Positions 1-63,937 are shown, counted from the first letter of the whole stretch. The stretch is DNA of 63,937 nt, filler included, from Candidatus Woesearchaeota archaeon (GCA_003695265.1; 4 parts of 4 records of this genome joined end to end with filler, not necessarily neighbours in it), one strand, 5' to 3'. Made by a program: numbers and translations. The notes: generated from the sequence alone by a model not told the origin.

Positions 1-1
1 A

Positions 2-1645
2 ATCCTTCATGAGACCGCAAAATTAGATTCCCAAATAAAGGAGCTTGATGAGAAAATCAAGAGGATCAACCCAGAGCCTGTTGGCAAAACAAGGGAAGAA
101 CTCTTGGAAGAATCAGATGCTTTGCAAAAAAAAATAAATAAATTATCAGGAGAAAAACTGCAATTAAACGAGAAAATTGAATCGTGCTCAAGGCAAAAAG
201 AAGATCTTGAGAAAGAATTAAAGGCGAAAGCGGAAATATCAAAAGACCTCATCATAAAGGAATCAGAGCAGAACAGCCTCACCCTAAGCCTTGCAGAAAA
301 GCCAAGCCTTGCCAAAACAGTCGAGGAGCTCGACTTGCTGCTTAAAAACATTTCTCTTGAGATGAACGAGCTCAATGTTAAGAAAAAAGCAGCTGAAGAC
401 ATTATTCTAAGAGTGAAGGGAATGCAAGTCTGCCCAACATGCCTCCAAAAACTAAGTGCTGAGCACAAGAAGGTTATTGCTGATCAGAAAAACTCTGAAA
501 TAAGCCAGCTTGAAAGAGTGATAAGGGAAAAGAAAAAAGTTCTCTCACAGAAAGAAAACGAGCTTAAAAGCCTGAAATCAAGGCTTGAAAAACTTGATGA
601 AGCAGAGCAAAGATTAAACATTCTCAAAGTGGAGATAATCAATCTGAAAAAAATCAGCAGTGAAGTTGTGGAAAAGCAGAAAATTCTTGCCTCTATAATA
701 AAAAAGGAGGAAGAACTTATTAAGAAAAGGGGTGAGCTTTCTAAAATAGATATTAATGAGTTAAACCAAAAACTGGCAGCCAACAAAAAACTATTGCAAA
801 AAATAATTGATTTTGACCTTCAGGTAAAAGAAAAAAAAGGGCTGGTTGAGCTTCTGAATGACAAAATAAAAAGAAAAGAAAAACTGGTGGAAGCACAGGC
901 AGAACTCTTCTCAAAAATAAAGGAGCTGAAACTTGAGTCAGCGCGGATTGAGCAGGAATTATCCTTATTTGAAAGCGCTGAGGAAGAGCAGAAAGCATTA
1001 AGACAGTCTTTTGAGAAGCTGAAAAACGAGTTGCAGGCTCTTGAAATGAGCAAATTAGGTCTTGAGAAAGACTACTCCATGCTCAGCGAGCAAATAACCT
1101 CTTTAGACAAAGAAATTAGGTCAATGGAAGAAACACTTCAGAAAATAAAAAACTTATCAAAGCTGCAGCACTGGCTTGAGAATTACTTTGTAAAACTTGT
1201 TTCCATAATGGAGCGTGCTGTGATGACAAGCATTTACCAGGAATTCAACCACTTGTTTGTTGAATGGTTCTCCCTATTAATTGCAGACGAAGGCCTGAGC
1301 TGCAGGCTTGATGACAGCTTCTCGCCACTGATAGAGCAGAACGGCTATGAGTCAAGCTTTGAAAACCTTTCAGGAGGGGAAAAAACATCTCTGGCCTTGG
1401 CTTACCGCCTGGCATTAAACAGCGTTGTTAACCACTTAATCCAAAACATAAAAACAAAAGACCTTCTAATCCTGGATGAGCCGACAGACGGCTTTTCCTC
1501 AGAGCAGCTCGACCGCGTAAGAGACGTCTTCAACCAGATAAAGACTAGGCAGCTCATCATCGTGAGCCACGAGCCAAAGCTTGAAAGCTTTGTAAACAAC
1601 GTGATTAAAATACAGAAAGAAGAGCATGTGAGCAATGTTTTCTGA
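2..1645 (+). CDS. rad50: Rad50/SbcC SMC-like ATPase, C-terminal part (5' end outside window)
   Basis: Long coiled coil with zinc hook CPTC, ABC signature LSGGE, Walker B LILDEPT, H-loop IVSHE; frame is open back to base 2. Confidence 0.9.
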   Translation: MLHETAKLDSQIKELDEKIKRINPEPVGKTREELLEESDALQKKINKLSGEKLQLNEKIESCSRQKEDLEKELKAKAEISKDLIIKESEQNSLTLSLAEKPSLAKTVEELDLLLKNISLEMNELNVKKKAAEDIILRVKGMQVCPTCLQKLSAEHKKVIADQKNSEISQLERVIREKKKVLSQKENELKSLKSRLEKLDEAEQRLNILKVEIINLKKISSEVVEKQKILASIIKKEEELIKKRGELSKIDINELNQKLAANKKLLQKIIDFDLQVKEKKGLVELLNDKIKRKEKLVEAQAELFSKIKELKLESARIEQELSLFESAEEEQKALRQSFEKLKNELQALEMSKLGLEKDYSMLSEQITSLDKEIRSMEETLQKIKNLSKLQHWLENYFVKLVSIMERAVMTSIYQEFNHLFVEWFSLLIADEGLSCRLDDSFSPLIEQNGYESSFENLSGGEKTSLALAYRLALNSVVNHLIQNIKTKDLLILDEPTDGFSSEQLDRVRDVFNQIKTRQLIIVSHEPKLESFVNNVIKIQKEEHVSNVF

Positions 1646-1717
1646 AGATAAGATTTTATGGTAAACTTTTTTATGATAAATTATAAATATCATTCAAATT
1701 TTCTTCTTTAATCAAAA

Positions 1718-1876
1718 GGGGCCATAGTGTAGCTTGGCCATCATGTGATGGAGCAACTATCATACAAGCTCGGGGTTCATGGAGCAAGCATTTTGCTGGC
1801 TGTGACATGGACAGCTTGTGACCAGGGTTCAAAATAGGTTTTTGCAAGAAACCTGATGAAAATCCCTGTGGCCCCA
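1718..1876 (+). tRNA. tRNA-Pro (GGG, or CGG in an alternative register) with three introns: 1738-1756 (D-loop), 1776-1812 (37/38), 1834-1862 (59/60)
   Basis: Acceptor GGGGCCA/TGGCCCC+A, anticodon stem CAAGC/GCTTG, T-arm CAGGG-TTCAAA|T-CCCTG after removing BHB-bounded inserts. Confidence 0.85.
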
Positions 1877-1922
1877 CTTATCATCTTAGAAAAGTATATA
1901 AATAAGTCTAGCATTTAAAAAG

Positions 1923-3365
1923 ATGGTGGTACTGTTGAAAAAGCTTACATTCCCTTTGTTATTTGCCTTTTGCATTCTTGCTTTTAGTGCTGAGGCTGTT
2001 TTGGTTGCTGATCTTCAGCCAATAAACGCTGAGATTTTCCTGAATGAAACAGCAAAGTACAATTTAACAATCACAAATTTTGGAAATACTCCAGACCACT
2101 TTATTATCTACACGCAGGACCCTCGCTGGCATGTTTCCACAGAGCCAAAGGTCTCCCAGATTGCTGCTGGCGAAAAAACAATTACTACTTTGGAAATAAA
2201 GCCTTTAAGCGGTTTGAGGGAGCGCCTCCACATAGTAAACATTTACTTAAAGTCTACAATAACAACGCAGGTGATTGAAAAGAGCGTTGTTGTTAACATA
2301 AAATCAACGACACCTCCTGAGCCGAAGGAATACTTGCCCAGTGTGAAAATGGATGCTGAGATTTCTAATAATGGAAGGCTGGATCCAAGGGAGAAGGTTG
2401 TCTTGACACTCTTATTTGAGAATAGGAATTCTTTGAACATTGATAACCTTGAGATTCTCATTGACAGCAACCTAATAAAAGACGCGTCAACAACACAGCT
2501 TGGTCCTTTGGAGCAAAGAAAGAAAATATTTACTTTCGAGCTTGACCCTTACACAAAGCCGCAGGATGATTCGCTCACGATAATGGCTGTTGTTGGGAAC
2601 AGGACTGTAGCAACAATTGATAACATGCCACTGACCATCCTTCCGTACAGCCCTTTCTTTGAAAGGGAAAAAAAGGAAGAAAAAACGTTTTTGGCAAGCT
2701 TTCAGAAAATAACATTTAAGAACATTGGGAACGTTCCCAGAGAAGAAGACGTTAAAATAAGAACAAACCCGATAGTTGAGTTCTTTACAAAAACTTTCCC
2801 AAAGGCAAACTTGGAAAAGGAAAATGGTGAAACCTATTTTGTGTGGAACATAAATCTTGAGCCTAACAGTGAAACCAGTATTTTAATAAGCACTGATTAC
2901 CGCGGCTTGTTCTTCACTCTTTTGCTTATAATAATTATAATAATTTCTTATTACGTTTTCAGGAGCCCCCTTGTTGTTCAAAAGGAAGGGATTAAGATAG
3001 GGCAAACCGAGGGGGGATTGTCAGAACTAAAAATAATGATACACTTAAAGAATAGGAGTAGGCAGACAATAAACAACATACTTGTCACTGATAAGATTCC
3101 ACCTATTGTTGATATTATGCAGGAATCATATTTGGGCTCAATCAGCCCTAGCAAAGTGATAAAGCATGAGCACAAAGGATCAATACTTAAATGGAACATT
3201 GACAAGCTTGATTCATTAGAGGAAAGAATCATCTCATACAGGGTTAAGTTCAGGTTGAGTGTTGTTGGTGGGCTAAGGCTGGGGCCTTGCTTGGTGAATT
3301 ATTCTGTTGGTGAAGGTAAAGAGAGAAAACTAACTTCTAATTATTTAAGGGTCTTGTCTGAATAG
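1923..3365 (+). CDS. Secreted/membrane-anchored protein with Ig-like beta-sandwich domains
   Basis: N-terminal signal peptide, beta-rich repeats (NLTITNFGN, ITFKNIGN), one internal TM helix. Confidence 0.6.
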   Translation: MVVLLKKLTFPLLFAFCILAFSAEAVLVADLQPINAEIFLNETAKYNLTITNFGNTPDHFIIYTQDPRWHVSTEPKVSQIAAGEKTITTLEIKPLSGLRERLHIVNIYLKSTITTQVIEKSVVVNIKSTTPPEPKEYLPSVKMDAEISNNGRLDPREKVVLTLLFENRNSLNIDNLEILIDSNLIKDASTTQLGPLEQRKKIFTFELDPYTKPQDDSLTIMAVVGNRTVATIDNMPLTILPYSPFFEREKKEEKTFLASFQKITFKNIGNVPREEDVKIRTNPIVEFFTKTFPKANLEKENGETYFVWNINLEPNSETSILISTDYRGLFFTLLLIIIIIISYYVFRSPLVVQKEGIKIGQTEGGLSELKIMIHLKNRSRQTINNILVTDKIPPIVDIMQESYLGSISPSKVIKHEHKGSILKWNIDKLDSLEERIISYRVKFRLSVVGGLRLGPCLVNYSVGEGKERKLTSNYLRVLSE

Positions 3366-3694
3366 TGTTTGCTGAGAAAGAATAAAATACTAATAATAAA
3401 GACAGGGCCTGAAATAAATATCAGAGATAAAACGTTATTGTAAGTTTTAAAGAAAACAGTGAACGCGATGCCTAATATCATAAACGCTATTCCCCCAAAT
3501 AATTCTTTTCTCCATGAAACGCAAGCGCATATAGTTAATATTATGCTTGGTATTAAGTGTATAAGCAACGCAAAAAATATTTTTGGAAAGCCATAACCTT
3601 CTTCAAAAACATCCAGGGCAAACAGGCTGATAAATATAATGTATGTTATGGATAATATTCTTGGAGACCAATACAGAACCTTTTTTTTATTCAT
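3341..3694 (-). CDS. Small integral membrane protein (about 4 TM)
   Basis: 117 aa hydrophobic ORF with ATG start. Confidence 0.6.
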   Translation of the reverse strand: MNKKKVLYWSPRILSITYIIFISLFALDVFEEGYGFPKIFFALLIHLIPSIILTICACVSWRKELFGGIAFMILGIAFTVFFKTYNNVLSLIFISGPVFIISILFFLSKHYSDKTLK

Positions 3695-3800
3695 TTCTTC
3701 ATAATAGGTTGGGGTGAATTATATTATTATTGGCAAGTTTTTGTTTTTTATATTTTTCCAAAATCTTTATAAACATTCTGTAATTTTTGCTTCCTTAAGC

Positions 3801-3993
3801 CCCCCCGTAGCTTAGTGGCTAAAGCGTTCGGCTGTAGATTCATGGTGACGTTGCATTTTTTGCAGAGGATGAGGCCATGTCAGCCGTTACCGAAAGATCC
3901 CCGGTTCGAATACAGCGGTCTGAATCAGCGTTCAAAGGTTCTGAACTCAGAACGCTGTTTTGCAGACTGCTGGTGAAAATCTGGGCGGGGGGA
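3801..3993 (+). tRNA. tRNA-Tyr(GTA) with two introns: 3838-3888 (37/38) and 3911-3979 (59/60)
   Basis: Acceptor CCCCCCG/CGGGGGG+A (C1-G72, A73 archaeal Tyr identity), TTCGG-CT-GTA-G|A-CCGAA, CCCGG-TTCGAA|T-CTGGG. Confidence 0.9.
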
Positions 3994-4030
3994 CTTTCTT
4001 TATTTTTCTTATGTCAATTTTATACTAATT

Positions 4031-4324
4031 TTATATGATAGCTTCTAATTTTCCTGACTCGCCGCAGAAGAAAAACAAGTTGTTAATGTTTGGAAGAAGC
4101 TTTTTTATTTTTCGCAGTTGCTTTTTTGCTTTCAGAATTCTGTAGCTGCATTTTACCTCATATGCGTCATAGTCTTTTCCTTTCCTTGCAAGTATGTCTA
4201 TTTCTGCAACTTTTCTTTTGCGTTTAGAATAAAGCGGAATGTTGAGGATGATCTCATCATATTCAGATTTGATTATTTCGCAAAGGGCTTCCACATACCT
4301 ATCATGTTTTAGCTTTCTTGCCAA
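4031..4324 (-). CDS. Small PD-(D/E)XK nuclease-fold protein (YraN/Hjc-like); start uncertain (TTG 4324 or ATG 4390)
   Basis: Motif EIDILARK...YEVKCS. Confidence 0.65.
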   Translation of the reverse strand: MARKLKHDRYVEALCEIIKSEYDEIILNIPLYSKRKRKVAEIDILARKGKDYDAYEVKCSYRILKAKKQLRKIKKLLPNINNLFFFCGESGKLEAII

Positions 4325-4564
4325 CTTAAGCCACTTTATTATATATAAAACTATACTAATATATAAACTTTTATATAATTCAAAATTCATAAAAAACTTT
4401 TTTTAATAAATCCTCACTTTAAGAGGAAAGATAACCGCAAGATTTATAAAGAGAGAAAAACTTCTCAGCGGAATGGTCAAAGCACCCTTCTATAGCGCTA
4501 AAAACGCTTAATTGAGCTTTATTAGCAAATAGAGGGATTGCTAGCCATAATACAAAAAAATAAT

Positions 4565-4717
4565 GCCCTGGTAGTGTAGTTCGGCCTATCATGAAGCCCT
4601 GTCGTAGCCGTTTTAGACTCTATATGGCTTATCTGGCCTGGCTGAAGAAAGGCTTCGACCCGGGTTCGAAGAACATATGATCAAAAAGGTCAATGGTTGA
4701 AAGTCCCGGCCAGGGCG
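4565..4717 (+). tRNA. tRNA-Asp(GTC) with two introns: 4605-4649 (37/38) and 4671-4703 (59/60)
   Basis: GCCCTGG/CCAGGGC+G, AAGCC-CT-GTC-G|A-GGCTT, CCGGG-TTCGAA|T-CCCGG. Confidence 0.9.
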
Positions 4718-4725
4718 CTTCCCTT

Positions 4726-4953
4726 GGGCCGGTAGCTCAGCCTGGCAACGGGTTACGCTCCGTTAACGCGCAAAAGGAGACTCACATTTGTGAAGTCACC
4801 TACGCTCACTTCGGCCGCGTAATCCTTGGGCAACTAGAGCACTCGACTTTTATCATTGGCAGAAATCGAGTGGTCGCGGGTTCAAAAGCAGTAAGCATAA
4901 CGGCTTGCAGAACGCTGAAAAGCTGAGCGCTGATGAAAGTCCCGTCCGGCCCA
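4726..4953 (+). tRNA. tRNA-Lys(TTT) with three introns: 4746-4833 (D-loop), 4853-4864 (37/38), 4887-4939 (59/60)
   Basis: GGGCCGG/CCGGCCC+A, GCTC/GAGC D-stem, CTCGA-CT-TTT-A|A-TCGAG, GCGGG-TTCAAA|T-CCCGT. Confidence 0.9.
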
Positions 4954-4978
4954 TCATGATTATGAGGATATACCAAGA

Positions 4979-5218
4979 ATGGTAAAGAAATCAAAAATAA
5001 ACCACATCCTTGTGCCTGAGCACAAAAAACTCAGCGATAAAGCAAAGAAAGATCTTCTTGATAAATACAATATTACACTTAACGAGCTTCCAAGAATCCA
5101 CTTGTCTGACAGGGCAATATCACATCTTGAGCCAAAAGTTGATGATGTCATAATGATAATAAGGAAGAGTCCGACCGCAGGAGAATCCATATTTTACAGG
5201 AGGGTTGTGAATGAATAA
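4979..5218 (+). CDS. rpoH: RNA polymerase subunit H (Rpo5)
   Basis: HILVPEH...LPRI...IIRKSPTAGESIFYRRV; first gene of RNAP operon. Confidence 0.95.
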   Translation: MVKKSKINHILVPEHKKLSDKAKKDLLDKYNITLNELPRIHLSDRAISHLEPKVDDVIMIIRKSPTAGESIFYRRVVNE

Positions 5219-6698
5219 AGTTTCTTCTTTGCTTTTAAAAAAATACTTTGAAGAGAACGATTTGGTAAAATCAGACATTGAAAGCTTTAATCATTTTATT
5301 GAAGTTGAGCTGAACAAAATAATAGAAGAAAACAGGGAAATAGAACCAACTATAATACCTCACAACATTGACGAATTCAAGATAAGGCTTGACAAAATAT
5401 GGGTTACAAAGCCTGAGATTACAGAGGCTGACGGCTCAAAAAGGCCGATTTACCCAGTTGAGGCGAGGCTGAGAAAAATATCTTATTCTGCTCCAATATT
5501 CATTGAGGCAAGTTCTCACATTAATGGAATACAGCGAGAGTCTTTCACGACAAGAATAGGTAACATGCCTATAATGCTTAAGTCAAACAACTGCCATCTT
5601 AACAAGCTTAGCAGGGAGGAATTAATCCAGAAAGGCGAAGATCCTGACGATCTTGGGGGTTATTTCATAATTAACGGAACTGAGAAGGTTTTAGTAAACA
5701 TTGAAGACTTGGCAAGCAACAAATTCTTGGTTGAAAAAAACGTGACTGGGCCTAGCAAGTTCGTTGGCAAGATGTTCTCTGAGCGAGGATCTTTCAAAAT
5801 ACCCCACACTCTTGAGAGAATGAGAGATGGGTTGTTTTACTTGACATTCACAAGAGTGCAGAGAATGCCTGTAATATATATAATAAAGGCATTGGGCCTC
5901 GTGAAGGATGAGGACATAATGAAATTCGTGTCAGCAGACAAGCAATATGATGAAGTCCTAGTAAACCTTTACGAGTTTGTTGACATAAAAAGCGAGGAGG
6001 AAGCTCTTGACATACTCGCAAAGAAAATCGGCATTACACAGTCAAAGGAGGTAAGGCTTCAGAGGATGCAGGAAATTCTTGACAAGTACTTGTTGCCTCA
6101 TCTAGGCACTTCTCCTGAGGACAGAATATTTAAGGCTTACAATATATGTAAGATGATTAAGAAATATATCGAAGTTGCGAATGGCGAAGTAAGCACTGAT
6201 GATAAGGACCATTACATGAACAAGAGGTTAAAGCTGAGCGGTGACCTTCTTGCAGATCTTTTCCGCGTAAACCTAAAAGTCTTGATTGGAGACCTGCTTT
6301 ACAACTTCCAGAGAATTGTTAAGAGAGGGAAGTTTCCGTCAATTAAAGTCATAATTAGAGAAAAGCTTCTTACCTCAAGGATTTACAGCTCGATGGCAAC
6401 GGGAACTTGGGTTGGGGGCAGGAAAGGAATAAGCCAGAGAATTCAGCGCCTCAATTTCCTTAACACGCAGTCTCACTTGCAGCGCGTCGTGAGCCCGTTG
6501 TCAAGCTCGCAGGAAAACTTTGAGGCTCGCGAATTGCACCCAACGCATCTCGGCAGGTTGTGCCCTGTGGAGACTCCAGAAGGAACAAACATCGGCCTAA
6601 GAAAGAATTTGTCATTGCTGGCGAGCATTTCTGGAGATCTGGATGAAGATGAAGTGATCAAAGCCTTGAAGAATTATGGTTTGAAACCAATAAGATAA
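5211..6698 (+). CDS. rpoB2: RNA polymerase subunit B''
   Basis: GGYFIINGTEKV, CPVETPEGTNIGL. Confidence 0.95.
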   Translation: MNKVSSLLLKKYFEENDLVKSDIESFNHFIEVELNKIIEENREIEPTIIPHNIDEFKIRLDKIWVTKPEITEADGSKRPIYPVEARLRKISYSAPIFIEASSHINGIQRESFTTRIGNMPIMLKSNNCHLNKLSREELIQKGEDPDDLGGYFIINGTEKVLVNIEDLASNKFLVEKNVTGPSKFVGKMFSERGSFKIPHTLERMRDGLFYLTFTRVQRMPVIYIIKALGLVKDEDIMKFVSADKQYDEVLVNLYEFVDIKSEEEALDILAKKIGITQSKEVRLQRMQEILDKYLLPHLGTSPEDRIFKAYNICKMIKKYIEVANGEVSTDDKDHYMNKRLKLSGDLLADLFRVNLKVLIGDLLYNFQRIVKRGKFPSIKVIIREKLLTSRIYSSMATGTWVGGRKGISQRIQRLNFLNTQSHLQRVVSPLSSSQENFEARELHPTHLGRLCPVETPEGTNIGLRKNLSLLASISGDLDEDEVIKALKNYGLKPIR

Positions 6699-6715
6699 AA
6701 AACAATAAGATAAAA

Positions 6716-8518
6716 ATGGCTGAAGTATACCTTAACGGGAAATATGTTGGAACTGTTGAGAACAAAGAAGACTTTGTTGAAACATTAAGGCAGGAGAGAA
6801 GAAAAGGCAAAATTTCCAGAAACATTAACGTGTTAGAAGACTTTCAGACAGACAGCATATACATTGACAGCTCTCGCGGCCGAGTGAGAAGACCCCTAAT
6901 AGTTGTGAAAAACGGTCAGCCCCTGCTTACTGAGAAGCATGTTCAGCAACTTGAAAAAAATGAGATTTCATGGAGTGATCTAGTAAACCAGGGCGTAATA
7001 GAATACCTAGACGCTTCTGAAGAGGAGAATGCTCTTGTTGCTTTTTTCCCCGAGGATCTCACAGAAGAGCACACCCATCTTGAAATAACACCTCTTGCCA
7101 TGGTTGGATTATGCACCAGCCTGGTTCCTTTTGGGAACTTTAACCACGGGGTGCGCTTATTGCAGGGCTCAAAGAACCAGAAGCAAGCCCTAGGATTCTA
7201 CGCTGCCAATTACCCTGTCAGAATGGACATGGACGTGAATTTGCTTCACACACCCCAAATACCTATCGTAAAATCAGTCATGCATGAAATTTCTGCTTTT
7301 GACAAGCACCCCTGCGGACAAAACATCATTGTTGCAGTAATGGGCTATGAAGGTTATAACATGGAGGACGCTATTGTACTCAACAAAGGGTCGATAGAGC
7401 GCGGATTGGGAAGAAGCACTTATTACAGGCCCTCAATAACAGAAGAACTGAGGTACAGCGGTGGCCTAGTTGATGAGATCTGTGTTCCTGACAAAGACGT
7501 TAAGGGATACAGGTCAGAAAAAGACTACAGGTTCCTGGAGGATGATGGAATAATATTCCCAGAAGCAAAAGTGGATGCAGGTGATGTTATTATTGGAAAA
7601 ACCTCACCGCCAAGATTCTTAAGCAGCTTGGAGGAATACAACCTAAGCGCTTCTAGCAGAAGAGAAAGCTCTGTCGCTGTTAAGCACGGCGAAAAAGGAG
7701 TTGTTGATTTTGTCCTTATCACTGAAAACATGGAAGGTAACAAGTTAGTGCAGGTTCGCATAAGGGATGAAAGGATTCCTGAAATGGGTGACAAGTTCAC
7801 AAGCCGCCACGGGCAAAAAGGAGTTATCGGTTTAGTTGTTCCTCATGCTGAAATGCCGTTCACAGCATCAGGTATTGTACCTGACTTATTATTCAGCCCG
7901 CATGGCGTTCCTTCGCGTATGACAATATCCCACCTTATCGAGCTGGTTGGTGGGAAAGTTGGAGCTCTAAAAGGAGAATTCATCAATGGGACTATGTTTG
8001 AGTCAGAAAGCGAGGATGACATTAGAAAGGCTTTGAAAGAATTTGGTTTTCGTGAAAACGGCACAGAAACAATGTATAATGGTAGGACAGGTGAAAAATT
8101 CAAGGTTAAAATTTACGTTGGAAACATGTATTATCTGAAATTAAAGCACATGGTCGCGAACAAAATTCATGCTCGCGCCCGCGGCCCAATACAGTTGTTG
8201 ACAAGGCAGCCTACAGAAGGTCGCGCAAAGGAAGGTGGTCTGCGCTTAGGAGAAATGGAGAAAGACACTTTTGTTGCGCATGGCGCCTCATTACTGCTTA
8301 AGGAAAGGTTTGACTCTGACAGGACAGTCGTGCCTATATGCGAGTCTTGCGGACTAATAGCTGTTCACAACGAGTACAAAAACAAGTCGTACTGCCCTGT
8401 TTGTGGAGATAACGTTGAGATTAATAATATTGAGTTAAGTTATGCTTTCAAGCTCTTGCTTGATGAATTCAAAGCAATGGGCGTTTACCCAAAGCTTAAG
8501 CTTGAAAACAAGTACTGA
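6716..8518 (+). CDS. rpoB1: RNA polymerase subunit B'
   Basis: GYNMEDA, GDKFTSRHGQKG, GGLRLGEME, C-terminal zinc finger. Confidence 0.95.
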   Translation: MAEVYLNGKYVGTVENKEDFVETLRQERRKGKISRNINVLEDFQTDSIYIDSSRGRVRRPLIVVKNGQPLLTEKHVQQLEKNEISWSDLVNQGVIEYLDASEEENALVAFFPEDLTEEHTHLEITPLAMVGLCTSLVPFGNFNHGVRLLQGSKNQKQALGFYAANYPVRMDMDVNLLHTPQIPIVKSVMHEISAFDKHPCGQNIIVAVMGYEGYNMEDAIVLNKGSIERGLGRSTYYRPSITEELRYSGGLVDEICVPDKDVKGYRSEKDYRFLEDDGIIFPEAKVDAGDVIIGKTSPPRFLSSLEEYNLSASSRRESSVAVKHGEKGVVDFVLITENMEGNKLVQVRIRDERIPEMGDKFTSRHGQKGVIGLVVPHAEMPFTASGIVPDLLFSPHGVPSRMTISHLIELVGGKVGALKGEFINGTMFESESEDDIRKALKEFGFRENGTETMYNGRTGEKFKVKIYVGNMYYLKLKHMVANKIHARARGPIQLLTRQPTEGRAKEGGLRLGEMEKDTFVAHGASLLLKERFDSDRTVVPICESCGLIAVHNEYKNKSYCPVCGDNVEINNIELSYAFKLLLDEFKAMGVYPKLKLENKY

Positions 8519-8527
8519 GGAATAAAA

Positions 8528-12255
<3,728 letters not shown>

Positions 12256-12256
12256 T

Positions 12257-12541
12257 ATGGCAAAGAAAAAGGAATTGGGAGATGCAGAGAAAGAAATAAA
12301 GTCCTATTTAAAAACTAATAAATTAGTGCTCGGAAGCAAAGAAACCTTGAAATGTTTGCGCGCTTCTGCGTTGGAAAAGGTTTTTTTAGCCGCAAACTGC
12401 AGGCAAGACGTTTCTGAAGAAATAAGTCACCTTGCAAAACTGTCAGAAACTGACGTTGTTAAAATGAGGCATATTGATCAGGAAATGGGCGCACTATGCA
12501 AAAAACCGTACTCTATTTCTGTGATAGGCGTGAAAAAGTGA
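12257..12541 (+). CDS. rpl30e: 50S ribosomal protein L30e
   Basis: KLVLGSKETLK, LCKKPYSISV; conserved operon position. Confidence 0.85.
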   Translation: MAKKKELGDAEKEIKSYLKTNKLVLGSKETLKCLRASALEKVFLAANCRQDVSEEISHLAKLSETDVVKMRHIDQEMGALCKKPYSISVIGVKK

Positions 12542-12966
12542 TTCAATTGGCTAGGATTAAATACGATGCTTCCCTTATGAAGTACATGTCTTTGTTTGAG
12601 AAAGTAACCAGAGCAAGGGTTAAGGACTGCTTTTCAGACAAGAACAACATCCTTGTTTTCGTTGTTCAAGAAACCCAGCTAGGCAAAGCGGTTGGCAAAA
12701 AGGGTGTTATGATCAAGAAGCTTGAGAGCATTTTTAAAAGAAGGCTGAAAGTTGTTGAGTTCAGCAATGACTTAGTTCAATTCGTTAAAAATTATGTGTA
12801 CCCCATTGAAACAAGAGTAATCTCAGAAGAGGATGGTATTGTTGTGATAGAAGGCGCAGACGCAAGAGCCAAAGGCCTTCTTATTGGAAGAAACGCGCAG
12901 AACCTTCGCGCCTTGGAAGAAGTGTGCAGGAGGTATTTTTCGGTGAAGGAAATCAAGGTTGTGTAA
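12538..12966 (+). CDS. nusA: Archaeal NusA (KH domains); probable GTG/TTG start 12538/12547
   Basis: GKAVGKKG and GLLIGRNAQN KH motifs; operon position. Confidence 0.9.
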   Translation: MIQLARIKYDASLMKYMSLFEKVTRARVKDCFSDKNNILVFVVQETQLGKAVGKKGVMIKKLESIFKRRLKVVEFSNDLVQFVKNYVYPIETRVISEEDGIVVIEGADARAKGLLIGRNAQNLRALEEVCRRYFSVKEIKVV

Positions 12967-13014
12967 AACATTTCCAAAAATTTTATAAATAAACCATAAT
13001 TCTCAGGTGTAATA

Positions 13015-13452
13015 ATGGGAAAGAAAGCAAGCGGAATGAACGCTGGGAAAAAGCTTTTGAAGAGAAGGCACAAGTTCAGGTGGTCTTCAAAGCAATTCGT
13101 TAAGCGGGCGAAAGACCTGAAGAGGAAGTCAGACCCACTTAGAGGAAGCTCTCAGGCAAAGGGAATTGTGCTTGAAAAAGTGCAGCTAGAGGCGAAGCAG
13201 CCTAACTCTGCTATGAGGAAGTGCGTTAGGGTTCAGCTTCTCAAGAATGGAAAGCAGGTCACTGCTTTTTGCCCTGGCGACGGCGCAACCAAGATAATTG
13301 ACGAGCACGACGAGGTTGTTATTGAGTGCATTGGTGGCAAGATGGGCCGCGCAAAAGGCGACATTCCTGGCGTCAGGTGGCAGGTTATTAAGGTTAACGC
13401 CCAGTCCTTGGATGCTTTACTTAAAGGAAAAATAGAGAAGGCAAGAAAGTAA
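13015..13452 (+). CDS. rps12: 30S ribosomal protein S12
   Basis: [23 protein letters not shown]. Confidence 0.97.
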
Positions 13453-13453
13453 A

Positions 13454-14047
13454 ATGATTAAGGCTTTTAACAGGTGGGACACAGCAGGAATCAAGGTTCA
13501 GGATCCGGGCCTTGTTAATTACATTAATCTTAAGCCTCTTTTTGTTCCGAAAACAACTGGGAGATATGCAAAATTCCGCTTTCACAAGTCAAAAGCATTT
13601 ATTGTGGAGCGCTTGGTTAACATGCTTTTTGTTCCAGGCCATAAGGGAAAAAAGCATAAGTACACTTCTGGCCATTGCACTGGCAAGTCGCAGACAGCCT
13701 ACAAAATAGTGGAAGAGGCGTTTAAGAAAATCGAGGCCAGGACAAAGAAGAATCCTATTGAGGTTTACGTCAGGGCTATTGAGCATGCTGCTCCCAGAGA
13801 GGCCATAATTACTATTGAGTATGGAGGGGCGCGCTATCCGAAGGCTGTTGAGTGTTCGCCGCAGAGAAGGGTTGACCTTGCTTTGAGGATGATGGTTCAG
13901 GGAGCTTACGCGAAGTCCTTTAATTCTAAGAAGCCCATGGTTGATGCTTTGGCTGATGAGATAATTGCCGCTTATAACCTAAGCCAGAGTTCTAACGCTA
14001 TTGCCAAGAAGCTTGAGATAGAAAGGCAGGCTGACGCGAGCCGTTAA
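13454..14047 (+). CDS. rps7: 30S ribosomal protein S7
   Basis: IVERLVN, SPQRRVDLALR, ERQADASR. Confidence 0.95.
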   Translation: MIKAFNRWDTAGIKVQDPGLVNYINLKPLFVPKTTGRYAKFRFHKSKAFIVERLVNMLFVPGHKGKKHKYTSGHCTGKSQTAYKIVEEAFKKIEARTKKNPIEVYVRAIEHAAPREAIITIEYGGARYPKAVECSPQRRVDLALRMMVQGAYAKSFNSKKPMVDALADEIIAAYNLSQSSNAIAKKLEIERQADASR

Positions 14048-14091
14048 AAAAATCAAAATCTTAATAAACATCTGTTGTTATACATTTTTTT

Positions 14092-14481
14092 ATGCCCTTA
14101 TTCAAATCAACTCCTATTATAGAACCAAAATCCATTTCAGAGCTGTACCAGCAGCTTAGGAATCTTGATGAGCGCTTGAAGGTTTTGGATAAGAACTTTA
14201 AGAAGGAGGGAATGTTTTCTAGAAAGGAATCTGATTCTATCATGCTTTCACAGCTTTCTTTTGATGAGGACATAAAAGAAATAAAGGAAAGCATTGCCAA
14301 GATAAAAAGAAAAATGAAAGTTTTGAGGACAGAGCTGCATTACATAATAAATGATTTGAAGCAAATAGTAACAATTAACGAGTTTGAGCGTTTCAAAGAG
14401 AGGGTTGATTTGTGGGCTCCTGAGAAATTCCTCACAAAAGAGGAAGTTGACAAATTGATGAGGACCTTGCTTAGTTCTTAA
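14092..14481 (+). CDS. Hypothetical coiled-coil protein
   Basis: 129 aa ORF with helical/heptad character. Confidence 0.55.
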   Translation: MPLFKSTPIIEPKSISELYQQLRNLDERLKVLDKNFKKEGMFSRKESDSIMLSQLSFDEDIKEIKESIAKIKRKMKVLRTELHYIINDLKQIVTINEFERFKERVDLWAPEKFLTKEEVDKLMRTLLSS

Positions 14482-15715
14482 TTATTCTGACGCTTTTTAT
14501 TCCTTTCTCTGACACTTCATCAATCTCAAGCTTGAAATGCTTGAATTTTATGCTCTCTCCTTTCTTTGGTATTCTTCGAAGCTTGCTCTCAATATAACCA
14601 GCGAGAGTGCTGAAATTCTTTGGCTGGATGTTCAGCTTTAGGAGTTTGTTTATCTCATCTATTGGTATTGACGCGTTTATTCTTATAATGTTCTTGCTTA
14701 GTTTCTTCACGTATTTGCTTGACTTCTTGCTCTTGTCAAAAATGTCCCCCACTATTTCTTCCAGTATGTCTTCCATTGTGACCAGGCCTGTCACGTCGCC
14801 GTACTCGTTCACTACTATTGCCATAGGAATTTTTTTGCCCTCAAACTCGTACAGCAAGTCATTAATCTCTTTTGATTCCGGCACAAAAAAGGTTTCTTTG
14901 GCTATTCTCTTTATTTTTGCCCCCAGCCTTTTGCTCTTAATATAGATTAAGATGTCGTCAACGTCAAGTATGCCTATAATGTTGTTTTTATTGTTCTGGT
15001 ATACTGGAAACCTTGAGTACGGGCTTTTTATTACAAAATTAATGACATCTTTTATTGTTTTTTCTCCGTCCACCATGTCTATTTGCGGCTTCGGCGTCAT
15101 TATCTCATTGACTTTTGTGTCTCTGAACTCTAGAACGTTGTGCATTATTTCTGCGGCTTCTTTCTCTATAAGTCCTTCTTTTTCACCCATTGAGACAACA
15201 GTCTTCACTTCTTCTATTGATAACTTGTTTGAGTCTTTTGAGCCCATTATTCTTGACACTACTTTTGTCAGTGCTTCAAACAACTTTACGAGAGGCCAGA
15301 GTATTTTGATGAGCAGCTCGACAGGCCTTGCCGCAATCAGCGAAATTGTTTCTGCGTTCTGTGCGCAAAAAGTCTTTGGGATTATTTCTCCGAACACGAG
15401 TATGAAGAAAGTCATCACTCCCGTTGCTATTCCAGCGCCTGAAGAACCAAAGATGTTGGTGAAGAGAACAGTTGCCAGAGAAGCAGCACCTATATTCACA
15501 AGGTTATTGCCAATAAGCACGGTTATTATAAGTTTGTGCGGCTCGTGCTTTATCCTGTGCAGCGCTTCTGAGCCCCTTTTCTTCTGCTTTAAGAGCGACT
15601 TTACCTTAATCATGCTTACTGACATCAGCGCGGTTTCCACTCCGGAGAATACTCCAGACAGCCCTATGAGGGCCAAAAGAAAAACGATCTGCGACTCATA
15701 CATTGTCTCTACCAA
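14471..15715 (-). CDS. CNNM/hemolysin-family (DUF21-CBS-CorC) membrane protein
   Basis: FSGVETAL, LIGNNLVNI, FGEIIPK, YSRFPVY, EDILEEIVGDI. Confidence 0.9.
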   Translation of the reverse strand: MVETMYESQIVFLLALIGLSGVFSGVETALMSVSMIKVKSLLKQKKRGSEALHRIKHEPHKLIITVLIGNNLVNIGAASLATVLFTNIFGSSGAGIATGVMTFFILVFGEIIPKTFCAQNAETISLIAARPVELLIKILWPLVKLFEALTKVVSRIMGSKDSNKLSIEEVKTVVSMGEKEGLIEKEAAEIMHNVLEFRDTKVNEIMTPKPQIDMVDGEKTIKDVINFVIKSPYSRFPVYQNNKNNIIGILDVDDILIYIKSKRLGAKIKRIAKETFFVPESKEINDLLYEFEGKKIPMAIVVNEYGDVTGLVTMEDILEEIVGDIFDKSKKSSKYVKKLSKNIIRINASIPIDEINKLLKLNIQPKNFSTLAGYIESKLRRIPKKGESIKFKHFKLEIDEVSEKGIKSVRIIKN

Positions 15716-15782
15716 TTCATTTATGCTTAGGACTCTTATATAAATCTATTGGATTTGTTGGCAGAAGCCTTGGAAATATTTT

Positions 15783-15810
15783 GCAATGGGGCAAGCCCCC
15801 TTGAACCCCC
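15783..15810 (-). repeat. GGGGTTCAAGGGG..CCCCATTG palindromic repeat copy
   Basis: Minus strand reads GGGGGTTCAAGGGGGCTTGCCCCATTGC immediately after a stop codon; similar copies at 48241, 49126-49258 and 25824. Confidence 0.6.
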
Positions 15811-16213
15811 TTACCATACTGCTTTGTATGCTGCTATTCTGTGCGTTATCACGCCGTCTTCCGCTAGCAGCTTGAAGTGCTTTAAGCCTTCCCCTTTGAG
15901 AAGAAGCATTTTTATGAATAAGGAATCAGCGTACTTATCCTTAACGAGCACTGATTTTATTACAGGCCCTTTTGTGTAAAGGATTAAGGCATAGGGAATG
16001 TTTCCTTCAAGCTCGTGCCTTGTCACGTTCTCGTCCACAATTATGAGGCTGCTTGGCACATACCTTCCATAGCTCACTTTTCCTGTTTTTAAGTTTATGT
16101 TGAATTTGTTGCCGCACTTTATAACCCCTTTTTCCTCGTTGCAGTTGCTGTCCCTAATGTCAAATCTGGGCAATTTTCCCAAAATCATTCTCTCCTTTAT
16201 TTTCAAGTACTCA
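15811..16213 (-). CDS. aglB: Probable C-terminus of oligosaccharyltransferase AglB/STT3, truncated by gap
   Basis: C-terminal YADSLFIKMLLLKGEGLKHFKLL resembles AglB C-termini; catalytic motifs lie beyond the gap. Confidence 0.5.
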
Positions 16214-16313
16214 NNNNNNNNNNNNNNNNNNNNNNNNNNNNNNNNNNNNNNNNNNNNTTAATTAATTAANNNNNNNNNNNNNNNNNNNNNNNNNNNNNNN
16301 NNNNNNNNNNNNN
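16214..16313. other. Assembly gap/contig join with artificial linker
   Basis: N runs flanking TTAATTAATTAA (stops in all frames). Confidence 0.95.
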
Positions 16314-16384
16314 TAAATCTCGCCGCTGGGAAAAACAAAGCCTTTCTTCTTGCAAAAAACAGCCATTTCATCTATTGTCAGCAT
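16314..16384 (-). CDS. glyS: N-terminal fragment of glycyl-tRNA synthetase (alpha2 type), truncated by gap
   Basis: Manual translation MLTIDEMAVFCKKKGFVFPSGEI matches the conserved KRRGFxFxSxEIYGG start of GlyRS. Confidence 0.8.
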
Positions 16385-16507
16385 TTTAGTAAATGGTTGG
16401 ATTAAAATATAAATAGTTAACGGATTTTAAATTAAAATGATAATCAGAAAAAAACAAATTTTTACAATGTTGCAAGGACCTTTTGTAAAACATTTTTTTA
16501 GTAAAAA

Positions 16508-17716
16508 TTATTTTTTTAACCAATCAATTTCCTCTCTTTCCAACTCCAAAGAATTCGCAATATCACCTGCCATTTTCTTGTTCTTCCTGAATATTATTTG
16601 CAAATAAGGAATAATGTCTTGTATTGCGCGTCTTGTTGAGCAGTGCGTTTTCTCAGCAACTTTCTCTGCGATTGCTTTTCTTTTGAGGAACTTCTGGTTT
16701 GCCATCCAGATCTTCAGCAGGCGCTTGGTCTGCTTGTACTCCCTAACTCCATCGTATTTTTTGTCCTTGGACACAGACACTCCTCCTGTCAAGAGTGAGT
16801 TAACATAAACTAAGTAGCGCCAGTCCTGCCTCCTTTTTATTCTTCTCCTGAAAACGTCGGCTTTTGCAACGTAATCGTAAGCCCTGCTCAAATCAATAGG
16901 TTTTTTGTACTCGTAAGGAAGGTTTTCGTCTATCCACAGCATGCACTTGTCAAGGTCGTCGTCAACGTTGTCAAAAGCAGAAACAGCTATTTCTGGGTTG
17001 GTCGTCTTGAATATTAAGGTAAGGGCGTTTTGAATGCTTTGCGTCTTTTCTCTTTGGTCAAGGCTTTCCATTTCCTTGTCAGTCAGCTTGCCTGTGTACT
17101 GGCTTAATGCCTGCAAGTCGTTTATGGCAGCCCTCATGTCGCCGCCGACCTGCCTTGCAAGGCTTTTCAAAGCATTGTCCTCTGCGCTGATTTCCTCATC
17201 TCTGCATATTTTTTTAAGTGTCTCAAATATTGTCTTGTATTCAAGCTCTTCAAACTCGATAAGCTCTGCCTCTTTCCGCAGCGGCTTCAGCCTTTGGTCA
17301 AACGCATCATGAGCAGTCATTATTATGGGAAAAGGCGAATTTTTTATGAGCTTCGCAATAGCTGATATTCCGCCCCTGTCCTTTGTGCCGCTCAACCCGT
17401 CAACCTCGTCAACAAGAATTATTTTTGACTTGAAAAACAGCGACTGCTGGCCAAGGGCGTTCCCTATAATGCTCTGAATGGCAGCCTGGTTCCTGAAGTC
17501 AGAAGCATTAAGCTCAATAAGCTCATAGCCTAACTCATTAGCCAGGGCGTGCACAGAGCTTGTTTTTCCGCAGCCGTAAGGCCCGTAAATAAACGCTGCC
17601 TTCTTTTTCTTTGACTTGTGATTAAGAACAAAGTCTTTTAATTGGAGTAATGCTTTGTTCTGTCCGCGAATGTCAGAAAGCTTCTTCGGCTTATGCTTCA
17701 AAACCCATGGCTTCAT
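16508..17716 (-). CDS. rfcL: Replication factor C large subunit
   Basis: PWVLKHKP, GPYGCGKTS, ELNASD, LVDEVDG, GDMRAAINDLQ. Confidence 0.93.
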   Translation of the reverse strand: MKPWVLKHKPKKLSDIRGQNKALLQLKDFVLNHKSKKKKAAFIYGPYGCGKTSSVHALANELGYELIELNASDFRNQAAIQSIIGNALGQQSLFFKSKIILVDEVDGLSGTKDRGGISAIAKLIKNSPFPIIMTAHDAFDQRLKPLRKEAELIEFEELEYKTIFETLKKICRDEEISAEDNALKSLARQVGGDMRAAINDLQALSQYTGKLTDKEMESLDQREKTQSIQNALTLIFKTTNPEIAVSAFDNVDDDLDKCMLWIDENLPYEYKKPIDLSRAYDYVAKADVFRRRIKRRQDWRYLVYVNSLLTGGVSVSKDKKYDGVREYKQTKRLLKIWMANQKFLKRKAIAEKVAEKTHCSTRRAIQDIIPYLQIIFRKNKKMAGDIANSLELEREEIDWLKK

Positions 17717-17784
17717 AAAAGAATGCAAAGACGTTGAAGTATATTAAGTTTTTCGCAATCTGGCAATCTCTTAAAGATTCCAAA

Positions 17785-17881
17785 AGTTAAGTCAGCTTAA
17801 TAATGCTAATTCTTGATGTTGAGGGGCGGTGCGGGTGGGGCTAATTTTTGTAATTACCTAACACAACAAAACGATTTAACC
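17785..17881. mobile_element. MITE-like element copy 1 (degenerate)
   Basis: AGTTAAGTCAG...GGGTGGGGCTAA..ACAACAAAACGATTTAACC aligns with copies at 25722 and 34870. Confidence 0.6.
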
Positions 17882-17926
17882 CTAATCCCGCAACATTTAT
17901 ATAAAAGCAAGGAGTTCTCGTGGAGT

Positions 17927-20338
17927 ATGGAACTGCCTAAGTATTACAACGCGAAAGAAGCCGAGAAGAAGTGGCAGTCTTTCTGGGAGAAAGAAAAGAT
18001 TTACAGGTTTGATCCTGACAGCGATAAGCCTGTTTATTCTATAGACGTTCCGCCGCCGTACGCTTCTGCCGGGCATTTGCATATAGGCCATGCTTTGCAT
18101 TACACGCAGTTTGAGATTATCGCACGCTATAAGAGAATGGCAGGCTTCAACGTTCATTTCGCGCCGTGCTTTGACAACAACGGCTTGCCTACAGAGAAGT
18201 ACGTCGAGGAAAAGCATAAAGTGTCAAAAAACACGATCAGCAAGGCAGAGTTCAGGAAGCTTTGCCTTGAAGAGTCAAGGAAAGTTGAGAAGGAGTACAG
18301 CGACAAGGTGTTCAGGACACTAGGCCATTCTTATGACTGGAGCCTGTTATACACCACGATCGACCCTGAGGCGCAGCAGGTTTCGCAGCACTCATTCGTT
18401 GACCTCTACAAAAAAGGAATGGTTTACAGGGCGGAAGAGCCTACGCTGTGGTGCCCGCACCACCAAACAGCCTTAGCGCAGGCCGAAATAGAGAACGTTG
18501 ACAGGAGTACTGTGTTGAATGACATAACATTTGACCTTGAGGACGGCGGAAAAATAACAATAGCGACTACGAGGCCTGAATTCCTGCCTGCGTGCGTCGG
18601 CATATTCATACACCCTGATGACAAGAGGAACAAGCACTTGGTCGGCAAAAAAGTTATTGTGCCTATTTTCGGCCACAAAGTAAAAGTCTTTACTGACGAA
18701 ACAGTTGACATGGATTTCGGCTCAGGAATCATGATGGTGTGCACTTTCGGCGACAACGCTGACATTGAGAAATGGAAGAAACACAACTTAGACTTGAAAA
18801 TATGCATAACACGTGACGGAAAGATGAACGAGCTCGCCGGAAAATATGAGGGCTTAACATTGAATGAGGCAAAGGAGAAAATACTTGAAGACCTCAAAGC
18901 AGAGGGCCGCGTTACAAAGCAGGAAAAACTGCAGCAAACAGTTGGCACTTGCTGGCGCTGCAACACGCCAGTAGAGTTCATTGTGACAAAACAGTGGTTT
19001 ATCAAAACATTAGAGCACAAAGACGCGCTTATAAGGCAGGGAAGAAAAATAAGGTGGTTTCCCGAGTTCTACCGAAAAAGGTATGAGGACTGGACTAATA
19101 ACCTTGCGTGGAACTGGTGCATTTCAAGGCAGCGCTTTTACGGAGTTCCGATACCTGTGTGGTACTGCAAGAAATGCGATGAGACAATAGTAGCTGATTT
19201 CGAGCAGCTTCCAGTCGATCCTGAGAAGGACAAGCCGAGAAAATCTTGCAAGTGCGGGTCAAAAGAGTTTGTTCCGGAAGAGGACGTCTTTGATACTTGG
19301 ATGACCTCAAGCATGTCTCCGGAAATAGCAGTAAGATGGCTGAAAAAACCAGAATCTTTCAAAAAGATGTTCCCAACTTCTTTAAGGCCGCAGTCCCATG
19401 ACATTATAAGGACGTGGGCATTTTACACAATCCTGAAGGCTTACCTTCATTTCAATGAGATACCTTGGAAAGACATTGCAATAGGTACTTTTGTTCTCGA
19501 CCCAAAAGGAAGGGGTATGCACAAGTCAAAAGGAAACGCTATTTGGACCCACGAACTGCTTGACAAATACAACGTTGATGTTGTGAGGTACTGGGTCGGA
19601 ACAGCCACTTGGGGAGAAGACCTTCCATTCCAGGAAAAAGACCTGGTTGCCGGCCAGAGGTTCCTGACAAAATTATGGAACGCCTCAAAGTTTGTGATAA
19701 TGAACGTGAAAGGCTTTAGCAAAAAAGACAAGGAAGAGCTTGAGGTTATTGACAAGTGGCTGTTGTCAAAGCTCAGCAGATTAGTAAAACAAACAACAGA
19801 GTTCTTTGACGCTTACAGAACCAGCGAGGCTAAAAAGGCTGCTGAGCAGTTCTTCTGGCACGTGTTCTGCGACAATTACCTAGAGATTGTGAAGCACAGG
19901 CTTTACGAGAACAAAAAGGGAAGCAAAGCAGCAAAGCACACCCTTTACCAAGCCTTACTAACAATACTAAAGCTCTTCTCACCTATAGTGCCGCACATAA
20001 CAGAGGAGATTTACCAGTTGTTCTTCAGGGAATACGAAAAAGAGAAGAGCATTCATGTTTCTGAGTGGCCTAAAGAAGGCGAGGCTGATGAGAAAGCCCT
20101 GGAAACAGGAGACAAAGCAGTTGCCATTATAAGCGCTGTGAGAAGGCACAAGTCAGAAAACAATATGTCTTTGAAAACACCAATCAAAGAATTAGTAATT
20201 GAATGCGATAAGAAAACAGAAGCTGAGCTTAATAAAACGATTGATGACATAAAAGGCGCTACAAACGCAGAAAAGATTAGTTTCGGCAAGGCTGACAAAG
20301 AGGTTTTTGAAGGAATAAAGATAAAAGTGTCTTTTTAA
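17927..20338 (+). CDS. valS: Valyl-tRNA synthetase
   Basis: HLHIGH, IATTRPE, WCISRQR, DVFDTWMTSS, GMHKSKGN (KMSKS variant); start at ATG 17927. Confidence 0.95.
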   Translation: MELPKYYNAKEAEKKWQSFWEKEKIYRFDPDSDKPVYSIDVPPPYASAGHLHIGHALHYTQFEIIARYKRMAGFNVHFAPCFDNNGLPTEKYVEEKHKVSKNTISKAEFRKLCLEESRKVEKEYSDKVFRTLGHSYDWSLLYTTIDPEAQQVSQHSFVDLYKKGMVYRAEEPTLWCPHHQTALAQAEIENVDRSTVLNDITFDLEDGGKITIATTRPEFLPACVGIFIHPDDKRNKHLVGKKVIVPIFGHKVKVFTDETVDMDFGSGIMMVCTFGDNADIEKWKKHNLDLKICITRDGKMNELAGKYEGLTLNEAKEKILEDLKAEGRVTKQEKLQQTVGTCWRCNTPVEFIVTKQWFIKTLEHKDALIRQGRKIRWFPEFYRKRYEDWTNNLAWNWCISRQRFYGVPIPVWYCKKCDETIVADFEQLPVDPEKDKPRKSCKCGSKEFVPEEDVFDTWMTSSMSPEIAVRWLKKPESFKKMFPTSLRPQSHDIIRTWAFYTILKAYLHFNEIPWKDIAIGTFVLDPKGRGMHKSKGNAIWTHELLDKYNVDVVRYWVGTATWGEDLPFQEKDLVAGQRFLTKLWNASKFVIMNVKGFSKKDKEELEVIDKWLLSKLSRLVKQTTEFFDAYRTSEAKKAAEQFFWHVFCDNYLEIVKHRLYENKKGSKAAKHTLYQALLTILKLFSPIVPHITEEIYQLFFREYEKEKSIHVSEWPKEGEADEKALETGDKAVAIISAVRRHKSENNMSLKTPIKELVIECDKKTEAELNKTIDDIKGATNAEKISFGKADKEVFEGIKIKVSF

Positions 20339-20451
20339 CAGTTTTGTACGAAATAATCAATAATCTGTTCTTTTTTTTAATTAATCAGCATAAAATTTAA
20401 ATATAATCATTTTTCTCATTAATCATATAAAGTATTACTTTTAGGAGGAGG

Positions 20452-21303
20452 GTGGTTTTTATGGAGGAAGATCTTATTGAAGAGCCAATAAATTCTGAAG
20501 ATTCAGGCGGAATGGCCTATCAGATTCACAGGGGGTTTACCGAAAGGGAGCTTGCAAGGAGAACAAGAAGAAGAGAGGACGGATTTGGCAGAGCAAAAAG
20601 AAACTCTGCGCCTCCTTTTGCTCATAGAAGAGAAGGAAAAACGTACAAGCTTCCAAGCATTGAGGATGAATTAAGGTTTAGTTCTCCGTCACCGAATGAA
20701 AACGTATTAGAATGCCAAGATAACCCAGAACCATACATTATTGCGATGAGCCAGCATTATGGTGTTCCAATAAGTGATGTTTGCAAGGCAGTTAATTGTT
20801 ACGGCCAGGAAATAACTGATATTGTGTTGGGAATGGGGGTCAGTCTTAATGAGTTCATGGAATTATTTGGAAGGGCATTTATTGACAATGGAAAAACGTA
20901 CTTTCTTTCTCGGAACGCTGAGATTTTGCTTGGTGAAAATGTGGAAAGGTTCAACTATGACAAAAGTTTGCTGGAAAACGGCAACGGCGTGAGAATGCTA
21001 GCCGAAGAATTAGGAGACCGTGTAAAAATACTGGAAAATGATGGCTTAGTTTTTGTTATTCCGAAAGCAAGTGGTTATGTTCCATCAGTTATTCCAAGAG
21101 ATGAAGAAGAAGCTGTAAGGCTTGGGCTGCTGGACGGACCAAGAACTCCAAGGGAGAAAGAAGCGCCGCCAGAGAAAAGAACACCTATTAAAATAAGAGA
21201 TCCTGTAACCGGTAGGTATATAAGCATAGGCATTAATGACAGGGACAGCCCTTTTGGGTCTGGGCACTTGTACGAGCACTTGGCATCGAGGATGGACAGA
21301 TGA
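20452..21303 (+). CDS. Hypothetical protein
   Basis: 283 aa ORF preceded by AGGAGG; no recognisable motif. Confidence 0.55.
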   Translation: MVFMEEDLIEEPINSEDSGGMAYQIHRGFTERELARRTRRREDGFGRAKRNSAPPFAHRREGKTYKLPSIEDELRFSSPSPNENVLECQDNPEPYIIAMSQHYGVPISDVCKAVNCYGQEITDIVLGMGVSLNEFMELFGRAFIDNGKTYFLSRNAEILLGENVERFNYDKSLLENGNGVRMLAEELGDRVKILENDGLVFVIPKASGYVPSVIPRDEEEAVRLGLLDGPRTPREKEAPPEKRTPIKIRDPVTGRYISIGINDRDSPFGSGHLYEHLASRMDR

Positions 21304-21566
21304 GAATAGAGCCTTCACAAATAAGCGTTGAAGCATACCAAAAAATAGCTTTTATAGGAGCTTACGTTGATTACTTTAACAAAGGGAGTACTCCTGTTGA
21401 AAGGTTGGCTGAGGAAGCCTCGGTCCTTTTTGACGTTATGCGCGGCGCAGAAGAATTAAGGAAGTGCCAGTCAGAATTAGAGGCGTGCGCAAGAGAATTC
21501 CCGAAGCCGTACGGCCAAGCAGTAGAGCAGGCAAGAAACGACTTAACCGGCCCTGGATTGCAATAA
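21300..21566 (+). CDS. Hypothetical protein
   Basis: 88 aa ORF with ATGA overlap to upstream gene. Confidence 0.45.
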   Translation: MRIEPSQISVEAYQKIAFIGAYVDYFNKGSTPVERLAEEASVLFDVMRGAEELRKCQSELEACAREFPKPYGQAVEQARNDLTGPGLQ

Positions 21567-22952
21567 TTTTTTTATTCTTACACCTTGAGGAGTATCATCA
21601 AGCTCGTATCCTTTCTTTCTTATCTCATCCCTTATCCTGTCTGCTTCGGCAAAGTTCTTTTCTTTTCTGGCGTTTTGCCTTTTCTCAACCAAGTCAAGAA
21701 TTTCCTTAGGAATGTCTTCTTCTCCAAAATCCATTACACCTAGAACAGAATCAAATTTTTTCATAAGGCCAAGAATTTCCTCAGCGTTTTCTTTGGAAAT
21801 CTCATTTTTGCCAAGCAAAGTGTTTATCTCCTTGACAAAGTTAAAGATTGATGCTAATGCGTTTGCAATGTTAAGGTCGTCATCCATGTAATCCTCAAAC
21901 TCTTTCTGAACTTTTTCAACAGGTTTCTTTATGTCGCTTTTCTTGCCGTTTGCGTCTTTGACATTCAGTATAAAATCCTGAAGCCTCTTCACAGCATTCA
22001 AAGAAGCGTCTAAGCCATTAAAAGTGAAGTTCAGTTTTTGGCGGTAATGCGTCGCAAGCAGCTCGTACCTAATCGCGATTGGGTTGTAGCCCTTATTAAC
22101 CAATTCCCTGACAGTGAAGAAATTTCCCAGAGACTTTGACATTTTCTTGCCTTCAACAACAAGGTGTGAGTTATGCACCCAGTAATTCACGAATTTCTTC
22201 TTGTTCGCGCATTCGCTCTGCGCAATCTCGTTAGTGTGGTGCGGGAAAATAAGGTCGATTCCGCCGCCGTGAATGTCAAACGTTTCGCCTAAGTACTTTG
22301 AGGACATCGCGCTGCACTCAATATGCCAGCCGGGCCTTCCTTTTCCGATTTCTGTGTCCCAGAAAACATCGCCGTCATCCTCTGTGTAGGCTTTCCATAG
22401 CACAAAGTCTTTTGCGTCCTCCTTTTCGTACTCGTCAGCATCAACTCTTCCAGAAGCAGAGTCTTTCAACGAGTCAAGGTCTAAGTGAGCTAGCTTGCCA
22501 TAGTCAGGAAAAGATGATATTCTAAAGTAAATTGAGCCGTCTTTCTCGTAAGTATGACCGTTCTTAACCAGTTTTTGAATTAAAGCAACCATTTCCTTTA
22601 TGTGCTCAGTTGCTTTTGGCATTATTTCAGGAAGGTTAATATTAAGGGTTTTCATGTCCTCAAGAAACGCTCTTGTGTAAAATTCAGTGTATTCCTTTAG
22701 TGACTTGCCCTGAGCCCTGCTGTTCCTTATCGTTTTGTCATCAACGTCAGTTATGTTCATGACATGCTTTACCCTGAACCCTTTGTAAACAAGGTAGCGG
22801 TGCAGCAAATCATAAAAAACATAAGCCCTGAAATTGCCTAAGTGAGCATAATCATAGACGGTGGGCCCGCAAGTGTAAAGACCAACTTCTCCTTTTCTAA
22901 TTGGCTTGAACTTTTCCTTCTTTCTCTTAAGGGTGTTGTACAATTTAAGCAT
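21543..22952 (-). CDS. cysS: Cysteinyl-tRNA synthetase
   Basis: CGPTVYDYAHLGN, GRPGWHIECS, KMSKS. Confidence 0.97.
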   Translation of the reverse strand: MLKLYNTLKRKKEKFKPIRKGEVGLYTCGPTVYDYAHLGNFRAYVFYDLLHRYLVYKGFRVKHVMNITDVDDKTIRNSRAQGKSLKEYTEFYTRAFLEDMKTLNINLPEIMPKATEHIKEMVALIQKLVKNGHTYEKDGSIYFRISSFPDYGKLAHLDLDSLKDSASGRVDADEYEKEDAKDFVLWKAYTEDDGDVFWDTEIGKGRPGWHIECSAMSSKYLGETFDIHGGGIDLIFPHHTNEIAQSECANKKKFVNYWVHNSHLVVEGKKMSKSLGNFFTVRELVNKGYNPIAIRYELLATHYRQKLNFTFNGLDASLNAVKRLQDFILNVKDANGKKSDIKKPVEKVQKEFEDYMDDDLNIANALASIFNFVKEINTLLGKNEISKENAEEILGLMKKFDSVLGVMDFGEEDIPKEILDLVEKRQNARKEKNFAEADRIRDEIRKKGYELDDTPQGVRIKKLLQSRAG

Positions 22953-22988
22953 TTTTATGAGAATGAAACTCTTGGATTATTTAAATAT

Positions 22989-24053
22989 TTAGGAGTCAAC
23001 GTTATTGTTCCAACGCATAAGAGTAGCTCCTTTTGAAAGGCCCGCTCCGAAAACAAGAGTTAATATCAAGTCGTCGTTCTTTATAAGGCCTTTGCTTACA
23101 GCATCATGAATTGCGAAAGGGTAAGAAGCTGTTGAGGTGTTCCCGAACCTGTCAATGTTCATGTAAAATTTTTCTAATGGAAGGCCTAGTTTGTCAGAAA
23201 CAGACTCAATCATTCTCATGTTTGCCTGGTGTGGCACGAACAAGTCGATATCACCTAATTCGTATTCAGTCCCCTCAAGAACTTTTTCAACGCACTCAAT
23301 TATGGCGCCGACTGCAAAAGCATAAACCCTTTTTCCATGCATACAAATATAATTTTGCTCAACCTCGTCGCCAAGCTCGAACCTTCCGTTTTTCCAAGCA
23401 AGCTTTCTTCCCTTCTTCCGGACTTCTGTTAACAAGCCTCTTGTGTCAGGATCTGATGACATGTAAGAATTAATTATCCCAGGCCTGCCTGACGCTTCAA
23501 GCATGACAAAAGCCCCTAAGTCGCCAAACAATACACAGGTCTCGCGGTCAGAATAATCTGTTATTTGAGAAAGGCAGTCAACGCCACCAACAAGAACACA
23601 ATCATAAACGTTATCTCTTATCAGGCTGTTAGCGTAAGACAACGCATAGCCAAAACCGCTGCATCCCACTTGTATGTCAGCAGCCCCGCATTTCAAGCCA
23701 AGAGCCCCTGCAACAGAATGGGCGACTGAGGGAAAATTAACAAATTCTGGGGGTGTGTTATGAGCCACTATAACGTGCTGTACTTTCCCATAAGGAACAT
23801 CATAAGAATCAAAGAGGTTTTTTGCTGCCTGAATCGCCAGCGTTTTAGTGTTTTCCCCCTCAGAGACAATTCTTCTTTCCTTTATTCCTGTTCTATGGAA
23901 AATCCACTCATCACTTGTTCCAGTATCTGGAAAGTCATCAACATGCCCAAGAATTCTTTCTAAATCCTTGTTTGTTAAAACCTTTTCAGGAACAGCTGCT
24001 CCACTCGCAGTAATTGTTGCGTATCTTTGATAAATGATAAATACCCACCCCAA
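22989..24053 (-). CDS. fabH: Beta-ketoacyl-ACP synthase III (bacterial FabH-type)
   Basis: Cys-His-Asn triad motifs GCSGF, PHQAN, GNTSTAS; TSDEWIFHRTGIKERR; DRETCVLFGD. Confidence 0.9.
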   Translation of the reverse strand: MGWVFIIYQRYATITASGAAVPEKVLTNKDLERILGHVDDFPDTGTSDEWIFHRTGIKERRIVSEGENTKTLAIQAAKNLFDSYDVPYGKVQHVIVAHNTPPEFVNFPSVAHSVAGALGLKCGAADIQVGCSGFGYALSYANSLIRDNVYDCVLVGGVDCLSQITDYSDRETCVLFGDLGAFVMLEASGRPGIINSYMSSDPDTRGLLTEVRKKGRKLAWKNGRFELGDEVEQNYICMHGKRVYAFAVGAIIECVEKVLEGTEYELGDIDLFVPHQANMRMIESVSDKLGLPLEKFYMNIDRFGNTSTASYPFAIHDAVSKGLIKNDDLILTLVFGAGLSKGATLMRWNNNVDS

Positions 24054-24089
24054 GTTTAAGATGATAAAATATGTAAGTTTTTTATAATT

Positions 24090-24758
24090 TTAAGTTTTTC
24101 TTTTGCAAACAAAAAAAGCATGGTCCTTCTCAAATGGGCTTAGGTCGCGGTGATCAACAACGGTTATTCCATTTTCGAGCTCTGCCAAGACCTGCTTGAA
24201 AATCTGCTTAGGCTTTTTTGTAACGTCAATCGACCTTGCTTTCACAGCAATCGCTCCGAAGCCGCCAGGCTTCAGGAAAAACTTGCAGTTCTTTAGGAAG
24301 ATTTCTACCTGGTTGCGCTGCGCGACATCCTGGTAAACAAAATCAACGCCTGAAACCCTGTTAACATAAGTCTGCGGCTGATTGGCATCCGCGAGTATAG
24401 GAACAATGTTCTTTCTTTTCTCACAAACAAGAACTAAATCTCGAAGGACATATGGAGAAGAGTCGATTGCAAAAACAAAACCGTTTTTGCCAACGATGTC
24501 TGAAACGTGGCTGGCTGTTGTGCCGGACGCAGCTCCAAGGTAGAGCACTGCACTGCCTTCTTTTAGCCCCATCTGAGAAATTTTTTTGAGAATAGCAGCT
24601 GCTAACTTGCTTCTGCGAGGATCCCACTCCCTGAACTCATATTTCCCATTTCTCACAAGTCTTTCGCCGTAAACTTGCTGGCCTGGAACGAGGTTTTTTG
24701 TGTAAAGAAGCTTATTGTTTGAGAAAACTCCGGGAAATTTATTGCTTAAAGGCTTCAT
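24090..24758 (-). CDS. flpA: Fibrillarin (box C/D 2'-O-methyltransferase)
   Basis: WDPRRSKLAAA, VLYLGAASGTTASHVSD, YQDVAQ. Confidence 0.95.
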   Translation of the reverse strand: MKPLSNKFPGVFSNNKLLYTKNLVPGQQVYGERLVRNGKYEFREWDPRRSKLAAAILKKISQMGLKEGSAVLYLGAASGTTASHVSDIVGKNGFVFAIDSSPYVLRDLVLVCEKRKNIVPILADANQPQTYVNRVSGVDFVYQDVAQRNQVEIFLKNCKFFLKPGGFGAIAVKARSIDVTKKPKQIFKQVLAELENGITVVDHRDLSPFEKDHAFFVCKRKT

Positions 24759-24759
24759 T

Positions 24760-25665
24760 TTAACCAGCCCTGCCAAACCTCTTCTCAAGCTGTCTTTTTA
24801 ACGAGTCTCCTATGAATTCTCCCTTAAAATAATCGACTTTTGCGGCGATGCTGAGCTTGTCAGCCAGCGCCCTTGCTCTTTTGCCGTGCTCAGACTGCTT
24901 CGCTGCCGCTATTAAAGGGTGCTGTATTATTATGCCATGCCTAGGGCATTTTGCTCCTGTGCGCATATGCCTGAAAAGGGCTTTTTCAGCTCCCAGCAAT
25001 TGTATTTTTGAGGCGTGCATCTCAGCAAGGTTTTTCAGTGAGCCTGCCATTGACACGAGCTTTGCGCCTATAAGAGCTCCGGCAACAGCAAGAATGTTTG
25101 GGCACGCTTCTTTCATCAGGCTTTCAAGGTAGTCTTGCTGTGACCTCTTCAGCGCGAACATGTTCTTGATTTCTTTTGCCAGGCTAAGAACTGCTGAGAA
25201 GTCCTTTTTTGAGAAATCAGCGCCCATTGATTTCTTGACGCCAATTTCATCCAGTAACTCATCCTTTGTTTTTGTGGATATGAGCTCAGCAAATTTTTCG
25301 TGGTCCTTTATGCTCGCAGCAAATTCCGGGTTGTATAATGAGTACCAATCCCTCAGCCTGCCCGCAAGCATGTTGATTGCCCTTTCCAAATCCTCGATAA
25401 GGTTGATTGCCTGTATTATGAGCCAGTCTTTTTTCACAGAGCTTTTTATGTCTTTTTTTGTCAAATCAATATTCTTCTTATAGAATTCGTCAAAAAATTC
25501 TGGTTTTTTGAAATAAAGCAGGACCGGCAGAAAATCCTTCGGCTCCTCGGCCTTTGGAAATTTTCTTTTAGCATCCTCTTCTGACTTGAACCTTTCAATC
25601 AGGTTGAATTTACTGTCAAAGACAAAAGTTCCTAAAACATTTGTAAAGACAAAATTATTCGCCAT
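24760..25665 (-). CDS. nop5: Nop5/Nop56/58 box C/D RNP protein
   Basis: IQLLGAEKALF, PRHGII, AAKVDYF; adjacent to fibrillarin. Confidence 0.92.
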   Translation of the reverse strand: MANNFVFTNVLGTFVFDSKFNLIERFKSEEDAKRKFPKAEEPKDFLPVLLYFKKPEFFDEFYKKNIDLTKKDIKSSVKKDWLIIQAINLIEDLERAINMLAGRLRDWYSLYNPEFAASIKDHEKFAELISTKTKDELLDEIGVKKSMGADFSKKDFSAVLSLAKEIKNMFALKRSQQDYLESLMKEACPNILAVAGALIGAKLVSMAGSLKNLAEMHASKIQLLGAEKALFRHMRTGAKCPRHGIIIQHPLIAAAKQSEHGKRARALADKLSIAAKVDYFKGEFIGDSLKRQLEKRFGRAG

Positions 25666-25721
25666 AATAATGCTGATAATTATCCTTGTTTTTAAAATTT
25701 TTTAAAATTTTACAAGTGGGT

Positions 25722-25823
25722 GGTTAAGTCAAGTTAATTGTAATAATCTTTAGTTATGATTGGGTGGTGTGGGCGGGACTAAAAACTTTTACAATCTCCC
25801 AGCACAACAAAATTGACTTAACC
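25722..25823. mobile_element. MITE-like element copy 2 with perfect 11-bp terminal inverted repeats
   Basis: GGTTAAGTCAA...TTGACTTAACC, 102 bp, no ORF. Confidence 0.7.
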
Positions 25824-25896
25824 TAGGTGGGCAGAGCCCCATTGCAAAACATTAAAACCGCAGTCTTTAAATAATGTAAGAATTCACTTTTTCCTT

Positions 25897-26994
25897 ATGT
25901 CGCTTACAGCAGCGCAAAGGTTGAAGCTCAGCAAATTTATCAAGGAGCTGGAGAAGCACAGGGGAAGGCACACAGAGCTTGTAACAGTTTATATTCCGAG
26001 CGGCTACGATATTAACAAGATAATAAACCATCTCTCTCAAGAGCAGGGCACAGCAACCAACATTAAGTCCAGCTCGACGAGAAAGAACGTCATTGACGCC
26101 TTGGAGAGGATGATTCAGCACTTGAGGCTTTACAAGCAAACACCTCCGAACGGCTTAGCTGCTTTCTCGGGCAATGTTGCAGAGAAAGAAGGGCAGAGTG
26201 ACGTGCAGGTTTGGAGCTTAGAGCCTCCCGTACCTTTAAAAACAAGGATTTACAGGTGTGACAAGGAATTCCAGCTTGACATTTTGCGCGAGATGTGCGA
26301 AACCAAAGAGACCTGGGGTTTGGTAGTGATGGACAGGAGGGAAGGCAATATCGCGCTTCTGAAAGGGAAAAGCATTGTGCCTTTAGTTCACGTAAAGTCG
26401 AACGTTCCCGGTAAGACAAGGGCAGGAGGCCAGTCTGCGCAACGCTTTGAGAGGCTGAGAGAAGGCGCTGCGAAAGACTTCTATAAAAAAATAGGGGAGC
26501 TTATGAAAAATGAGTTCTTGGAAAACAAGGAATTGAAAGGCATAATTGTAGGCGGCCCCGGCCCGACAAAGTACGACTTTGTGAACGGCAATTACATAAC
26601 AGACCAGGTCAAAAGAAAGATTATTGCAATAAAGGACACTGGATACACAGGAGATTTTGGAGTGCAGGAGCTCGTTGACTTAAGCCAGGACATATTAGCC
26701 AACGAGGAAATTGCAAGGGAAAAAAAAGTTGTTGGAGAGTTCTTTGACAAATTAGCGACAGACCCTGAAATGGTCTCATACGGCAAAGAAGAAGTCAAAA
26801 GGCTTTTAGAGCAGGGAGCTGTTGAGACTCTGCTGCTTTCCGAAGACCTAGATGACAAGAGCCTTGACGAGTTAGAGGCAAGCGCGAAAAACTTCGGCAC
26901 AAAAATAGAAATAATATCAACTGACACTAGGGAAGGCGTTCAACTAAAAGACATGGGAATGGTAGGAGCCATCCTAAGGTATAAGGCAGCATGA
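25897..26994 (+). CDS. prf1: Peptide chain release factor aRF1
   Basis: NIKS, YRCDKEF, GGQS motifs. Confidence 0.95.
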   Translation: MSLTAAQRLKLSKFIKELEKHRGRHTELVTVYIPSGYDINKIINHLSQEQGTATNIKSSSTRKNVIDALERMIQHLRLYKQTPPNGLAAFSGNVAEKEGQSDVQVWSLEPPVPLKTRIYRCDKEFQLDILREMCETKETWGLVVMDRREGNIALLKGKSIVPLVHVKSNVPGKTRAGGQSAQRFERLREGAAKDFYKKIGELMKNEFLENKELKGIIVGGPGPTKYDFVNGNYITDQVKRKIIAIKDTGYTGDFGVQELVDLSQDILANEEIAREKKVVGEFFDKLATDPEMVSYGKEEVKRLLEQGAVETLLLSEDLDDKSLDELEASAKNFGTKIEIISTDTREGVQLKDMGMVGAILRYKAA

Positions 26995-27644
26995 ACTTAG
27001 CAATCACAGCTTACGAAAAGCTTTTCTCAAAACAGCCAGAACACACGCTTATCCTGAAGTATTCCGGCAGGTTCAGGGGGTATAATGCGAATGTTCGCAT
27101 GCGAAGAAACGTTATTGAGGTTAGGATGAGCAAGCAGTGGAAAGAAGTAAGCCCTGAGATACAGATGGGGTGCATCCAAAGCCTTTTATTAAAGCTTTTC
27201 AAGAAGAAAAAGAGCACTACAGAGATTGGGCTTTATGATACTTTCATAAAAAAAGTGCATATTGCAGTGCCGAAAACAAGAGATGATCCTGTCCTGTCAG
27301 AATCTTATGAGAGGGTTAATGAAAAATACTTTTACGGCCTGATTGACAAGCCAAACCTGAGGTGGGGCTCTAAGAGCCTTCGCACTTTAGGAAGCTATGA
27401 ATACGGCACAGACACAGTCACGATAAGCAGGGCTTTGGAAAACGCTGATTCCTGGCTTCTTGACTTCGTAATGTACCATGAATTGCTGCATAAAAAGCAC
27501 AAGTTCACCTCAAAGAACGGAAGAAGCTACCATCACACAACGCAGTTCAGGAAAAGCGAAAAGCAGTTCGAGAATTACGAACTTGCGGAGAAAGAGCTGG
27601 CAAAACATTTGCGCAAGCAAAGAATCAGAAGATTTTTTTGGTGA
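26991..27644 (+). CDS. SprT/YgjP-like zinc metalloprotease-domain protein
   Basis: VMYHELLH followed by HH...F motif. Confidence 0.7.
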   Translation: MNLAITAYEKLFSKQPEHTLILKYSGRFRGYNANVRMRRNVIEVRMSKQWKEVSPEIQMGCIQSLLLKLFKKKKSTTEIGLYDTFIKKVHIAVPKTRDDPVLSESYERVNEKYFYGLIDKPNLRWGSKSLRTLGSYEYGTDTVTISRALENADSWLLDFVMYHELLHKKHKFTSKNGRSYHHTTQFRKSEKQFENYELAEKELAKHLRKQRIRRFFW

Positions 27645-27649
27645 GTTTC

Positions 27650-28303
27650 TTATTTGCCCTCGATTATTTTTATGATTTCATCCAGATTATCAGCAAAAAG
27701 CAATAGCTTCAAGTCATTTATGTCGTTTATGAAAAAGTTCTGCTTAAACGTCATTTGCTCCAGCCATTCAAACAGGCCTTTCCAGTAATCCCTGTTGACG
27801 CAGATTATTGGAACCCTGTCAGTAATGCCTGTCTGCATCAGAACAACGTACTCAAAAAGCTCGTTAAGAGTTCCTAAGCCGCCCGGATAAAAGATAAGAG
27901 CCTCGCTCTTTATCGAGAGAATAAAGCGCCGCACAAAAACAAATTCAAAGCTCAGTTTTTTTGTGAAAACACTGTTAGATACGCGCTCATTCTTGATTAA
28001 GCCTGCTTTTAAGCCTACTGAAACAGTTCCGGCCCTTTTTGCCCCTGAGTTTGCGGCCTGCATGATCCCTGGGCCGCCGCCGCTCAAAACAGCGTAGCCC
28101 CTCTTTCCAAGCTCGTAAGCCGTTTGCTCGCAGTGCTTGTAATAAGGGCTGCTCTTCTTAACCTGGTGCGAGCCGAAAAAAGTAACGATTTTTCTGTTAA
28201 TGCTGTTTAAAAGCGTTAATCCTGAATCAAGCTCTTTCTCAACTTTTCTTATTACTTTTTCCTTGTTAAAGTAATACTTCCTGTTCTTGCGCAGCCTGCC
28301 CAT
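27650..28303 (-). CDS. LOG-family nucleotide monophosphate nucleosidase
   Basis: SGGGPGIMQAAN, PGGLGTLNELFE. Confidence 0.85.
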   Translation of the reverse strand: MGRLRKNRKYYFNKEKVIRKVEKELDSGLTLLNSINRKIVTFFGSHQVKKSSPYYKHCEQTAYELGKRGYAVLSGGGPGIMQAANSGAKRAGTVSVGLKAGLIKNERVSNSVFTKKLSFEFVFVRRFILSIKSEALIFYPGGLGTLNELFEYVVLMQTGITDRVPIICVNRDYWKGLFEWLEQMTFKQNFFINDINDLKLLLFADNLDEIIKIIEGK

Positions 28304-28458
28304 AATAATTTTAAGAAATTAATTAGTATTTAAACGTTGTTCTTGGCAGCACAAAAGATGTTTGTGTGAACAAGCAGCAAAACAGGCATATTAAATAGAA
28401 ATCTTTTTATATTAATCGCAAACCCTTAAGGTTATAATTAGTTTGACGAGGTAAAAAA

Positions 28459-28854
28459 ATGACGATCAAGCTTACACCGGTTAGCAATATTAAAGTAGGA
28501 GGCTATGTTGTTATAGACGGCGCAGCATGCAGGACAGTTGACATTCAAGTCTCAAGACCTGGGAAGCACGGCCACGCAAAGATAAGGCTCAGCGCTGTCG
28601 GCTTAATAGATGACAAGAAAAGGGTTGTTGTAATGCCTGGCCATGACAACATTGAGGTTCCTGTGATTGACAAGAAAACAGCGCAGGTCCTTTCAGTGCA
28701 TGGAGACACTGCAAACGTCATGGACTCAGAAACCTATGAAACGTTTGACCTGAAGATTCCCGAAGAGCTTAAAGGCGAAGTTGTTGAGGGATGCAACGTG
28801 CTTTACTGGGTTATATTGAATGATAGGGTGATGAAGCAGGTAAAACCGGCGTGA
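28459..28854 (+). CDS. eif5a: Translation factor aIF5A
   Basis: Hypusine motif PGKHGHAK. Confidence 0.95.
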   Translation: MTIKLTPVSNIKVGGYVVIDGAACRTVDIQVSRPGKHGHAKIRLSAVGLIDDKKRVVVMPGHDNIEVPVIDKKTAQVLSVHGDTANVMDSETYETFDLKIPEELKGEVVEGCNVLYWVILNDRVMKQVKPA

Positions 28855-28880
28855 GGCAGGCGTTAAGAGAGGTAATAATA

Positions 28881-29042
28881 ATGGCCAAGTTTCCAGAAGC
28901 CGAGTCAAGGCTGTTCAAGAACATATTTGTGTGCAAGAGATGCAAGTCTAAGATAAGGACTCCGAACACGAAAGTTCTGGCAGGAAAAATAAAGTGCAGG
29001 AAGTGCAACGGCAAGGCTGTTAGGCCTGTGCGCAAAAAATGA
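28881..29042 (+). CDS. rpl40e: 50S ribosomal protein L40e
   Basis: MAKFPEAESRL..CKRC..CRKC. Confidence 0.9.
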   Translation: MAKFPEAESRLFKNIFVCKRCKSKIRTPNTKVLAGKIKCRKCNGKAVRPVRKK

Positions 29043-30232
29043 GTGTGATTGAAAGCATTTTGAATTATAAAGAGATAATTATTTTTTACATTGTAATCTT
29101 TCTGCTGATTTATTTTAACAAGGAGAAGTTTGACATCCAAGCAAGGTTCATAGCATTGTACAAGACAAGGATTGGCTTAAGGCTTATGGAAAAGCTGGCC
29201 ACAAAGTACAGGGAGCTTTTCAGGCTTCTCGGCTACATTGGAGTTGGGGTTGGCTTTGTGGCAATGGTGGTTATTTTCTTTCAGCTTGTGAGCAACCTGA
29301 TAAAGCTTGTAATGGTTCCTGGGACAACTCCTGGAGTGGGCCTTGTCATTCCGGGCGTGCATATTCCCGGCAGCCCCATATTCGTGCCCTTCTGGTTTGG
29401 CATAATATCCATTTTTATTGTTGTGGTTGTTCATGAGTTCGGCCACGGGATTATTGCTAAGGCGCATGACATAAAAATAAAGAGCTCCGGCTTCTTAATG
29501 TTCGGGCCTTTGCCGGGCGCGTTTGTCGAGCCTGACGAAAAGCAGCTCAGCAAAAAAAGCGACATAACCCAGTACTCTGTATTCGCAGCAGGCCCGTTCT
29601 CAAACATACTGCTGGCTCTGCTTGCAATGGCATTATTCTTATGGGTTTTCACGCCGCTCCAAAACATTATTACAGAGCCTATTGGCATATCGTTTGAAAG
29701 CACAGTGGAAGGGTTTCCAGCGGACCTGGCAGGCATGAAAGGTGGAGAGATAATCAATAGCGTTAATGGGAAGCCCGTCAAGGACACTGCAGAATTTATT
29801 GACGCGTTGCGCTTTGTAAAGCCGAACGAAACATTAGTCTTGGGAACAGAAGAAAAGGAATACACAATAATAACAACTTCCAATCCTGAAGATCCGGAAG
29901 CGGGCTACATCGGCATAAAATCAATACAAAGCGAAGTAAGGCTGAAAGAAGACACAAAGCTAATGAATTTCCTGCTCGCAATCATTCTATGGTTGCAGGA
30001 CCTTTTCAAATGGGTTTTCTTCCTCAGCTTAGGAATTGGGCTTGCCAACCTCTTACCATTAGGCCCTGTTGATGGAGGAAGAATGTTCCAGACAGCCAGC
30101 CTAAAGCTCTGGAAAAGCGAGAAAAAAGCTATGAAAATATGGAAGAACGTCAGCATAGCAACCCTTGTCATACTAATCCTAACAGTGTTCTTCCCCTTCT
30201 TTAAGTGGCTTGGCAGCCTTTTCATACCATAA
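29039..30232 (+). CDS. Site-2 (M50) intramembrane metalloprotease with PDZ domain
   Basis: HEFGH, GAFVEP, AGPFSN, NLLPLGPVDGG. Confidence 0.92.
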   Translation: MSVIESILNYKEIIIFYIVIFLLIYFNKEKFDIQARFIALYKTRIGLRLMEKLATKYRELFRLLGYIGVGVGFVAMVVIFFQLVSNLIKLVMVPGTTPGVGLVIPGVHIPGSPIFVPFWFGIISIFIVVVVHEFGHGIIAKAHDIKIKSSGFLMFGPLPGAFVEPDEKQLSKKSDITQYSVFAAGPFSNILLALLAMALFLWVFTPLQNIITEPIGISFESTVEGFPADLAGMKGGEIINSVNGKPVKDTAEFIDALRFVKPNETLVLGTEEKEYTIITTSNPEDPEAGYIGIKSIQSEVRLKEDTKLMNFLLAIILWLQDLFKWVFFLSLGIGLANLLPLGPVDGGRMFQTASLKLWKSEKKAMKIWKNVSIATLVILILTVFFPFFKWLGSLFIP

Positions 30233-30265
30233 ATTTAAATTCTTTAAAGATTCATTAAGCATAAA

Positions 30266-30940
30266 ATGATAAGTTTGGTTCTCGTTGAGCCTAAGACTTC
30301 AGGCAACGTTGGAGCAATTGCGAGGTGCATGAAAAACTTCGGATTCAAAAATCTCGTAATAGTTAATCCTCAGTGCAGGCCTTTGTCAAAAGAAGCCTTG
30401 AACAGGGCGAAGCACGCAAAAGACATCCTGAGAAACGCAAAAATAGTCAAAAAAATACCAGAATCATTCGATTACCTTATTGGCACCACATCCAAACTAG
30501 GTACTGATTACAACCTTCCAAGAACTCCGATAAGGCCGGACGAGTTGGCAAGAATAATAAAGCCTGGATTAAAAGCTGGAATACTCATCGGCAGGGAAGG
30601 CGATGGGTTGTATAATGATGAGATAAGGCTGTGCGACTTTGTTGTGACGATTCCAACATCAAAAGATTACCCTGCCATGAATTCAAGCTTCGCAGCCGCA
30701 ATAATACTTTATGAGCTGTCAAAAGCTGATAATCATAATAAGATAGGAAAAACTGTGATGGCGGGAAAAAAAGAAAAAGAGGTTATTTTAAAGCTCGTTG
30801 ATAAAAATCTTGACAAAATGAGCTTTTCCACAAAAGAAAAAAGAGAGACGCAAAGGATTTTTTGGAAGCGCCTAATTGGAAAAAGCTTCCTGACAAGAAG
30901 GGAAGCATTCACGTTAATGGGTTTTTTGAGGAAACTGTAA
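30266..30940 (+). CDS. trmJ: TrmJ/SpoU-family RNA methyltransferase
   Basis: LVEPKTSGNVGAIAR, GREGDGL, IPTSKDYPAMN. Confidence 0.85.
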   Translation: MISLVLVEPKTSGNVGAIARCMKNFGFKNLVIVNPQCRPLSKEALNRAKHAKDILRNAKIVKKIPESFDYLIGTTSKLGTDYNLPRTPIRPDELARIIKPGLKAGILIGREGDGLYNDEIRLCDFVVTIPTSKDYPAMNSSFAAAIILYELSKADNHNKIGKTVMAGKKEKEVILKLVDKNLDKMSFSTKEKRETQRIFWKRLIGKSFLTRREAFTLMGFLRKL

Positions 30941-30941
30941 G

Positions 30942-31142
30942 ATGGACGAGTTAGACCAAAAGTACATGAGCCACATTGCCTTCATAATACTAATTTACCC
31001 TTTCGTGCATATCAGCATGATGGTCCTGATAAGAAAGTATTACGCAAACAACTTAGTGAACCTGCTCTTCTTAATACTTGTAATAGCAGAGTCAGCAAGG
31101 TATTTCAACATGAAGCTCAGGAAATTCTCAGAGCCCTCATGA
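30942..31142 (+). CDS. Small membrane protein
   Basis: 66 aa, two hydrophobic segments, abuts trmJ. Confidence 0.45.
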   Translation: MDELDQKYMSHIAFIILIYPFVHISMMVLIRKYYANNLVNLLFLILVIAESARYFNMKLRKFSEPS

Positions 31143-31437
31143 TTTTCTTTCTGACGCGCTCACTGCACGAAGGCCTTGCATTCTCACCGAGAGTGTAATA
31201 TATTTTTTCTGCTTCTGAGCCCCAACTGTAATTCCCCTTTTCCTTGGATATTTTTTCTATTGCGAACTCCTTGAGAAGAACGCCCTTGTTAAGATGATAA
31301 TAAATAGAGCGCATGCTCACTTTCGGAAATACTTGCGTATAAACCTTGTAGATGTCATAGCCGTAGCCCTTCTTCATAAAGTATAATATCTCGACTATGT
31401 TCTGCCTAATCCTTGACTTTGGCTTGCGGCCCCGCAT
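31117..31437 (-). CDS. Winged-helix-like hypothetical protein
   Basis: GYGYDIYKVY...SMRSIYYHL...IYY pattern typical of wHTH. Confidence 0.55.
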   Translation of the reverse strand: MRGRKPKSRIRQNIVEILYFMKKGYGYDIYKVYTQVFPKVSMRSIYYHLNKGVLLKEFAIEKISKEKGNYSWGSEAEKIYYTLGENARPSCSERVRKKIMRALRIS

Positions 31438-31486
31438 AATAAAATGATTAGAATAAAAAGTATAAGTAGTTTTCTAATTGGCAAAG

Positions 31487-31915
31487 CTAATCCTTGTACA
31501 ATTCTTTAAGCCAATAAACCTCAAACTCCGGGCTGCTGCAATAATCCTCATATGTTGGAAACTCTTCCAGCTCGTACCTGTCCGGAAAATCTTTTCCTTC
31601 CACTACCTTAACCATCTCTTCAGTCGGCCTCCAGTCCATGCCATCCTTCAATTTCTTCGTAGCAACAACGCATGGAATTCCCAATTCCCTAGAAATAATT
31701 GCTGGGTGCGACGTCATGCCGCCCTTATCCGTGACAATTGCCCCTGCCTTATTCATCATTATAACCATTGACGGCTCTGTAATCTCTGCCACGAGGATGT
31801 CCCCATCATTGAATTTGCCTATGTCTTTAATTCCTTCAACAACTTTGACAATGCCTTCAGCAATCCCAGGGCTCGCGCCTATTCCTAATATAATCATATT
31901 TTTTTCTATTCCCAC
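31487..31915 (-). CDS. Stand-alone PEP-utilising mobile (phosphohistidine) domain protein
   Basis: GIGASPGIAEG, TDKGGMTSHPAIISRELGIPCVV. Confidence 0.85.
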   Translation of the reverse strand: MGIEKNMIILGIGASPGIAEGIVKVVEGIKDIGKFNDGDILVAEITEPSMVIMMNKAGAIVTDKGGMTSHPAIISRELGIPCVVATKKLKDGMDWRPTEEMVKVVEGKDFPDRYELEEFPTYEDYCSSPEFEVYWLKELYKD

Positions 31916-32001
31916 AGCACAAAATAATAAAAAATTAAGAATTTTATAAGGTTTGGAAAGTTATGGCAAGATTTAAATAGAAGGCAGGCTTGCTTTAAAC
32001 A

Positions 32002-32556
32002 ATGGCTGATGTGAGAAGAATACTAATAATATTTGTCATAGCTGTCCTGTTCACTATTCTTGTGCAGAGCACTATAGACGCTGTTTACCCGAGCCCTGAA
32101 TATAGTGATTTTTGCGGCGAGCCAAAACCGAGGCCTGTTGCTGTGAAAACAGAGGAGTGCCCTGAATTTGACTACAACGCAGCAGACCAGTGTTATGAAA
32201 AGGGCGAAACAGTAAAATACGAGTATGACGAGAACGGCTGCCCCATATCGTTTGAGTGCGATCCGTGCCAGAAGGAATATGATGCTGCTCGTGACAAGTA
32301 CGGCTTCGTCTCTTTTTTAATATCAGCGTTTTTAGGAATAATTGCCATTATTACAGGGCTTTGGCTTCCTGTCGAGAAGAACAGCCTTAATGAGTGGATT
32401 GGAACAGGGTTCCTTCTAGGAGGGCTTTTCACGCTGTTCGTTGGAACTATGAGGTATTACTCTGACCTTGACCGCGTTTTGAGACCGATAGTGATTTTGG
32501 CTGAGCTGCTTATCGTGATTTACCTCTCCTACAAGAAGCTTAACCCGAGAAAATGA
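32002..32556 (+). CDS. Membrane protein with Cys-rich extracellular loop
   Basis: N-terminal TM, six-Cys loop, three C-terminal TMs. Confidence 0.6.
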   Translation: MADVRRILIIFVIAVLFTILVQSTIDAVYPSPEYSDFCGEPKPRPVAVKTEECPEFDYNAADQCYEKGETVKYEYDENGCPISFECDPCQKEYDAARDKYGFVSFLISAFLGIIAIITGLWLPVEKNSLNEWIGTGFLLGGLFTLFVGTMRYYSDLDRVLRPIVILAELLIVIYLSYKKLNPRK

Positions 32557-33497
32557 AAATCTTGTTTCTTCTATCACGAGACCACGAGGATATTGGCGTT
32601 GCTGAAATCGAGGCCTTGGCAGGTAAAAAAGCGAAGAAGAGCGGCAGGCTTGTTGTGATGCAAACAAGATTTAAGGATTTTGAAAGGCTCGCATACACTA
32701 AAAGGATTATAAGGTTATTGTTCTCGTGCAAGGCAGAAAGATTAATGGATAAAATAAATTCTTATGACTGGAGCAAGGTTTACGAGAGGGATTATTCTCT
32801 TCGCAAAATTTCAAGCAAAGACGGCTTTAAGGAGAAAGACCTGGCTGATGCTGTTTGGAAGAAGCTGAAAAACCCGAAAGCAAACTTAAGGAATGCGAAA
32901 ACAAGGATTGAAGTAATAATAGAGAATGGAAAAGCGTACTGTGGGTTGTTATTGCATGAGAACAAGGGCTTTGACGAGAGGAGGGCTCATTTAAGGCCTG
33001 GGTTTCATCCTAGCTCACTCCACCCGAAGCTGGCAAGGGCTATGGTGAACTTGACTGAAGCAAAAAAAGGCAGAACAATCTTTGACCCTTTCTGCGGCAC
33101 AGGAGGCCTATTGATAGAAGCCGGGCTGATGGGATTAAGGTGTGTTGGCTATGACGTTGATGAGAATATGATAATAAAAGCGGATAAGAACATGAAACAT
33201 TACAATATAAAGGATTACAGGCTTGAATTAAGGGATTCTACAAAGCTGGCAAGAAAGATGAGTTACGTTGTCAGCGATTTGCCTTATGGTAAGAACACGA
33301 AAACAAAGGATATTGACAATATTTATTCTGGCTTTTTCAATAGATTAAGAAATCTGCTTGGGAAAAGGGCTGTTATTGGGCTTCCTGACTTTGTTGCAAG
33401 TGAAAAATATGTTGAGGGGTTTAAGAAAAAACACGAGTTTAGTTACAGAATACACAAAAGCCTTAGCAAGAAAATATTAGTCCTGGAAAGACTCTAA
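32553..33497 (+). CDS. tRNA m2G10 methyltransferase (Trm11/TrmG10-like)
   Basis: SLHPKLARAMVNL, DPFCGTGG, SDLPYG. Confidence 0.85.
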   Translation: MKILFLLSRDHEDIGVAEIEALAGKKAKKSGRLVVMQTRFKDFERLAYTKRIIRLLFSCKAERLMDKINSYDWSKVYERDYSLRKISSKDGFKEKDLADAVWKKLKNPKANLRNAKTRIEVIIENGKAYCGLLLHENKGFDERRAHLRPGFHPSSLHPKLARAMVNLTEAKKGRTIFDPFCGTGGLLIEAGLMGLRCVGYDVDENMIIKADKNMKHYNIKDYRLELRDSTKLARKMSYVVSDLPYGKNTKTKDIDNIYSGFFNRLRNLLGKRAVIGLPDFVASEKYVEGFKKKHEFSYRIHKSLSKKILVLERL

Positions 33498-34817
33498 GAA
33501 TTTAGCAGTGAAGTCTTTTACGAACAGCACGTCATTTTTTGAAACGTTTCCAGGATTGTCAGTTAATTTTTTCTCAATAGAATGCACTTTTCTCAGCTCG
33601 TCTTCGAACTGGATCTCAACCCTTGTTTTCAGCTCATTAATTATTTCTTCAAAGCCGCCTGTCGGTGTCCTCTCAAAAAGCTTAACATATTTTCCTCTCA
33701 GCACAGAGGCTATCTTATTGCAGCATTTTATAATATAATTATGGTTTTCTTCGCTTTCGACACCTTTTTCACTTTCTTCCTGCTTATCATAATCGCCGAA
33801 GCTCTGCATCATCTCGTCTATCTCAACAACCTCGTCGTCTTCTTTCACTCCTGTTTGTATAGGCCTTGTTTCCAATAAGTAAAGCTTATCTCCCTCAAAG
33901 CACCAGAAGACTTGCTGTGGCTTCTCAAAATGATCCTCTATTTTCCTTATCTCCAGGCTTATTACCTTAATATCATTGTCTGATATTTTTTGTTTTTTGC
34001 TGCTCTCCTGAGACAGCTCTCTCCTTATAATCTCATCTGATTCTATGTCCTTGACATAAGCAAATGGTTGCTGGTTTACAGCGATTTCTTTTGGAGCAAG
34101 AGACTTTTTGTCCACTCTGTAAACATCAGACTTCACGCTTTGCGAAATGTTAAAGCCAGACCACGCTTTTATTAAGATTTCATCTTCATTGTTAAAAGGG
34201 TTTGTTGATAAAGCAGTGCCCGACCTGTTAGCATCAACCATCCTCTGTACAACAATACCTACAGCATTAATTCCTATGTCATGGCTCTTCCTAAACATCA
34301 TTATTTCAGGCTTGAAAAGGTCCGCCCAAAAGTTCTTTATCTCATCGAAAAGCCTTTGTTTGCCCCTTACGTACAGAACAACTGTTTTTTTATCTGAGAG
34401 AAACTCATCAAAATCAAGGAATAATGCGCTTGCTCTTAACGCGACGTGGGGCTCTGTTGTCTCAATAAGCCTGGTTGCGTCTAAGTTTTTAGGATCAATG
34501 TCTAGGCTTTCGTACGCTTCCAGAATCTCATCAACCATTGCTTCGCGCATAGTCGCTTTTGATATTAACCTTTTTATTTCCTCATACGTTTTGTTGAGCT
34601 GCTCCGCACTATTGATGTCTGCTTCCTCGTACAGTTTCTCAATTTTCGGCAAGAGCTTTGTTTCCTCAAGGAACTGCTTGAAAGCATCTGCCTTTATTAT
34701 GAAGCCGGCAGGAACATTAAACTTCAGCCTGTACAGCTTTGCCAGGCTCAAAGCCTTCACGCCAACTTCCTCCAAGACAGAATTGTTGATATCACCAAAC
34801 CAGTAAACAGATCCCAT
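33477..34817 (-). CDS. PEP synthase-like N-terminal (ATP-grasp) domain protein, degenerate
   Basis: VGVKALSL, VPAGFII, VALRASA, IVVQRMV, LYLLETRPI; no His or PEP-binding domain. Confidence 0.7.
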   Translation of the reverse strand: MGSVYWFGDINNSVLEEVGVKALSLAKLYRLKFNVPAGFIIKADAFKQFLEETKLLPKIEKLYEEADINSAEQLNKTYEEIKRLISKATMREAMVDEILEAYESLDIDPKNLDATRLIETTEPHVALRASALFLDFDEFLSDKKTVVLYVRGKQRLFDEIKNFWADLFKPEIMMFRKSHDIGINAVGIVVQRMVDANRSGTALSTNPFNNEDEILIKAWSGFNISQSVKSDVYRVDKKSLAPKEIAVNQQPFAYVKDIESDEIIRRELSQESSKKQKISDNDIKVISLEIRKIEDHFEKPQQVFWCFEGDKLYLLETRPIQTGVKEDDEVVEIDEMMQSFGDYDKQEESEKGVESEENHNYIIKCCNKIASVLRGKYVKLFERTPTGGFEEIINELKTRVEIQFEDELRKVHSIEKKLTDNPGNVSKNDVLFVKDFTAKFLESFQD

Positions 34818-34869
34818 GCTCCCTCATATATGTAAATTGTTTTTTGTTTTATAAAACTTTTGAAAAAGC

Positions 34870-34974
34870 GGTTAAGTCAACTTAAAGTAAGACAAGCTTT
34901 GATAGGAAAGATATAATATATGGGGCGGGACTAAAAACTTTGTAATGCCCTAACTCAACAAAATTGACTTGAAC
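34870..34974. mobile_element. MITE-like element copy 3
   Basis: GGTTAAGTCAA...GGGCGGGACTAAAAACTTT...CAACAAAATTGACTTGAAC. Confidence 0.68.
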
Positions 34975-35111
34975 TACTTAATCATGAAGGGATTAACAGT
35001 TATTAACACAAAATTAATGCAAGTATTTTTTTAGAGAAAGCTCATTGCTAAAGACTGAAGCAAAAGTTTTAAGTGAGAAGAATTAACAAAATTAAAAAAA
35101 TAAAGTGCGCT

Positions 35112-35570
35112 TTACGCAGCGCAGGTTCCTTCTAGATTTGTGCCGTCGCCAGTGAAAGTGTATGACGCGCTAGTCACAGAGTTTGTGTAATTAATCTGCA
35201 CTGAGTAAGAAAAGCTCTGGCCGGCAGTACAATTTATTAAGTCACTTGTTATAGTGGTTGATGTTCCTGGAGCCAACTGGAAGTCAGTACCATACAGCGC
35301 TGTTCCGTTAAGCAGTATTGAAGTGACTGTTATTCCATCCCTCAAATTGTTTCTAACAACAAGAGTGTCACTTCCTGTAGCGCTTATTGAGTAAGAAGTG
35401 AATGCTACGTCCGCAGTTGCCCAGTAAGAAGCAGAAGTTCTTGAGCCTGCTCCGCCGCCCATTCCAGGGATTCCGCCTAAAACACCGACTACAATCAACG
35501 CAATAATAATCACAACAGCCAGAATTATAAGATATTCAGTGGCAGTTTGTCCTTTTTTCATATGTTTCAC
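35112..35570 (-). CDS. Type IV pilin-like protein (class III signal peptide)
   Basis: KKG|QTATEYLIILAVVIII followed by Ser/Thr-rich beta domain. Confidence 0.85.
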   Translation of the reverse strand: MKHMKKGQTATEYLIILAVVIIIALIVVGVLGGIPGMGGGAGSRTSASYWATADVAFTSYSISATGSDTLVVRNNLRDGITVTSILLNGTALYGTDFQLAPGTSTTITSDLINCTAGQSFSYSVQINYTNSVTSASYTFTGDGTNLEGTCAA

Positions 35571-35636
35571 CTCGTTTTGAGCGTTAATAACATAATAACT
35601 TGATTTTTAATATATAAAGTTTTCGAAAACGAAAAT

Positions 35637-36623
35637 TTATAATCCTCCTATGATTGAGCCTATCATCTGCCTTGCAATGAAAAAAACAATGATGGAAGCT
35701 CCTATTACAAAAGGGGCGAACCTTAAGCCGTGCTTGGCCTTGCCTTCTGAGATAACTCCCATAAGCATGCACGCAAGAAGTGATGTTATGAATAGTATTA
35801 CCATTGAAAGCTTTGTCAAAAACTCCGGGCTTATAGTTATTTGGCCTGCCAAAAAATCAAGGCCGAAGCCGACAGTTGACCTGCCTGTTTTGGCCTGAAT
35901 TGCAGTGACCATTTTCAAGAAATGGATTGCAATAGCCAAAAGAAGAGGAGTCCCAATAACTATAGTGAACATGATAAACATCGAATAGGTTTTGGTGTTT
36001 GTAACAAGCTCCTTTTTTAGGGTTCTTGTCTCAGCTATGTCTTTGCTGAGCTCCTCTAAGAGCTGTGCTGTGTGGCCTCCCGAGCGCATCGCTGTAGTGA
36101 AAAGCTTCATAGCCCTTTCCAACATTTCTGATTTGATATGCTTTGACATGTTCAAAAGAGCTTTTGTGAATGATTCTGTGCCGAACGCTTTTGCAGTGGC
36201 GAACTCTATTTCTTCTTTCAAAGGCCCGAACTCGTCGCGGGCAGAAAGCTTCAAAGCCTCAAAAGGCGTCATGCCAGCGCGCAGGTTTGCGGAAATAAGC
36301 TGGAGAGCGTCAGGCAATGCCTCCTCAACCTTTTTTGTGCGGTCTTCGACCCTAAAGTAAACCATAAGATAAGCCATCATCTGCACGGTTATCACAACGC
36401 CAAAAGCAATAAGGATGTATTTTATGTCAAAAGTTCTTGTAAGAAAATAAGGTGTAACGACAAGTACAATAAATAAAATAAGTGAGATGACAACAGACGA
36501 TCCAACCCAAACCTCTGGGTTTGTTCTCTTACCAGCATAAACAAAAAGCTGGGAAAGGTTTTTCCTATAAGCAGACGGCAGAATCTTCGCAAAGCTTATC
36601 ATTATTCTATCTTTCGTTTTCAT
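35637..36623 (-). CDS. Type IV pilus platform protein (TadC/FlaJ, T2SSF)
   Basis: EEALPDALQLISANLRAG, EFGPL, multiple TMs. Confidence 0.88.
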   Translation of the reverse strand: MKTKDRIMISFAKILPSAYRKNLSQLFVYAGKRTNPEVWVGSSVVISLILFIVLVVTPYFLTRTFDIKYILIAFGVVITVQMMAYLMVYFRVEDRTKKVEEALPDALQLISANLRAGMTPFEALKLSARDEFGPLKEEIEFATAKAFGTESFTKALLNMSKHIKSEMLERAMKLFTTAMRSGGHTAQLLEELSKDIAETRTLKKELVTNTKTYSMFIMFTIVIGTPLLLAIAIHFLKMVTAIQAKTGRSTVGFGLDFLAGQITISPEFLTKLSMVILFITSLLACMLMGVISEGKAKHGLRFAPFVIGASIIVFFIARQMIGSIIGGL

Positions 36624-36624
36624 C

Positions 36625-37518
36625 TTAAAAGTTCACGATAGGCCTCCTTGTCTTAACAAAACCTATAAGTATTACTTGAACGAAAAAGCAGAGTATTATG
36701 AAGCCGACAAAAAGCCCTTTTGTTATGCCTAGACCAGCAAATGATGATAATATAACAAGCATTGTGGCTCCAATTGTTGGCACGGCAACAGCAAACATCA
36801 TGTAAACAAGGCTCCACAGGTTGAGTTCATGCGCGTAATCCCTTATTTTTGTGCGCTGATCAAGGGTTAAGTCATTAATTATTGTGCGCAAGGCGCCTTT
36901 CAGGCTTGCTCCTGCCTTCAAAGTGTTTATGAGCTGCCATATAGTCCTTTTCAAATACTCTGATTTTGTCTCAACAGCCATTTTTTCAAGGGCTTGATCA
37001 ACAGGCATTCCTGTGTTTATGTGGCGGGCTGCCTTTCCGAACTCAACAGAAACCTGGCCGTACCCCGCCTTGCCCACATTAATAAAGCCGTTGTAAAGGG
37101 AGATGCCTGAGCTTATCTGCATTAGCAAGTCCTTAAGCGCGAACACTAAGTGGCGGTCAATCTGCTCTGCCTTTTTTCCGCCGATAATTTTAGGGTACCT
37201 TATCAGGGTGTATCCTATCAGGACAAATATTAGGAATGCGAAGCCAAGGCTTGAGAGCAGCGACTCCTGGAGTGGCTTAAGTTGCACGCGATAATTAAGC
37301 ACGAACAAAAGCCCGAAAAAAAGAAGGAAGTAAAACAGCAGGTTTACAATGGTTGCTGCCAGGTACTCTCTCGGGACCATGCCTAAGTCTGTTTCCTGAA
37401 GGTCCTGCTTCATAGATGGGAACCTTTTTGAAAGAGCCTCGCCAACACCCAGAAAAGGCCTTGAAATCAGCCTCGCAACAGGCATTGGCAGAATCATTAA
37501 GGGTGCTTTTTGTGACAT
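36625..37518 (-). CDS. Second type IV pilus platform protein (TadB/TadC, T2SSF)
   Basis: LVFALKDLLMQISSG, YGQVSVEF, multiple TMs. Confidence 0.85.
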   Translation of the reverse strand: MSQKAPLMILPMPVARLISRPFLGVGEALSKRFPSMKQDLQETDLGMVPREYLAATIVNLLFYFLLFFGLLFVLNYRVQLKPLQESLLSSLGFAFLIFVLIGYTLIRYPKIIGGKKAEQIDRHLVFALKDLLMQISSGISLYNGFINVGKAGYGQVSVEFGKAARHINTGMPVDQALEKMAVETKSEYLKRTIWQLINTLKAGASLKGALRTIINDLTLDQRTKIRDYAHELNLWSLVYMMFAVAVPTIGATMLVILSSFAGLGITKGLFVGFIILCFFVQVILIGFVKTRRPIVNF

Positions 37519-37519
37519 T

Positions 37520-39022
37520 TTAGAGAACCGAGCTGGGGTTTTTGTTCTTCTCAACAGCTTTTACCAAGTCATCGGCGTGCTTGTAATAAAACCTCATCAC
37601 AGCTCCGACTTGGTCCATATCAAATATTTTGTGATTGAGCATCCATTGTAGTATGTCCTGTTTTTGCTTTAAGTCATCATTTATCTCTTTTAATGTCATT
37701 CCTGTGTGAAGGTTCAAGTCCTCAACTATTCGGATGCTGTCATTTGCCTTTTCAAAAACGTCAGACCTCGGCCTCCACCTGTACAAATAATTCAGCTCTA
37801 ATTCCTCACCTCCACTGAGAACTTCTGCGAGCTCAAGCGTCCTTCTTATGCCTTTCCTCCTGTCCCTGTACTGTATTAATATTAGGTGAAGAGCCTCTAC
37901 TTCTGTTTTTGGCACTTGAATGGGCGGCTCTGTAAGCCTCCTCTTAACCTGCTGGACAGTGTCAGCGTGAAAAGTTGCGTAAACGCTGTGGCCGGTATGC
38001 ATTGCTTCAAACAAGGCTTCTGCCTGCTCCCTCCTCCTAACTTCTCCCACGACTATGCGGTCAGGCCTCATTCTCAACGCAGCCACCATAAGGTCAAGCA
38101 TTGTGACTTCTCCCTGGCCCTCTGGGTTCGGGTTCCTGCTAGTCAGAGGAACCCAGTTCCAGTACAACTGCTTCGGCAGGGAAAGCTCTCTAGTGTCCTC
38201 AATAGAAAGGATGCGCTGCGTCGGCGGAATGAACGAGCACAAGCTGTTGAGCATAGAGCTCTTTCCGCTTGCTGTTCCGCCGGAAACAAGAATGTTCAAT
38301 TCGTACTGCATTGCCTGCCACAAGAAAGACGCAATCTCCTTAGACAATGTGTTTGCAGCAATCAGGTTTGTCGGCGTCCACGGGTTTCGTGCGAAACGCC
38401 TTATTGTTATCGTGTTGCCCATTGTTGATATGGGGAAAAGTGTTGCAGCTACTCTGTCACCAGTGAGAAGATGCGCGTCCATTATTGGGTTTAATGAATT
38501 TATTTCACGACCGACTTTCCTGCCTATTTGCGAAGCAAAATTATAAATTTCTTCTTCGGACCTTATGGAAGAAGAAGTTACACACCAACCATATTTTCTG
38601 TGATAAACAGAAATTCTTTCTTTGCTGCTGTTTATAACCAGCTCTTCCAGCCAGTTGTCCGCAAGCATTATCTCAACAAATCCGAGACCGTACATCCTGT
38701 GAAGGAGAACTCCTGAAAGAAGCTCGATTTCATTATCTGGGTGGTTTGGAAGTTTTTCTTTTATTACTTTCCGGGTTTCCTCAAAGAATGCTTTTTTCAG
38801 GTTCTCAAGCTTTTCAGGATCTGTTATCTCCTGTATTTCAAGAGGCACTTTAGATGCTAATTCTCCCGTCAAGTATTTTAGGAGGGCTTCTGTTCCAGGA
38901 CCGAATTTCTTCATGATAATCTCATAAACCGGAACGTTCTCCTTGTCTATAGACCATATTTTCACTGTTGCCGGAACCTTGTCAGCAACAACTGTGTAAG
39001 AGTCCAACAGTTTTTTTGTCAT
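37520..39022 (-). CDS. Type IV pilus/secretion ATPase (TadA/VirB11/FlaI family)
   Basis: GGTASGKS, SIEDTREL, LRMRPDRIVVGEVR, MHTGH. Confidence 0.93.
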   Translation of the reverse strand: MTKKLLDSYTVVADKVPATVKIWSIDKENVPVYEIIMKKFGPGTEALLKYLTGELASKVPLEIQEITDPEKLENLKKAFFEETRKVIKEKLPNHPDNEIELLSGVLLHRMYGLGFVEIMLADNWLEELVINSSKERISVYHRKYGWCVTSSSIRSEEEIYNFASQIGRKVGREINSLNPIMDAHLLTGDRVAATLFPISTMGNTITIRRFARNPWTPTNLIAANTLSKEIASFLWQAMQYELNILVSGGTASGKSSMLNSLCSFIPPTQRILSIEDTRELSLPKQLYWNWVPLTSRNPNPEGQGEVTMLDLMVAALRMRPDRIVVGEVRRREQAEALFEAMHTGHSVYATFHADTVQQVKRRLTEPPIQVPKTEVEALHLILIQYRDRRKGIRRTLELAEVLSGGEELELNYLYRWRPRSDVFEKANDSIRIVEDLNLHTGMTLKEINDDLKQKQDILQWMLNHKIFDMDQVGAVMRFYYKHADDLVKAVEKNKNPSSVL

Positions 39023-39465
39023 ATTACCCCTTTACCTCTCAGTATTATAATAACAATTACCATCAGAGTCAGCAAGATTAATCCGAACAAGCCAAGCTTC
39101 AAGTATTTTTGTTTCTTGGCAGAAGCATGGTTTTCATGCCCTTCTTCAAGACTTTTTAGGAAGGAACGGCCTATTATAGGATATGTGAACTTAAGCAAGC
39201 CCTCGTCGTCAAGTACTTTCGCGTATTCCTCTAATTTCTCAGGATTTATATTTAGGCGCTTCTCAAGCTCAAAAAGTGTTATTTTCTTGCTTTCCCTGAC
39301 AATCTTAAGTATTTTGTCAAGCTCGGTTTCCAAGAGTTCCCCCTCGGAAAACAGGCGCGGCTTTTCAGGCTTCTGGGTAATTTCCTTTTCTATTTTGCCT
39401 TTCAGCTTTGGAATAACAGCTTTTCTCTTGATTTGCGTTGCTCTGTCCAATAACCCCATTTTCAC
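39019..39465 (-). CDS. Pilus-locus accessory protein (wHTH-like, C-terminal TM)
   Basis: Translationally coupled to the ATPase; C-terminal hydrophobic helix. Confidence 0.55.
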   Translation of the reverse strand: MKMGLLDRATQIKRKAVIPKLKGKIEKEITQKPEKPRLFSEGELLETELDKILKIVRESKKITLFELEKRLNINPEKLEEYAKVLDDEGLLKFTYPIIGRSFLKSLEEGHENHASAKKQKYLKLGLFGLILLTLMVIVIIILRGKGVI

Positions 39466-40010
39466 TTCCTGCTCTTTACTTTAGGTTTTCTCATTTTTGT
39501 TTTCCCAACATTCTTTGCCTTCTTTACGGCTTTAGCCTTGTTCAGCTTCTTAGTAGGTTTTTTAGATGACCTCTTAACTTGTTTTTGTGGTGCAGAAACT
39601 TTCTCTTGCCCGTGTTTCTTCTGCTTTGCTTTTTCAAGAACCCTTTTGTAAAGCTCAAATTCAGGAGTCTCAACAAACCTTGCTATCTCCTCCTCTGGAA
39701 GCTTACCTAGCAACTCATCAACAACAAGCAAAACCCTTCTGAAATCCTCATCCATGAAATCATGTTCTGCCTTATTGCTCTCCTTGACGTTTCTGAAAGC
39801 TTCCTCCACCTCTTTTTTGTCATGGCCGTCTTCCTCCAACACTTTTATGATGCTGTCCTTGGAGAAACCTTCTTTTATGGATTCCTCCACGAACTTTGGA
39901 AGCTCATCCCCTTGTTTTTGCAAATGCTTCTTCTTGTATTCTAAGAAAAACACATAGAAAACTATGAAAATGATGATTAAGCTGCATATCTGTATTAATA
40001 TTTCGAGCAT
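39462..40010 (-). CDS. Pilus-locus accessory protein (N-terminal TM, Lys-rich tail)
   Basis: Coupled to next gene; basic C-terminus. Confidence 0.55.
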   Translation of the reverse strand: MLEILIQICSLIIIFIVFYVFFLEYKKKHLQKQGDELPKFVEESIKEGFSKDSIIKVLEEDGHDKKEVEEAFRNVKESNKAEHDFMDEDFRRVLLVVDELLGKLPEEEIARFVETPEFELYKRVLEKAKQKKHGQEKVSAPQKQVKRSSKKPTKKLNKAKAVKKAKNVGKTKMRKPKVKSRK

Positions 40011-40078
40011 GTTAACCCCTATGAGTAAAAACTTAGCGTAATCATTTATTAATTCTATTTTACATTTTGAAATAGTAA

Positions 40079-40720
40079 CTAATCCTCCCAGACAATTTCA
40101 GCTTTTTTGTCAAGAGAAGCTACGCCGGCAGCTCCTGAACCTTTTTTCCCACCGATTAATCTTTCAAAAGAATCATTGAAAAGCTTTTGATTGTTGCTAA
40201 GTTCTTTTTGCAACGTGCAGTTTTCTGTAAACACACCTATTATGAAATTCCTTTGGAAAACAGAAGTTTCTGAAGGCAGCTCATCATCCTCATCTCCTGC
40301 TCCTTGCTGGTCCTCTTCGCTCCACCATTCAGTCATCAAATCTGATTTTAATTTGCCTTTGCTTTTTGAGCTTACAAACAGCTTTCCCTCATCATAGTCA
40401 TCAACGAACACTTCAAACTCATAATCATAATCCTCATTGTTGGCAACAAAAACAAATATTTCATCGTCTGCTCTTGTCTTCGTCATCTTGTGGTCAAGCT
40501 CATAGCTGACAATAACATTTGACGGGCAGGGCTTATCACTATTAGCAGGTTCTTTAACACGTTTTTCAGGAACCTCTTGTTTTGGGCTGCCAGGCGTGTT
40601 GTCATGAAGATTAATTTCGTGATTTATCAATGAAGAAGAATAAATTATTGCTAGCAAAATAACTATTAATCCAGCCGCAGCAAAATAGGTTTTCTTGTTA
40701 TCCTTATTATTTTTATTCAT
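40079..40720 (-). CDS. Membrane-anchored acidic hypothetical protein
   Basis: N-terminal TM, AGGTGG RBS upstream. Confidence 0.5.
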   Translation of the reverse strand: MNKNNKDNKKTYFAAAGLIVILLAIIYSSSLINHEINLHDNTPGSPKQEVPEKRVKEPANSDKPCPSNVIVSYELDHKMTKTRADDEIFVFVANNEDYDYEFEVFVDDYDEGKLFVSSKSKGKLKSDLMTEWWSEEDQQGAGDEDDELPSETSVFQRNFIIGVFTENCTLQKELSNNQKLFNDSFERLIGGKKGSGAAGVASLDKKAEIVWED

Positions 40721-40732
40721 TTTGCCACCTTT

Positions 40733-41012
40733 TTAAGACCTTATAACAAGTTTTATGTTGTCGAAGTAAGCCCCGAAGCCCTCTTCGCGTTTGTCCCAGT
40801 CTCCTATGAAAGCTCCGAAGTCAAGATAATAAGCTCCGACCTGCGTTATGTAAGACGTTACATTGAAAACCTCATAGCCCGAGTCGTCAGATGGGTTGTT
40901 CATAAAATAAATTTCGTTGTAAGGGTCAGCGTCATTATCGCCGGAGTCAAGGTCAGAGCCAAGCCACACAACCTGCGAAGGAGTTGTTAAGCGGGCCTTA
41001 ACCCAAGCCTCA
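40733..41012 (-). CDS. C-terminal fragment of an extracellular beta-sandwich protein, truncated by gap
   Basis: Ends AYFDNIKLVIRS, typical of jelly-roll domain ends; frame runs toward the gap. Confidence 0.45.
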
Positions 41013-41112
41013 NNNNNNNNNNNNNNNNNNNNNNNNNNNNNNNNNNNNNNNNNNNNTTAATTAATTAANNNNNNNNNNNNNNNNNNNNNNNNNNNNNNNN
41101 NNNNNNNNNNNN
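41013..41112. other. Assembly gap/contig join with artificial linker
   Basis: N runs flanking TTAATTAATTAA. Confidence 0.95.
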
Positions 41113-41157
41113 CTCTAACTAATAACTTTTTTAAACTACTAATCATATTCTTTTATT

Positions 41158-42387
41158 ATGCGACTAACATGCCCTTTATGCAAAGAACCATTCTCTTTAA
41201 ACTGCAAGAGAAGGGAATGTCCTGTAATGGCAAAAGTGAAATCAATGCTCATAACAACAAAAAGACTTGAGAGCGAGAACTACTTCGGAAGCTCTCCAGC
41301 TCCTTTCGTCGGCAGGTTTAACTACCCGAACATCAGCGTAGGCATCCTAAGCCCTCCAGAGCAGAGAGAAGACTCATGGCTTTTGGACGCGCCGACTTAC
41401 TGGGCAGAAAACAATTACACCATTGACCGGATAATAGGCCTGCGCTCCAGCCTCATAAACTCGAACTTCAAAGCCCATGTGAAAAACAGGACAAAACTTC
41501 TTGAGATAAGCCAGGAAGTCGGAATGGCATCTAAGCCAGTTGACGTCGAGATTAATCTTGAAAAAAAGCCGAGATTCCATTTCACAGCCCAGCCGAACAT
41601 AACTCCTATAGGTCCCACGGCAAAACTAAGAAAAGCCGAGATAACAAGCAACCCTAAAATAGCGAAAAAAGTCGATTACGTTGTGTCTGACACTGACTTA
41701 AAGGCAGAAGAAGGTCTAGTTTACCTTTATGAAAAAGGGTTTGACGAAAACTTTTTGAGCAAGCTCCTCTCAGTAGCGAACCTCGGACTAAAATCCAACA
41801 GGAAGCTCGTGCCGACGAGGTGGAGCATAACAGCGACAGACGACACTCTTGGAAAAAACATAATAAACGAAATCAAACAATACGATGAAAGCGACTTCAT
41901 GGCGTACTTTGGTGGCTTTCTGGGCAATTATTACTTCGTAATGTTCTTCTCAGACGTGTGGAGCTATGAACTCTTTGAAATAGACACCTCAACATTCTCG
42001 CCGAAAAAAAAGAACTGGTGGACTGATTATGAGAGCTACGACGGAAGAAAAAACTACGCGAGCTCCACTATCGGAGGGTATTACGCTGCAAGGCTTCCAA
42101 TCCTGAACAGGCTGAAAAATCTTAGGCGCCAGGCAAGCGTTCTAGCTTTGAGGTTTGTCACGTCAGACTATTACGCGCCTCTCGGAGTGTGGGTTGTCCG
42201 CGAAGCAACAAGAAAAGCGATGATGAGCAAGCCCATAATTTTCGAGGACAAAGATTCTATGCTGAGATACGCGAAAGAATTTGTTCATCACAGATTTCAA
42301 ATAAACGCGGACGTGATATTTAGGGAAAGCAAATTGTTAAACAATCTCAGGGCTCAGACAAAGCTCAACGCGTTCTTCAGTCGATAA
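41158..42387 (+). CDS. nreA: Archaeal DNA repair protein NreA (PCNA-interacting)
   Basis: N-terminal Cys cluster, FVGRFNYP, KLVPTRWSITATD, PLGVWVVRE, C-terminal PIP box QTKLNAFF. Confidence 0.9.
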   Translation: MRLTCPLCKEPFSLNCKRRECPVMAKVKSMLITTKRLESENYFGSSPAPFVGRFNYPNISVGILSPPEQREDSWLLDAPTYWAENNYTIDRIIGLRSSLINSNFKAHVKNRTKLLEISQEVGMASKPVDVEINLEKKPRFHFTAQPNITPIGPTAKLRKAEITSNPKIAKKVDYVVSDTDLKAEEGLVYLYEKGFDENFLSKLLSVANLGLKSNRKLVPTRWSITATDDTLGKNIINEIKQYDESDFMAYFGGFLGNYYFVMFFSDVWSYELFEIDTSTFSPKKKNWWTDYESYDGRKNYASSTIGGYYAARLPILNRLKNLRRQASVLALRFVTSDYYAPLGVWVVREATRKAMMSKPIIFEDKDSMLRYAKEFVHHRFQINADVIFRESKLLNNLRAQTKLNAFFSR

Positions 42388-42466
42388 ACTATTCTATTTG
42401 TGAGAATAAATATTTAAGAAAAAAAATCCTAAAACTATTTAAATAGGCTCAACTACCTAAGATTTT

Positions 42467-43258
42467 ATGAAGAAAGCAGTTGTTCTGATTATTTCTCTCT
42501 TTGCAATAATCAGTGTTCATGCTGCTGAAACAGAGAACGCCAACAGCCTAATCGAGACGTGCGCCTCCACAGGAGGAATAACGAACGAAGAGAAGCTGAG
42601 CGAGGAAAACGGGATTGCCAGCATAAAGGTTGAGTGCAGGTGCCCTCCAGGCTATTGGTGGAGCTACACTCTTGGGTGTGTTAAAGGAGAAAGAATTCTT
42701 TTGTGCGAGAACCTGGAAGTTGGCAGCGGCTCATCACACAATTGCGCTAGTAACATAAAAGATGTTAAGAGGCTGCTGAGCAAGGAAGACTTTAACTCGG
42801 TCAGCGTTGAAGGAAGCTACGCGGACCCCGAGGACAAGCTCTGGGACGGGCTTTTCTTTTACGCAGGCAAACTCCCAGAGAACCCAACACTCGAAATATA
42901 TGTTAGCCCTTCGCCAAACGCAAAAATAAAGCCGTCAATGCTTTATGTTATAGGTGACTTAAACACAGGAGAATTCACTCACAAGATAAAAGATGTTGTC
43001 GTGGACAAGAGGGAGAAAGTCAGCATAAACGTTTCCGAATACCTGAATAGCGGCGGCAGGGCTTTTCTTATAATGCCGAACCCTGCAGGAAGCGCATTCA
43101 ACATTGACAAGATAAGTTTCAAAGGAGTCGAGATAAAAACAGAAGAAAAAAAGGAAACCAACAACTTAGACGTTCTAATACCAGCAACTTTATTCCTGCT
43201 CGCGTGCCTGGCAGTCATTTACGCTGCTTCGCACTTTCTCATGAGGAAAACTTCTTAA
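42467..43258 (+). CDS. Secreted, C-terminally anchored Cys-containing surface protein
   Basis: Signal peptide, CRCPPGYWW..C, C-terminal TM. Confidence 0.55.
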   Translation: MKKAVVLIISLFAIISVHAAETENANSLIETCASTGGITNEEKLSEENGIASIKVECRCPPGYWWSYTLGCVKGERILLCENLEVGSGSSHNCASNIKDVKRLLSKEDFNSVSVEGSYADPEDKLWDGLFFYAGKLPENPTLEIYVSPSPNAKIKPSMLYVIGDLNTGEFTHKIKDVVVDKREKVSINVSEYLNSGGRAFLIMPNPAGSAFNIDKISFKGVEIKTEEKKETNNLDVLIPATLFLLACLAVIYAASHFLMRKTS

Positions 43259-45761
43259 ACTCATTCAGTTCTCTCAAAAAACGAGAGGCTGTCTTCACGA
43301 CGTGCTCTGGCTGCGTGCTGAATATCTCAGCAACTCTTGCTAATACATCACCATCATACTTCTCAGATGAGGAAAGCTCATAATCTGCTTCCTCAAGCTT
43401 TTTTCCTTTCTTCCTCGCCTTTCTCGCTTTCTTCCACTTTGCGAAAAGCTCTTCTGCCCTTGCCGGCACAACCTCAGGAGGAACGCCGAAAAGTTTTGCC
43501 AGCTCCTCAACCATGACTTCCCCTTTTTGGTACGCTTTCCTTGCTGCCATTCCCGCAGCGAACTCTATTCTTACAATGCCGTCCTGAATCTTGCTAGTCT
43601 TTAAGATGGTGATGCGCTCAGCTTCTCCGGTTAATTTAAGATGGGTTCCGCCGCAAGCCTCAACATCCAACCCCTTTATTTCTATGACGCGCACGCTCTT
43701 TCCAGGAACAAAGCCGCCCTGGTAAAGAATAAAACCATACTTTTTCTCTGCAACATCTTTTGGAAGAACATAACTGTTCACAGGAAGGTTTAACTGTATC
43801 ACCTTGTTTGCTTCCTCCTCAATAAACCTGATTTCCTCAGGAGAAAGCTTTTCATAATGAGTTATGTCAAGCCTTGCCTTGCTAAGAGACTTTGAAGCTC
43901 CTGCCTGCCAGACGTGGTTTCCGAGCAACTTTCTCGCAACGCCGTTTATTATGTGGGTTGCGGTGTGGTGCTGCGCCAATTGCAGCCTTCTCTCAAAATC
44001 AATCTTTCCTTTTACGAGCATGCCTCTCCTCAAGCCTTCAACTGACTCAAGCCTGTGGACTATTAGGTTTCCATGCTTTAACACTTCCTCAACTCTAATC
44101 CCATTTAAGGTTCCTGTGTCGTGAAGCTGGCCTCCAGAAGTAGGGTAAAAAGCTGTTTTGTCAAGGACTACAAGATCCCTCTTAACTGCAAGCACAACCG
44201 CTTCGAACTCTGTGAGGTCATAGTGCTCGTAATAAAGTATTTTCGTGTCCGGCAAGTCACCAAAATCAACGTCTAATTCCTTTCTCGTCTGCGTAGCCTG
44301 CTGCTTGTTTTCATGGAGAGATGCGACTCTCGCATAGAAATTGTCAGGAACACTTAGTTTTTTGCCATTCTTCTCAAACTCTTCCTTGATGAAATCAGGG
44401 CTTATGCCATGACTGTCATACAACTCAACAAGCTTTTTCTCATCAATTCTTGAAAGCCTTGAAACAATATGCCTGCTTCTCTCTATTGTTTCCTTAAATT
44501 TTCTTCTCTCTACCTCAAGGATTTTTTCGACTTCATTCAGATTCTTTCTCAACTCAGGAAACAGGGGTTTTAGGTAAGAAGCATGCCACTCGCACACTTC
44601 CGGCAATGAAATCTGCCATTCATATTTATTTATGAAAGACAGCGCCCTGCGAAGAATCATTCTCAAATTGTAGCCTCCGCCTACATTGCTCGGCAGAACG
44701 CCGTCTGTAAGAGCAACCAAAAGCGCGCGGGAGTGCTCTGCAACTGAATAAAGAGCAGCCAAAGGAAGAATCTCTCTCTTCAGCTCAGATATTCCTAGAC
44801 CCACTTTTTTGCTTACAGCACCCCACGCCTTTTCTGCATCCTCAACCTCATCAACGTTCAAGTAAGAAGCATGGGGAAGGAAATCTCGCATTATCTCCAT
44901 GTCCGCTTTAACTCCTGTTTTAGCATGAAGCTTCTTCATAACTGTTGGGAAAGTTGTTTCATAACTTGTTGATGATGCTTTTGTGAACCACGCAAACCTT
45001 TCATGGCCAGCGCCCATGTCCAAAACCTTTATGTTCAGTTCTTTATATCCTTTTGGAGTCTGCGAATAAAACATGTACACCTGGTTGCCTAATTCTAACC
45101 CTCTTGAGAAGAATTCCATGCACGGCCCGAAGTTTCCGCCGCCGGCCCAAGCGTCCTCATGATAAATTATTTCATCTTTTGGTATTCCCATCCCTCTGAC
45201 GAGCCAGTCATGGATGTCCTCAAAATACTTTTTCTGATTGTACTCTTTCGGCGGCATGAAGGCGTGCTGGCCAATCATAACAAATCCTGTGTAGTGCGCT
45301 CCTGTAATCCCAACATTATCAATGTCATTGAACCTTAAGCAGAACTGCGGAACAACCAAAGGGTTTGCAGGCGGCTTCACCTCACCGGAAACAACGAAAG
45401 GCTGAAAGTCGTAAATGCTTGCTTGAACGAAATCAGTGTCGTCCCGCCAGCGGGCCGCAACAGGATACCTTGGGATTGGAGTGTAACCTTTTTTCCTGAA
45501 CATCGAGGCAAAAGCTTTCCAGGCTCCGATGTAATCAAAGCTTTTCTTCGCAGGACTGTTCCCAATAAATCGGTAGCCTCCCGAGCAAGCAGGGTCACCG
45601 CACACTTCTGATTTTTCTGTACTCCAAAAATAAGTGCCGCATTTAACGCATTTATGCCTGGAAAACCCATGCTCTTTCAGAACAGATGTTGCGTAATAAT
45701 CATCAGGATTCCTGCTTGCCTTAAGCTTAAACTCCCTCTTAATCTCCTTATCAGCCTTCAT
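43239..45761 (-). CDS. alaS: Alanyl-tRNA synthetase (archaeal type)
   Basis: RYPVAARWRDD, WAGGGNFGPC, editing HHTATH and ACGGTH. Confidence 0.95.
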   Translation of the reverse strand: MKADKEIKREFKLKASRNPDDYYATSVLKEHGFSRHKCVKCGTYFWSTEKSEVCGDPACSGGYRFIGNSPAKKSFDYIGAWKAFASMFRKKGYTPIPRYPVAARWRDDTDFVQASIYDFQPFVVSGEVKPPANPLVVPQFCLRFNDIDNVGITGAHYTGFVMIGQHAFMPPKEYNQKKYFEDIHDWLVRGMGIPKDEIIYHEDAWAGGGNFGPCMEFFSRGLELGNQVYMFYSQTPKGYKELNIKVLDMGAGHERFAWFTKASSTSYETTFPTVMKKLHAKTGVKADMEIMRDFLPHASYLNVDEVEDAEKAWGAVSKKVGLGISELKREILPLAALYSVAEHSRALLVALTDGVLPSNVGGGYNLRMILRRALSFINKYEWQISLPEVCEWHASYLKPLFPELRKNLNEVEKILEVERRKFKETIERSRHIVSRLSRIDEKKLVELYDSHGISPDFIKEEFEKNGKKLSVPDNFYARVASLHENKQQATQTRKELDVDFGDLPDTKILYYEHYDLTEFEAVVLAVKRDLVVLDKTAFYPTSGGQLHDTGTLNGIRVEEVLKHGNLIVHRLESVEGLRRGMLVKGKIDFERRLQLAQHHTATHIINGVARKLLGNHVWQAGASKSLSKARLDITHYEKLSPEEIRFIEEEANKVIQLNLPVNSYVLPKDVAEKKYGFILYQGGFVPGKSVRVIEIKGLDVEACGGTHLKLTGEAERITILKTSKIQDGIVRIEFAAGMAARKAYQKGEVMVEELAKLFGVPPEVVPARAEELFAKWKKARKARKKGKKLEEADYELSSSEKYDGDVLARVAEIFSTQPEHVVKTASRFLRELNEFKKFSS

Positions 45762-45817
45762 ACACTAATCTGAATAATATGAGATATAAAAAGGTTATGA
45801 AAAAAAGAAAGATTATC

Positions 45818-46315
45818 TTATGTTATGCAAAGGTATCCTATATTACTACCGTCGCCGTTCCAAAAATTATACAATTCTCTTCTTATGCCTTGGTCACATA
45901 TAAGGTTATCACCAGCATCGCAATGGGATTGGCCCCAAGAAGAGCATGATCCAGGGTAGCTTGTCTCTACAGTGCCACCTCCAAGGACAAGCCCGTTAGA
46001 AGAGCCTGTCTGGTCATCCCTGCATAGCAGAACTCCATCGTCTCGGACGCCGTAAACATACTGGTTTGCAGAACAATTACTTCCTATGTCCTTTTGAAAA
46101 TAGTTTGTGTCGTGCCCGTCAAGGAGGTCAGCGTCCAGCCCGGATCCAAAGCCGTCATTATTGCTATGCCAGATAGTTCCTGGAAAATCACCTATCTCAC
46201 TCCAGCTGTGCCCAGGGTTTGGCGCTGTTGCAATAACAATTCCAATGCCAACCAAAGCAATCATCAAAGCAAGCAAGTAAAGGTGCTTTTTCTCAATGTT
46301 TATCTCAATTTTCAT
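45818..46315 (-). CDS. Small surface protein with tail-fibre-like GSGLDADLLDG motif
   Basis: N-terminal TM, IWHSNNDGFGSGLDADLLDG, Cys-rich C-terminus. Confidence 0.55.
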   Translation of the reverse strand: MKIEINIEKKHLYLLALMIALVGIGIVIATAPNPGHSWSEIGDFPGTIWHSNNDGFGSGLDADLLDGHDTNYFQKDIGSNCSANQYVYGVRDDGVLLCRDDQTGSSNGLVLGGGTVETSYPGSCSSWGQSHCDAGDNLICDQGIRRELYNFWNGDGSNIGYLCIT

Positions 46316-46381
46316 AGGGAATCACCTTTTTTTGTCAATAAAATACTTTTATGAACATAGAAACATAAATAATTTTTGTTT

Positions 46382-47452
46382 TTACTTGTCTGCTTCGTAA
46401 TTCTCCAGGCTTGTGTTGAGCTGCCTGTGCACCATTATGAAGGTTGTCCTTCTTGAGAACTCCTTAAGCCTGCGCGCCCCAATGTAAGTTGCGGTGCTTC
46501 TCAGGCTGCCCAAAAGGTCAAGAACAAAATCATTAACATCACCTTTGTAAGGGATTAAAGTGTACCTTCCTTCCACTGCGCGGTATTTCTCAACTTTGCC
46601 GTAATGCCTTTTCATAGCAACGTCAGAAGAAGAGCCGTAGTATTCCTTGTATTTTTTCCCATTCTTCACTATTAACTTCCCTCCAGACTGCTTGAATCCA
46701 GAGAACAATGCGCCCGACATAATAAAATCAGCGCCAGCGCCGAACGCCTTTGCTAGGTCTGCGGGATACCTTAACCCGCCGTCAGTCATTATTAAGCCGA
46801 CGCCGACTGTGTTGCTTATTCCGTGAGCAGCGTCAGCGCATTCAATGGTTGCGCTTAATTGCGGATAGCCAACGCCTGTTTTTCTCCTTGTCAAGCACAT
46901 GCTTCCAGGGCCTATGCCTATCTTTACAATGTCTGCGCCGCTAAGCAGAAGCTCTTCAGTCATCTCATTAGTCACAACATTTCCCGCTATGATGGTATGC
47001 CTCGGCAGCAATTTCCTCAGCTCTTTAAGCTTTCCCACAACAACCTCCAAGTAAGCGTTCGGAACGTCTAAGCAAACAAAATTAAAGTATTTGTGCAAGC
47101 CTTTCTTCATAACTTCCCTGAGCTTCTTAAAATCATCATCCCTTATGCCCAGGCAATACGAGATGTAATCAGGATTGTTGAATTTCGGAAGAAATTTTTC
47201 CAACTCCTTCACTGAGTAAAACTTATGGAGAACCGTGAGCATCTTGTATTTTGAAAGCTCTTTGGCCATTTCAAACGTGCCGCAGGAATCCATGTTAGAA
47301 GTAGCTATAGGAATCCCCTTCCAGGTGCGGTGGCTGTGGATAAACTTAAACTCTCTTTCAAGAACAACGTCAGCCCTGCTCACCAATGTGCTTCTTTTCG
47401 GCCTTATAAGCACGTCATCAAAGTCAAGCTTAGGATCATTATCAATTCTCAT
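46382..47452 (-). CDS. guaC: GMP reductase (E. coli GuaC-type)
   Basis: KLDFDDVLIRPKRSTL, KIGIGPGSMCLTR, GVGYPQLSA, no CBS domain. Confidence 0.9.
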   Translation of the reverse strand: MRIDNDPKLDFDDVLIRPKRSTLVSRADVVLEREFKFIHSHRTWKGIPIATSNMDSCGTFEMAKELSKYKMLTVLHKFYSVKELEKFLPKFNNPDYISYCLGIRDDDFKKLREVMKKGLHKYFNFVCLDVPNAYLEVVVGKLKELRKLLPRHTIIAGNVVTNEMTEELLLSGADIVKIGIGPGSMCLTRRKTGVGYPQLSATIECADAAHGISNTVGVGLIMTDGGLRYPADLAKAFGAGADFIMSGALFSGFKQSGGKLIVKNGKKYKEYYGSSSDVAMKRHYGKVEKYRAVEGRYTLIPYKGDVNDFVLDLLGSLRSTATYIGARRLKEFSRRTTFIMVHRQLNTSLENYEADK

Positions 47453-47567
47453 AAAGCAACCCCCCCAAACTGCTCGCGTTTAAGTATTATTATACTTTTC
47501 GGTGTGAATGGTTAAAAGTCCGAATTTCTTATACTAAGCTTTTTTAATTATTCTTGAATAGGATTTT

Positions 47568-48032
47568 ATGATGTTTAACTTAAAAAAATACAAAGGAACA
47601 TTTAAAGGATTAATCGGAGAATACATGTTTAAGCTTACTGATGACAAATTAATAATAACAAAGTCTTATAACAGATCCAAATTTTTTAGAACTTTTTCTA
47701 GATTAAATTCAAAACAAAGAAATTTTTTGTATGAAAATTGGTTTTCTATTGATGGAATAAAATTTGAGAACGGGAAAATAGTCTTGTATGAGATAAAAAC
47801 CAGAAATAAATACAATAACAAACTTCATTTTAAGCCAAAAACAACAAGGAGAACTCATGAAATGTATCAAGAAGCAAAACAATTAGGGTTCGTGGTGAAG
47901 TTGGTTACTGTTTGGTTATGCAAAAATTGGGATTTTGAGGTTGAAATGCAGGATTTCAGCGAAAAATACTATTATGTTGACAAAGAGAAGAAGTATGACA
48001 TGGGTTATAAGAAACATTATGCGGGCTATTAA
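47568..48032 (+). CDS. Small PD-(D/E)XK nuclease-fold protein, AT-rich
   Basis: KGLIGE...SIDG...LYEIKTR motif pattern. Confidence 0.6.
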   Translation: MMFNLKKYKGTFKGLIGEYMFKLTDDKLIITKSYNRSKFFRTFSRLNSKQRNFLYENWFSIDGIKFENGKIVLYEIKTRNKYNNKLHFKPKTTRRTHEMYQEAKQLGFVVKLVTVWLCKNWDFEVEMQDFSEKYYYVDKEKKYDMGYKKHYAGY

Positions 48033-48043
48033 TTGAAAATTAA

Positions 48044-48184
48044 TAGCCCCGCCCGGATAAGCGTGCAGTGAAGGAACCTCCCGACTTAGGCTTCAAACCT
48101 GCATTTCGAACCGAGGTCCCAGGACCCAAAATCCTGGATGATTTGCCCAACCAAAAAGCTGATTGGCCACTACACCACGGGGCT
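48044..48184 (-). tRNA. tRNA-Gln(TTG) with two introns: 48142-48162 (D-loop/D-stem junction) and 48058-48104 (59/60)
   Basis: Minus strand AGCCCCG/CGGGGCT+A, CAGGA-TT-TTG-GG-TCCTG, CTCGG-TTCGAA|T-CCGGG. Confidence 0.88.
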
Positions 48185-48240
48185 ACTAATTCCATAAAAT
48201 AAAAAGGATTTCTTGATTTGTTTATATATATTTTTATTTT

Positions 48241-49026
48241 TTACAAATGGACTGCTCCCTTGAACCCCCAAACTCTTTTTAGTATCTCTTCTTCCATAAA
48301 ATGCAGCTTCCCTGGAACTATCAAGCAGTGCGGCGCTTTCCCAAAGTCTAGCTTCATTAATTCCTCTGCGGAACCGTAAATAATCTTTTGATTTTTGTTT
48401 CCCAACCTCGCGCATCCAACGCAGAGCGTTTTTTCTGTAAGGATTTTCTCTTTTCGTTTATCTTCTATATCAAGCAAGTTCTGAATTGCCTCCTTGATTG
48501 TCATGAATTTCTTCTCAGCAGGCCGCAAATCAAGAAGAAACAATGTGTGCAAACCAAGGTGTTGGTTCTCTAAGAGCACATCATAATAGGTTTCAGGCTC
48601 AAACCCCTTTTCTTTGAACGGAATCGAGGTTGTCTTGCCAAACTTGTAAAGCTCTAATCCTGTTTCGCCTACAGCTGTGAGCACAGAAGCATTGTGAATC
48701 ACATTAACAGGAATATCAAGCTTTTTTGCCCTCAAAAAGATGTCTGTGTGTGTTGTTGCTGAGAAAACATCGCCTATAATTAGCAGGGCAACATCCTTGT
48801 CTTTCGCGCCTTTTAATATTGTCTCTTCTGCTTTTTTCTCGACTAATTCGCGGTCAGCCAAGATTATTTTCTTGCCGTACAGCTTTTCCAATCTCTCAAC
48901 AGGACACTGCAGTAAAGAAGTGTAATTCTCTAAGTAAACAGAGTCGCATTTCCTCACTGCTTCTAATCCTTTCAGGCTTATATCCTGCTCGTCATTCAAT
49001 CCTATCCCAATAAGGTACAATGCCAT
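48241..49026 (-). CDS. dph5: Diphthine synthase
   Basis: LYLIGIGL, YLENYTS, GDVFSATTH, GLELYKFGKT, LHTLFLLD. Confidence 0.95.
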   Translation of the reverse strand: MALYLIGIGLNDEQDISLKGLEAVRKCDSVYLENYTSLLQCPVERLEKLYGKKIILADRELVEKKAEETILKGAKDKDVALLIIGDVFSATTHTDIFLRAKKLDIPVNVIHNASVLTAVGETGLELYKFGKTTSIPFKEKGFEPETYYDVLLENQHLGLHTLFLLDLRPAEKKFMTIKEAIQNLLDIEDKRKEKILTEKTLCVGCARLGNKNQKIIYGSAEELMKLDFGKAPHCLIVPGKLHFMEEEILKRVWGFKGAVHL

Positions 49027-49055
49027 ATTGAGGAGAAATTATTGATTGATTAAAA

Positions 49056-49258
49056 ATGTTTTGGAAAGATTTTTTTCTTTCCAAATCCCAGAAACCAAAA
49101 AATGGTTTTTTATGTTTTGGAAAGATGTTTTACGAAGGGGACACCCCTTCGAATTGTCGGAAATTGCTATGCAATTTCTGAGCATGCCAAAAATCTACGA
49201 TTTTTGAGCACCCCGATCAATGCTGGGGTTCAAGGGGATGCAATCCCCATTGTTAAAA
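49056..49258. repeat. Cluster of nested small repeats/hairpins (15-bp direct repeat pair, two GGGGT..AAGGGG..CCCC copies, double-hairpin insert)
   Basis: ATGTTTTGGAAAGAT at 49056 and 49112; GGAAATTGC-TAT-GCAATTTCT; CAAAAATC-TAC-GATTTTTG; GGGGTTCAAGGGGATGCAATCCCCATTG. Confidence 0.65.
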
Positions 49259-49274
49259 TTAGTTTCTTATTCAA

Positions 49275-49314
49275 AACAAAAAAAGAAAGAAAGCCTCCGC
49301 CCGAAGGCGAAAGC
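49275..49314 (-). terminator. Hairpin with cUUCGg loop followed by U-rich tract downstream of ftsZ
   Basis: Minus strand GCTTTCGCC-TTCG-GGCGGAGGC-TTTCTTTCTTTTTTT. Confidence 0.55.
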
Positions 49315-49410
49315 AAAAGGTTTTGCCTTCATTTTCATTTTGTCGGGGGTGATGTAAAATGAAGGCAAGAAGTTCTCACCACACAAAGACCAAAGGGGTG
49401 AACATGAACT

Positions 49411-50478
49411 TCAATGCACGATTTCAATCCCCAACTCATCATTTATCTCTTGCGCTTCCTCTTCGATTTCTCTTCTCTTGCCCAAGATCCAGGGGGACTT
49501 GACTCCTGTTATGATTGTCATAACAGTGAGCTTTCCTTTCATGTCTTCTGAGATGCGGGCTCCCCAGATGCAGTTCGCGTTATCGTCCATTGACTCTGTT
49601 ACGAGCTCGCCAACCCTGTTTATTTCCTCAAGGGTCATGTCAGGACCTCCCACTATATGCAGTAATGCGCCCTGCGCTCCCTCATAGTTAATATCAAGCA
49701 ATGGGTTTGAGAGGGCTCCTTTAACTGCTTCTTCCACTCTGTTGTTGGTATCTGATGCACCCACTCCAATTGCTGCTACTCCTCCATCTTTCATTATTGC
49801 ACGCACATCCGCGTAATCAAGGTTGACCAGCGAAGGAATAGCAATTGTCTCAACGATTCCCTTTATCATTGTCGCTATTAATTCATTTGCAACTGCAAAT
49901 GCTTGCGTTATAGGAAGATCACCTGCAATAGCAACCAACCTGTTATTATCTATAACGATGACTGTGTCAGAAACCTGCCTTAATTGCTGCAATCCGAACT
50001 CTGCCTTGTCAACTCTCGCCCTTTCTATCTTGAAGGGCATTGTTACAGTGCCGATGACTATCGCGCCTGTGTCTCTAGCTACTTCAGCAATAATTGGGGC
50101 TGCACCAGTACCAGTGCCTCCACCCATGCCTGCACAAACAAAAACCATGTCAGCACCTTTAAGCATTTCTTTTAATTCAGGAAGGTTCTCTTTAGCTGCC
50201 TCAGTTCCCTTTTCTGGAAATCCGCCGCAGCCAAGCCCTTTTGTGATTTCTTGGCCAATCAGTAATTTGCGATCAGCTTCGATCATGTCCAAGTGCTGCT
50301 GGTCAGTATTACAAGCGAAAATCTCAGCGCCTTTTATGCCTTTTCGGTAAAGCCAGTTTACCATATTGTTTCCAGCGCCGCCTGCGCCGATAACCTTTAT
50401 GTTTGCTTTACCCACTGCTGGGCTTTCTGTGTTGTTGGCTTCAGAACTTTTTATTGCCTTTTCAATGACCAAGTCCAT
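49411..50478 (-). CDS. ftsZ: Cell division protein FtsZ (FtsZ2-like)
   Basis: GAGGAGNN, GMGGGTGTG, IDNNRL, NLDYADV; PFKIERAR resembles archaeal FtsZ2. Confidence 0.95.
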   Translation of the reverse strand: MDLVIEKAIKSSEANNTESPAVGKANIKVIGAGGAGNNMVNWLYRKGIKGAEIFACNTDQQHLDMIEADRKLLIGQEITKGLGCGGFPEKGTEAAKENLPELKEMLKGADMVFVCAGMGGGTGTGAAPIIAEVARDTGAIVIGTVTMPFKIERARVDKAEFGLQQLRQVSDTVIVIDNNRLVAIAGDLPITQAFAVANELIATMIKGIVETIAIPSLVNLDYADVRAIMKDGGVAAIGVGASDTNNRVEEAVKGALSNPLLDINYEGAQGALLHIVGGPDMTLEEINRVGELVTESMDDNANCIWGARISEDMKGKLTVMTIITGVKSPWILGKRREIEEEAQEINDELGIEIVH

Positions 50479-50796
50479 CTTTTTCCCCTCCCCTTTTTGT
50501 GTGGTTTTATATTCTTGAATATATAGTATAAACTACCACAATCTTTATAAAGTGGAATAGCTTATACACTTCTTAGAACAAGTTGCTTTACTTGCCGCCA
50601 ACAAGTGAAACAACGCTTATTAAACGCTTTTAATGTGTGAAAACCCACAAAAGCCCTTTTTTCGCTGAAAAACAATTGTTTTGATGAGTTCCCGCCAAAA
50701 AACTCGTCAAAAACAAACTTTTAAATTAATATACATATTAGTATAACTCATATTTAAATATTTCTGTTGTCAAAAATATAAATATCAAGAAGATAA

Positions 50797-51450
50797 TTAC
50801 TGTTTCTTAGAAAAATTCTCCTTTATTTTATCTTTCAGTTTTTTTATCTCTTTTACTTTCTTTTTTGCTTCTCTCTGCCATACCACGCTATAATCATTTA
50901 TGAAAGCTGACAGGTCCTTAATCTTGTTGCCATATTCCTCAATAAAAACCTTGTCCGCAAGCTGATACCTGTTTGGCGTTGGGACACGCTCGTCAGGATA
51001 CCCTAAGGGAAGTATTGCCTGCGGCCTCACACTGTCAGGAATTTTGAGGACTCTCGCAACTTTTATCTCGTCAAAGGCGCCGACCCAACAGCTTCCCAAG
51101 CCCAGCGCATTGGCTGCTAGCAACATATTTTGGATTGCGGCAGCGCAGTTCTGCACAGCATAGAGTCTTTCGCCTCTTATGCCATAAAACCTTTCCACTT
51201 TTTCGCTCTCTGAAACCACTGTTATCAAGACCGGAGCGCTTGCTATCCAGTACTGGTCGAAGCACGCCTCTGAGAGCTCTTTTTTTTGGTCCTCATCAGT
51301 TGTGATAATAAAGCGCCAGTTCTGAAGGTTGCCTGAGCTCGGCGCAAATGTTCCTGCTTCTAGAACATGGTTTATCTTCTCCCATTCAACAGGCGTGTCA
51401 AGAAATTTTCTTATGCTGCGCCTTGATTTGATGCATTCAAAAACATCCAT
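50797..51450 (-). CDS. Nitroreductase-family protein
   Basis: IKSRRSIRKF, APSSGNLQNW, LGLGSCW. Confidence 0.9.
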   Translation of the reverse strand: MDVFECIKSRRSIRKFLDTPVEWEKINHVLEAGTFAPSSGNLQNWRFIITTDEDQKKELSEACFDQYWIASAPVLITVVSESEKVERFYGIRGERLYAVQNCAAAIQNMLLAANALGLGSCWVGAFDEIKVARVLKIPDSVRPQAILPLGYPDERVPTPNRYQLADKVFIEEYGNKIKDLSAFINDYSVVWQREAKKKVKEIKKLKDKIKENFSKKQ

Positions 51451-51496
51451 TTCAAAATCTTTATATAGACACTTCTATTTATAATTACCGATACCA

Positions 51497-53188
51497 ATGG
51501 ATTACTCGCAGCTTGTCGAAACATACAAAAAACTCGAATCAACCACTAAAAGGCTTGAGAAAACAACCATTATTTCTAATCTTTTGAGAGAAACAAAAAC
51601 AGAAGACCTCAGAATGATTGTTCTGCTATTACAGGGAAAAATTTTTCCTGCATGGGATGAGCGCGAGATAGGCGTTGCGTCCAGGCTTGTCATAAAGGCG
51701 ATAAGCCTTGCGACCGGCTCAAGCGCCAATGAAATCGAGGACAAATGGAAACAAACAGGAGACCTCGGCCTTGTTTCAGAGCACTTCACAACAGGAAAAA
51801 GGCAGAAGACTCTGTTCTCGCAAAAACTCACAGTTAAGAAAGTGTTTTCCAACCTTCAGAAGCTCGCAACATTAGAGGGAAAAGGCACTGTAACAAAAAA
51901 AATCCAGTTGCTGGCTGAGCTTTTAACAAGCGCGAGCCCTGACGAGGCTAAGTACATTGTTAGGACTGTTCTCTGCGAATTAAGGGTTGGTATTGGCTCT
52001 GGAACTATGAGAGACGCCATTATAGAAGCATTTTTTGACGAGAAAGATAAAGAAACAGTGCAGATAGTCCAGAATGCGTATGACTTAACAAATGATTTTG
52101 GAGAAGTTGCTGAAATAGCAAAGGCAAAAGGAATTAACAGTCTTAAGAACATTCCACTTACTGTTGGAAGGCCTATTAAAGTAATGCTTTACATGAAGGC
52201 AAAAAACATAAGCGACGGCTTTGAAAGGGTCGGGAAGCCCGCTGCCATAGAGTACAAGTACGACGGCTTTCGCATTCAGCTGCACGGCAAAAACGGCAGC
52301 ATTAAACTATTCACTAGGCGGCTTGAGGATGTCACAGCTCAGTTTCCAGACATTGTGAAAATTGTCAAAGGCTTAATAAAAGCGGACGAGTTTATTCTCG
52401 ACGGCGAAGTGATAGGTATTGATGCAAAGACGAAGAAATGGCTTCCTTTCCAAAACATTTCCCAGCGCATAAAGCGAAAGTATGACATTGAAAAAGTTGC
52501 AAAAGAAGTTCCTGTAATGCTCAACCTTTTTGATGCCATGCAGGTTAAAGGAGAGAACATTATCAATAAGCCTTTTAGAGAGAGGCGCACTATGCTCAAA
52601 AAAATAACAGAAGAGCAGCCAAATAAGCTAGAGCTGGCCAGGCAAATAATAACTTCAGACGAGAAAAAGGCTGAGGACTTTTATAAGGAATCCCTTAAAA
52701 AAGGCAATGAGGGGATAATGATGAAGAATCTGGAAGCTGTTTATAAGCCGGGCTCGCGCGTCGGCTACGGCGTTAAGGTAAAGCCCACCATGGAAAACTT
52801 GGATGTTGTCATAACAGGAGCGGAATGGGGTGAAGGAAAAAGGGCGAACTGGCTTACAAGCTTCACAATAGCAATAATCGACGATGACAAAAACCTTCTT
52901 GAGGTCGGGAAAGTTGGCACAGGCATTAAGGAAAAGGAGGCTGGGCTGACATTCGAGAAATTAACAGGCCTGCTTAAGCCGCTGATCATCTCAGAAAAAG
53001 GGCGCGAAGTCAAAGTAAAGCCAGAAATCGTTATTGAAGTGAGCTATGAGGAAATCCAGAAAAGCCCGACTTATTCTTCAGGCTACGCGCTTAGGTTTCC
53101 AAGAGTTATCAGCTTAAGGGAGGACATGTCAGCTGATGACTGCAGCACATTAAACGTTCTAGAAGACCTCTATCAAAATCAGAGATGA
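51497..53188 (+). CDS. lig: ATP-dependent DNA ligase
   Basis: EYKYDGFR, DGEVI, EGIMMK, ALRFPR. Confidence 0.95.
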   Translation: MDYSQLVETYKKLESTTKRLEKTTIISNLLRETKTEDLRMIVLLLQGKIFPAWDEREIGVASRLVIKAISLATGSSANEIEDKWKQTGDLGLVSEHFTTGKRQKTLFSQKLTVKKVFSNLQKLATLEGKGTVTKKIQLLAELLTSASPDEAKYIVRTVLCELRVGIGSGTMRDAIIEAFFDEKDKETVQIVQNAYDLTNDFGEVAEIAKAKGINSLKNIPLTVGRPIKVMLYMKAKNISDGFERVGKPAAIEYKYDGFRIQLHGKNGSIKLFTRRLEDVTAQFPDIVKIVKGLIKADEFILDGEVIGIDAKTKKWLPFQNISQRIKRKYDIEKVAKEVPVMLNLFDAMQVKGENIINKPFRERRTMLKKITEEQPNKLELARQIITSDEKKAEDFYKESLKKGNEGIMMKNLEAVYKPGSRVGYGVKVKPTMENLDVVITGAEWGEGKRANWLTSFTIAIIDDDKNLLEVGKVGTGIKEKEAGLTFEKLTGLLKPLIISEKGREVKVKPEIVIEVSYEEIQKSPTYSSGYALRFPRVISLREDMSADDCSTLNVLEDLYQNQR

Positions 53189-53209
53189 AAACATTTTTTA
53201 TCCACCAGT

Positions 53210-53245
53210 TGTTTCATTTTTGAAACAATATTTCAAAAATGGAAA
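53210..53245. promoter_or_regulatory. Tandem palindromic operator-like sites upstream of wHTH gene
   Basis: TGTTTCA-TTTT-TGAAACA followed by TTTCA-AAAA-TGGAAA, adjacent to TTTATATA. Confidence 0.5.
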
Positions 53246-53278
53246 TATTTATATATTTGCTCTGCTTTCCACACAAAA

Positions 53279-53818
53279 ATGAAAAACATCGAGCTTCTCA
53301 GCAATTTGTTTGACCGCAAAAAGCTCAGCATACTCAAAGTCTTTTTTGACGAGCCAGAGCACCAATTCTATTTGAGGGAAGTTGCAAAGAAATCAGGCAT
53401 TCCAGTAGCAACGACTTACAGGTTTGTCAAGCAATTACTGCAGGCTGGCATAATAAAGCAGATAATGGTTAACAAGTTTAAGCTTTACCAGCTTGCCTCA
53501 AATGACAAAAGCAAATTCCTAGAGCAATTCATAAAAGAAGACAAAAAGGCATTAGACGTATTCACAGAAAAAATAGCAGTTATAGAAGGCGTCGAGTCAA
53601 TCATAATGCAGGGCAAGCCAACAAAAAACAAGGCAAATATCCTTATAATAGGAAAAAACATAGACTCGAACAAGGTGAAGGAAGCAGAGGTTGAGGTAAG
53701 GGAAGAGTACGGATTTAACATTTACTCTCTTTCCCTAGAAAGGGTGCAGTTCGAGCAGATGCTGCAAATGGGGCTTTACGCAGGAGAAAAAAAGGTTCTC
53801 TGGAGCAAGCCGGAATAA
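53279..53818 (+). CDS. wHTH protein with degenerate minimal nucleotidyltransferase-like domain
   Basis: FYLREVAKKSGIPVATTYR HTH; ESIIMQG...ANILIIG lacks GS/DxD. Confidence 0.6.
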   Translation: MKNIELLSNLFDRKKLSILKVFFDEPEHQFYLREVAKKSGIPVATTYRFVKQLLQAGIIKQIMVNKFKLYQLASNDKSKFLEQFIKEDKKALDVFTEKIAVIEGVESIIMQGKPTKNKANILIIGKNIDSNKVKEAEVEVREEYGFNIYSLSLERVQFEQMLQMGLYAGEKKVLWSKPE

Positions 53819-53853
53819 TTTTGCCCTGAAACAAACAAGGTTTTAATAAGAAG

Positions 53854-55737
53854 ATGAAAAAAAGCAAGAAGATGCTTGACAAAAAGCGGCTTGAGGAAAT
53901 CAACTTTCCCTATGAAGAAGTAAGAGAAGTGCAGGACGACCTTATACTCAGCGTGCAAAATGCTCTGGAAAAGGGCAAAAACCTGATAGTGCACGCGCCA
54001 ACAGGCCTTGGAAAGACCGCTGCAACTCTGGCTCCTGCGGTTTCTTATGCTGTAAAGAATAAAAAGACTGTTTTCTTCTTGACATCAAGGCACACGCAGC
54101 ATTTCATAGCTGTGGACACTATAAAAGAGATGAAAAAAAAGTTCGGATTAAAGGTTCTAGGAACTGATATTATAGGCAAGAAGTGGATGTGCGTGCAGCC
54201 TGGCTCAAGATTGCTCAGGACAGGCGAATTCGCTGATTACTGCAGGGCAGTCCGCGAGGAGGGAAAATGCGAGTTTTACACTAATGTAAGAGACAACTCA
54301 AAGGTTTCTGTGAGAGCAAAGGCTGCTATTGATGAATTAGAACCTTTTAATCCCATGCACACAGAAGACATAATAAATCATTGCAAAAACAAAAAGCTCT
54401 GTCCGTACGAGGTAAGCATGCTCATAGCAAAAAAATCATCTGTCATCATAACAGACTATTATTACCTGTTCCATCCTCAAATAATGCAGAGCTTCCTGGC
54501 AAAGCTTGACAAGGAGATCGAGGATTCTATAATAATAATAGATGAGGGCCACAACCTTCACTCAAGAATAAGGGACCTTGCGACTGAGAAAATCTCAACC
54601 AACACATTATTAGGGGCTGTCAGAGAGGCGAAAAAGTACGGCTATGACGAGGCTCTTGAATGGCTTGTTGCTATACAAGACGTGCTGAATGAAATGTCAA
54701 AAAGCATGAAGCACAACGAAGAAAAGCTTGTTGACAAAAAAAAGCTCGTCGACAAAATCAATAAAATACGCGATTATGACAGTTTAACAGCTGAGCTCAG
54801 TTTTATTGCAGACGAGGTAAGGTCTATGAAGAAAAGAAGCTACATAGGCTCTGTTGCAAGGTTTCTAGAAGCGTGGAAAGGACCAGACCACGCCTTTACA
54901 AGGATAATAACAATGAGGGACAACGTCACAACAATTTCTTACAGGTGCCTTGACGCATCAATACTGGCAGGAGACATTATCAACAGCGCCCACTCAACAA
55001 TTATTATGAGCGGAACCTTAACGCCGATCTCAATGTTTCGCGACCTGCTTGGAATAGAGAATGCTGTTGAGAAAAAGTATGAGAGCCCTTTTCCCTCCCA
55101 AAACAGGCTTAACCTCATAGTACCTTTAACAACAACGAAGTATGCTGCGAGGAGCAATGCTCAGTACAAGGAGATCGCAAAGGTTCTCGGCAGAATTCTT
55201 GACGCCATTCCAGGCAATGCGCTTGTCTTTTTCCCAAGTTATTTCTTGAGAGATTCTGTAAATTCTTTCCTGGAGTGCAGGAAAACAATAATGATTGAGG
55301 AAAACAGGATGACTAAAGAGGACAAAAAGGAATTGTTGGACAAGTTCAAGGAGTACAAGGATGTCGGAGCTGCTTTGCTCGGAGTTGTTTCCGGAAGCTT
55401 CGGAGAGGGAATTGACCTTCCAGGCGACTTGCTTAAGGGGGTTGTTATAGTGGGACTGCCTTTGCAGGTGCCTGACATGGAAACAAAACAACTCATTAAT
55501 TATTATGACAAGAAGTTCGGTCGCGGCTGGGATTACGGTTACGTTTTTCCTGCCTTTAACAAGATCCTGCAAAACGCGGGCAGGTGCATAAGAAGCTCTA
55601 AAGACAAGGGCGTTGTTGTTTTTCTTGATGAAAGGTACGTTTGGCCCCAATACACGAGATGCTTTCCAGAAGACTCTGACTTAGAAGCAAGCAAAAAACC
55701 AGAAGAAAGAATAAAAGAATTCTTTAACTCTATTTAA
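53854..55737 (+). CDS. xpd: XPD/Rad3 FeS DNA helicase
   Basis: APTGLGKT, four FeS Cys (incl. CPYE), DEGHNL, MSGTL, QNAGRCIRS. Confidence 0.92.
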   Translation: MKKSKKMLDKKRLEEINFPYEEVREVQDDLILSVQNALEKGKNLIVHAPTGLGKTAATLAPAVSYAVKNKKTVFFLTSRHTQHFIAVDTIKEMKKKFGLKVLGTDIIGKKWMCVQPGSRLLRTGEFADYCRAVREEGKCEFYTNVRDNSKVSVRAKAAIDELEPFNPMHTEDIINHCKNKKLCPYEVSMLIAKKSSVIITDYYYLFHPQIMQSFLAKLDKEIEDSIIIIDEGHNLHSRIRDLATEKISTNTLLGAVREAKKYGYDEALEWLVAIQDVLNEMSKSMKHNEEKLVDKKKLVDKINKIRDYDSLTAELSFIADEVRSMKKRSYIGSVARFLEAWKGPDHAFTRIITMRDNVTTISYRCLDASILAGDIINSAHSTIIMSGTLTPISMFRDLLGIENAVEKKYESPFPSQNRLNLIVPLTTTKYAARSNAQYKEIAKVLGRILDAIPGNALVFFPSYFLRDSVNSFLECRKTIMIEENRMTKEDKKELLDKFKEYKDVGAALLGVVSGSFGEGIDLPGDLLKGVVIVGLPLQVPDMETKQLINYYDKKFGRGWDYGYVFPAFNKILQNAGRCIRSSKDKGVVVFLDERYVWPQYTRCFPEDSDLEASKKPEERIKEFFNSI

Positions 55738-57376
55738 TCAGAACCATTTTCTTCGTGATTGGCCTTCCATCAAATTCAACCCTGTAAAAGTAAATGCCGC
55801 TTGCCACGTCTCTGCCTTCCTTGTCTTTGCCATCCCATTCTATAATGTGCTGCCCAGCCTTCATAATGCCATCCACAAGAGTGTCAATCCTCCTGCCTGC
55901 CACGTCAAAAACGTCAATCCTTACTCTGCCTTCCCTCTGTAAAGTGTAATTAATACTCGTTGTAGGATTAAAAGGATTGGGATAATTCTGCCCAACACTA
56001 AACAAGGGTATTGGCGTTATGTCAGGAACACCTGTTGTTGGGTTTGGAAGCCAGTTTCTGTAATCAACAAAGCCATAAGCTGGGTTGTCTAAAGAATCAA
56101 TTATTGTTGAAATGTTGCACGGGAATTGCGGGCAAGCTTCCATCTCAGCAGTTGCTTGCGGCCCCCAGTAATTGTACTGGGCATCAACATTATTAGGAAG
56201 CTCATTCCTGAACGTTGAGTCAGGGCTCACAAACTCATTATTGCGTAAAATACCTGATGATGTTTGTGCAGCTGATGCTCTTTGTCCACTCTTGAGGATA
56301 GGTTGTCCTGGTGGAATAAAGAAATATATGTCAGCATTATTGTCATGAAAATTATTACCCTGTATTAAATAAGGAGCTCCCTGTACGTATATGCTCACTC
56401 CAATATTTGAGTTTGCAATTTCACTATTTGAGATGGACAAAGTATCCTGAAATATTTGTTGTTGGGCAAGCATTTGCGCTGCAGAACCTGAGCTTATGTC
56501 AATATCAATGCAGGACTCAAAGTCAAAAGCATCGGAAATTATATTAGAGAAGTGGCAGCTGTCAATAACTGCTATGGCATTCATCATGTGAACCCCCCAT
56601 CCTCCACCAATATATGTTGGATCTCCCTGAAAGTCACTGATTGTTGTCCCTCTTATGGTTGGGAAAGCAAAGCCGCTTCCTCCGCCAGTCACATCTATTC
56701 CTACTGAGAAAAAGTTTGTTATTGTGACATCCTTTATTAAAGGAGTCAAAGAAGGCGGAGAATAAGAGTCATTAATGCTTATCGCTGTTTCTAGGCTGTC
56801 AAAAACGCAGTTCCTTATTATAGGACCGTTGTTTGTTGTTGTTCCTTGGCGTGACACTTGAATACCCTGGATGTGGTGCCCTGAAGTTGGAGACCACGTT
56901 GGATATGGCTTAAAAGTAAACCCTTTAATTACTGATGAGGTATCCCCTGGAACAAGACTCCAGCTAGTATAATCCGCATTAATCATTACATTAGTGTAGG
57001 TGCTGTCATCCATAACGGGCCTTAAGACTGTGTTTGCCGGGTTGGGGTCTGTTGCAATTAGTGATACCTTGTCCGGCAAGACAATATTATAAATATAACC
57101 CCTATGAGTGTAAAGATTATATTCTCCTGGCTCAAACATGAAGCTGTCTCCTGGTGAAGCATAGAATACTTCATAAATAAAACTTGAGTCCATATCTGCT
57201 GGCGTTACTGGTATCTGCCTTGCCTCCGCATTATTGACAATATCAGCCAACTCAACTTTTGGCTTTTCAGAATTAAGGAATGATCTGAACGGCCTTGCAA
57301 CGTCAAGCTTTAAAGGAGCTAATGACAAAAGCGCGCTTAATGCTGCAATTGTTAATCCTCTCCTCATATAAATCAC
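55730..57376 (-). CDS. Secreted right-handed beta-helix protein with C-terminal T9SS type-A sorting/FlgD-Ig-like domain
   Basis: Signal peptide, PbH1-like repeats, DAQYNYWG, QNYPNPFNPTTSINY...WDGKD..SGIYFY...KKMVLIK. Confidence 0.8.
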   Translation of the reverse strand: MIYMRRGLTIAALSALLSLAPLKLDVARPFRSFLNSEKPKVELADIVNNAEARQIPVTPADMDSSFIYEVFYASPGDSFMFEPGEYNLYTHRGYIYNIVLPDKVSLIATDPNPANTVLRPVMDDSTYTNVMINADYTSWSLVPGDTSSVIKGFTFKPYPTWSPTSGHHIQGIQVSRQGTTTNNGPIIRNCVFDSLETAISINDSYSPPSLTPLIKDVTITNFFSVGIDVTGGGSGFAFPTIRGTTISDFQGDPTYIGGGWGVHMMNAIAVIDSCHFSNIISDAFDFESCIDIDISSGSAAQMLAQQQIFQDTLSISNSEIANSNIGVSIYVQGAPYLIQGNNFHDNNADIYFFIPPGQPILKSGQRASAAQTSSGILRNNEFVSPDSTFRNELPNNVDAQYNYWGPQATAEMEACPQFPCNISTIIDSLDNPAYGFVDYRNWLPNPTTGVPDITPIPLFSVGQNYPNPFNPTTSINYTLQREGRVRIDVFDVAGRRIDTLVDGIMKAGQHIIEWDGKDKEGRDVASGIYFYRVEFDGRPITKKMVLIK

Positions 57377-57470
57377 CCTAACAGTTTTTTTCTCTTTACC
57401 TTTCTTTTATTACTTAATTATTTCTTAAATTATAATTAGTTTTCTCTTCTCAAAAACAATTTTTTTAGAA

Positions 57471-57570
57471 NNNNNNNNNNNNNNNNNNNNNNNNNNNNNN
57501 NNNNNNNNNNNNNNTTAATTAATTAANNNNNNNNNNNNNNNNNNNNNNNNNNNNNNNNNNNNNNNNNNNN
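57471..57570. other. Assembly gap/contig join with artificial linker
   Basis: N runs flanking TTAATTAATTAA. Confidence 0.95.
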
Positions 57571-58222
57571 CATACTTGAACTCATGGCTTTTTCCTGTTC
57601 TTTCATCTAGGATAGAAATATGAACTTTCTTGTTCAGAAATGCTAGCTCTCTAAGCCTGCTGGACAGTGTGTCAAAGCTGAATTCAATGCTTTCAAAAAT
57701 CTCTTTGTCAGGGATGAAATTAATCACAGTGCCCGTGTCATTGCAATCCCCAATTACTTTAAGCTGCGTTACTGGCTTTCCCCTCTCATAACGCTGGCTG
57801 TAAATCTTTCCGTTCCTTTTTATAAAAACCTTAAGCTCTTTAGAGAGGGCGTTGACAACAGAGACTCCGACGCCGTGTAATCCTCCGCTCACCTTGTATG
57901 TTTTTTTGTCAAATTTTCCTCCAGCATGAAGCTTTGTCAAAACAACCTCAACAGCAGGAACCTTGAATTTTGGATGAGGATCTATTGGAATTCCACGGCC
58001 GTTGTCCTCAACAGTAACAGAATTATTCTTATGAATAGTAACTTTTATTTCTGTGCAAAAGCCGGCCAGAGCTTCGTCTATGCTGTTATCAACAACCTCA
58101 TAGACAAGGTGATGCAGTCCAAGCGGGCCTGTTGAGCCAATGTACATGCTCGGCCTTTTCCTCACAGCCTCTAGGCCTGCAAGGACTTGTATGTTTTCTG
58201 CCTTGTATGAATCGACGCTCAT
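57571..58222 (-). CDS. gyrB: DNA gyrase subunit B, N-terminal ATPase part (truncated by gap)
   Basis: [53 protein letters not shown]. Confidence 0.93.
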
Positions 58223-58457
58223 TTTCGGTTTGTTAGCTATTTCCCAGCTGTTCTTCTTTATTTTTAGCAAAATTGTTTAACCCTAAATTAACCTTAGATA
58301 TAGGTTGTTTTCCTCTGTAAAAATTAGTTGGGGAGTCTATATAAACCTTTCGGTTCTAAACAGGCTTTACAGACCCTGAAACGTCATAATTCATAGGTTT
58401 CAGCAATTCTGAGGATTTCCATACTAAACTTTAAATCCCAAATTTTAAATAAATATT

Positions 58458-58718
58458 TTGGTTAGCCTAATATTCATGAGGATAATATACTTTTATGGGT
58501 GGAAAGCGCTTGCTTTTTTGATTGCATTTATTCTTTTAGCTTTCTTTATCCTACTCGTTGTTTTCAAGCTGCTAATCTTCCTGCTGCCTTTTATCATGGT
58601 AATTTCTATTTTCCTTTTTGTTGCCTGGCTTTTCAGGTCACAGTTACTAAACAGGATTTACAGGAAGAAAAAGCCAAAAAGTAAAATAATAGACGCAAAG
58701 TTCAGAGTGAAGAACTAA
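58458..58718 (+). CDS. Small two-TM membrane protein
   Basis: Hydrophobic N-terminus, basic tail ending IIDAKFRVK. Confidence 0.5.
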   Translation: MVSLIFMRIIYFYGWKALAFLIAFILLAFFILLVVFKLLIFLLPFIMVISIFLFVAWLFRSQLLNRIYRKKKPKSKIIDAKFRVKN

Positions 58719-58737
58719 TCATAAGAATTAATTAACA

Positions 58738-59829
58738 TCAAACTTCTTTAACGTCAAACTTCTTGATTTTGAGAAATCCCTTTTTTGCACTTATCTCAAC
58801 CTGGTCATCATCTTTCAGACCAGTCATCTTCGTCACTAACTCAGGAAGCAGTATTCTGTCTCCCCTAAAATCAAGTCCTGTTATTATCTGCTGCTCTTTG
58901 TCAGAATTAAATATTCCAGCATCCGGCAGGATGCGGTCACCGTTCATTTTCTGCTCTTTTTCCACAAATTCCTTTGTTTTTTGGTATAAGTAGTGGGCAA
59001 TTCTGTCTGCAACGTCGATTCCTGTAGCCTCTGTTATTCCCTGAAGGCCGGGGCTCAGGTTTGCCTCTATAACAACAGGTCCTTTTGCGCTTCTTAACAA
59101 GTCAACTCCGCATATTTCTGCGCCGACCGCAGCAGCTGTTTTAATCGCAATTTTTCTTGATTTCACATCAAGGTTTATTGCTTTGCCTTTGCCACCCATG
59201 TGGATGTTTGCTCTTTTTTCTCCCTTCACAGCTTTTCTTTCCATTGCAGCTACTACTCTGTCACCAACAACAAGGGCGCGAATATCTCTTTCTCCGCTTT
59301 CAATATACTCCTGTATCAAAACAGGCTGCTTTAAAGTCTCAAGAGCATCCAATAATGAAGAGGCAGAAGGGTAGCTCTCAGCATACATCACCCCTTTTCC
59401 CTGAGTTCCCTGAGGAAACTTCATTATCACTGGAAAATTTATTTTTTTAAGAATCTCTTTTGCAGCGTCTATTCCTGAGGACAAATATGTTTTCGGCATA
59501 GGAATGCCGTGGCGCTGCAGTTCTTGATGAGTAACAATCTTGTCATGCACGGTTAAAAAAGCGTTATCCTTTATTGGCATGTAAGCCTTGTCTGAGAAAA
59601 AGCTTGTTATTGCGCGAAGCAGCATCGCATATTTGAATGATCCTTTTGCATAAACGCAATCAAACTTCTCTAATGGCTCGCCTTTGTACAATATAGGGTC
59701 TTGGCCGCTTCCTAAGTTCACTTCAATATGTTTTAAGTTAAGATTCTTGACACTGTCAAAATATTTTTTCATAGCATCTCTAGTCCACTTTGAGCTTACA
59801 CTTCCCAAACTTATTATTGCGGCTTTCAT
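58738..59829 (-). CDS. RimK-family ATP-grasp ligase with C-terminal AbrB-like domain
   Basis: IPMPKT, GTQGKGV, IQEYIE, DIRALVVG, RANIHMGG, GVDLL, IEANLSPG; tail LDFRGDRILLPELVTKMTGLKDDDQVEI. Confidence 0.85.
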   Translation of the reverse strand: MKAAIISLGSVSSKWTRDAMKKYFDSVKNLNLKHIEVNLGSGQDPILYKGEPLEKFDCVYAKGSFKYAMLLRAITSFFSDKAYMPIKDNAFLTVHDKIVTHQELQRHGIPMPKTYLSSGIDAAKEILKKINFPVIMKFPQGTQGKGVMYAESYPSASSLLDALETLKQPVLIQEYIESGERDIRALVVGDRVVAAMERKAVKGEKRANIHMGGKGKAINLDVKSRKIAIKTAAAVGAEICGVDLLRSAKGPVVIEANLSPGLQGITEATGIDVADRIAHYLYQKTKEFVEKEQKMNGDRILPDAGIFNSDKEQQIITGLDFRGDRILLPELVTKMTGLKDDDQVEISAKKGFLKIKKFDVKEV

Positions 59830-60188
59830 TTTTTAAGCGGATCTATCAAAAAACCACCTTTCTTCAGCACGTTAAGACCTATTAACACTTTATACTTTAA
59901 ATGTCTTCTGTCTGCGAGCGTGAACTCAGTCTTCATCGTCTCACCGTTGATCGTCAGCTTAACCCTTGCTGTTGGCCTTAGTGTGTTCCCATGGGCCTGT
60001 TTTACAAGTTTTGTCTTGTTTCCTAAAGAAAGACCTACTTCAGAGGCAAGCTTCATATCAATTGAGCTGAGCGAAGCTCCTGTGTCTATTTTTGCCTTTA
60101 CCTTTTTTGACTCTTTCAAGCCGTGAATAGTCACCGGCATTTCAATGCCAATAACATCTCTTTTTTTTACATTTAGTTTTGATGGCAT
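59826..60188 (-). CDS. RimK-associated retropepsin-like aspartic protease
   Basis: AKIDTGASLSSID, EFTLADR, VLIG; ATGA-coupled to the RimK gene. Confidence 0.8.
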   Translation of the reverse strand: MPSKLNVKKRDVIGIEMPVTIHGLKESKKVKAKIDTGASLSSIDMKLASEVGLSLGNKTKLVKQAHGNTLRPTARVKLTINGETMKTEFTLADRRHLKYKVLIGLNVLKKGGFLIDPLKK

Positions 60189-60332
60189 GTTACCAGATTT
60201 TACACAGGAAGTATATAAACTTTGAGGTTTAACAGTTTATTAATTTTGCCTTAAATCTTCGAAAAAAACCGGAAAAGTATCGGTCAACCTTAAAAAATCT
60301 TTATAAAATCTGAAATTATATAATATCAAGTC

Positions 60333-60779
60333 ATGCTTTCAAAAAAAGACTCTTTGATAATATCAATCCTTCGCAGCAACGCCCGCGAAAAACTTACTGA
60401 GATTAGCAAAAAAATCAACATTCCTGTATCAACGATTTATGACAGGATAAAACTACACGAAGGCTCCATAATAAAAAAACACACGACACTCTTAGATTTC
60501 TCCAAGATAGGCTACGCAATCAGAGCAAACATAATGCTTAAAGTCGGCAAGCAGCACAGGGAAACCCTAAAGGAATACTTAAAGAATAATGTGGTCGTAA
60601 ACTCTTTATTTAAAATAAACAATGGCTTTGACTTCCTTATAGAAGTTGTTCTGAGAGACATGAAGGACTTAAGCGACTTCATAGACTCGCTTGAGCAAAG
60701 ATTCTCTATTGATAAGATGGAGGAATACCTAATAATTGAGGAAATCAAACATGAGAGTTTTATGAGTAATGCTAAATAA
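60333..60779 (+). CDS. Lrp/AsnC family transcriptional regulator
   Basis: LRSNAREKLTEISKKINIPVSTIYDRI...LDFSKIGY. Confidence 0.9.
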   Translation: MLSKKDSLIISILRSNAREKLTEISKKINIPVSTIYDRIKLHEGSIIKKHTTLLDFSKIGYAIRANIMLKVGKQHRETLKEYLKNNVVVNSLFKINNGFDFLIEVVLRDMKDLSDFIDSLEQRFSIDKMEEYLIIEEIKHESFMSNAK

Positions 60780-60786
60780 TAAATGC

Positions 60787-61452
60787 TTAATCAGATTTTA
60801 ACACTTCCTGTATGCTCTCAACCTGGTCGTCAAAAATGTGCGCGCTTGCTGAGAATACAGTCAGGCTTCCGATAGGTACATTAAGCTGGTCTGCAACGTA
60901 CTTTTGGATTATGAAAAGCTGGTAAACGTTTGCAGGAAACCCAAAGAAAATGTCATTGCTCCTTATGTAATAAGTTGTGTTCAGTTTTCCATCTCTTATT
61001 AAGAAGTCAACGCTTATTAAGCTAGGGACGTCCTTCTTGTAAGTAATTGAGTCAGAGTGAGGGTCCCAAAGGCTTACAACACCCCTCCTTGAATAAGAAT
61101 TATTTTTGAGTAGTGGAATTATATAATCATTTATTTGGTCAATCTTGCCTTGAAAATTAAATATTCTGGTTCCATAACTGTAAGAATATGCTGGATTAGA
61201 ATTCTTTTCCAGTGCAATCTCTCTTATTTCCTCAATCGGCGGATAAACCCATTTCTTGAATTTTCTGAGCTCCTCTATGGGCTCTTTTATTCCTTTTGAC
61301 GGGTTGAGGATGCAAATGCTCAGGTTAGGAACCTCTTTACATATGCGACCATCATCATTAAATTCTTCCCCATTAATTAAAACAAAAGAAAGGGCTTTTT
61401 TCCACGCTTCAAACGCAGTTTTTGAGGTTATTTCCATTTTACACTCACTCAT
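60787..61452 (-). CDS. Thymidylate synthase (archaeal ThyA-like) homolog with Cys-to-Ser at the catalytic position
   Basis: YSYGTRI, SRRGVVSLWDP, DVPSL (for PC), IRSND, FPANV, SAHIF. Confidence 0.8.
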   Translation of the reverse strand: MSECKMEITSKTAFEAWKKALSFVLINGEEFNDDGRICKEVPNLSICILNPSKGIKEPIEELRKFKKWVYPPIEEIREIALEKNSNPAYSYSYGTRIFNFQGKIDQINDYIIPLLKNNSYSRRGVVSLWDPHSDSITYKKDVPSLISVDFLIRDGKLNTTYYIRSNDIFFGFPANVYQLFIIQKYVADQLNVPIGSLTVFSASAHIFDDQVESIQEVLKSD

Positions 61453-63066
61453 TTATTCAATAAACTGAGTTAGTTTCAAGTCACCCATAGGTTTTGGGCT
61501 GAAATTATATCTGAAAAAAGGGATTGAGTAATTATTAAGCAGGATAGTAAATTCTTTGCATGCGTCTTCAGCGTCTTTTAAGTTCACACGGTTTATGCTT
61601 ATCCTGTCTCCACCATTAAAGATTCTAAGCAGTTTCTCTCTTGCCTTAAAGAAATCCTTTGTTTCTTCAGAATAAAGGTCTTCTGACTTTCTTATCTGCA
61701 AATCCTTGTAAGTCTGTGTGCTGAGAAGCTTCTCATCTGCTTCTCTGAACACTGATGAGAACGCAATCCTGAACCTTGTCGGCATTCCACATGATTTGTA
61801 AATTGTCTCCTGTGAAAGACAAAATTTATTTATGAGGTTCTGCGAGCTCTTCAGCACCTCAAACAACAACTCTCTTTTTTCAGGATCAGCAACAACATAA
61901 TTCCAGAACCTTATGTAATTTCTGCTGAACAAAAAAAACTGCCTTTTTTCAGGGTTATTAAGTCTTGATACTTTTGACAGGAATTCCTGGCTGTTTCTTC
62001 TCTGCAACGAATTAGCTGCGAGAAGCGCTGTCGCAACCTGCTTTATCATGTACCTAAATTCTTTAGGCGTCTTGAATTTCCTAAAGAAGCGATTGTAATC
62101 AATTATCACCGAGCATTGCGAGCACACTAACCCTAAACTGTTGTCTTTAAACTCATTCTTATATATTTCCCACTCATCGTTGTTGAAAGTGTAGGTTCCT
62201 GCCTTTCCTACTAGGTAAGGAGACTCATGCAAATCCCTGTTTTTTATGAATATATGAGTGTTTTTTTTCGAGAAAATTTGCACTAATCCTTTGACTGCAG
62301 TGAAATGCGTGTGAAGCTCTCTTGGTTTGATGTCAAATATCACATCTATGTTCTCCATTTTTAGCTTTAAGAATTCCCTAAAAACAGCCAGCATGTTTTT
62401 TATCTCATGGTTCATATTCTCCATGTTTATTATCAAATTGATGTTTTTCCCATAATCCCTTGTTTGGACAAGCAGCTTTTTAAGAAAGCCCATTATTTCT
62501 TCAACCCGCCAGTTCTCAAAAACACATTCAAAATTATTCAAAGCAATAACATCATTGACTATTGAGAAACTGTCCTCAATGTCTTTCGAGAGTTGCTTTA
62601 AATAATCATAATTCTTTGTTTCAATAAGGATTGCGTTTAGCCTGTTCGACCACGATTCTGGCTGAAACTTAAACACTATTCCTTCCTGCTCATACCTTTC
62701 AATGGGCATTGCTGGCAGGCTCGGCTTTGTTATGATTATTTTTCTCTTGTACCTTTCTATCACGAACTCTTCGCCTGCCTCGAGCGCAAGCTTAAAATAC
62801 TTTATCCCCTTTCCTTCAACACGGCTTACCTCAATTATTTCTTCATCCACTAATTTGTTCAGATGATACAAGAGCTTTCGGTGCAGTTTTGCTTTCTTTC
62901 TTTTCGCACTGCTAACCTGTGTTCTGTCAGCAATCTCTGAATTTAGTACCTGCTCTATCTTGCTCCATTCATCTGGGTATACAGCTTTGACTAGCTCATC
63001 AGTAGAAAACTCTTTGTGCGCTGCCCCTTTGAACAAGCTGAGGATCTGGTACTCAGTCTCATGCAT
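61453..63066 (-). CDS. Large uncharacterised protein with N-terminal winged helix
   Basis: RKLLYHLNKLVDEEII..GIKYF wHTH pattern; abuts the TS-like gene. Confidence 0.6.
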   Translation of the reverse strand: MHETEYQILSLFKGAAHKEFSTDELVKAVYPDEWSKIEQVLNSEIADRTQVSSAKRKKAKLHRKLLYHLNKLVDEEIIEVSRVEGKGIKYFKLALEAGEEFVIERYKRKIIITKPSLPAMPIERYEQEGIVFKFQPESWSNRLNAILIETKNYDYLKQLSKDIEDSFSIVNDVIALNNFECVFENWRVEEIMGFLKKLLVQTRDYGKNINLIINMENMNHEIKNMLAVFREFLKLKMENIDVIFDIKPRELHTHFTAVKGLVQIFSKKNTHIFIKNRDLHESPYLVGKAGTYTFNNDEWEIYKNEFKDNSLGLVCSQCSVIIDYNRFFRKFKTPKEFRYMIKQVATALLAANSLQRRNSQEFLSKVSRLNNPEKRQFFLFSRNYIRFWNYVVADPEKRELLFEVLKSSQNLINKFCLSQETIYKSCGMPTRFRIAFSSVFREADEKLLSTQTYKDLQIRKSEDLYSEETKDFFKAREKLLRIFNGGDRISINRVNLKDAEDACKEFTILLNNYSIPFFRYNFSPKPMGDLKLTQFIE

Positions 63067-63106
63067 TCTAATAAAAGTATATTTTTTCTTTATATAAATC
63101 TTTTTT

Positions 63107-63180
63107 TGTTTCAGGAAAATTCTGAAACATCCGATTTTTGCTCTAAAATAATGTTTATATTTTCAGTAGATATCTGAAAC
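63107..63180. promoter_or_regulatory. Two TTTCAG-N7-CTGAAA palindromic operator-like sites in a divergent promoter region
   Basis: TGTTTCAG-GAAAATT-CTGAAACA (63107-63129) and TTTCAG-TAGATAT-CTGAAA (63161-63179). Confidence 0.6.
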
Positions 63181-63185
63181 ATAAA

Positions 63186-63464
63186 ATGCCTGTTACATAC
63201 CAAAAAATCAAGGGGGGAAATGTTGGTGATCGCAAAAGCAGCTCTGAACTTGAACAAAACTTATTGAATCGTGTCCAAAACCTTACTAACTCATTGATCT
63301 CTATTGGAAATAAGAACATACAGCCAGAAGTCCGTCGTGCATGGACTGAATCACTTGAGACAGAGCTAAACAGGGTAATACATCAATACGAACAACAGCG
63401 CGATCCGGAAATCCTAAGAGATTATGCTCGCTATCTTGAGCGGCAAGCCGCGTATTTTTTTTAA
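63186..63464 (+). CDS. Hypothetical protein
   Basis: 92 aa helical ORF downstream of operator-like sites. Confidence 0.45.
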   Translation: MPVTYQKIKGGNVGDRKSSSELEQNLLNRVQNLTNSLISIGNKNIQPEVRRAWTESLETELNRVIHQYEQQRDPEILRDYARYLERQAAYFF

Positions 63465-63485
63465 AAATGAGGGGGATGATAAAAA

Positions 63486-63937
63486 ATGATGTCAAAAAAA
63501 GACCTATTGCTTTTAACTGAATTTAGGAGGAACAGCAGAGAGACTTTGACAAGAATAAGCAGAAAAACAAAGGTTCCTGTCTCAACAATTTATGACAAGT
63601 TAAAATTTTACGAGGGCAACCTTATAAGAAAGCATACAACGCTAATCGATTTTACTAAGCTTGGGTTTAACACCAAGGCTAAGGTCTGCATAAAAGTGGA
63701 GCGTGAATTACGTGACGAGCTCAAAAATTTCTTAATAAAGAACCATAATGTAAACTCAGTGTACAAAATAAACAACGGCTTTGACTTCTTAGTCGAGGTT
63801 ATTACAAGGCAAATAAAGGACTTGGAAGACTTCATTGAGCTCCTAGAACAAAAATTCCCAGTGAAAGACCATAAAGTCTATTATGTTATTGACGACATAA
63901 AAAGAGAGGGTTTTCTTTCAAACCCCGAGCTTATAAG
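63486..63937 (+). CDS. Second Lrp/AsnC regulator, paralog of 60333-60779 (3' end outside window)
   Basis: Manual translation MMSKKDLLLLTEFRRNSRETLTRISRKTKVPVSTIYDKL...HTTLIDFTKLGF. Confidence 0.88.
   Translation, partial: MMSKKDLLLLTEFRRNSRETLTRISRKTKVPVSTIYDKLKFYEGNLIRKHTTLIDFTKLGFNTKAKVCIKVERELRDELKNFLIKNHNVNSVYKINNGFDFLVEVITRQIKDLEDFIELLEQKFPVKDHKVYYVIDDIKREGFLSNPELI

Follow-up and report, generated by a model that had tools for sequence, protein, structure and literature searches.

Five tRNA genes in this stretch of DNA are each interrupted at two or three places, which raises the question of whether they are working genes with removable introns, how their splice sites are built, and which endonuclease reads them. 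The window, i.e., the whole stretch analyzed (63,937 nucleotides, filler included), consists of four contigs with runs of N between them and comes from a tiny hot-spring archaeon, a Woesearchaeota-type DPANN, whose genome assembly comprises 1.06 Mb in 103 contigs and is 94.6% complete. The genes are tRNA-Pro(GGG), tRNA-Tyr(GTA), tRNA-Asp(GTC), and tRNA-Lys(UUU) on contig C22 and tRNA-Gln(UUG) on contig C25, together holding 12 inserts of 12-88 nt; a search across the window for a sixth tRNA gene found none. Judged by sequence, the inserts are a known kind of archaeal intron, present at an unusually high density.

Interrupted tRNA genes in the window

The tRNA-Pro(GGG) gene (1718..1876, plus strand) covers positions 1 to 73 without an encoded CCA and has exons of 20, 19, 21, and 14 nt. 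Its D-loop intron (1738..1756, 19 nt, after G19) forms the helix GCTT/GAGC with 4/4 pairs and the bulges GG|C and AA|C, and the exact site is empty in three of six orthologues (G009, G066, and G096), all from other families. The anticodon-loop intron at 37/38 (1776..1812, 37 nt) has a central helix with 3/4 pairs and is missing from one of the six orthologues, G009, where the loop reads as an unbroken TCGGGGA. For this intron RNAalifold preferred to pair the two intron ends in a helix that spans both splice sites and has two covarying pairs, and covariation of the anticodon stem was also present in the orthologue comparison. The T-loop intron at 59/60 (1834..1862, 29 nt) pairs TTCA/TGAA at 4/4 positions with bulges AA|A and AA|T, shows the full motif in its minimum-energy fold, and is empty in three of six orthologues (G087, G066, and G099). 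In G033, where the T-loop intron is present, and in G066, where it is absent, the Pro gene is followed downstream by a second partial 3' end.

The tRNA-Tyr(GTA) gene (3801..3993, plus strand; exons of 37, 22, and 14 nt) carries the C1:G72 pair and was recognized by the Rfam tRNA model at 36.5 bits with two large inserts. A box read by eye, TTTATAAA at 3766..3773 on the plus strand, lies 28-35 nt upstream of it, and the similar TTATAAAT at 1681-1688, also read by eye, lies upstream of tRNA-Pro; both are candidate TATA-like boxes by their resemblance to the archaeal TATA consensus. The Tyr 37/38 intron (3838..3888, 51 nt) has the central helix CTGT/GCCG with 3/4 pairs, and its site is occupied by an intron in 4/4 orthologues. 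The 59/60 intron (3911..3979, 69 nt; TTCG/TGAA, 4/4 paired, 10-bp inner hairpin) is missing at the exact site in 4/4 orthologues and is 90% identical over 31 nt to the T-loop intron of the initiator tRNA on contig C89. Intron gains are likely to be ongoing, since this intron is empty in the four orthologues and resembles one in another tRNA of the same genome.

The tRNA-Asp(GTC) gene (4565..4717, plus strand) has G as discriminator and exons of 40, 21, and 14 nt. It holds a 37/38 intron (4605..4649, 45 nt; central helix 3/4 paired, inner helix of 5 bp) and a 59/60 intron (4671..4703, 33 nt; TTCG/TGAA, 4/4 paired; bulges AA|G and AG|T). Both G079 and G044 carry introns at the identical 37/38 site and at 59/60, the latter with differing inner hairpins, so that across three families the exons are conserved and the intron hairpins divergent. 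Only 8 nt downstream follows tRNA-Lys(UUU) (4726..4953, plus strand; exons of 20, 19, 22, and 14 nt). Its D-loop intron (4746..4833, 88 nt, after G19) forms GCCT/GGGC with 4/4 pairs and bulges GG|C and AA|C, has a related copy at the identical site of tRNA-Ile(GAT) on contig C13, and is absent from the G066 orthologue, in which the two matches abut. The 37/38 intron (4853..4864, 12 nt) is 3/4 paired in the central helix, and the 59/60 intron (4887..4939, 53 nt) pairs TTCA/TGAA at 4/4 positions.

The tRNA-Gln(UUG) gene (48044..48184, minus strand; exons of 22, 37, and 14 nt) contains two introns that both fit the bulge-helix-bulge motif poorly. The D-loop intron (about 48142..48162, minus strand, 21 nt) has a best motif of 3/4 pairs and no outer helix, and its boundary slides within 48139-48164 because AATCA is repeated; the D-arm of the G044 orthologue is unbroken. 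The 59/60 intron (48058..48104, minus strand, 47 nt) has the relaxed helix TTCG/CGCT with 2/4 pairs and an inner helix of 5 bp, and at the same site G044 holds a 44-nt intron ending TGAAAG|T.

All 12 introns lie where the first-pass annotation had placed them. After removal of the inserts by coordinates, ARAGORN without intron mode called 5/5 tRNAs with scores of 117.6-126.2 and the anticodons GGG, GTA, GTC, TTT, and TTG, and the sequences show the identity features C1:G72 (Tyr), G73 (Asp), and A1:U72 (Gln). With the inserts in place, default ARAGORN found 0/5 and the Rfam tRNA model 1/5 of the genes, as had been predicted of standard annotators. Joined in silico, the exons restore normal cloverleaves, and for six of the 12 inserts orthologues in other families are uninterrupted at exactly the predicted site. 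The 5' and 3' 20-mers of all five genes are each unique in the genome, so second copies are absent, and intron-less copies of the five isoacceptors were sought in the assembly and none were found, which bears out the earlier reading of them as real genes rather than pseudogenes with intact copies elsewhere. The five genes are thus very probably single-copy and presumably working, each with two to three archaeal-type introns that EndA is predicted to remove and RtcB to rejoin.

Splice-site motif and genome-wide census

In the genome 38 tRNA genes were found, 35 of them complete; the census refers to the complete genes, and the three further genes bring the total to 38. The complete genes hold 64 introns, or 1.83 per gene, with 24 inserts in the T-loop, 24 at 37/38, and 16 in the D-region. 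Every one of the 38 genes found in the 1.06 Mb assembly, whatever its kind, is interrupted. The 59/60 intron had been called universal, which is true of the window (5/5 genes) but not of the genome, where it occurs in 26 of 38 genes, i.e., most but not all; the proposed genome-wide invasion of the T-loop stands on the same count.

By sequence, the splice-site motif was as first described. In the T-loop introns of Pro, Tyr, Asp, and Lys, TTCA or TTCG faces TGAA with 4/4 pairs, flanked by bulges AA|N and A(A/G)|T of 3 nt each, and Gln has the relaxed version with 2/4. The D-loop helices and bulges of Pro and Lys also hold, as do the mismatched central helices of the window's 37/38 introns, each of the four pairing 3 of 4. 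By sequence, the strict bulge-helix-bulge motif (a 4-bp helix with a 3-nt bulge on either strand at its ends, each holding a splice site) was present in 4/5 T-loop and 2/3 D-loop introns of the window. By minimum-energy folding, the full motif of stem, helix, and two bulges appeared genome-wide in 6/24 T-loop and 0/24 37/38 inserts. Among the complete genes, 22 of 24 T-loop inserts pair 4/4, compared with 7 of 24 at 37/38, where 16 pair 3/4 and 16-17/24 are mismatched. The difference between G57 and A57 is uncompensated, as TGAA is retained and gives a G-U pair.

The tRNA gene and insert pattern exceeds chance. A strict gene scan yielded 30 loci for this genome but none for any of its three shuffled versions, and a 4-mer would pair fully with TTCA in about 1.5% of cases given the base composition, compared with 22/24 T-loop inserts observed. 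Beyond this genome, the signature GTTCRAA...TGAAAGTCC had at least 3 matches in 46/121 genomes of the order (45/120 without the unpublished G120), compared with 4/121 for the reversed control, and in G079 and G044 15/18 fetched matches proved to lie in tRNA genes interrupted at 59/60.

The inserts could instead be scars of small mobile DNA in decaying or redundant pseudogenes, with working tRNAs supplied by the host or by genes elsewhere. Such an explanation would suit the host dependence of DPANN archaea, the repetition of certain intron families within the genome, and the roughly 5% of it that the assembly lacks. However, the exons are undamaged and, unlike the diverging introns, conserved from one family to the next, second copies of the window genes are absent, and the 1.06 Mb yielded not one tRNA gene free of introns. 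Selection for a splice site is also indicated by TGAA, which is nearly invariant (22/24) and correctly spaced, and EndA and RtcB are intact, which leaves decay highly improbable compared with spliced introns in working genes.

If the introns are spliced, the frequency of 59/60 may follow from its geometry. The near-invariant T54-T55-C56-R57 would pair with an intron-terminal UGAA; A58-A59 with the first intron base would make up the first 3-nt bulge, A-G with U60 the second, and the 5-bp T-stem would serve as outer helix. This arrangement would copy the canonical 37/38 site, where likewise a stem of 5 bp carries a loop of 7 nt that is cut behind its sixth base. At 37/38 the helix would have to use anticodon bases and is mismatched (3/4). 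At 59/60 a single intron end, UGAAAG, would create a spliceable site in any tRNA and would be portable, since TTCR is common to nearly all of them, and this portability is the likely reason for the filling of 59/60 in 26/38 genes.

Retention of T-loop introns as protection has also been proposed, since viruses and integrative elements would lose their usual att site once the T-arm and 3' half were split. The general hypothesis is already in print, attributed in the text of PMC4033280 to Randau and Soll 2008, and the 59/60 split of all five window genes and of 26/38 genome-wide agrees with it, as does a single tyrosine-recombinase match in the genome, which indicates no obvious integrated elements. 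Yet twelve genes are without a T-loop intron, orthologues freely gain and lose it, and the second partial 3' ends at the Pro genes of G033 and G066 indicate that 3' ends are still struck or duplicated. Protection is therefore an unlikely explanation, and the portable splice site requires no benefit to the host.

EndA and RtcB

One EndA gene (C17:456-1028, 101 bits to PF01974) encodes an alpha-type protein of 190 aa, with PF02778 and PF01974 on one reading frame, a full N-terminal domain, and collinearity with the M. jannaschii alpha4 enzyme 1A79 over residues 44-190. Across 23 aligned sequences the catalytic Tyr, His, and Lys never vary, nor does the C-terminal Trp187 (23/23), and the stretch RG(I/V)KPGEDH is essentially invariant; all of them have an N-terminal tail rich in Lys, although its sequence is not conserved. 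An RtcB gene is also present (587 bits).

An endonuclease of the (alpha-beta)2 or epsilon2 type, as anticipated in the first-pass annotation, is not supported by this single 190-aa enzyme. The search for a paralogue or beta subunit found none, with one PF01974 match (4 candidates scored) and one six-frame phmmer match at E<0.5. The solved beta subunit NEQ261 matches the genome's EndA at 2.6e-14, so that a homologous beta subunit ought to have been picked up; at 94.6% completeness, the missing part could still hold such a subunit or further tRNA copies. The (alpha-beta)2 form was rejected, as a separate structural beta gene was not found in the 94.6% complete genome, and the epsilon2 form was rejected on a length of 190 aa compared with about 390 aa for the three-unit protein and on gaps at the ARMAN loop in the 4FZ2 alignment. 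The Nanoarchaeum and ARMAN specificity loops, described in the relevant part of PMC3488258, were absent from EndA by alignment. With one gene close to the roughly 180 aa of alpha4 enzymes, both domains, and no second subunit gene, the gene content points to a homotetrameric (alpha4) enzyme. Overall, the observation of multiply interrupted tRNA genes is confirmed and its interpretation partly supported.

According to statements in PMC3239211, PMC3488258, and PMC5829648, alpha4-type enzymes cut strict motifs only. There is a tension between an alpha4-like EndA lacking the known loops and 37/38 introns of which 16-17/24 are mismatched. The introns may be real but read by an undetected partner subunit or by a feature that widens the specificity of EndA, such as Trp187 or the Lys-rich N-terminal tail. 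The mismatched 37/38 introns (17/24), the two poor Gln introns, and the missing specificity loops speak for such a reader, and so do the tail found in all aligned EndAs and the 23/23 invariance of Trp187, a residue that PMC3488258, where it treats this position, otherwise places in broad-specificity alpha subunits. Neither Pfam models nor six-frame phmmer revealed an EndA paralogue, which counts against a partner, and recognition by either a partner or a widened EndA is a tenable but less probable reading. It would refine rather than contradict removal by EndA and rejoining by RtcB.

Comparison with known systems

The best solved match to the EndA is N. equitans NEQ205 (PDB 3IEY chain A, E 1.9e-39), and the two have the catalytic residues and C-terminal Trp in common. 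However, NEQ205 requires the structural subunit NEQ261, for which a six-frame phmmer search of the genome found no similar gene, and has a shortened N-terminal domain, whereas the EndA here has a full PF02778 and is without six residues of the L3 loop.

Among DPANN, 59/60 introns in the pre-tRNA-Cys and pre-tRNA-Pro of ARMAN-2 (Ca. Micrarchaeum) were cut in vitro by its epsilon2 EndA, as described in the corresponding sections of PMC3239211 and PMC3488258. The T-loop 59/60 position is thus shared, with cleavage demonstrated for ARMAN-2 and predicted here. By those accounts, 56% of ARMAN-2 genes are disrupted, compared with all genes found here, and its EndA is a three-unit, loop-bearing protein of 395 aa, in contrast to 190 aa with alignment gaps at the loop. 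The text of Kaneta et al. 2018 (PMC5829648) covers one Woesearchaeote, notes incomplete tRNA sets needing manual curation, and credits the Nanoarchaea/ARMAN loop (L3); its Figure 7 and supplements may already list Woesearchaeota intron positions. A remark there that DPANN alpha4-type EndAs accompany disrupted tRNA genes fits the single alpha-type EndA found here together with many disrupted tRNA genes.

The closest likeness in intron content is to the Thermoproteales, whose tRNA genes are described as holding as many as three introns of the bulge-helix-bulge type, in the D-, anticodon-, and T-loops, with related introns common to different tRNAs. Those are Crenarchaeota, with an (alpha-beta)2 EndA bearing the crenarchaeal loop, whereas a DPANN archaeon with a single alpha-type gene is considered here. 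Also unlike the Thermoproteales, no intron-less gene was found and 59/60 alone holds 24 of the 64 introns. With 64 introns in 35 complete genes, the density of 1.83 per gene compares with 1.54 in Pyrobaculum calidifontis, for which PMC8450103 gives 71 introns in 46 tRNA genes.

Recovery of interrupted tRNA genes in the window

The first-pass annotation had described five tRNA genes (Pro, Tyr, Asp, Lys and Gln) carrying 12 inserts of 12 to 88 nt, and scans, in-silico removal of the inserts and ARAGORN bore out both the genes and the inserts as accurately described. ARAGORN in default mode identified no tRNA in the window, and the Rfam tRNA model matched Tyr only (36.5 bits), with inserts of 54 nt in the anticodon loop and 70 nt in the T-loop. 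A scan for a 7-bp acceptor stem, a 5-bp T-stem and TTCRA, with a T-loop insert permitted, returned the same five genes as the only GC-rich candidates, and a second scan of the window starting from the D-arm side added none. Inserts were set by placing the anticodon and D-arms and then testing all equivalent boundaries. After their removal by coordinate, all five genes were called by ARAGORN without intron mode, with scores of 117.6 to 126.2 and the anticodons GGG, GTA, GTC, TTT and TTG, respectively. Introns accounted for 48 to 67% of gene length, the final exon was 14 nt in every gene, and the genome contained no second copy of any of the five. TATA-like boxes were recognized by eye upstream of Pro and Tyr.

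Pro, Tyr, Asp and Lys are located on contig C22 (1-16213) and Gln on C25 (41113-57470), with C23 and C31 making up the remainder of the window. The joints at 16214-16313, 41013-41112 and 57471-57570 each consist of two 44-base runs of N with 12 bases between them, and features are not readable across them. Tyr, Asp and Lys are clustered (3801-4953) and probably form one transcript, as the gap between Asp and Lys is only 8 nt. Tyr and Lys genes also lie less than 1 kb apart on one contig of another genome of the order, G087 (C52:795-1769).

Several candidates were rejected. With the inserts left in place, the intron mode of ARAGORN misread Pro as Lys and Asp as Tyr and missed Lys, and similar misreadings occurred genome-wide. 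For Pro, an alternative register of the anticodon arm, with CGG as the anticodon, an intron of 39 nt and a variable loop of 3 nt, reached 118.3 against 117.6 in ARAGORN; it was discarded because the intron-less orthologue in genome G009 reads CCAGC-TCGGGGA-GCTGG. A sixth start at 47886 (+) had no T-arm and overlapped a coding end, and Rfam matches to C/D-box sRNAs in the window were weak, such as 1833-1888 (-) with an E-value of 5.3, which is at chance level.

The loop of tRNA-Pro(GGG) (1770-1776) reads UCGGGGA, with C at position 33 instead of the near-universal U33. TCGGGG also occurs in orthologues from six further families (L101-L106), one of them without a loop intron, so C33 is a feature conserved in the order rather than an error of assembly.

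Empty insertion sites in orthologues

Empty sites were present in orthologues belonging to other families of the order, which suggests that the inserts are introns. Pro(GGG) orthologues were recovered from six other genomes. The one in G009 has no insert in the D-loop or at 37/38, its sequence through this region being TCAT-T-CCAGC-TCGGGGA-GCTGG. The D-loop insert is absent from G066 and G096 as well, and the T-loop insert from G087, G066 and G099. Among Tyr orthologues, the 37/38 intron occurred in four of four and the T-loop intron in none of the four. The Gln D-arm is uninterrupted in G044, and in the Lys gene of G066 bases 1-20 of the query directly abut bases ~110-161. Both Asp sites are occupied by introns in three families, among which the exons are conserved and the inner hairpins differ.

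In G033 (L105) and G066 (L103), a second, slightly degenerate Pro 3' end was present ~80-100 nt downstream, preceded by TGAAAG in G033. Each resembles a copied 3' exon that an insertion left behind.

Predicted splice-site motifs

The motif details previously reported for the T-loop, D-loop and 37/38 sites all proved correct on sequence analysis of the five genes. At the 59/60 site the 5-bp T-stem forms the outer helix, and T54-R57 pairs with the intron TGAA at four of four positions in Pro, Tyr, Asp and Lys, with bulges A58-A59|N and A-(A/G)|T60. Only two of the four positions pair in Gln. The introns in the D-loops of Pro and Lys follow G19; their helices are GCTT/GAGC and GCCT/GGGC, respectively, and both have GG|C and AA|C as bulges. 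At 37/38, each of the four window introns pairs at three of four positions. The exon joints predicted for Pro are AGCTTGG-CTA in the D-loop, TCGGGG-A in the anticodon loop and TTCAAA-T in the T-loop.

Three results oppose a simple reading of these motifs. Relaxed bulge-helix-bulge-like pairs number in the hundreds per gene (207 in Pro, 306 in Tyr), so the relaxed motif alone provides no evidence. Energy folding across the genome recovered the full motif for 6 of 24 T-loop introns and for none of 24 anticodon-loop introns. When RNAalifold was applied to six orthologues, a helix joining both ends of the Pro 37/38 intron was favored.

The Tyr 37/38 intron (3838-3888) ends in CAGCCG in all five genomes, including L107-L110 (CAGCTG in G009). 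Inspection by eye shows complementarity between this end and exon bases 29-34 (CGGCTG), a pairing that would compete with formation of the anticodon stem.

Census of the genome

The genome comprises 1.06 Mb in 103 contigs and is 94.6% complete. Its window DNA occurred in a single public run, a hot-spring metagenome. A genome scan identified 38 tRNA genes, of which 35 were complete, two were cut by contig ends and one had an odd T-loop. The strict form of the scan returned 30 loci, compared with none in each of three shuffled genomes, while a loosened form gave 275 mostly false rows and was dropped. About ten isoacceptors were not found by the scan of this 94.6% complete assembly, namely Trp, Ala-UGC, Val-GAC, Leu-CAG, Ser-GCU, three for Arg and one or two with a CAU anticodon.

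None of the 38 genes was intron-less. The proposed genome-wide invasion of the T-loop held for most genes (26 of 38 with a 59/60 insert) but did not extend to every one. The 35 complete genes contained 64 introns, or 1.83 per gene, distributed over the T-loop (24), position 37/38 (24) and the D region (16). Among the T-loop inserts of complete genes, 22 of 24 paired at four of four positions, and TGAAAG|T was the end in most. Rfam yielded eight matches above threshold, all insert-bearing or partial with lengths of 54 to 98 nt, and the five calls of ARAGORN in default mode were all misread intron-bearing genes. One match was obtained in an integrase search of the genome, which gave no lead on the suggested masking of att sites. 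Two loci read as tRNA-His(GTG) in the scan model (C27:3216-3391 and C98:12531-12661), the latter with a 56-nt D-region insert of poor motif.

Only two of the 12 window introns had relatives elsewhere in the genome. One is the Tyr T-loop intron, which is similar to the T-loop intron of the initiator tRNA. The other, the Lys(UUU) D-loop intron (4746-4833), is related to an Ile(GAU) intron at the same D-loop position (C13:16826-16914), which is likewise close to 88 nt, the two aligning at 100% identity across 29 nt and at 89% across 44 nt; tRNA-Lys(CUU) on C76 carries an 86-nt intron at this site. The large repeated hairpin families visible in the genome were not found in the window.

The 59/60 site across the order

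Rfam tRNA matches ranged from 0 to 41 across 40 genomes of the order, one per family, with eight in the present genome, the sole member of its own family. Relatives with few such matches include G001, G010, G012, G015, G016 and G019. The pattern GTTCRAA-N(8-135)-TGAAAGTCC was matched in 87 of 121 genomes of the order. As the reversed control matches once or twice in many genomes, only multiple matches were counted: at least three occurred in 46 of 121 genomes, compared with 4 of 121 for the control, and in 45 of 120 when the unpublished genome G120 was left out. The present genome had the most matches (16). Of the matches fetched from G079 and G044, 15 of 18 were tRNA genes with a 59/60 insert, representing many isoacceptors. 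Outside the order, matches within the class were obtained in 4 of 14 genomes, at one or two each, which is not clearly above background.

Splicing enzymes

The genome encodes RtcB and has one EndA gene at C17:456-1028, whose 190-aa product contains both Pfam domains; a six-frame search of the genome found no EndA paralogue. By gene content the enzyme is classed as alpha4-like. The best solved match was the N. equitans catalytic subunit (1.9e-39). The nearest relatives of the EndA protein of this genome (61-76% identity) were all from MAGs, mostly labeled Candidatus Woesearchaeota, Nanoarchaeota or Nanoarchaeia, with many "uncultured Methanosarcinales" and a few "archaeon" alone. The catalytic residues and Trp187 do not vary among 23 Woesearchaeota-type EndAs, and RG(I/V)KPGEDH is essentially invariant, with I or V at one position. 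Residues 1-45 (C17:456-590) form a Lys-rich tail that is basic in 23 of 23 without sequence conservation; the aligned portions of the N. equitans and M. jannaschii enzymes have no such tail.

Interpretation and comparison with known systems

Our tentative reading, which we place just short of probable, is that the T-loop 59/60 position now acts as a second "canonical" site for introns in Woesearchaeota-type archaea. The invariant T-loop TTCR and a portable intron end, UGAAAG, would create a strict splice motif in any tRNA, and introns would thus be able to hop between tRNA genes. The process may have been completed in this genome, where every tRNA gene found is interrupted, and may be served by a plain alpha4-like EndA. 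The same introns are present or absent among orthologues (Pro, Tyr, Lys, Gln), and copies are common to unrelated tRNAs; this allows the gain and loss of archaeal tRNA introns to be followed directly within a single order. Ordinary tRNA finders recover next to no tRNAs from this genome and from many relatives, and conclusions about completeness and codon usage drawn for these DPANN genomes can be wrong as a result.

The covered parts of PMC3239211, PMC3488258, PMC5829648 and PMC8450103 already establish 59/60 introns, multi-intron tRNAs and the link to EndA type, and those of PMC5829648 report alpha4-type enzymes together with disrupted tRNAs and incomplete tRNA sets in DPANN. In the openly accessible text searched, no paper other than PMC5829648 dealt with 59/60 introns in Woesearchaeota, and no account of dominance of this site there was found. 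What stands out is the intron density, the dominance of one portable site and the simple enzyme alongside.

The density of 1.83 introns per gene exceeds the maximum quoted in the covered part of PMC8450103, namely 71 introns in 46 genes or 1.54 per gene. The EndA is collinear with the M. jannaschii alpha4 enzyme over residues 44-190, with no insert in the aligned part. Six residues of the N. equitans loop 90-98 are missing from it, and gaps fall at the ARMAN-2 loop in its alignment, both loops being placed according to the covered part of PMC3488258; none of the alignments examined set the N-terminal region, site of the crenarchaeal loop, against a crenarchaeal chain. The genome is a natural test of the model that relates tRNA gene disruption to the subunit type of EndA and to its specificity loops: the simplest enzyme accompanies the highest intron load among those quoted or counted, and the proposed reading, if true, would contradict the view that specificity loops are required for heavy disruption of tRNA genes.
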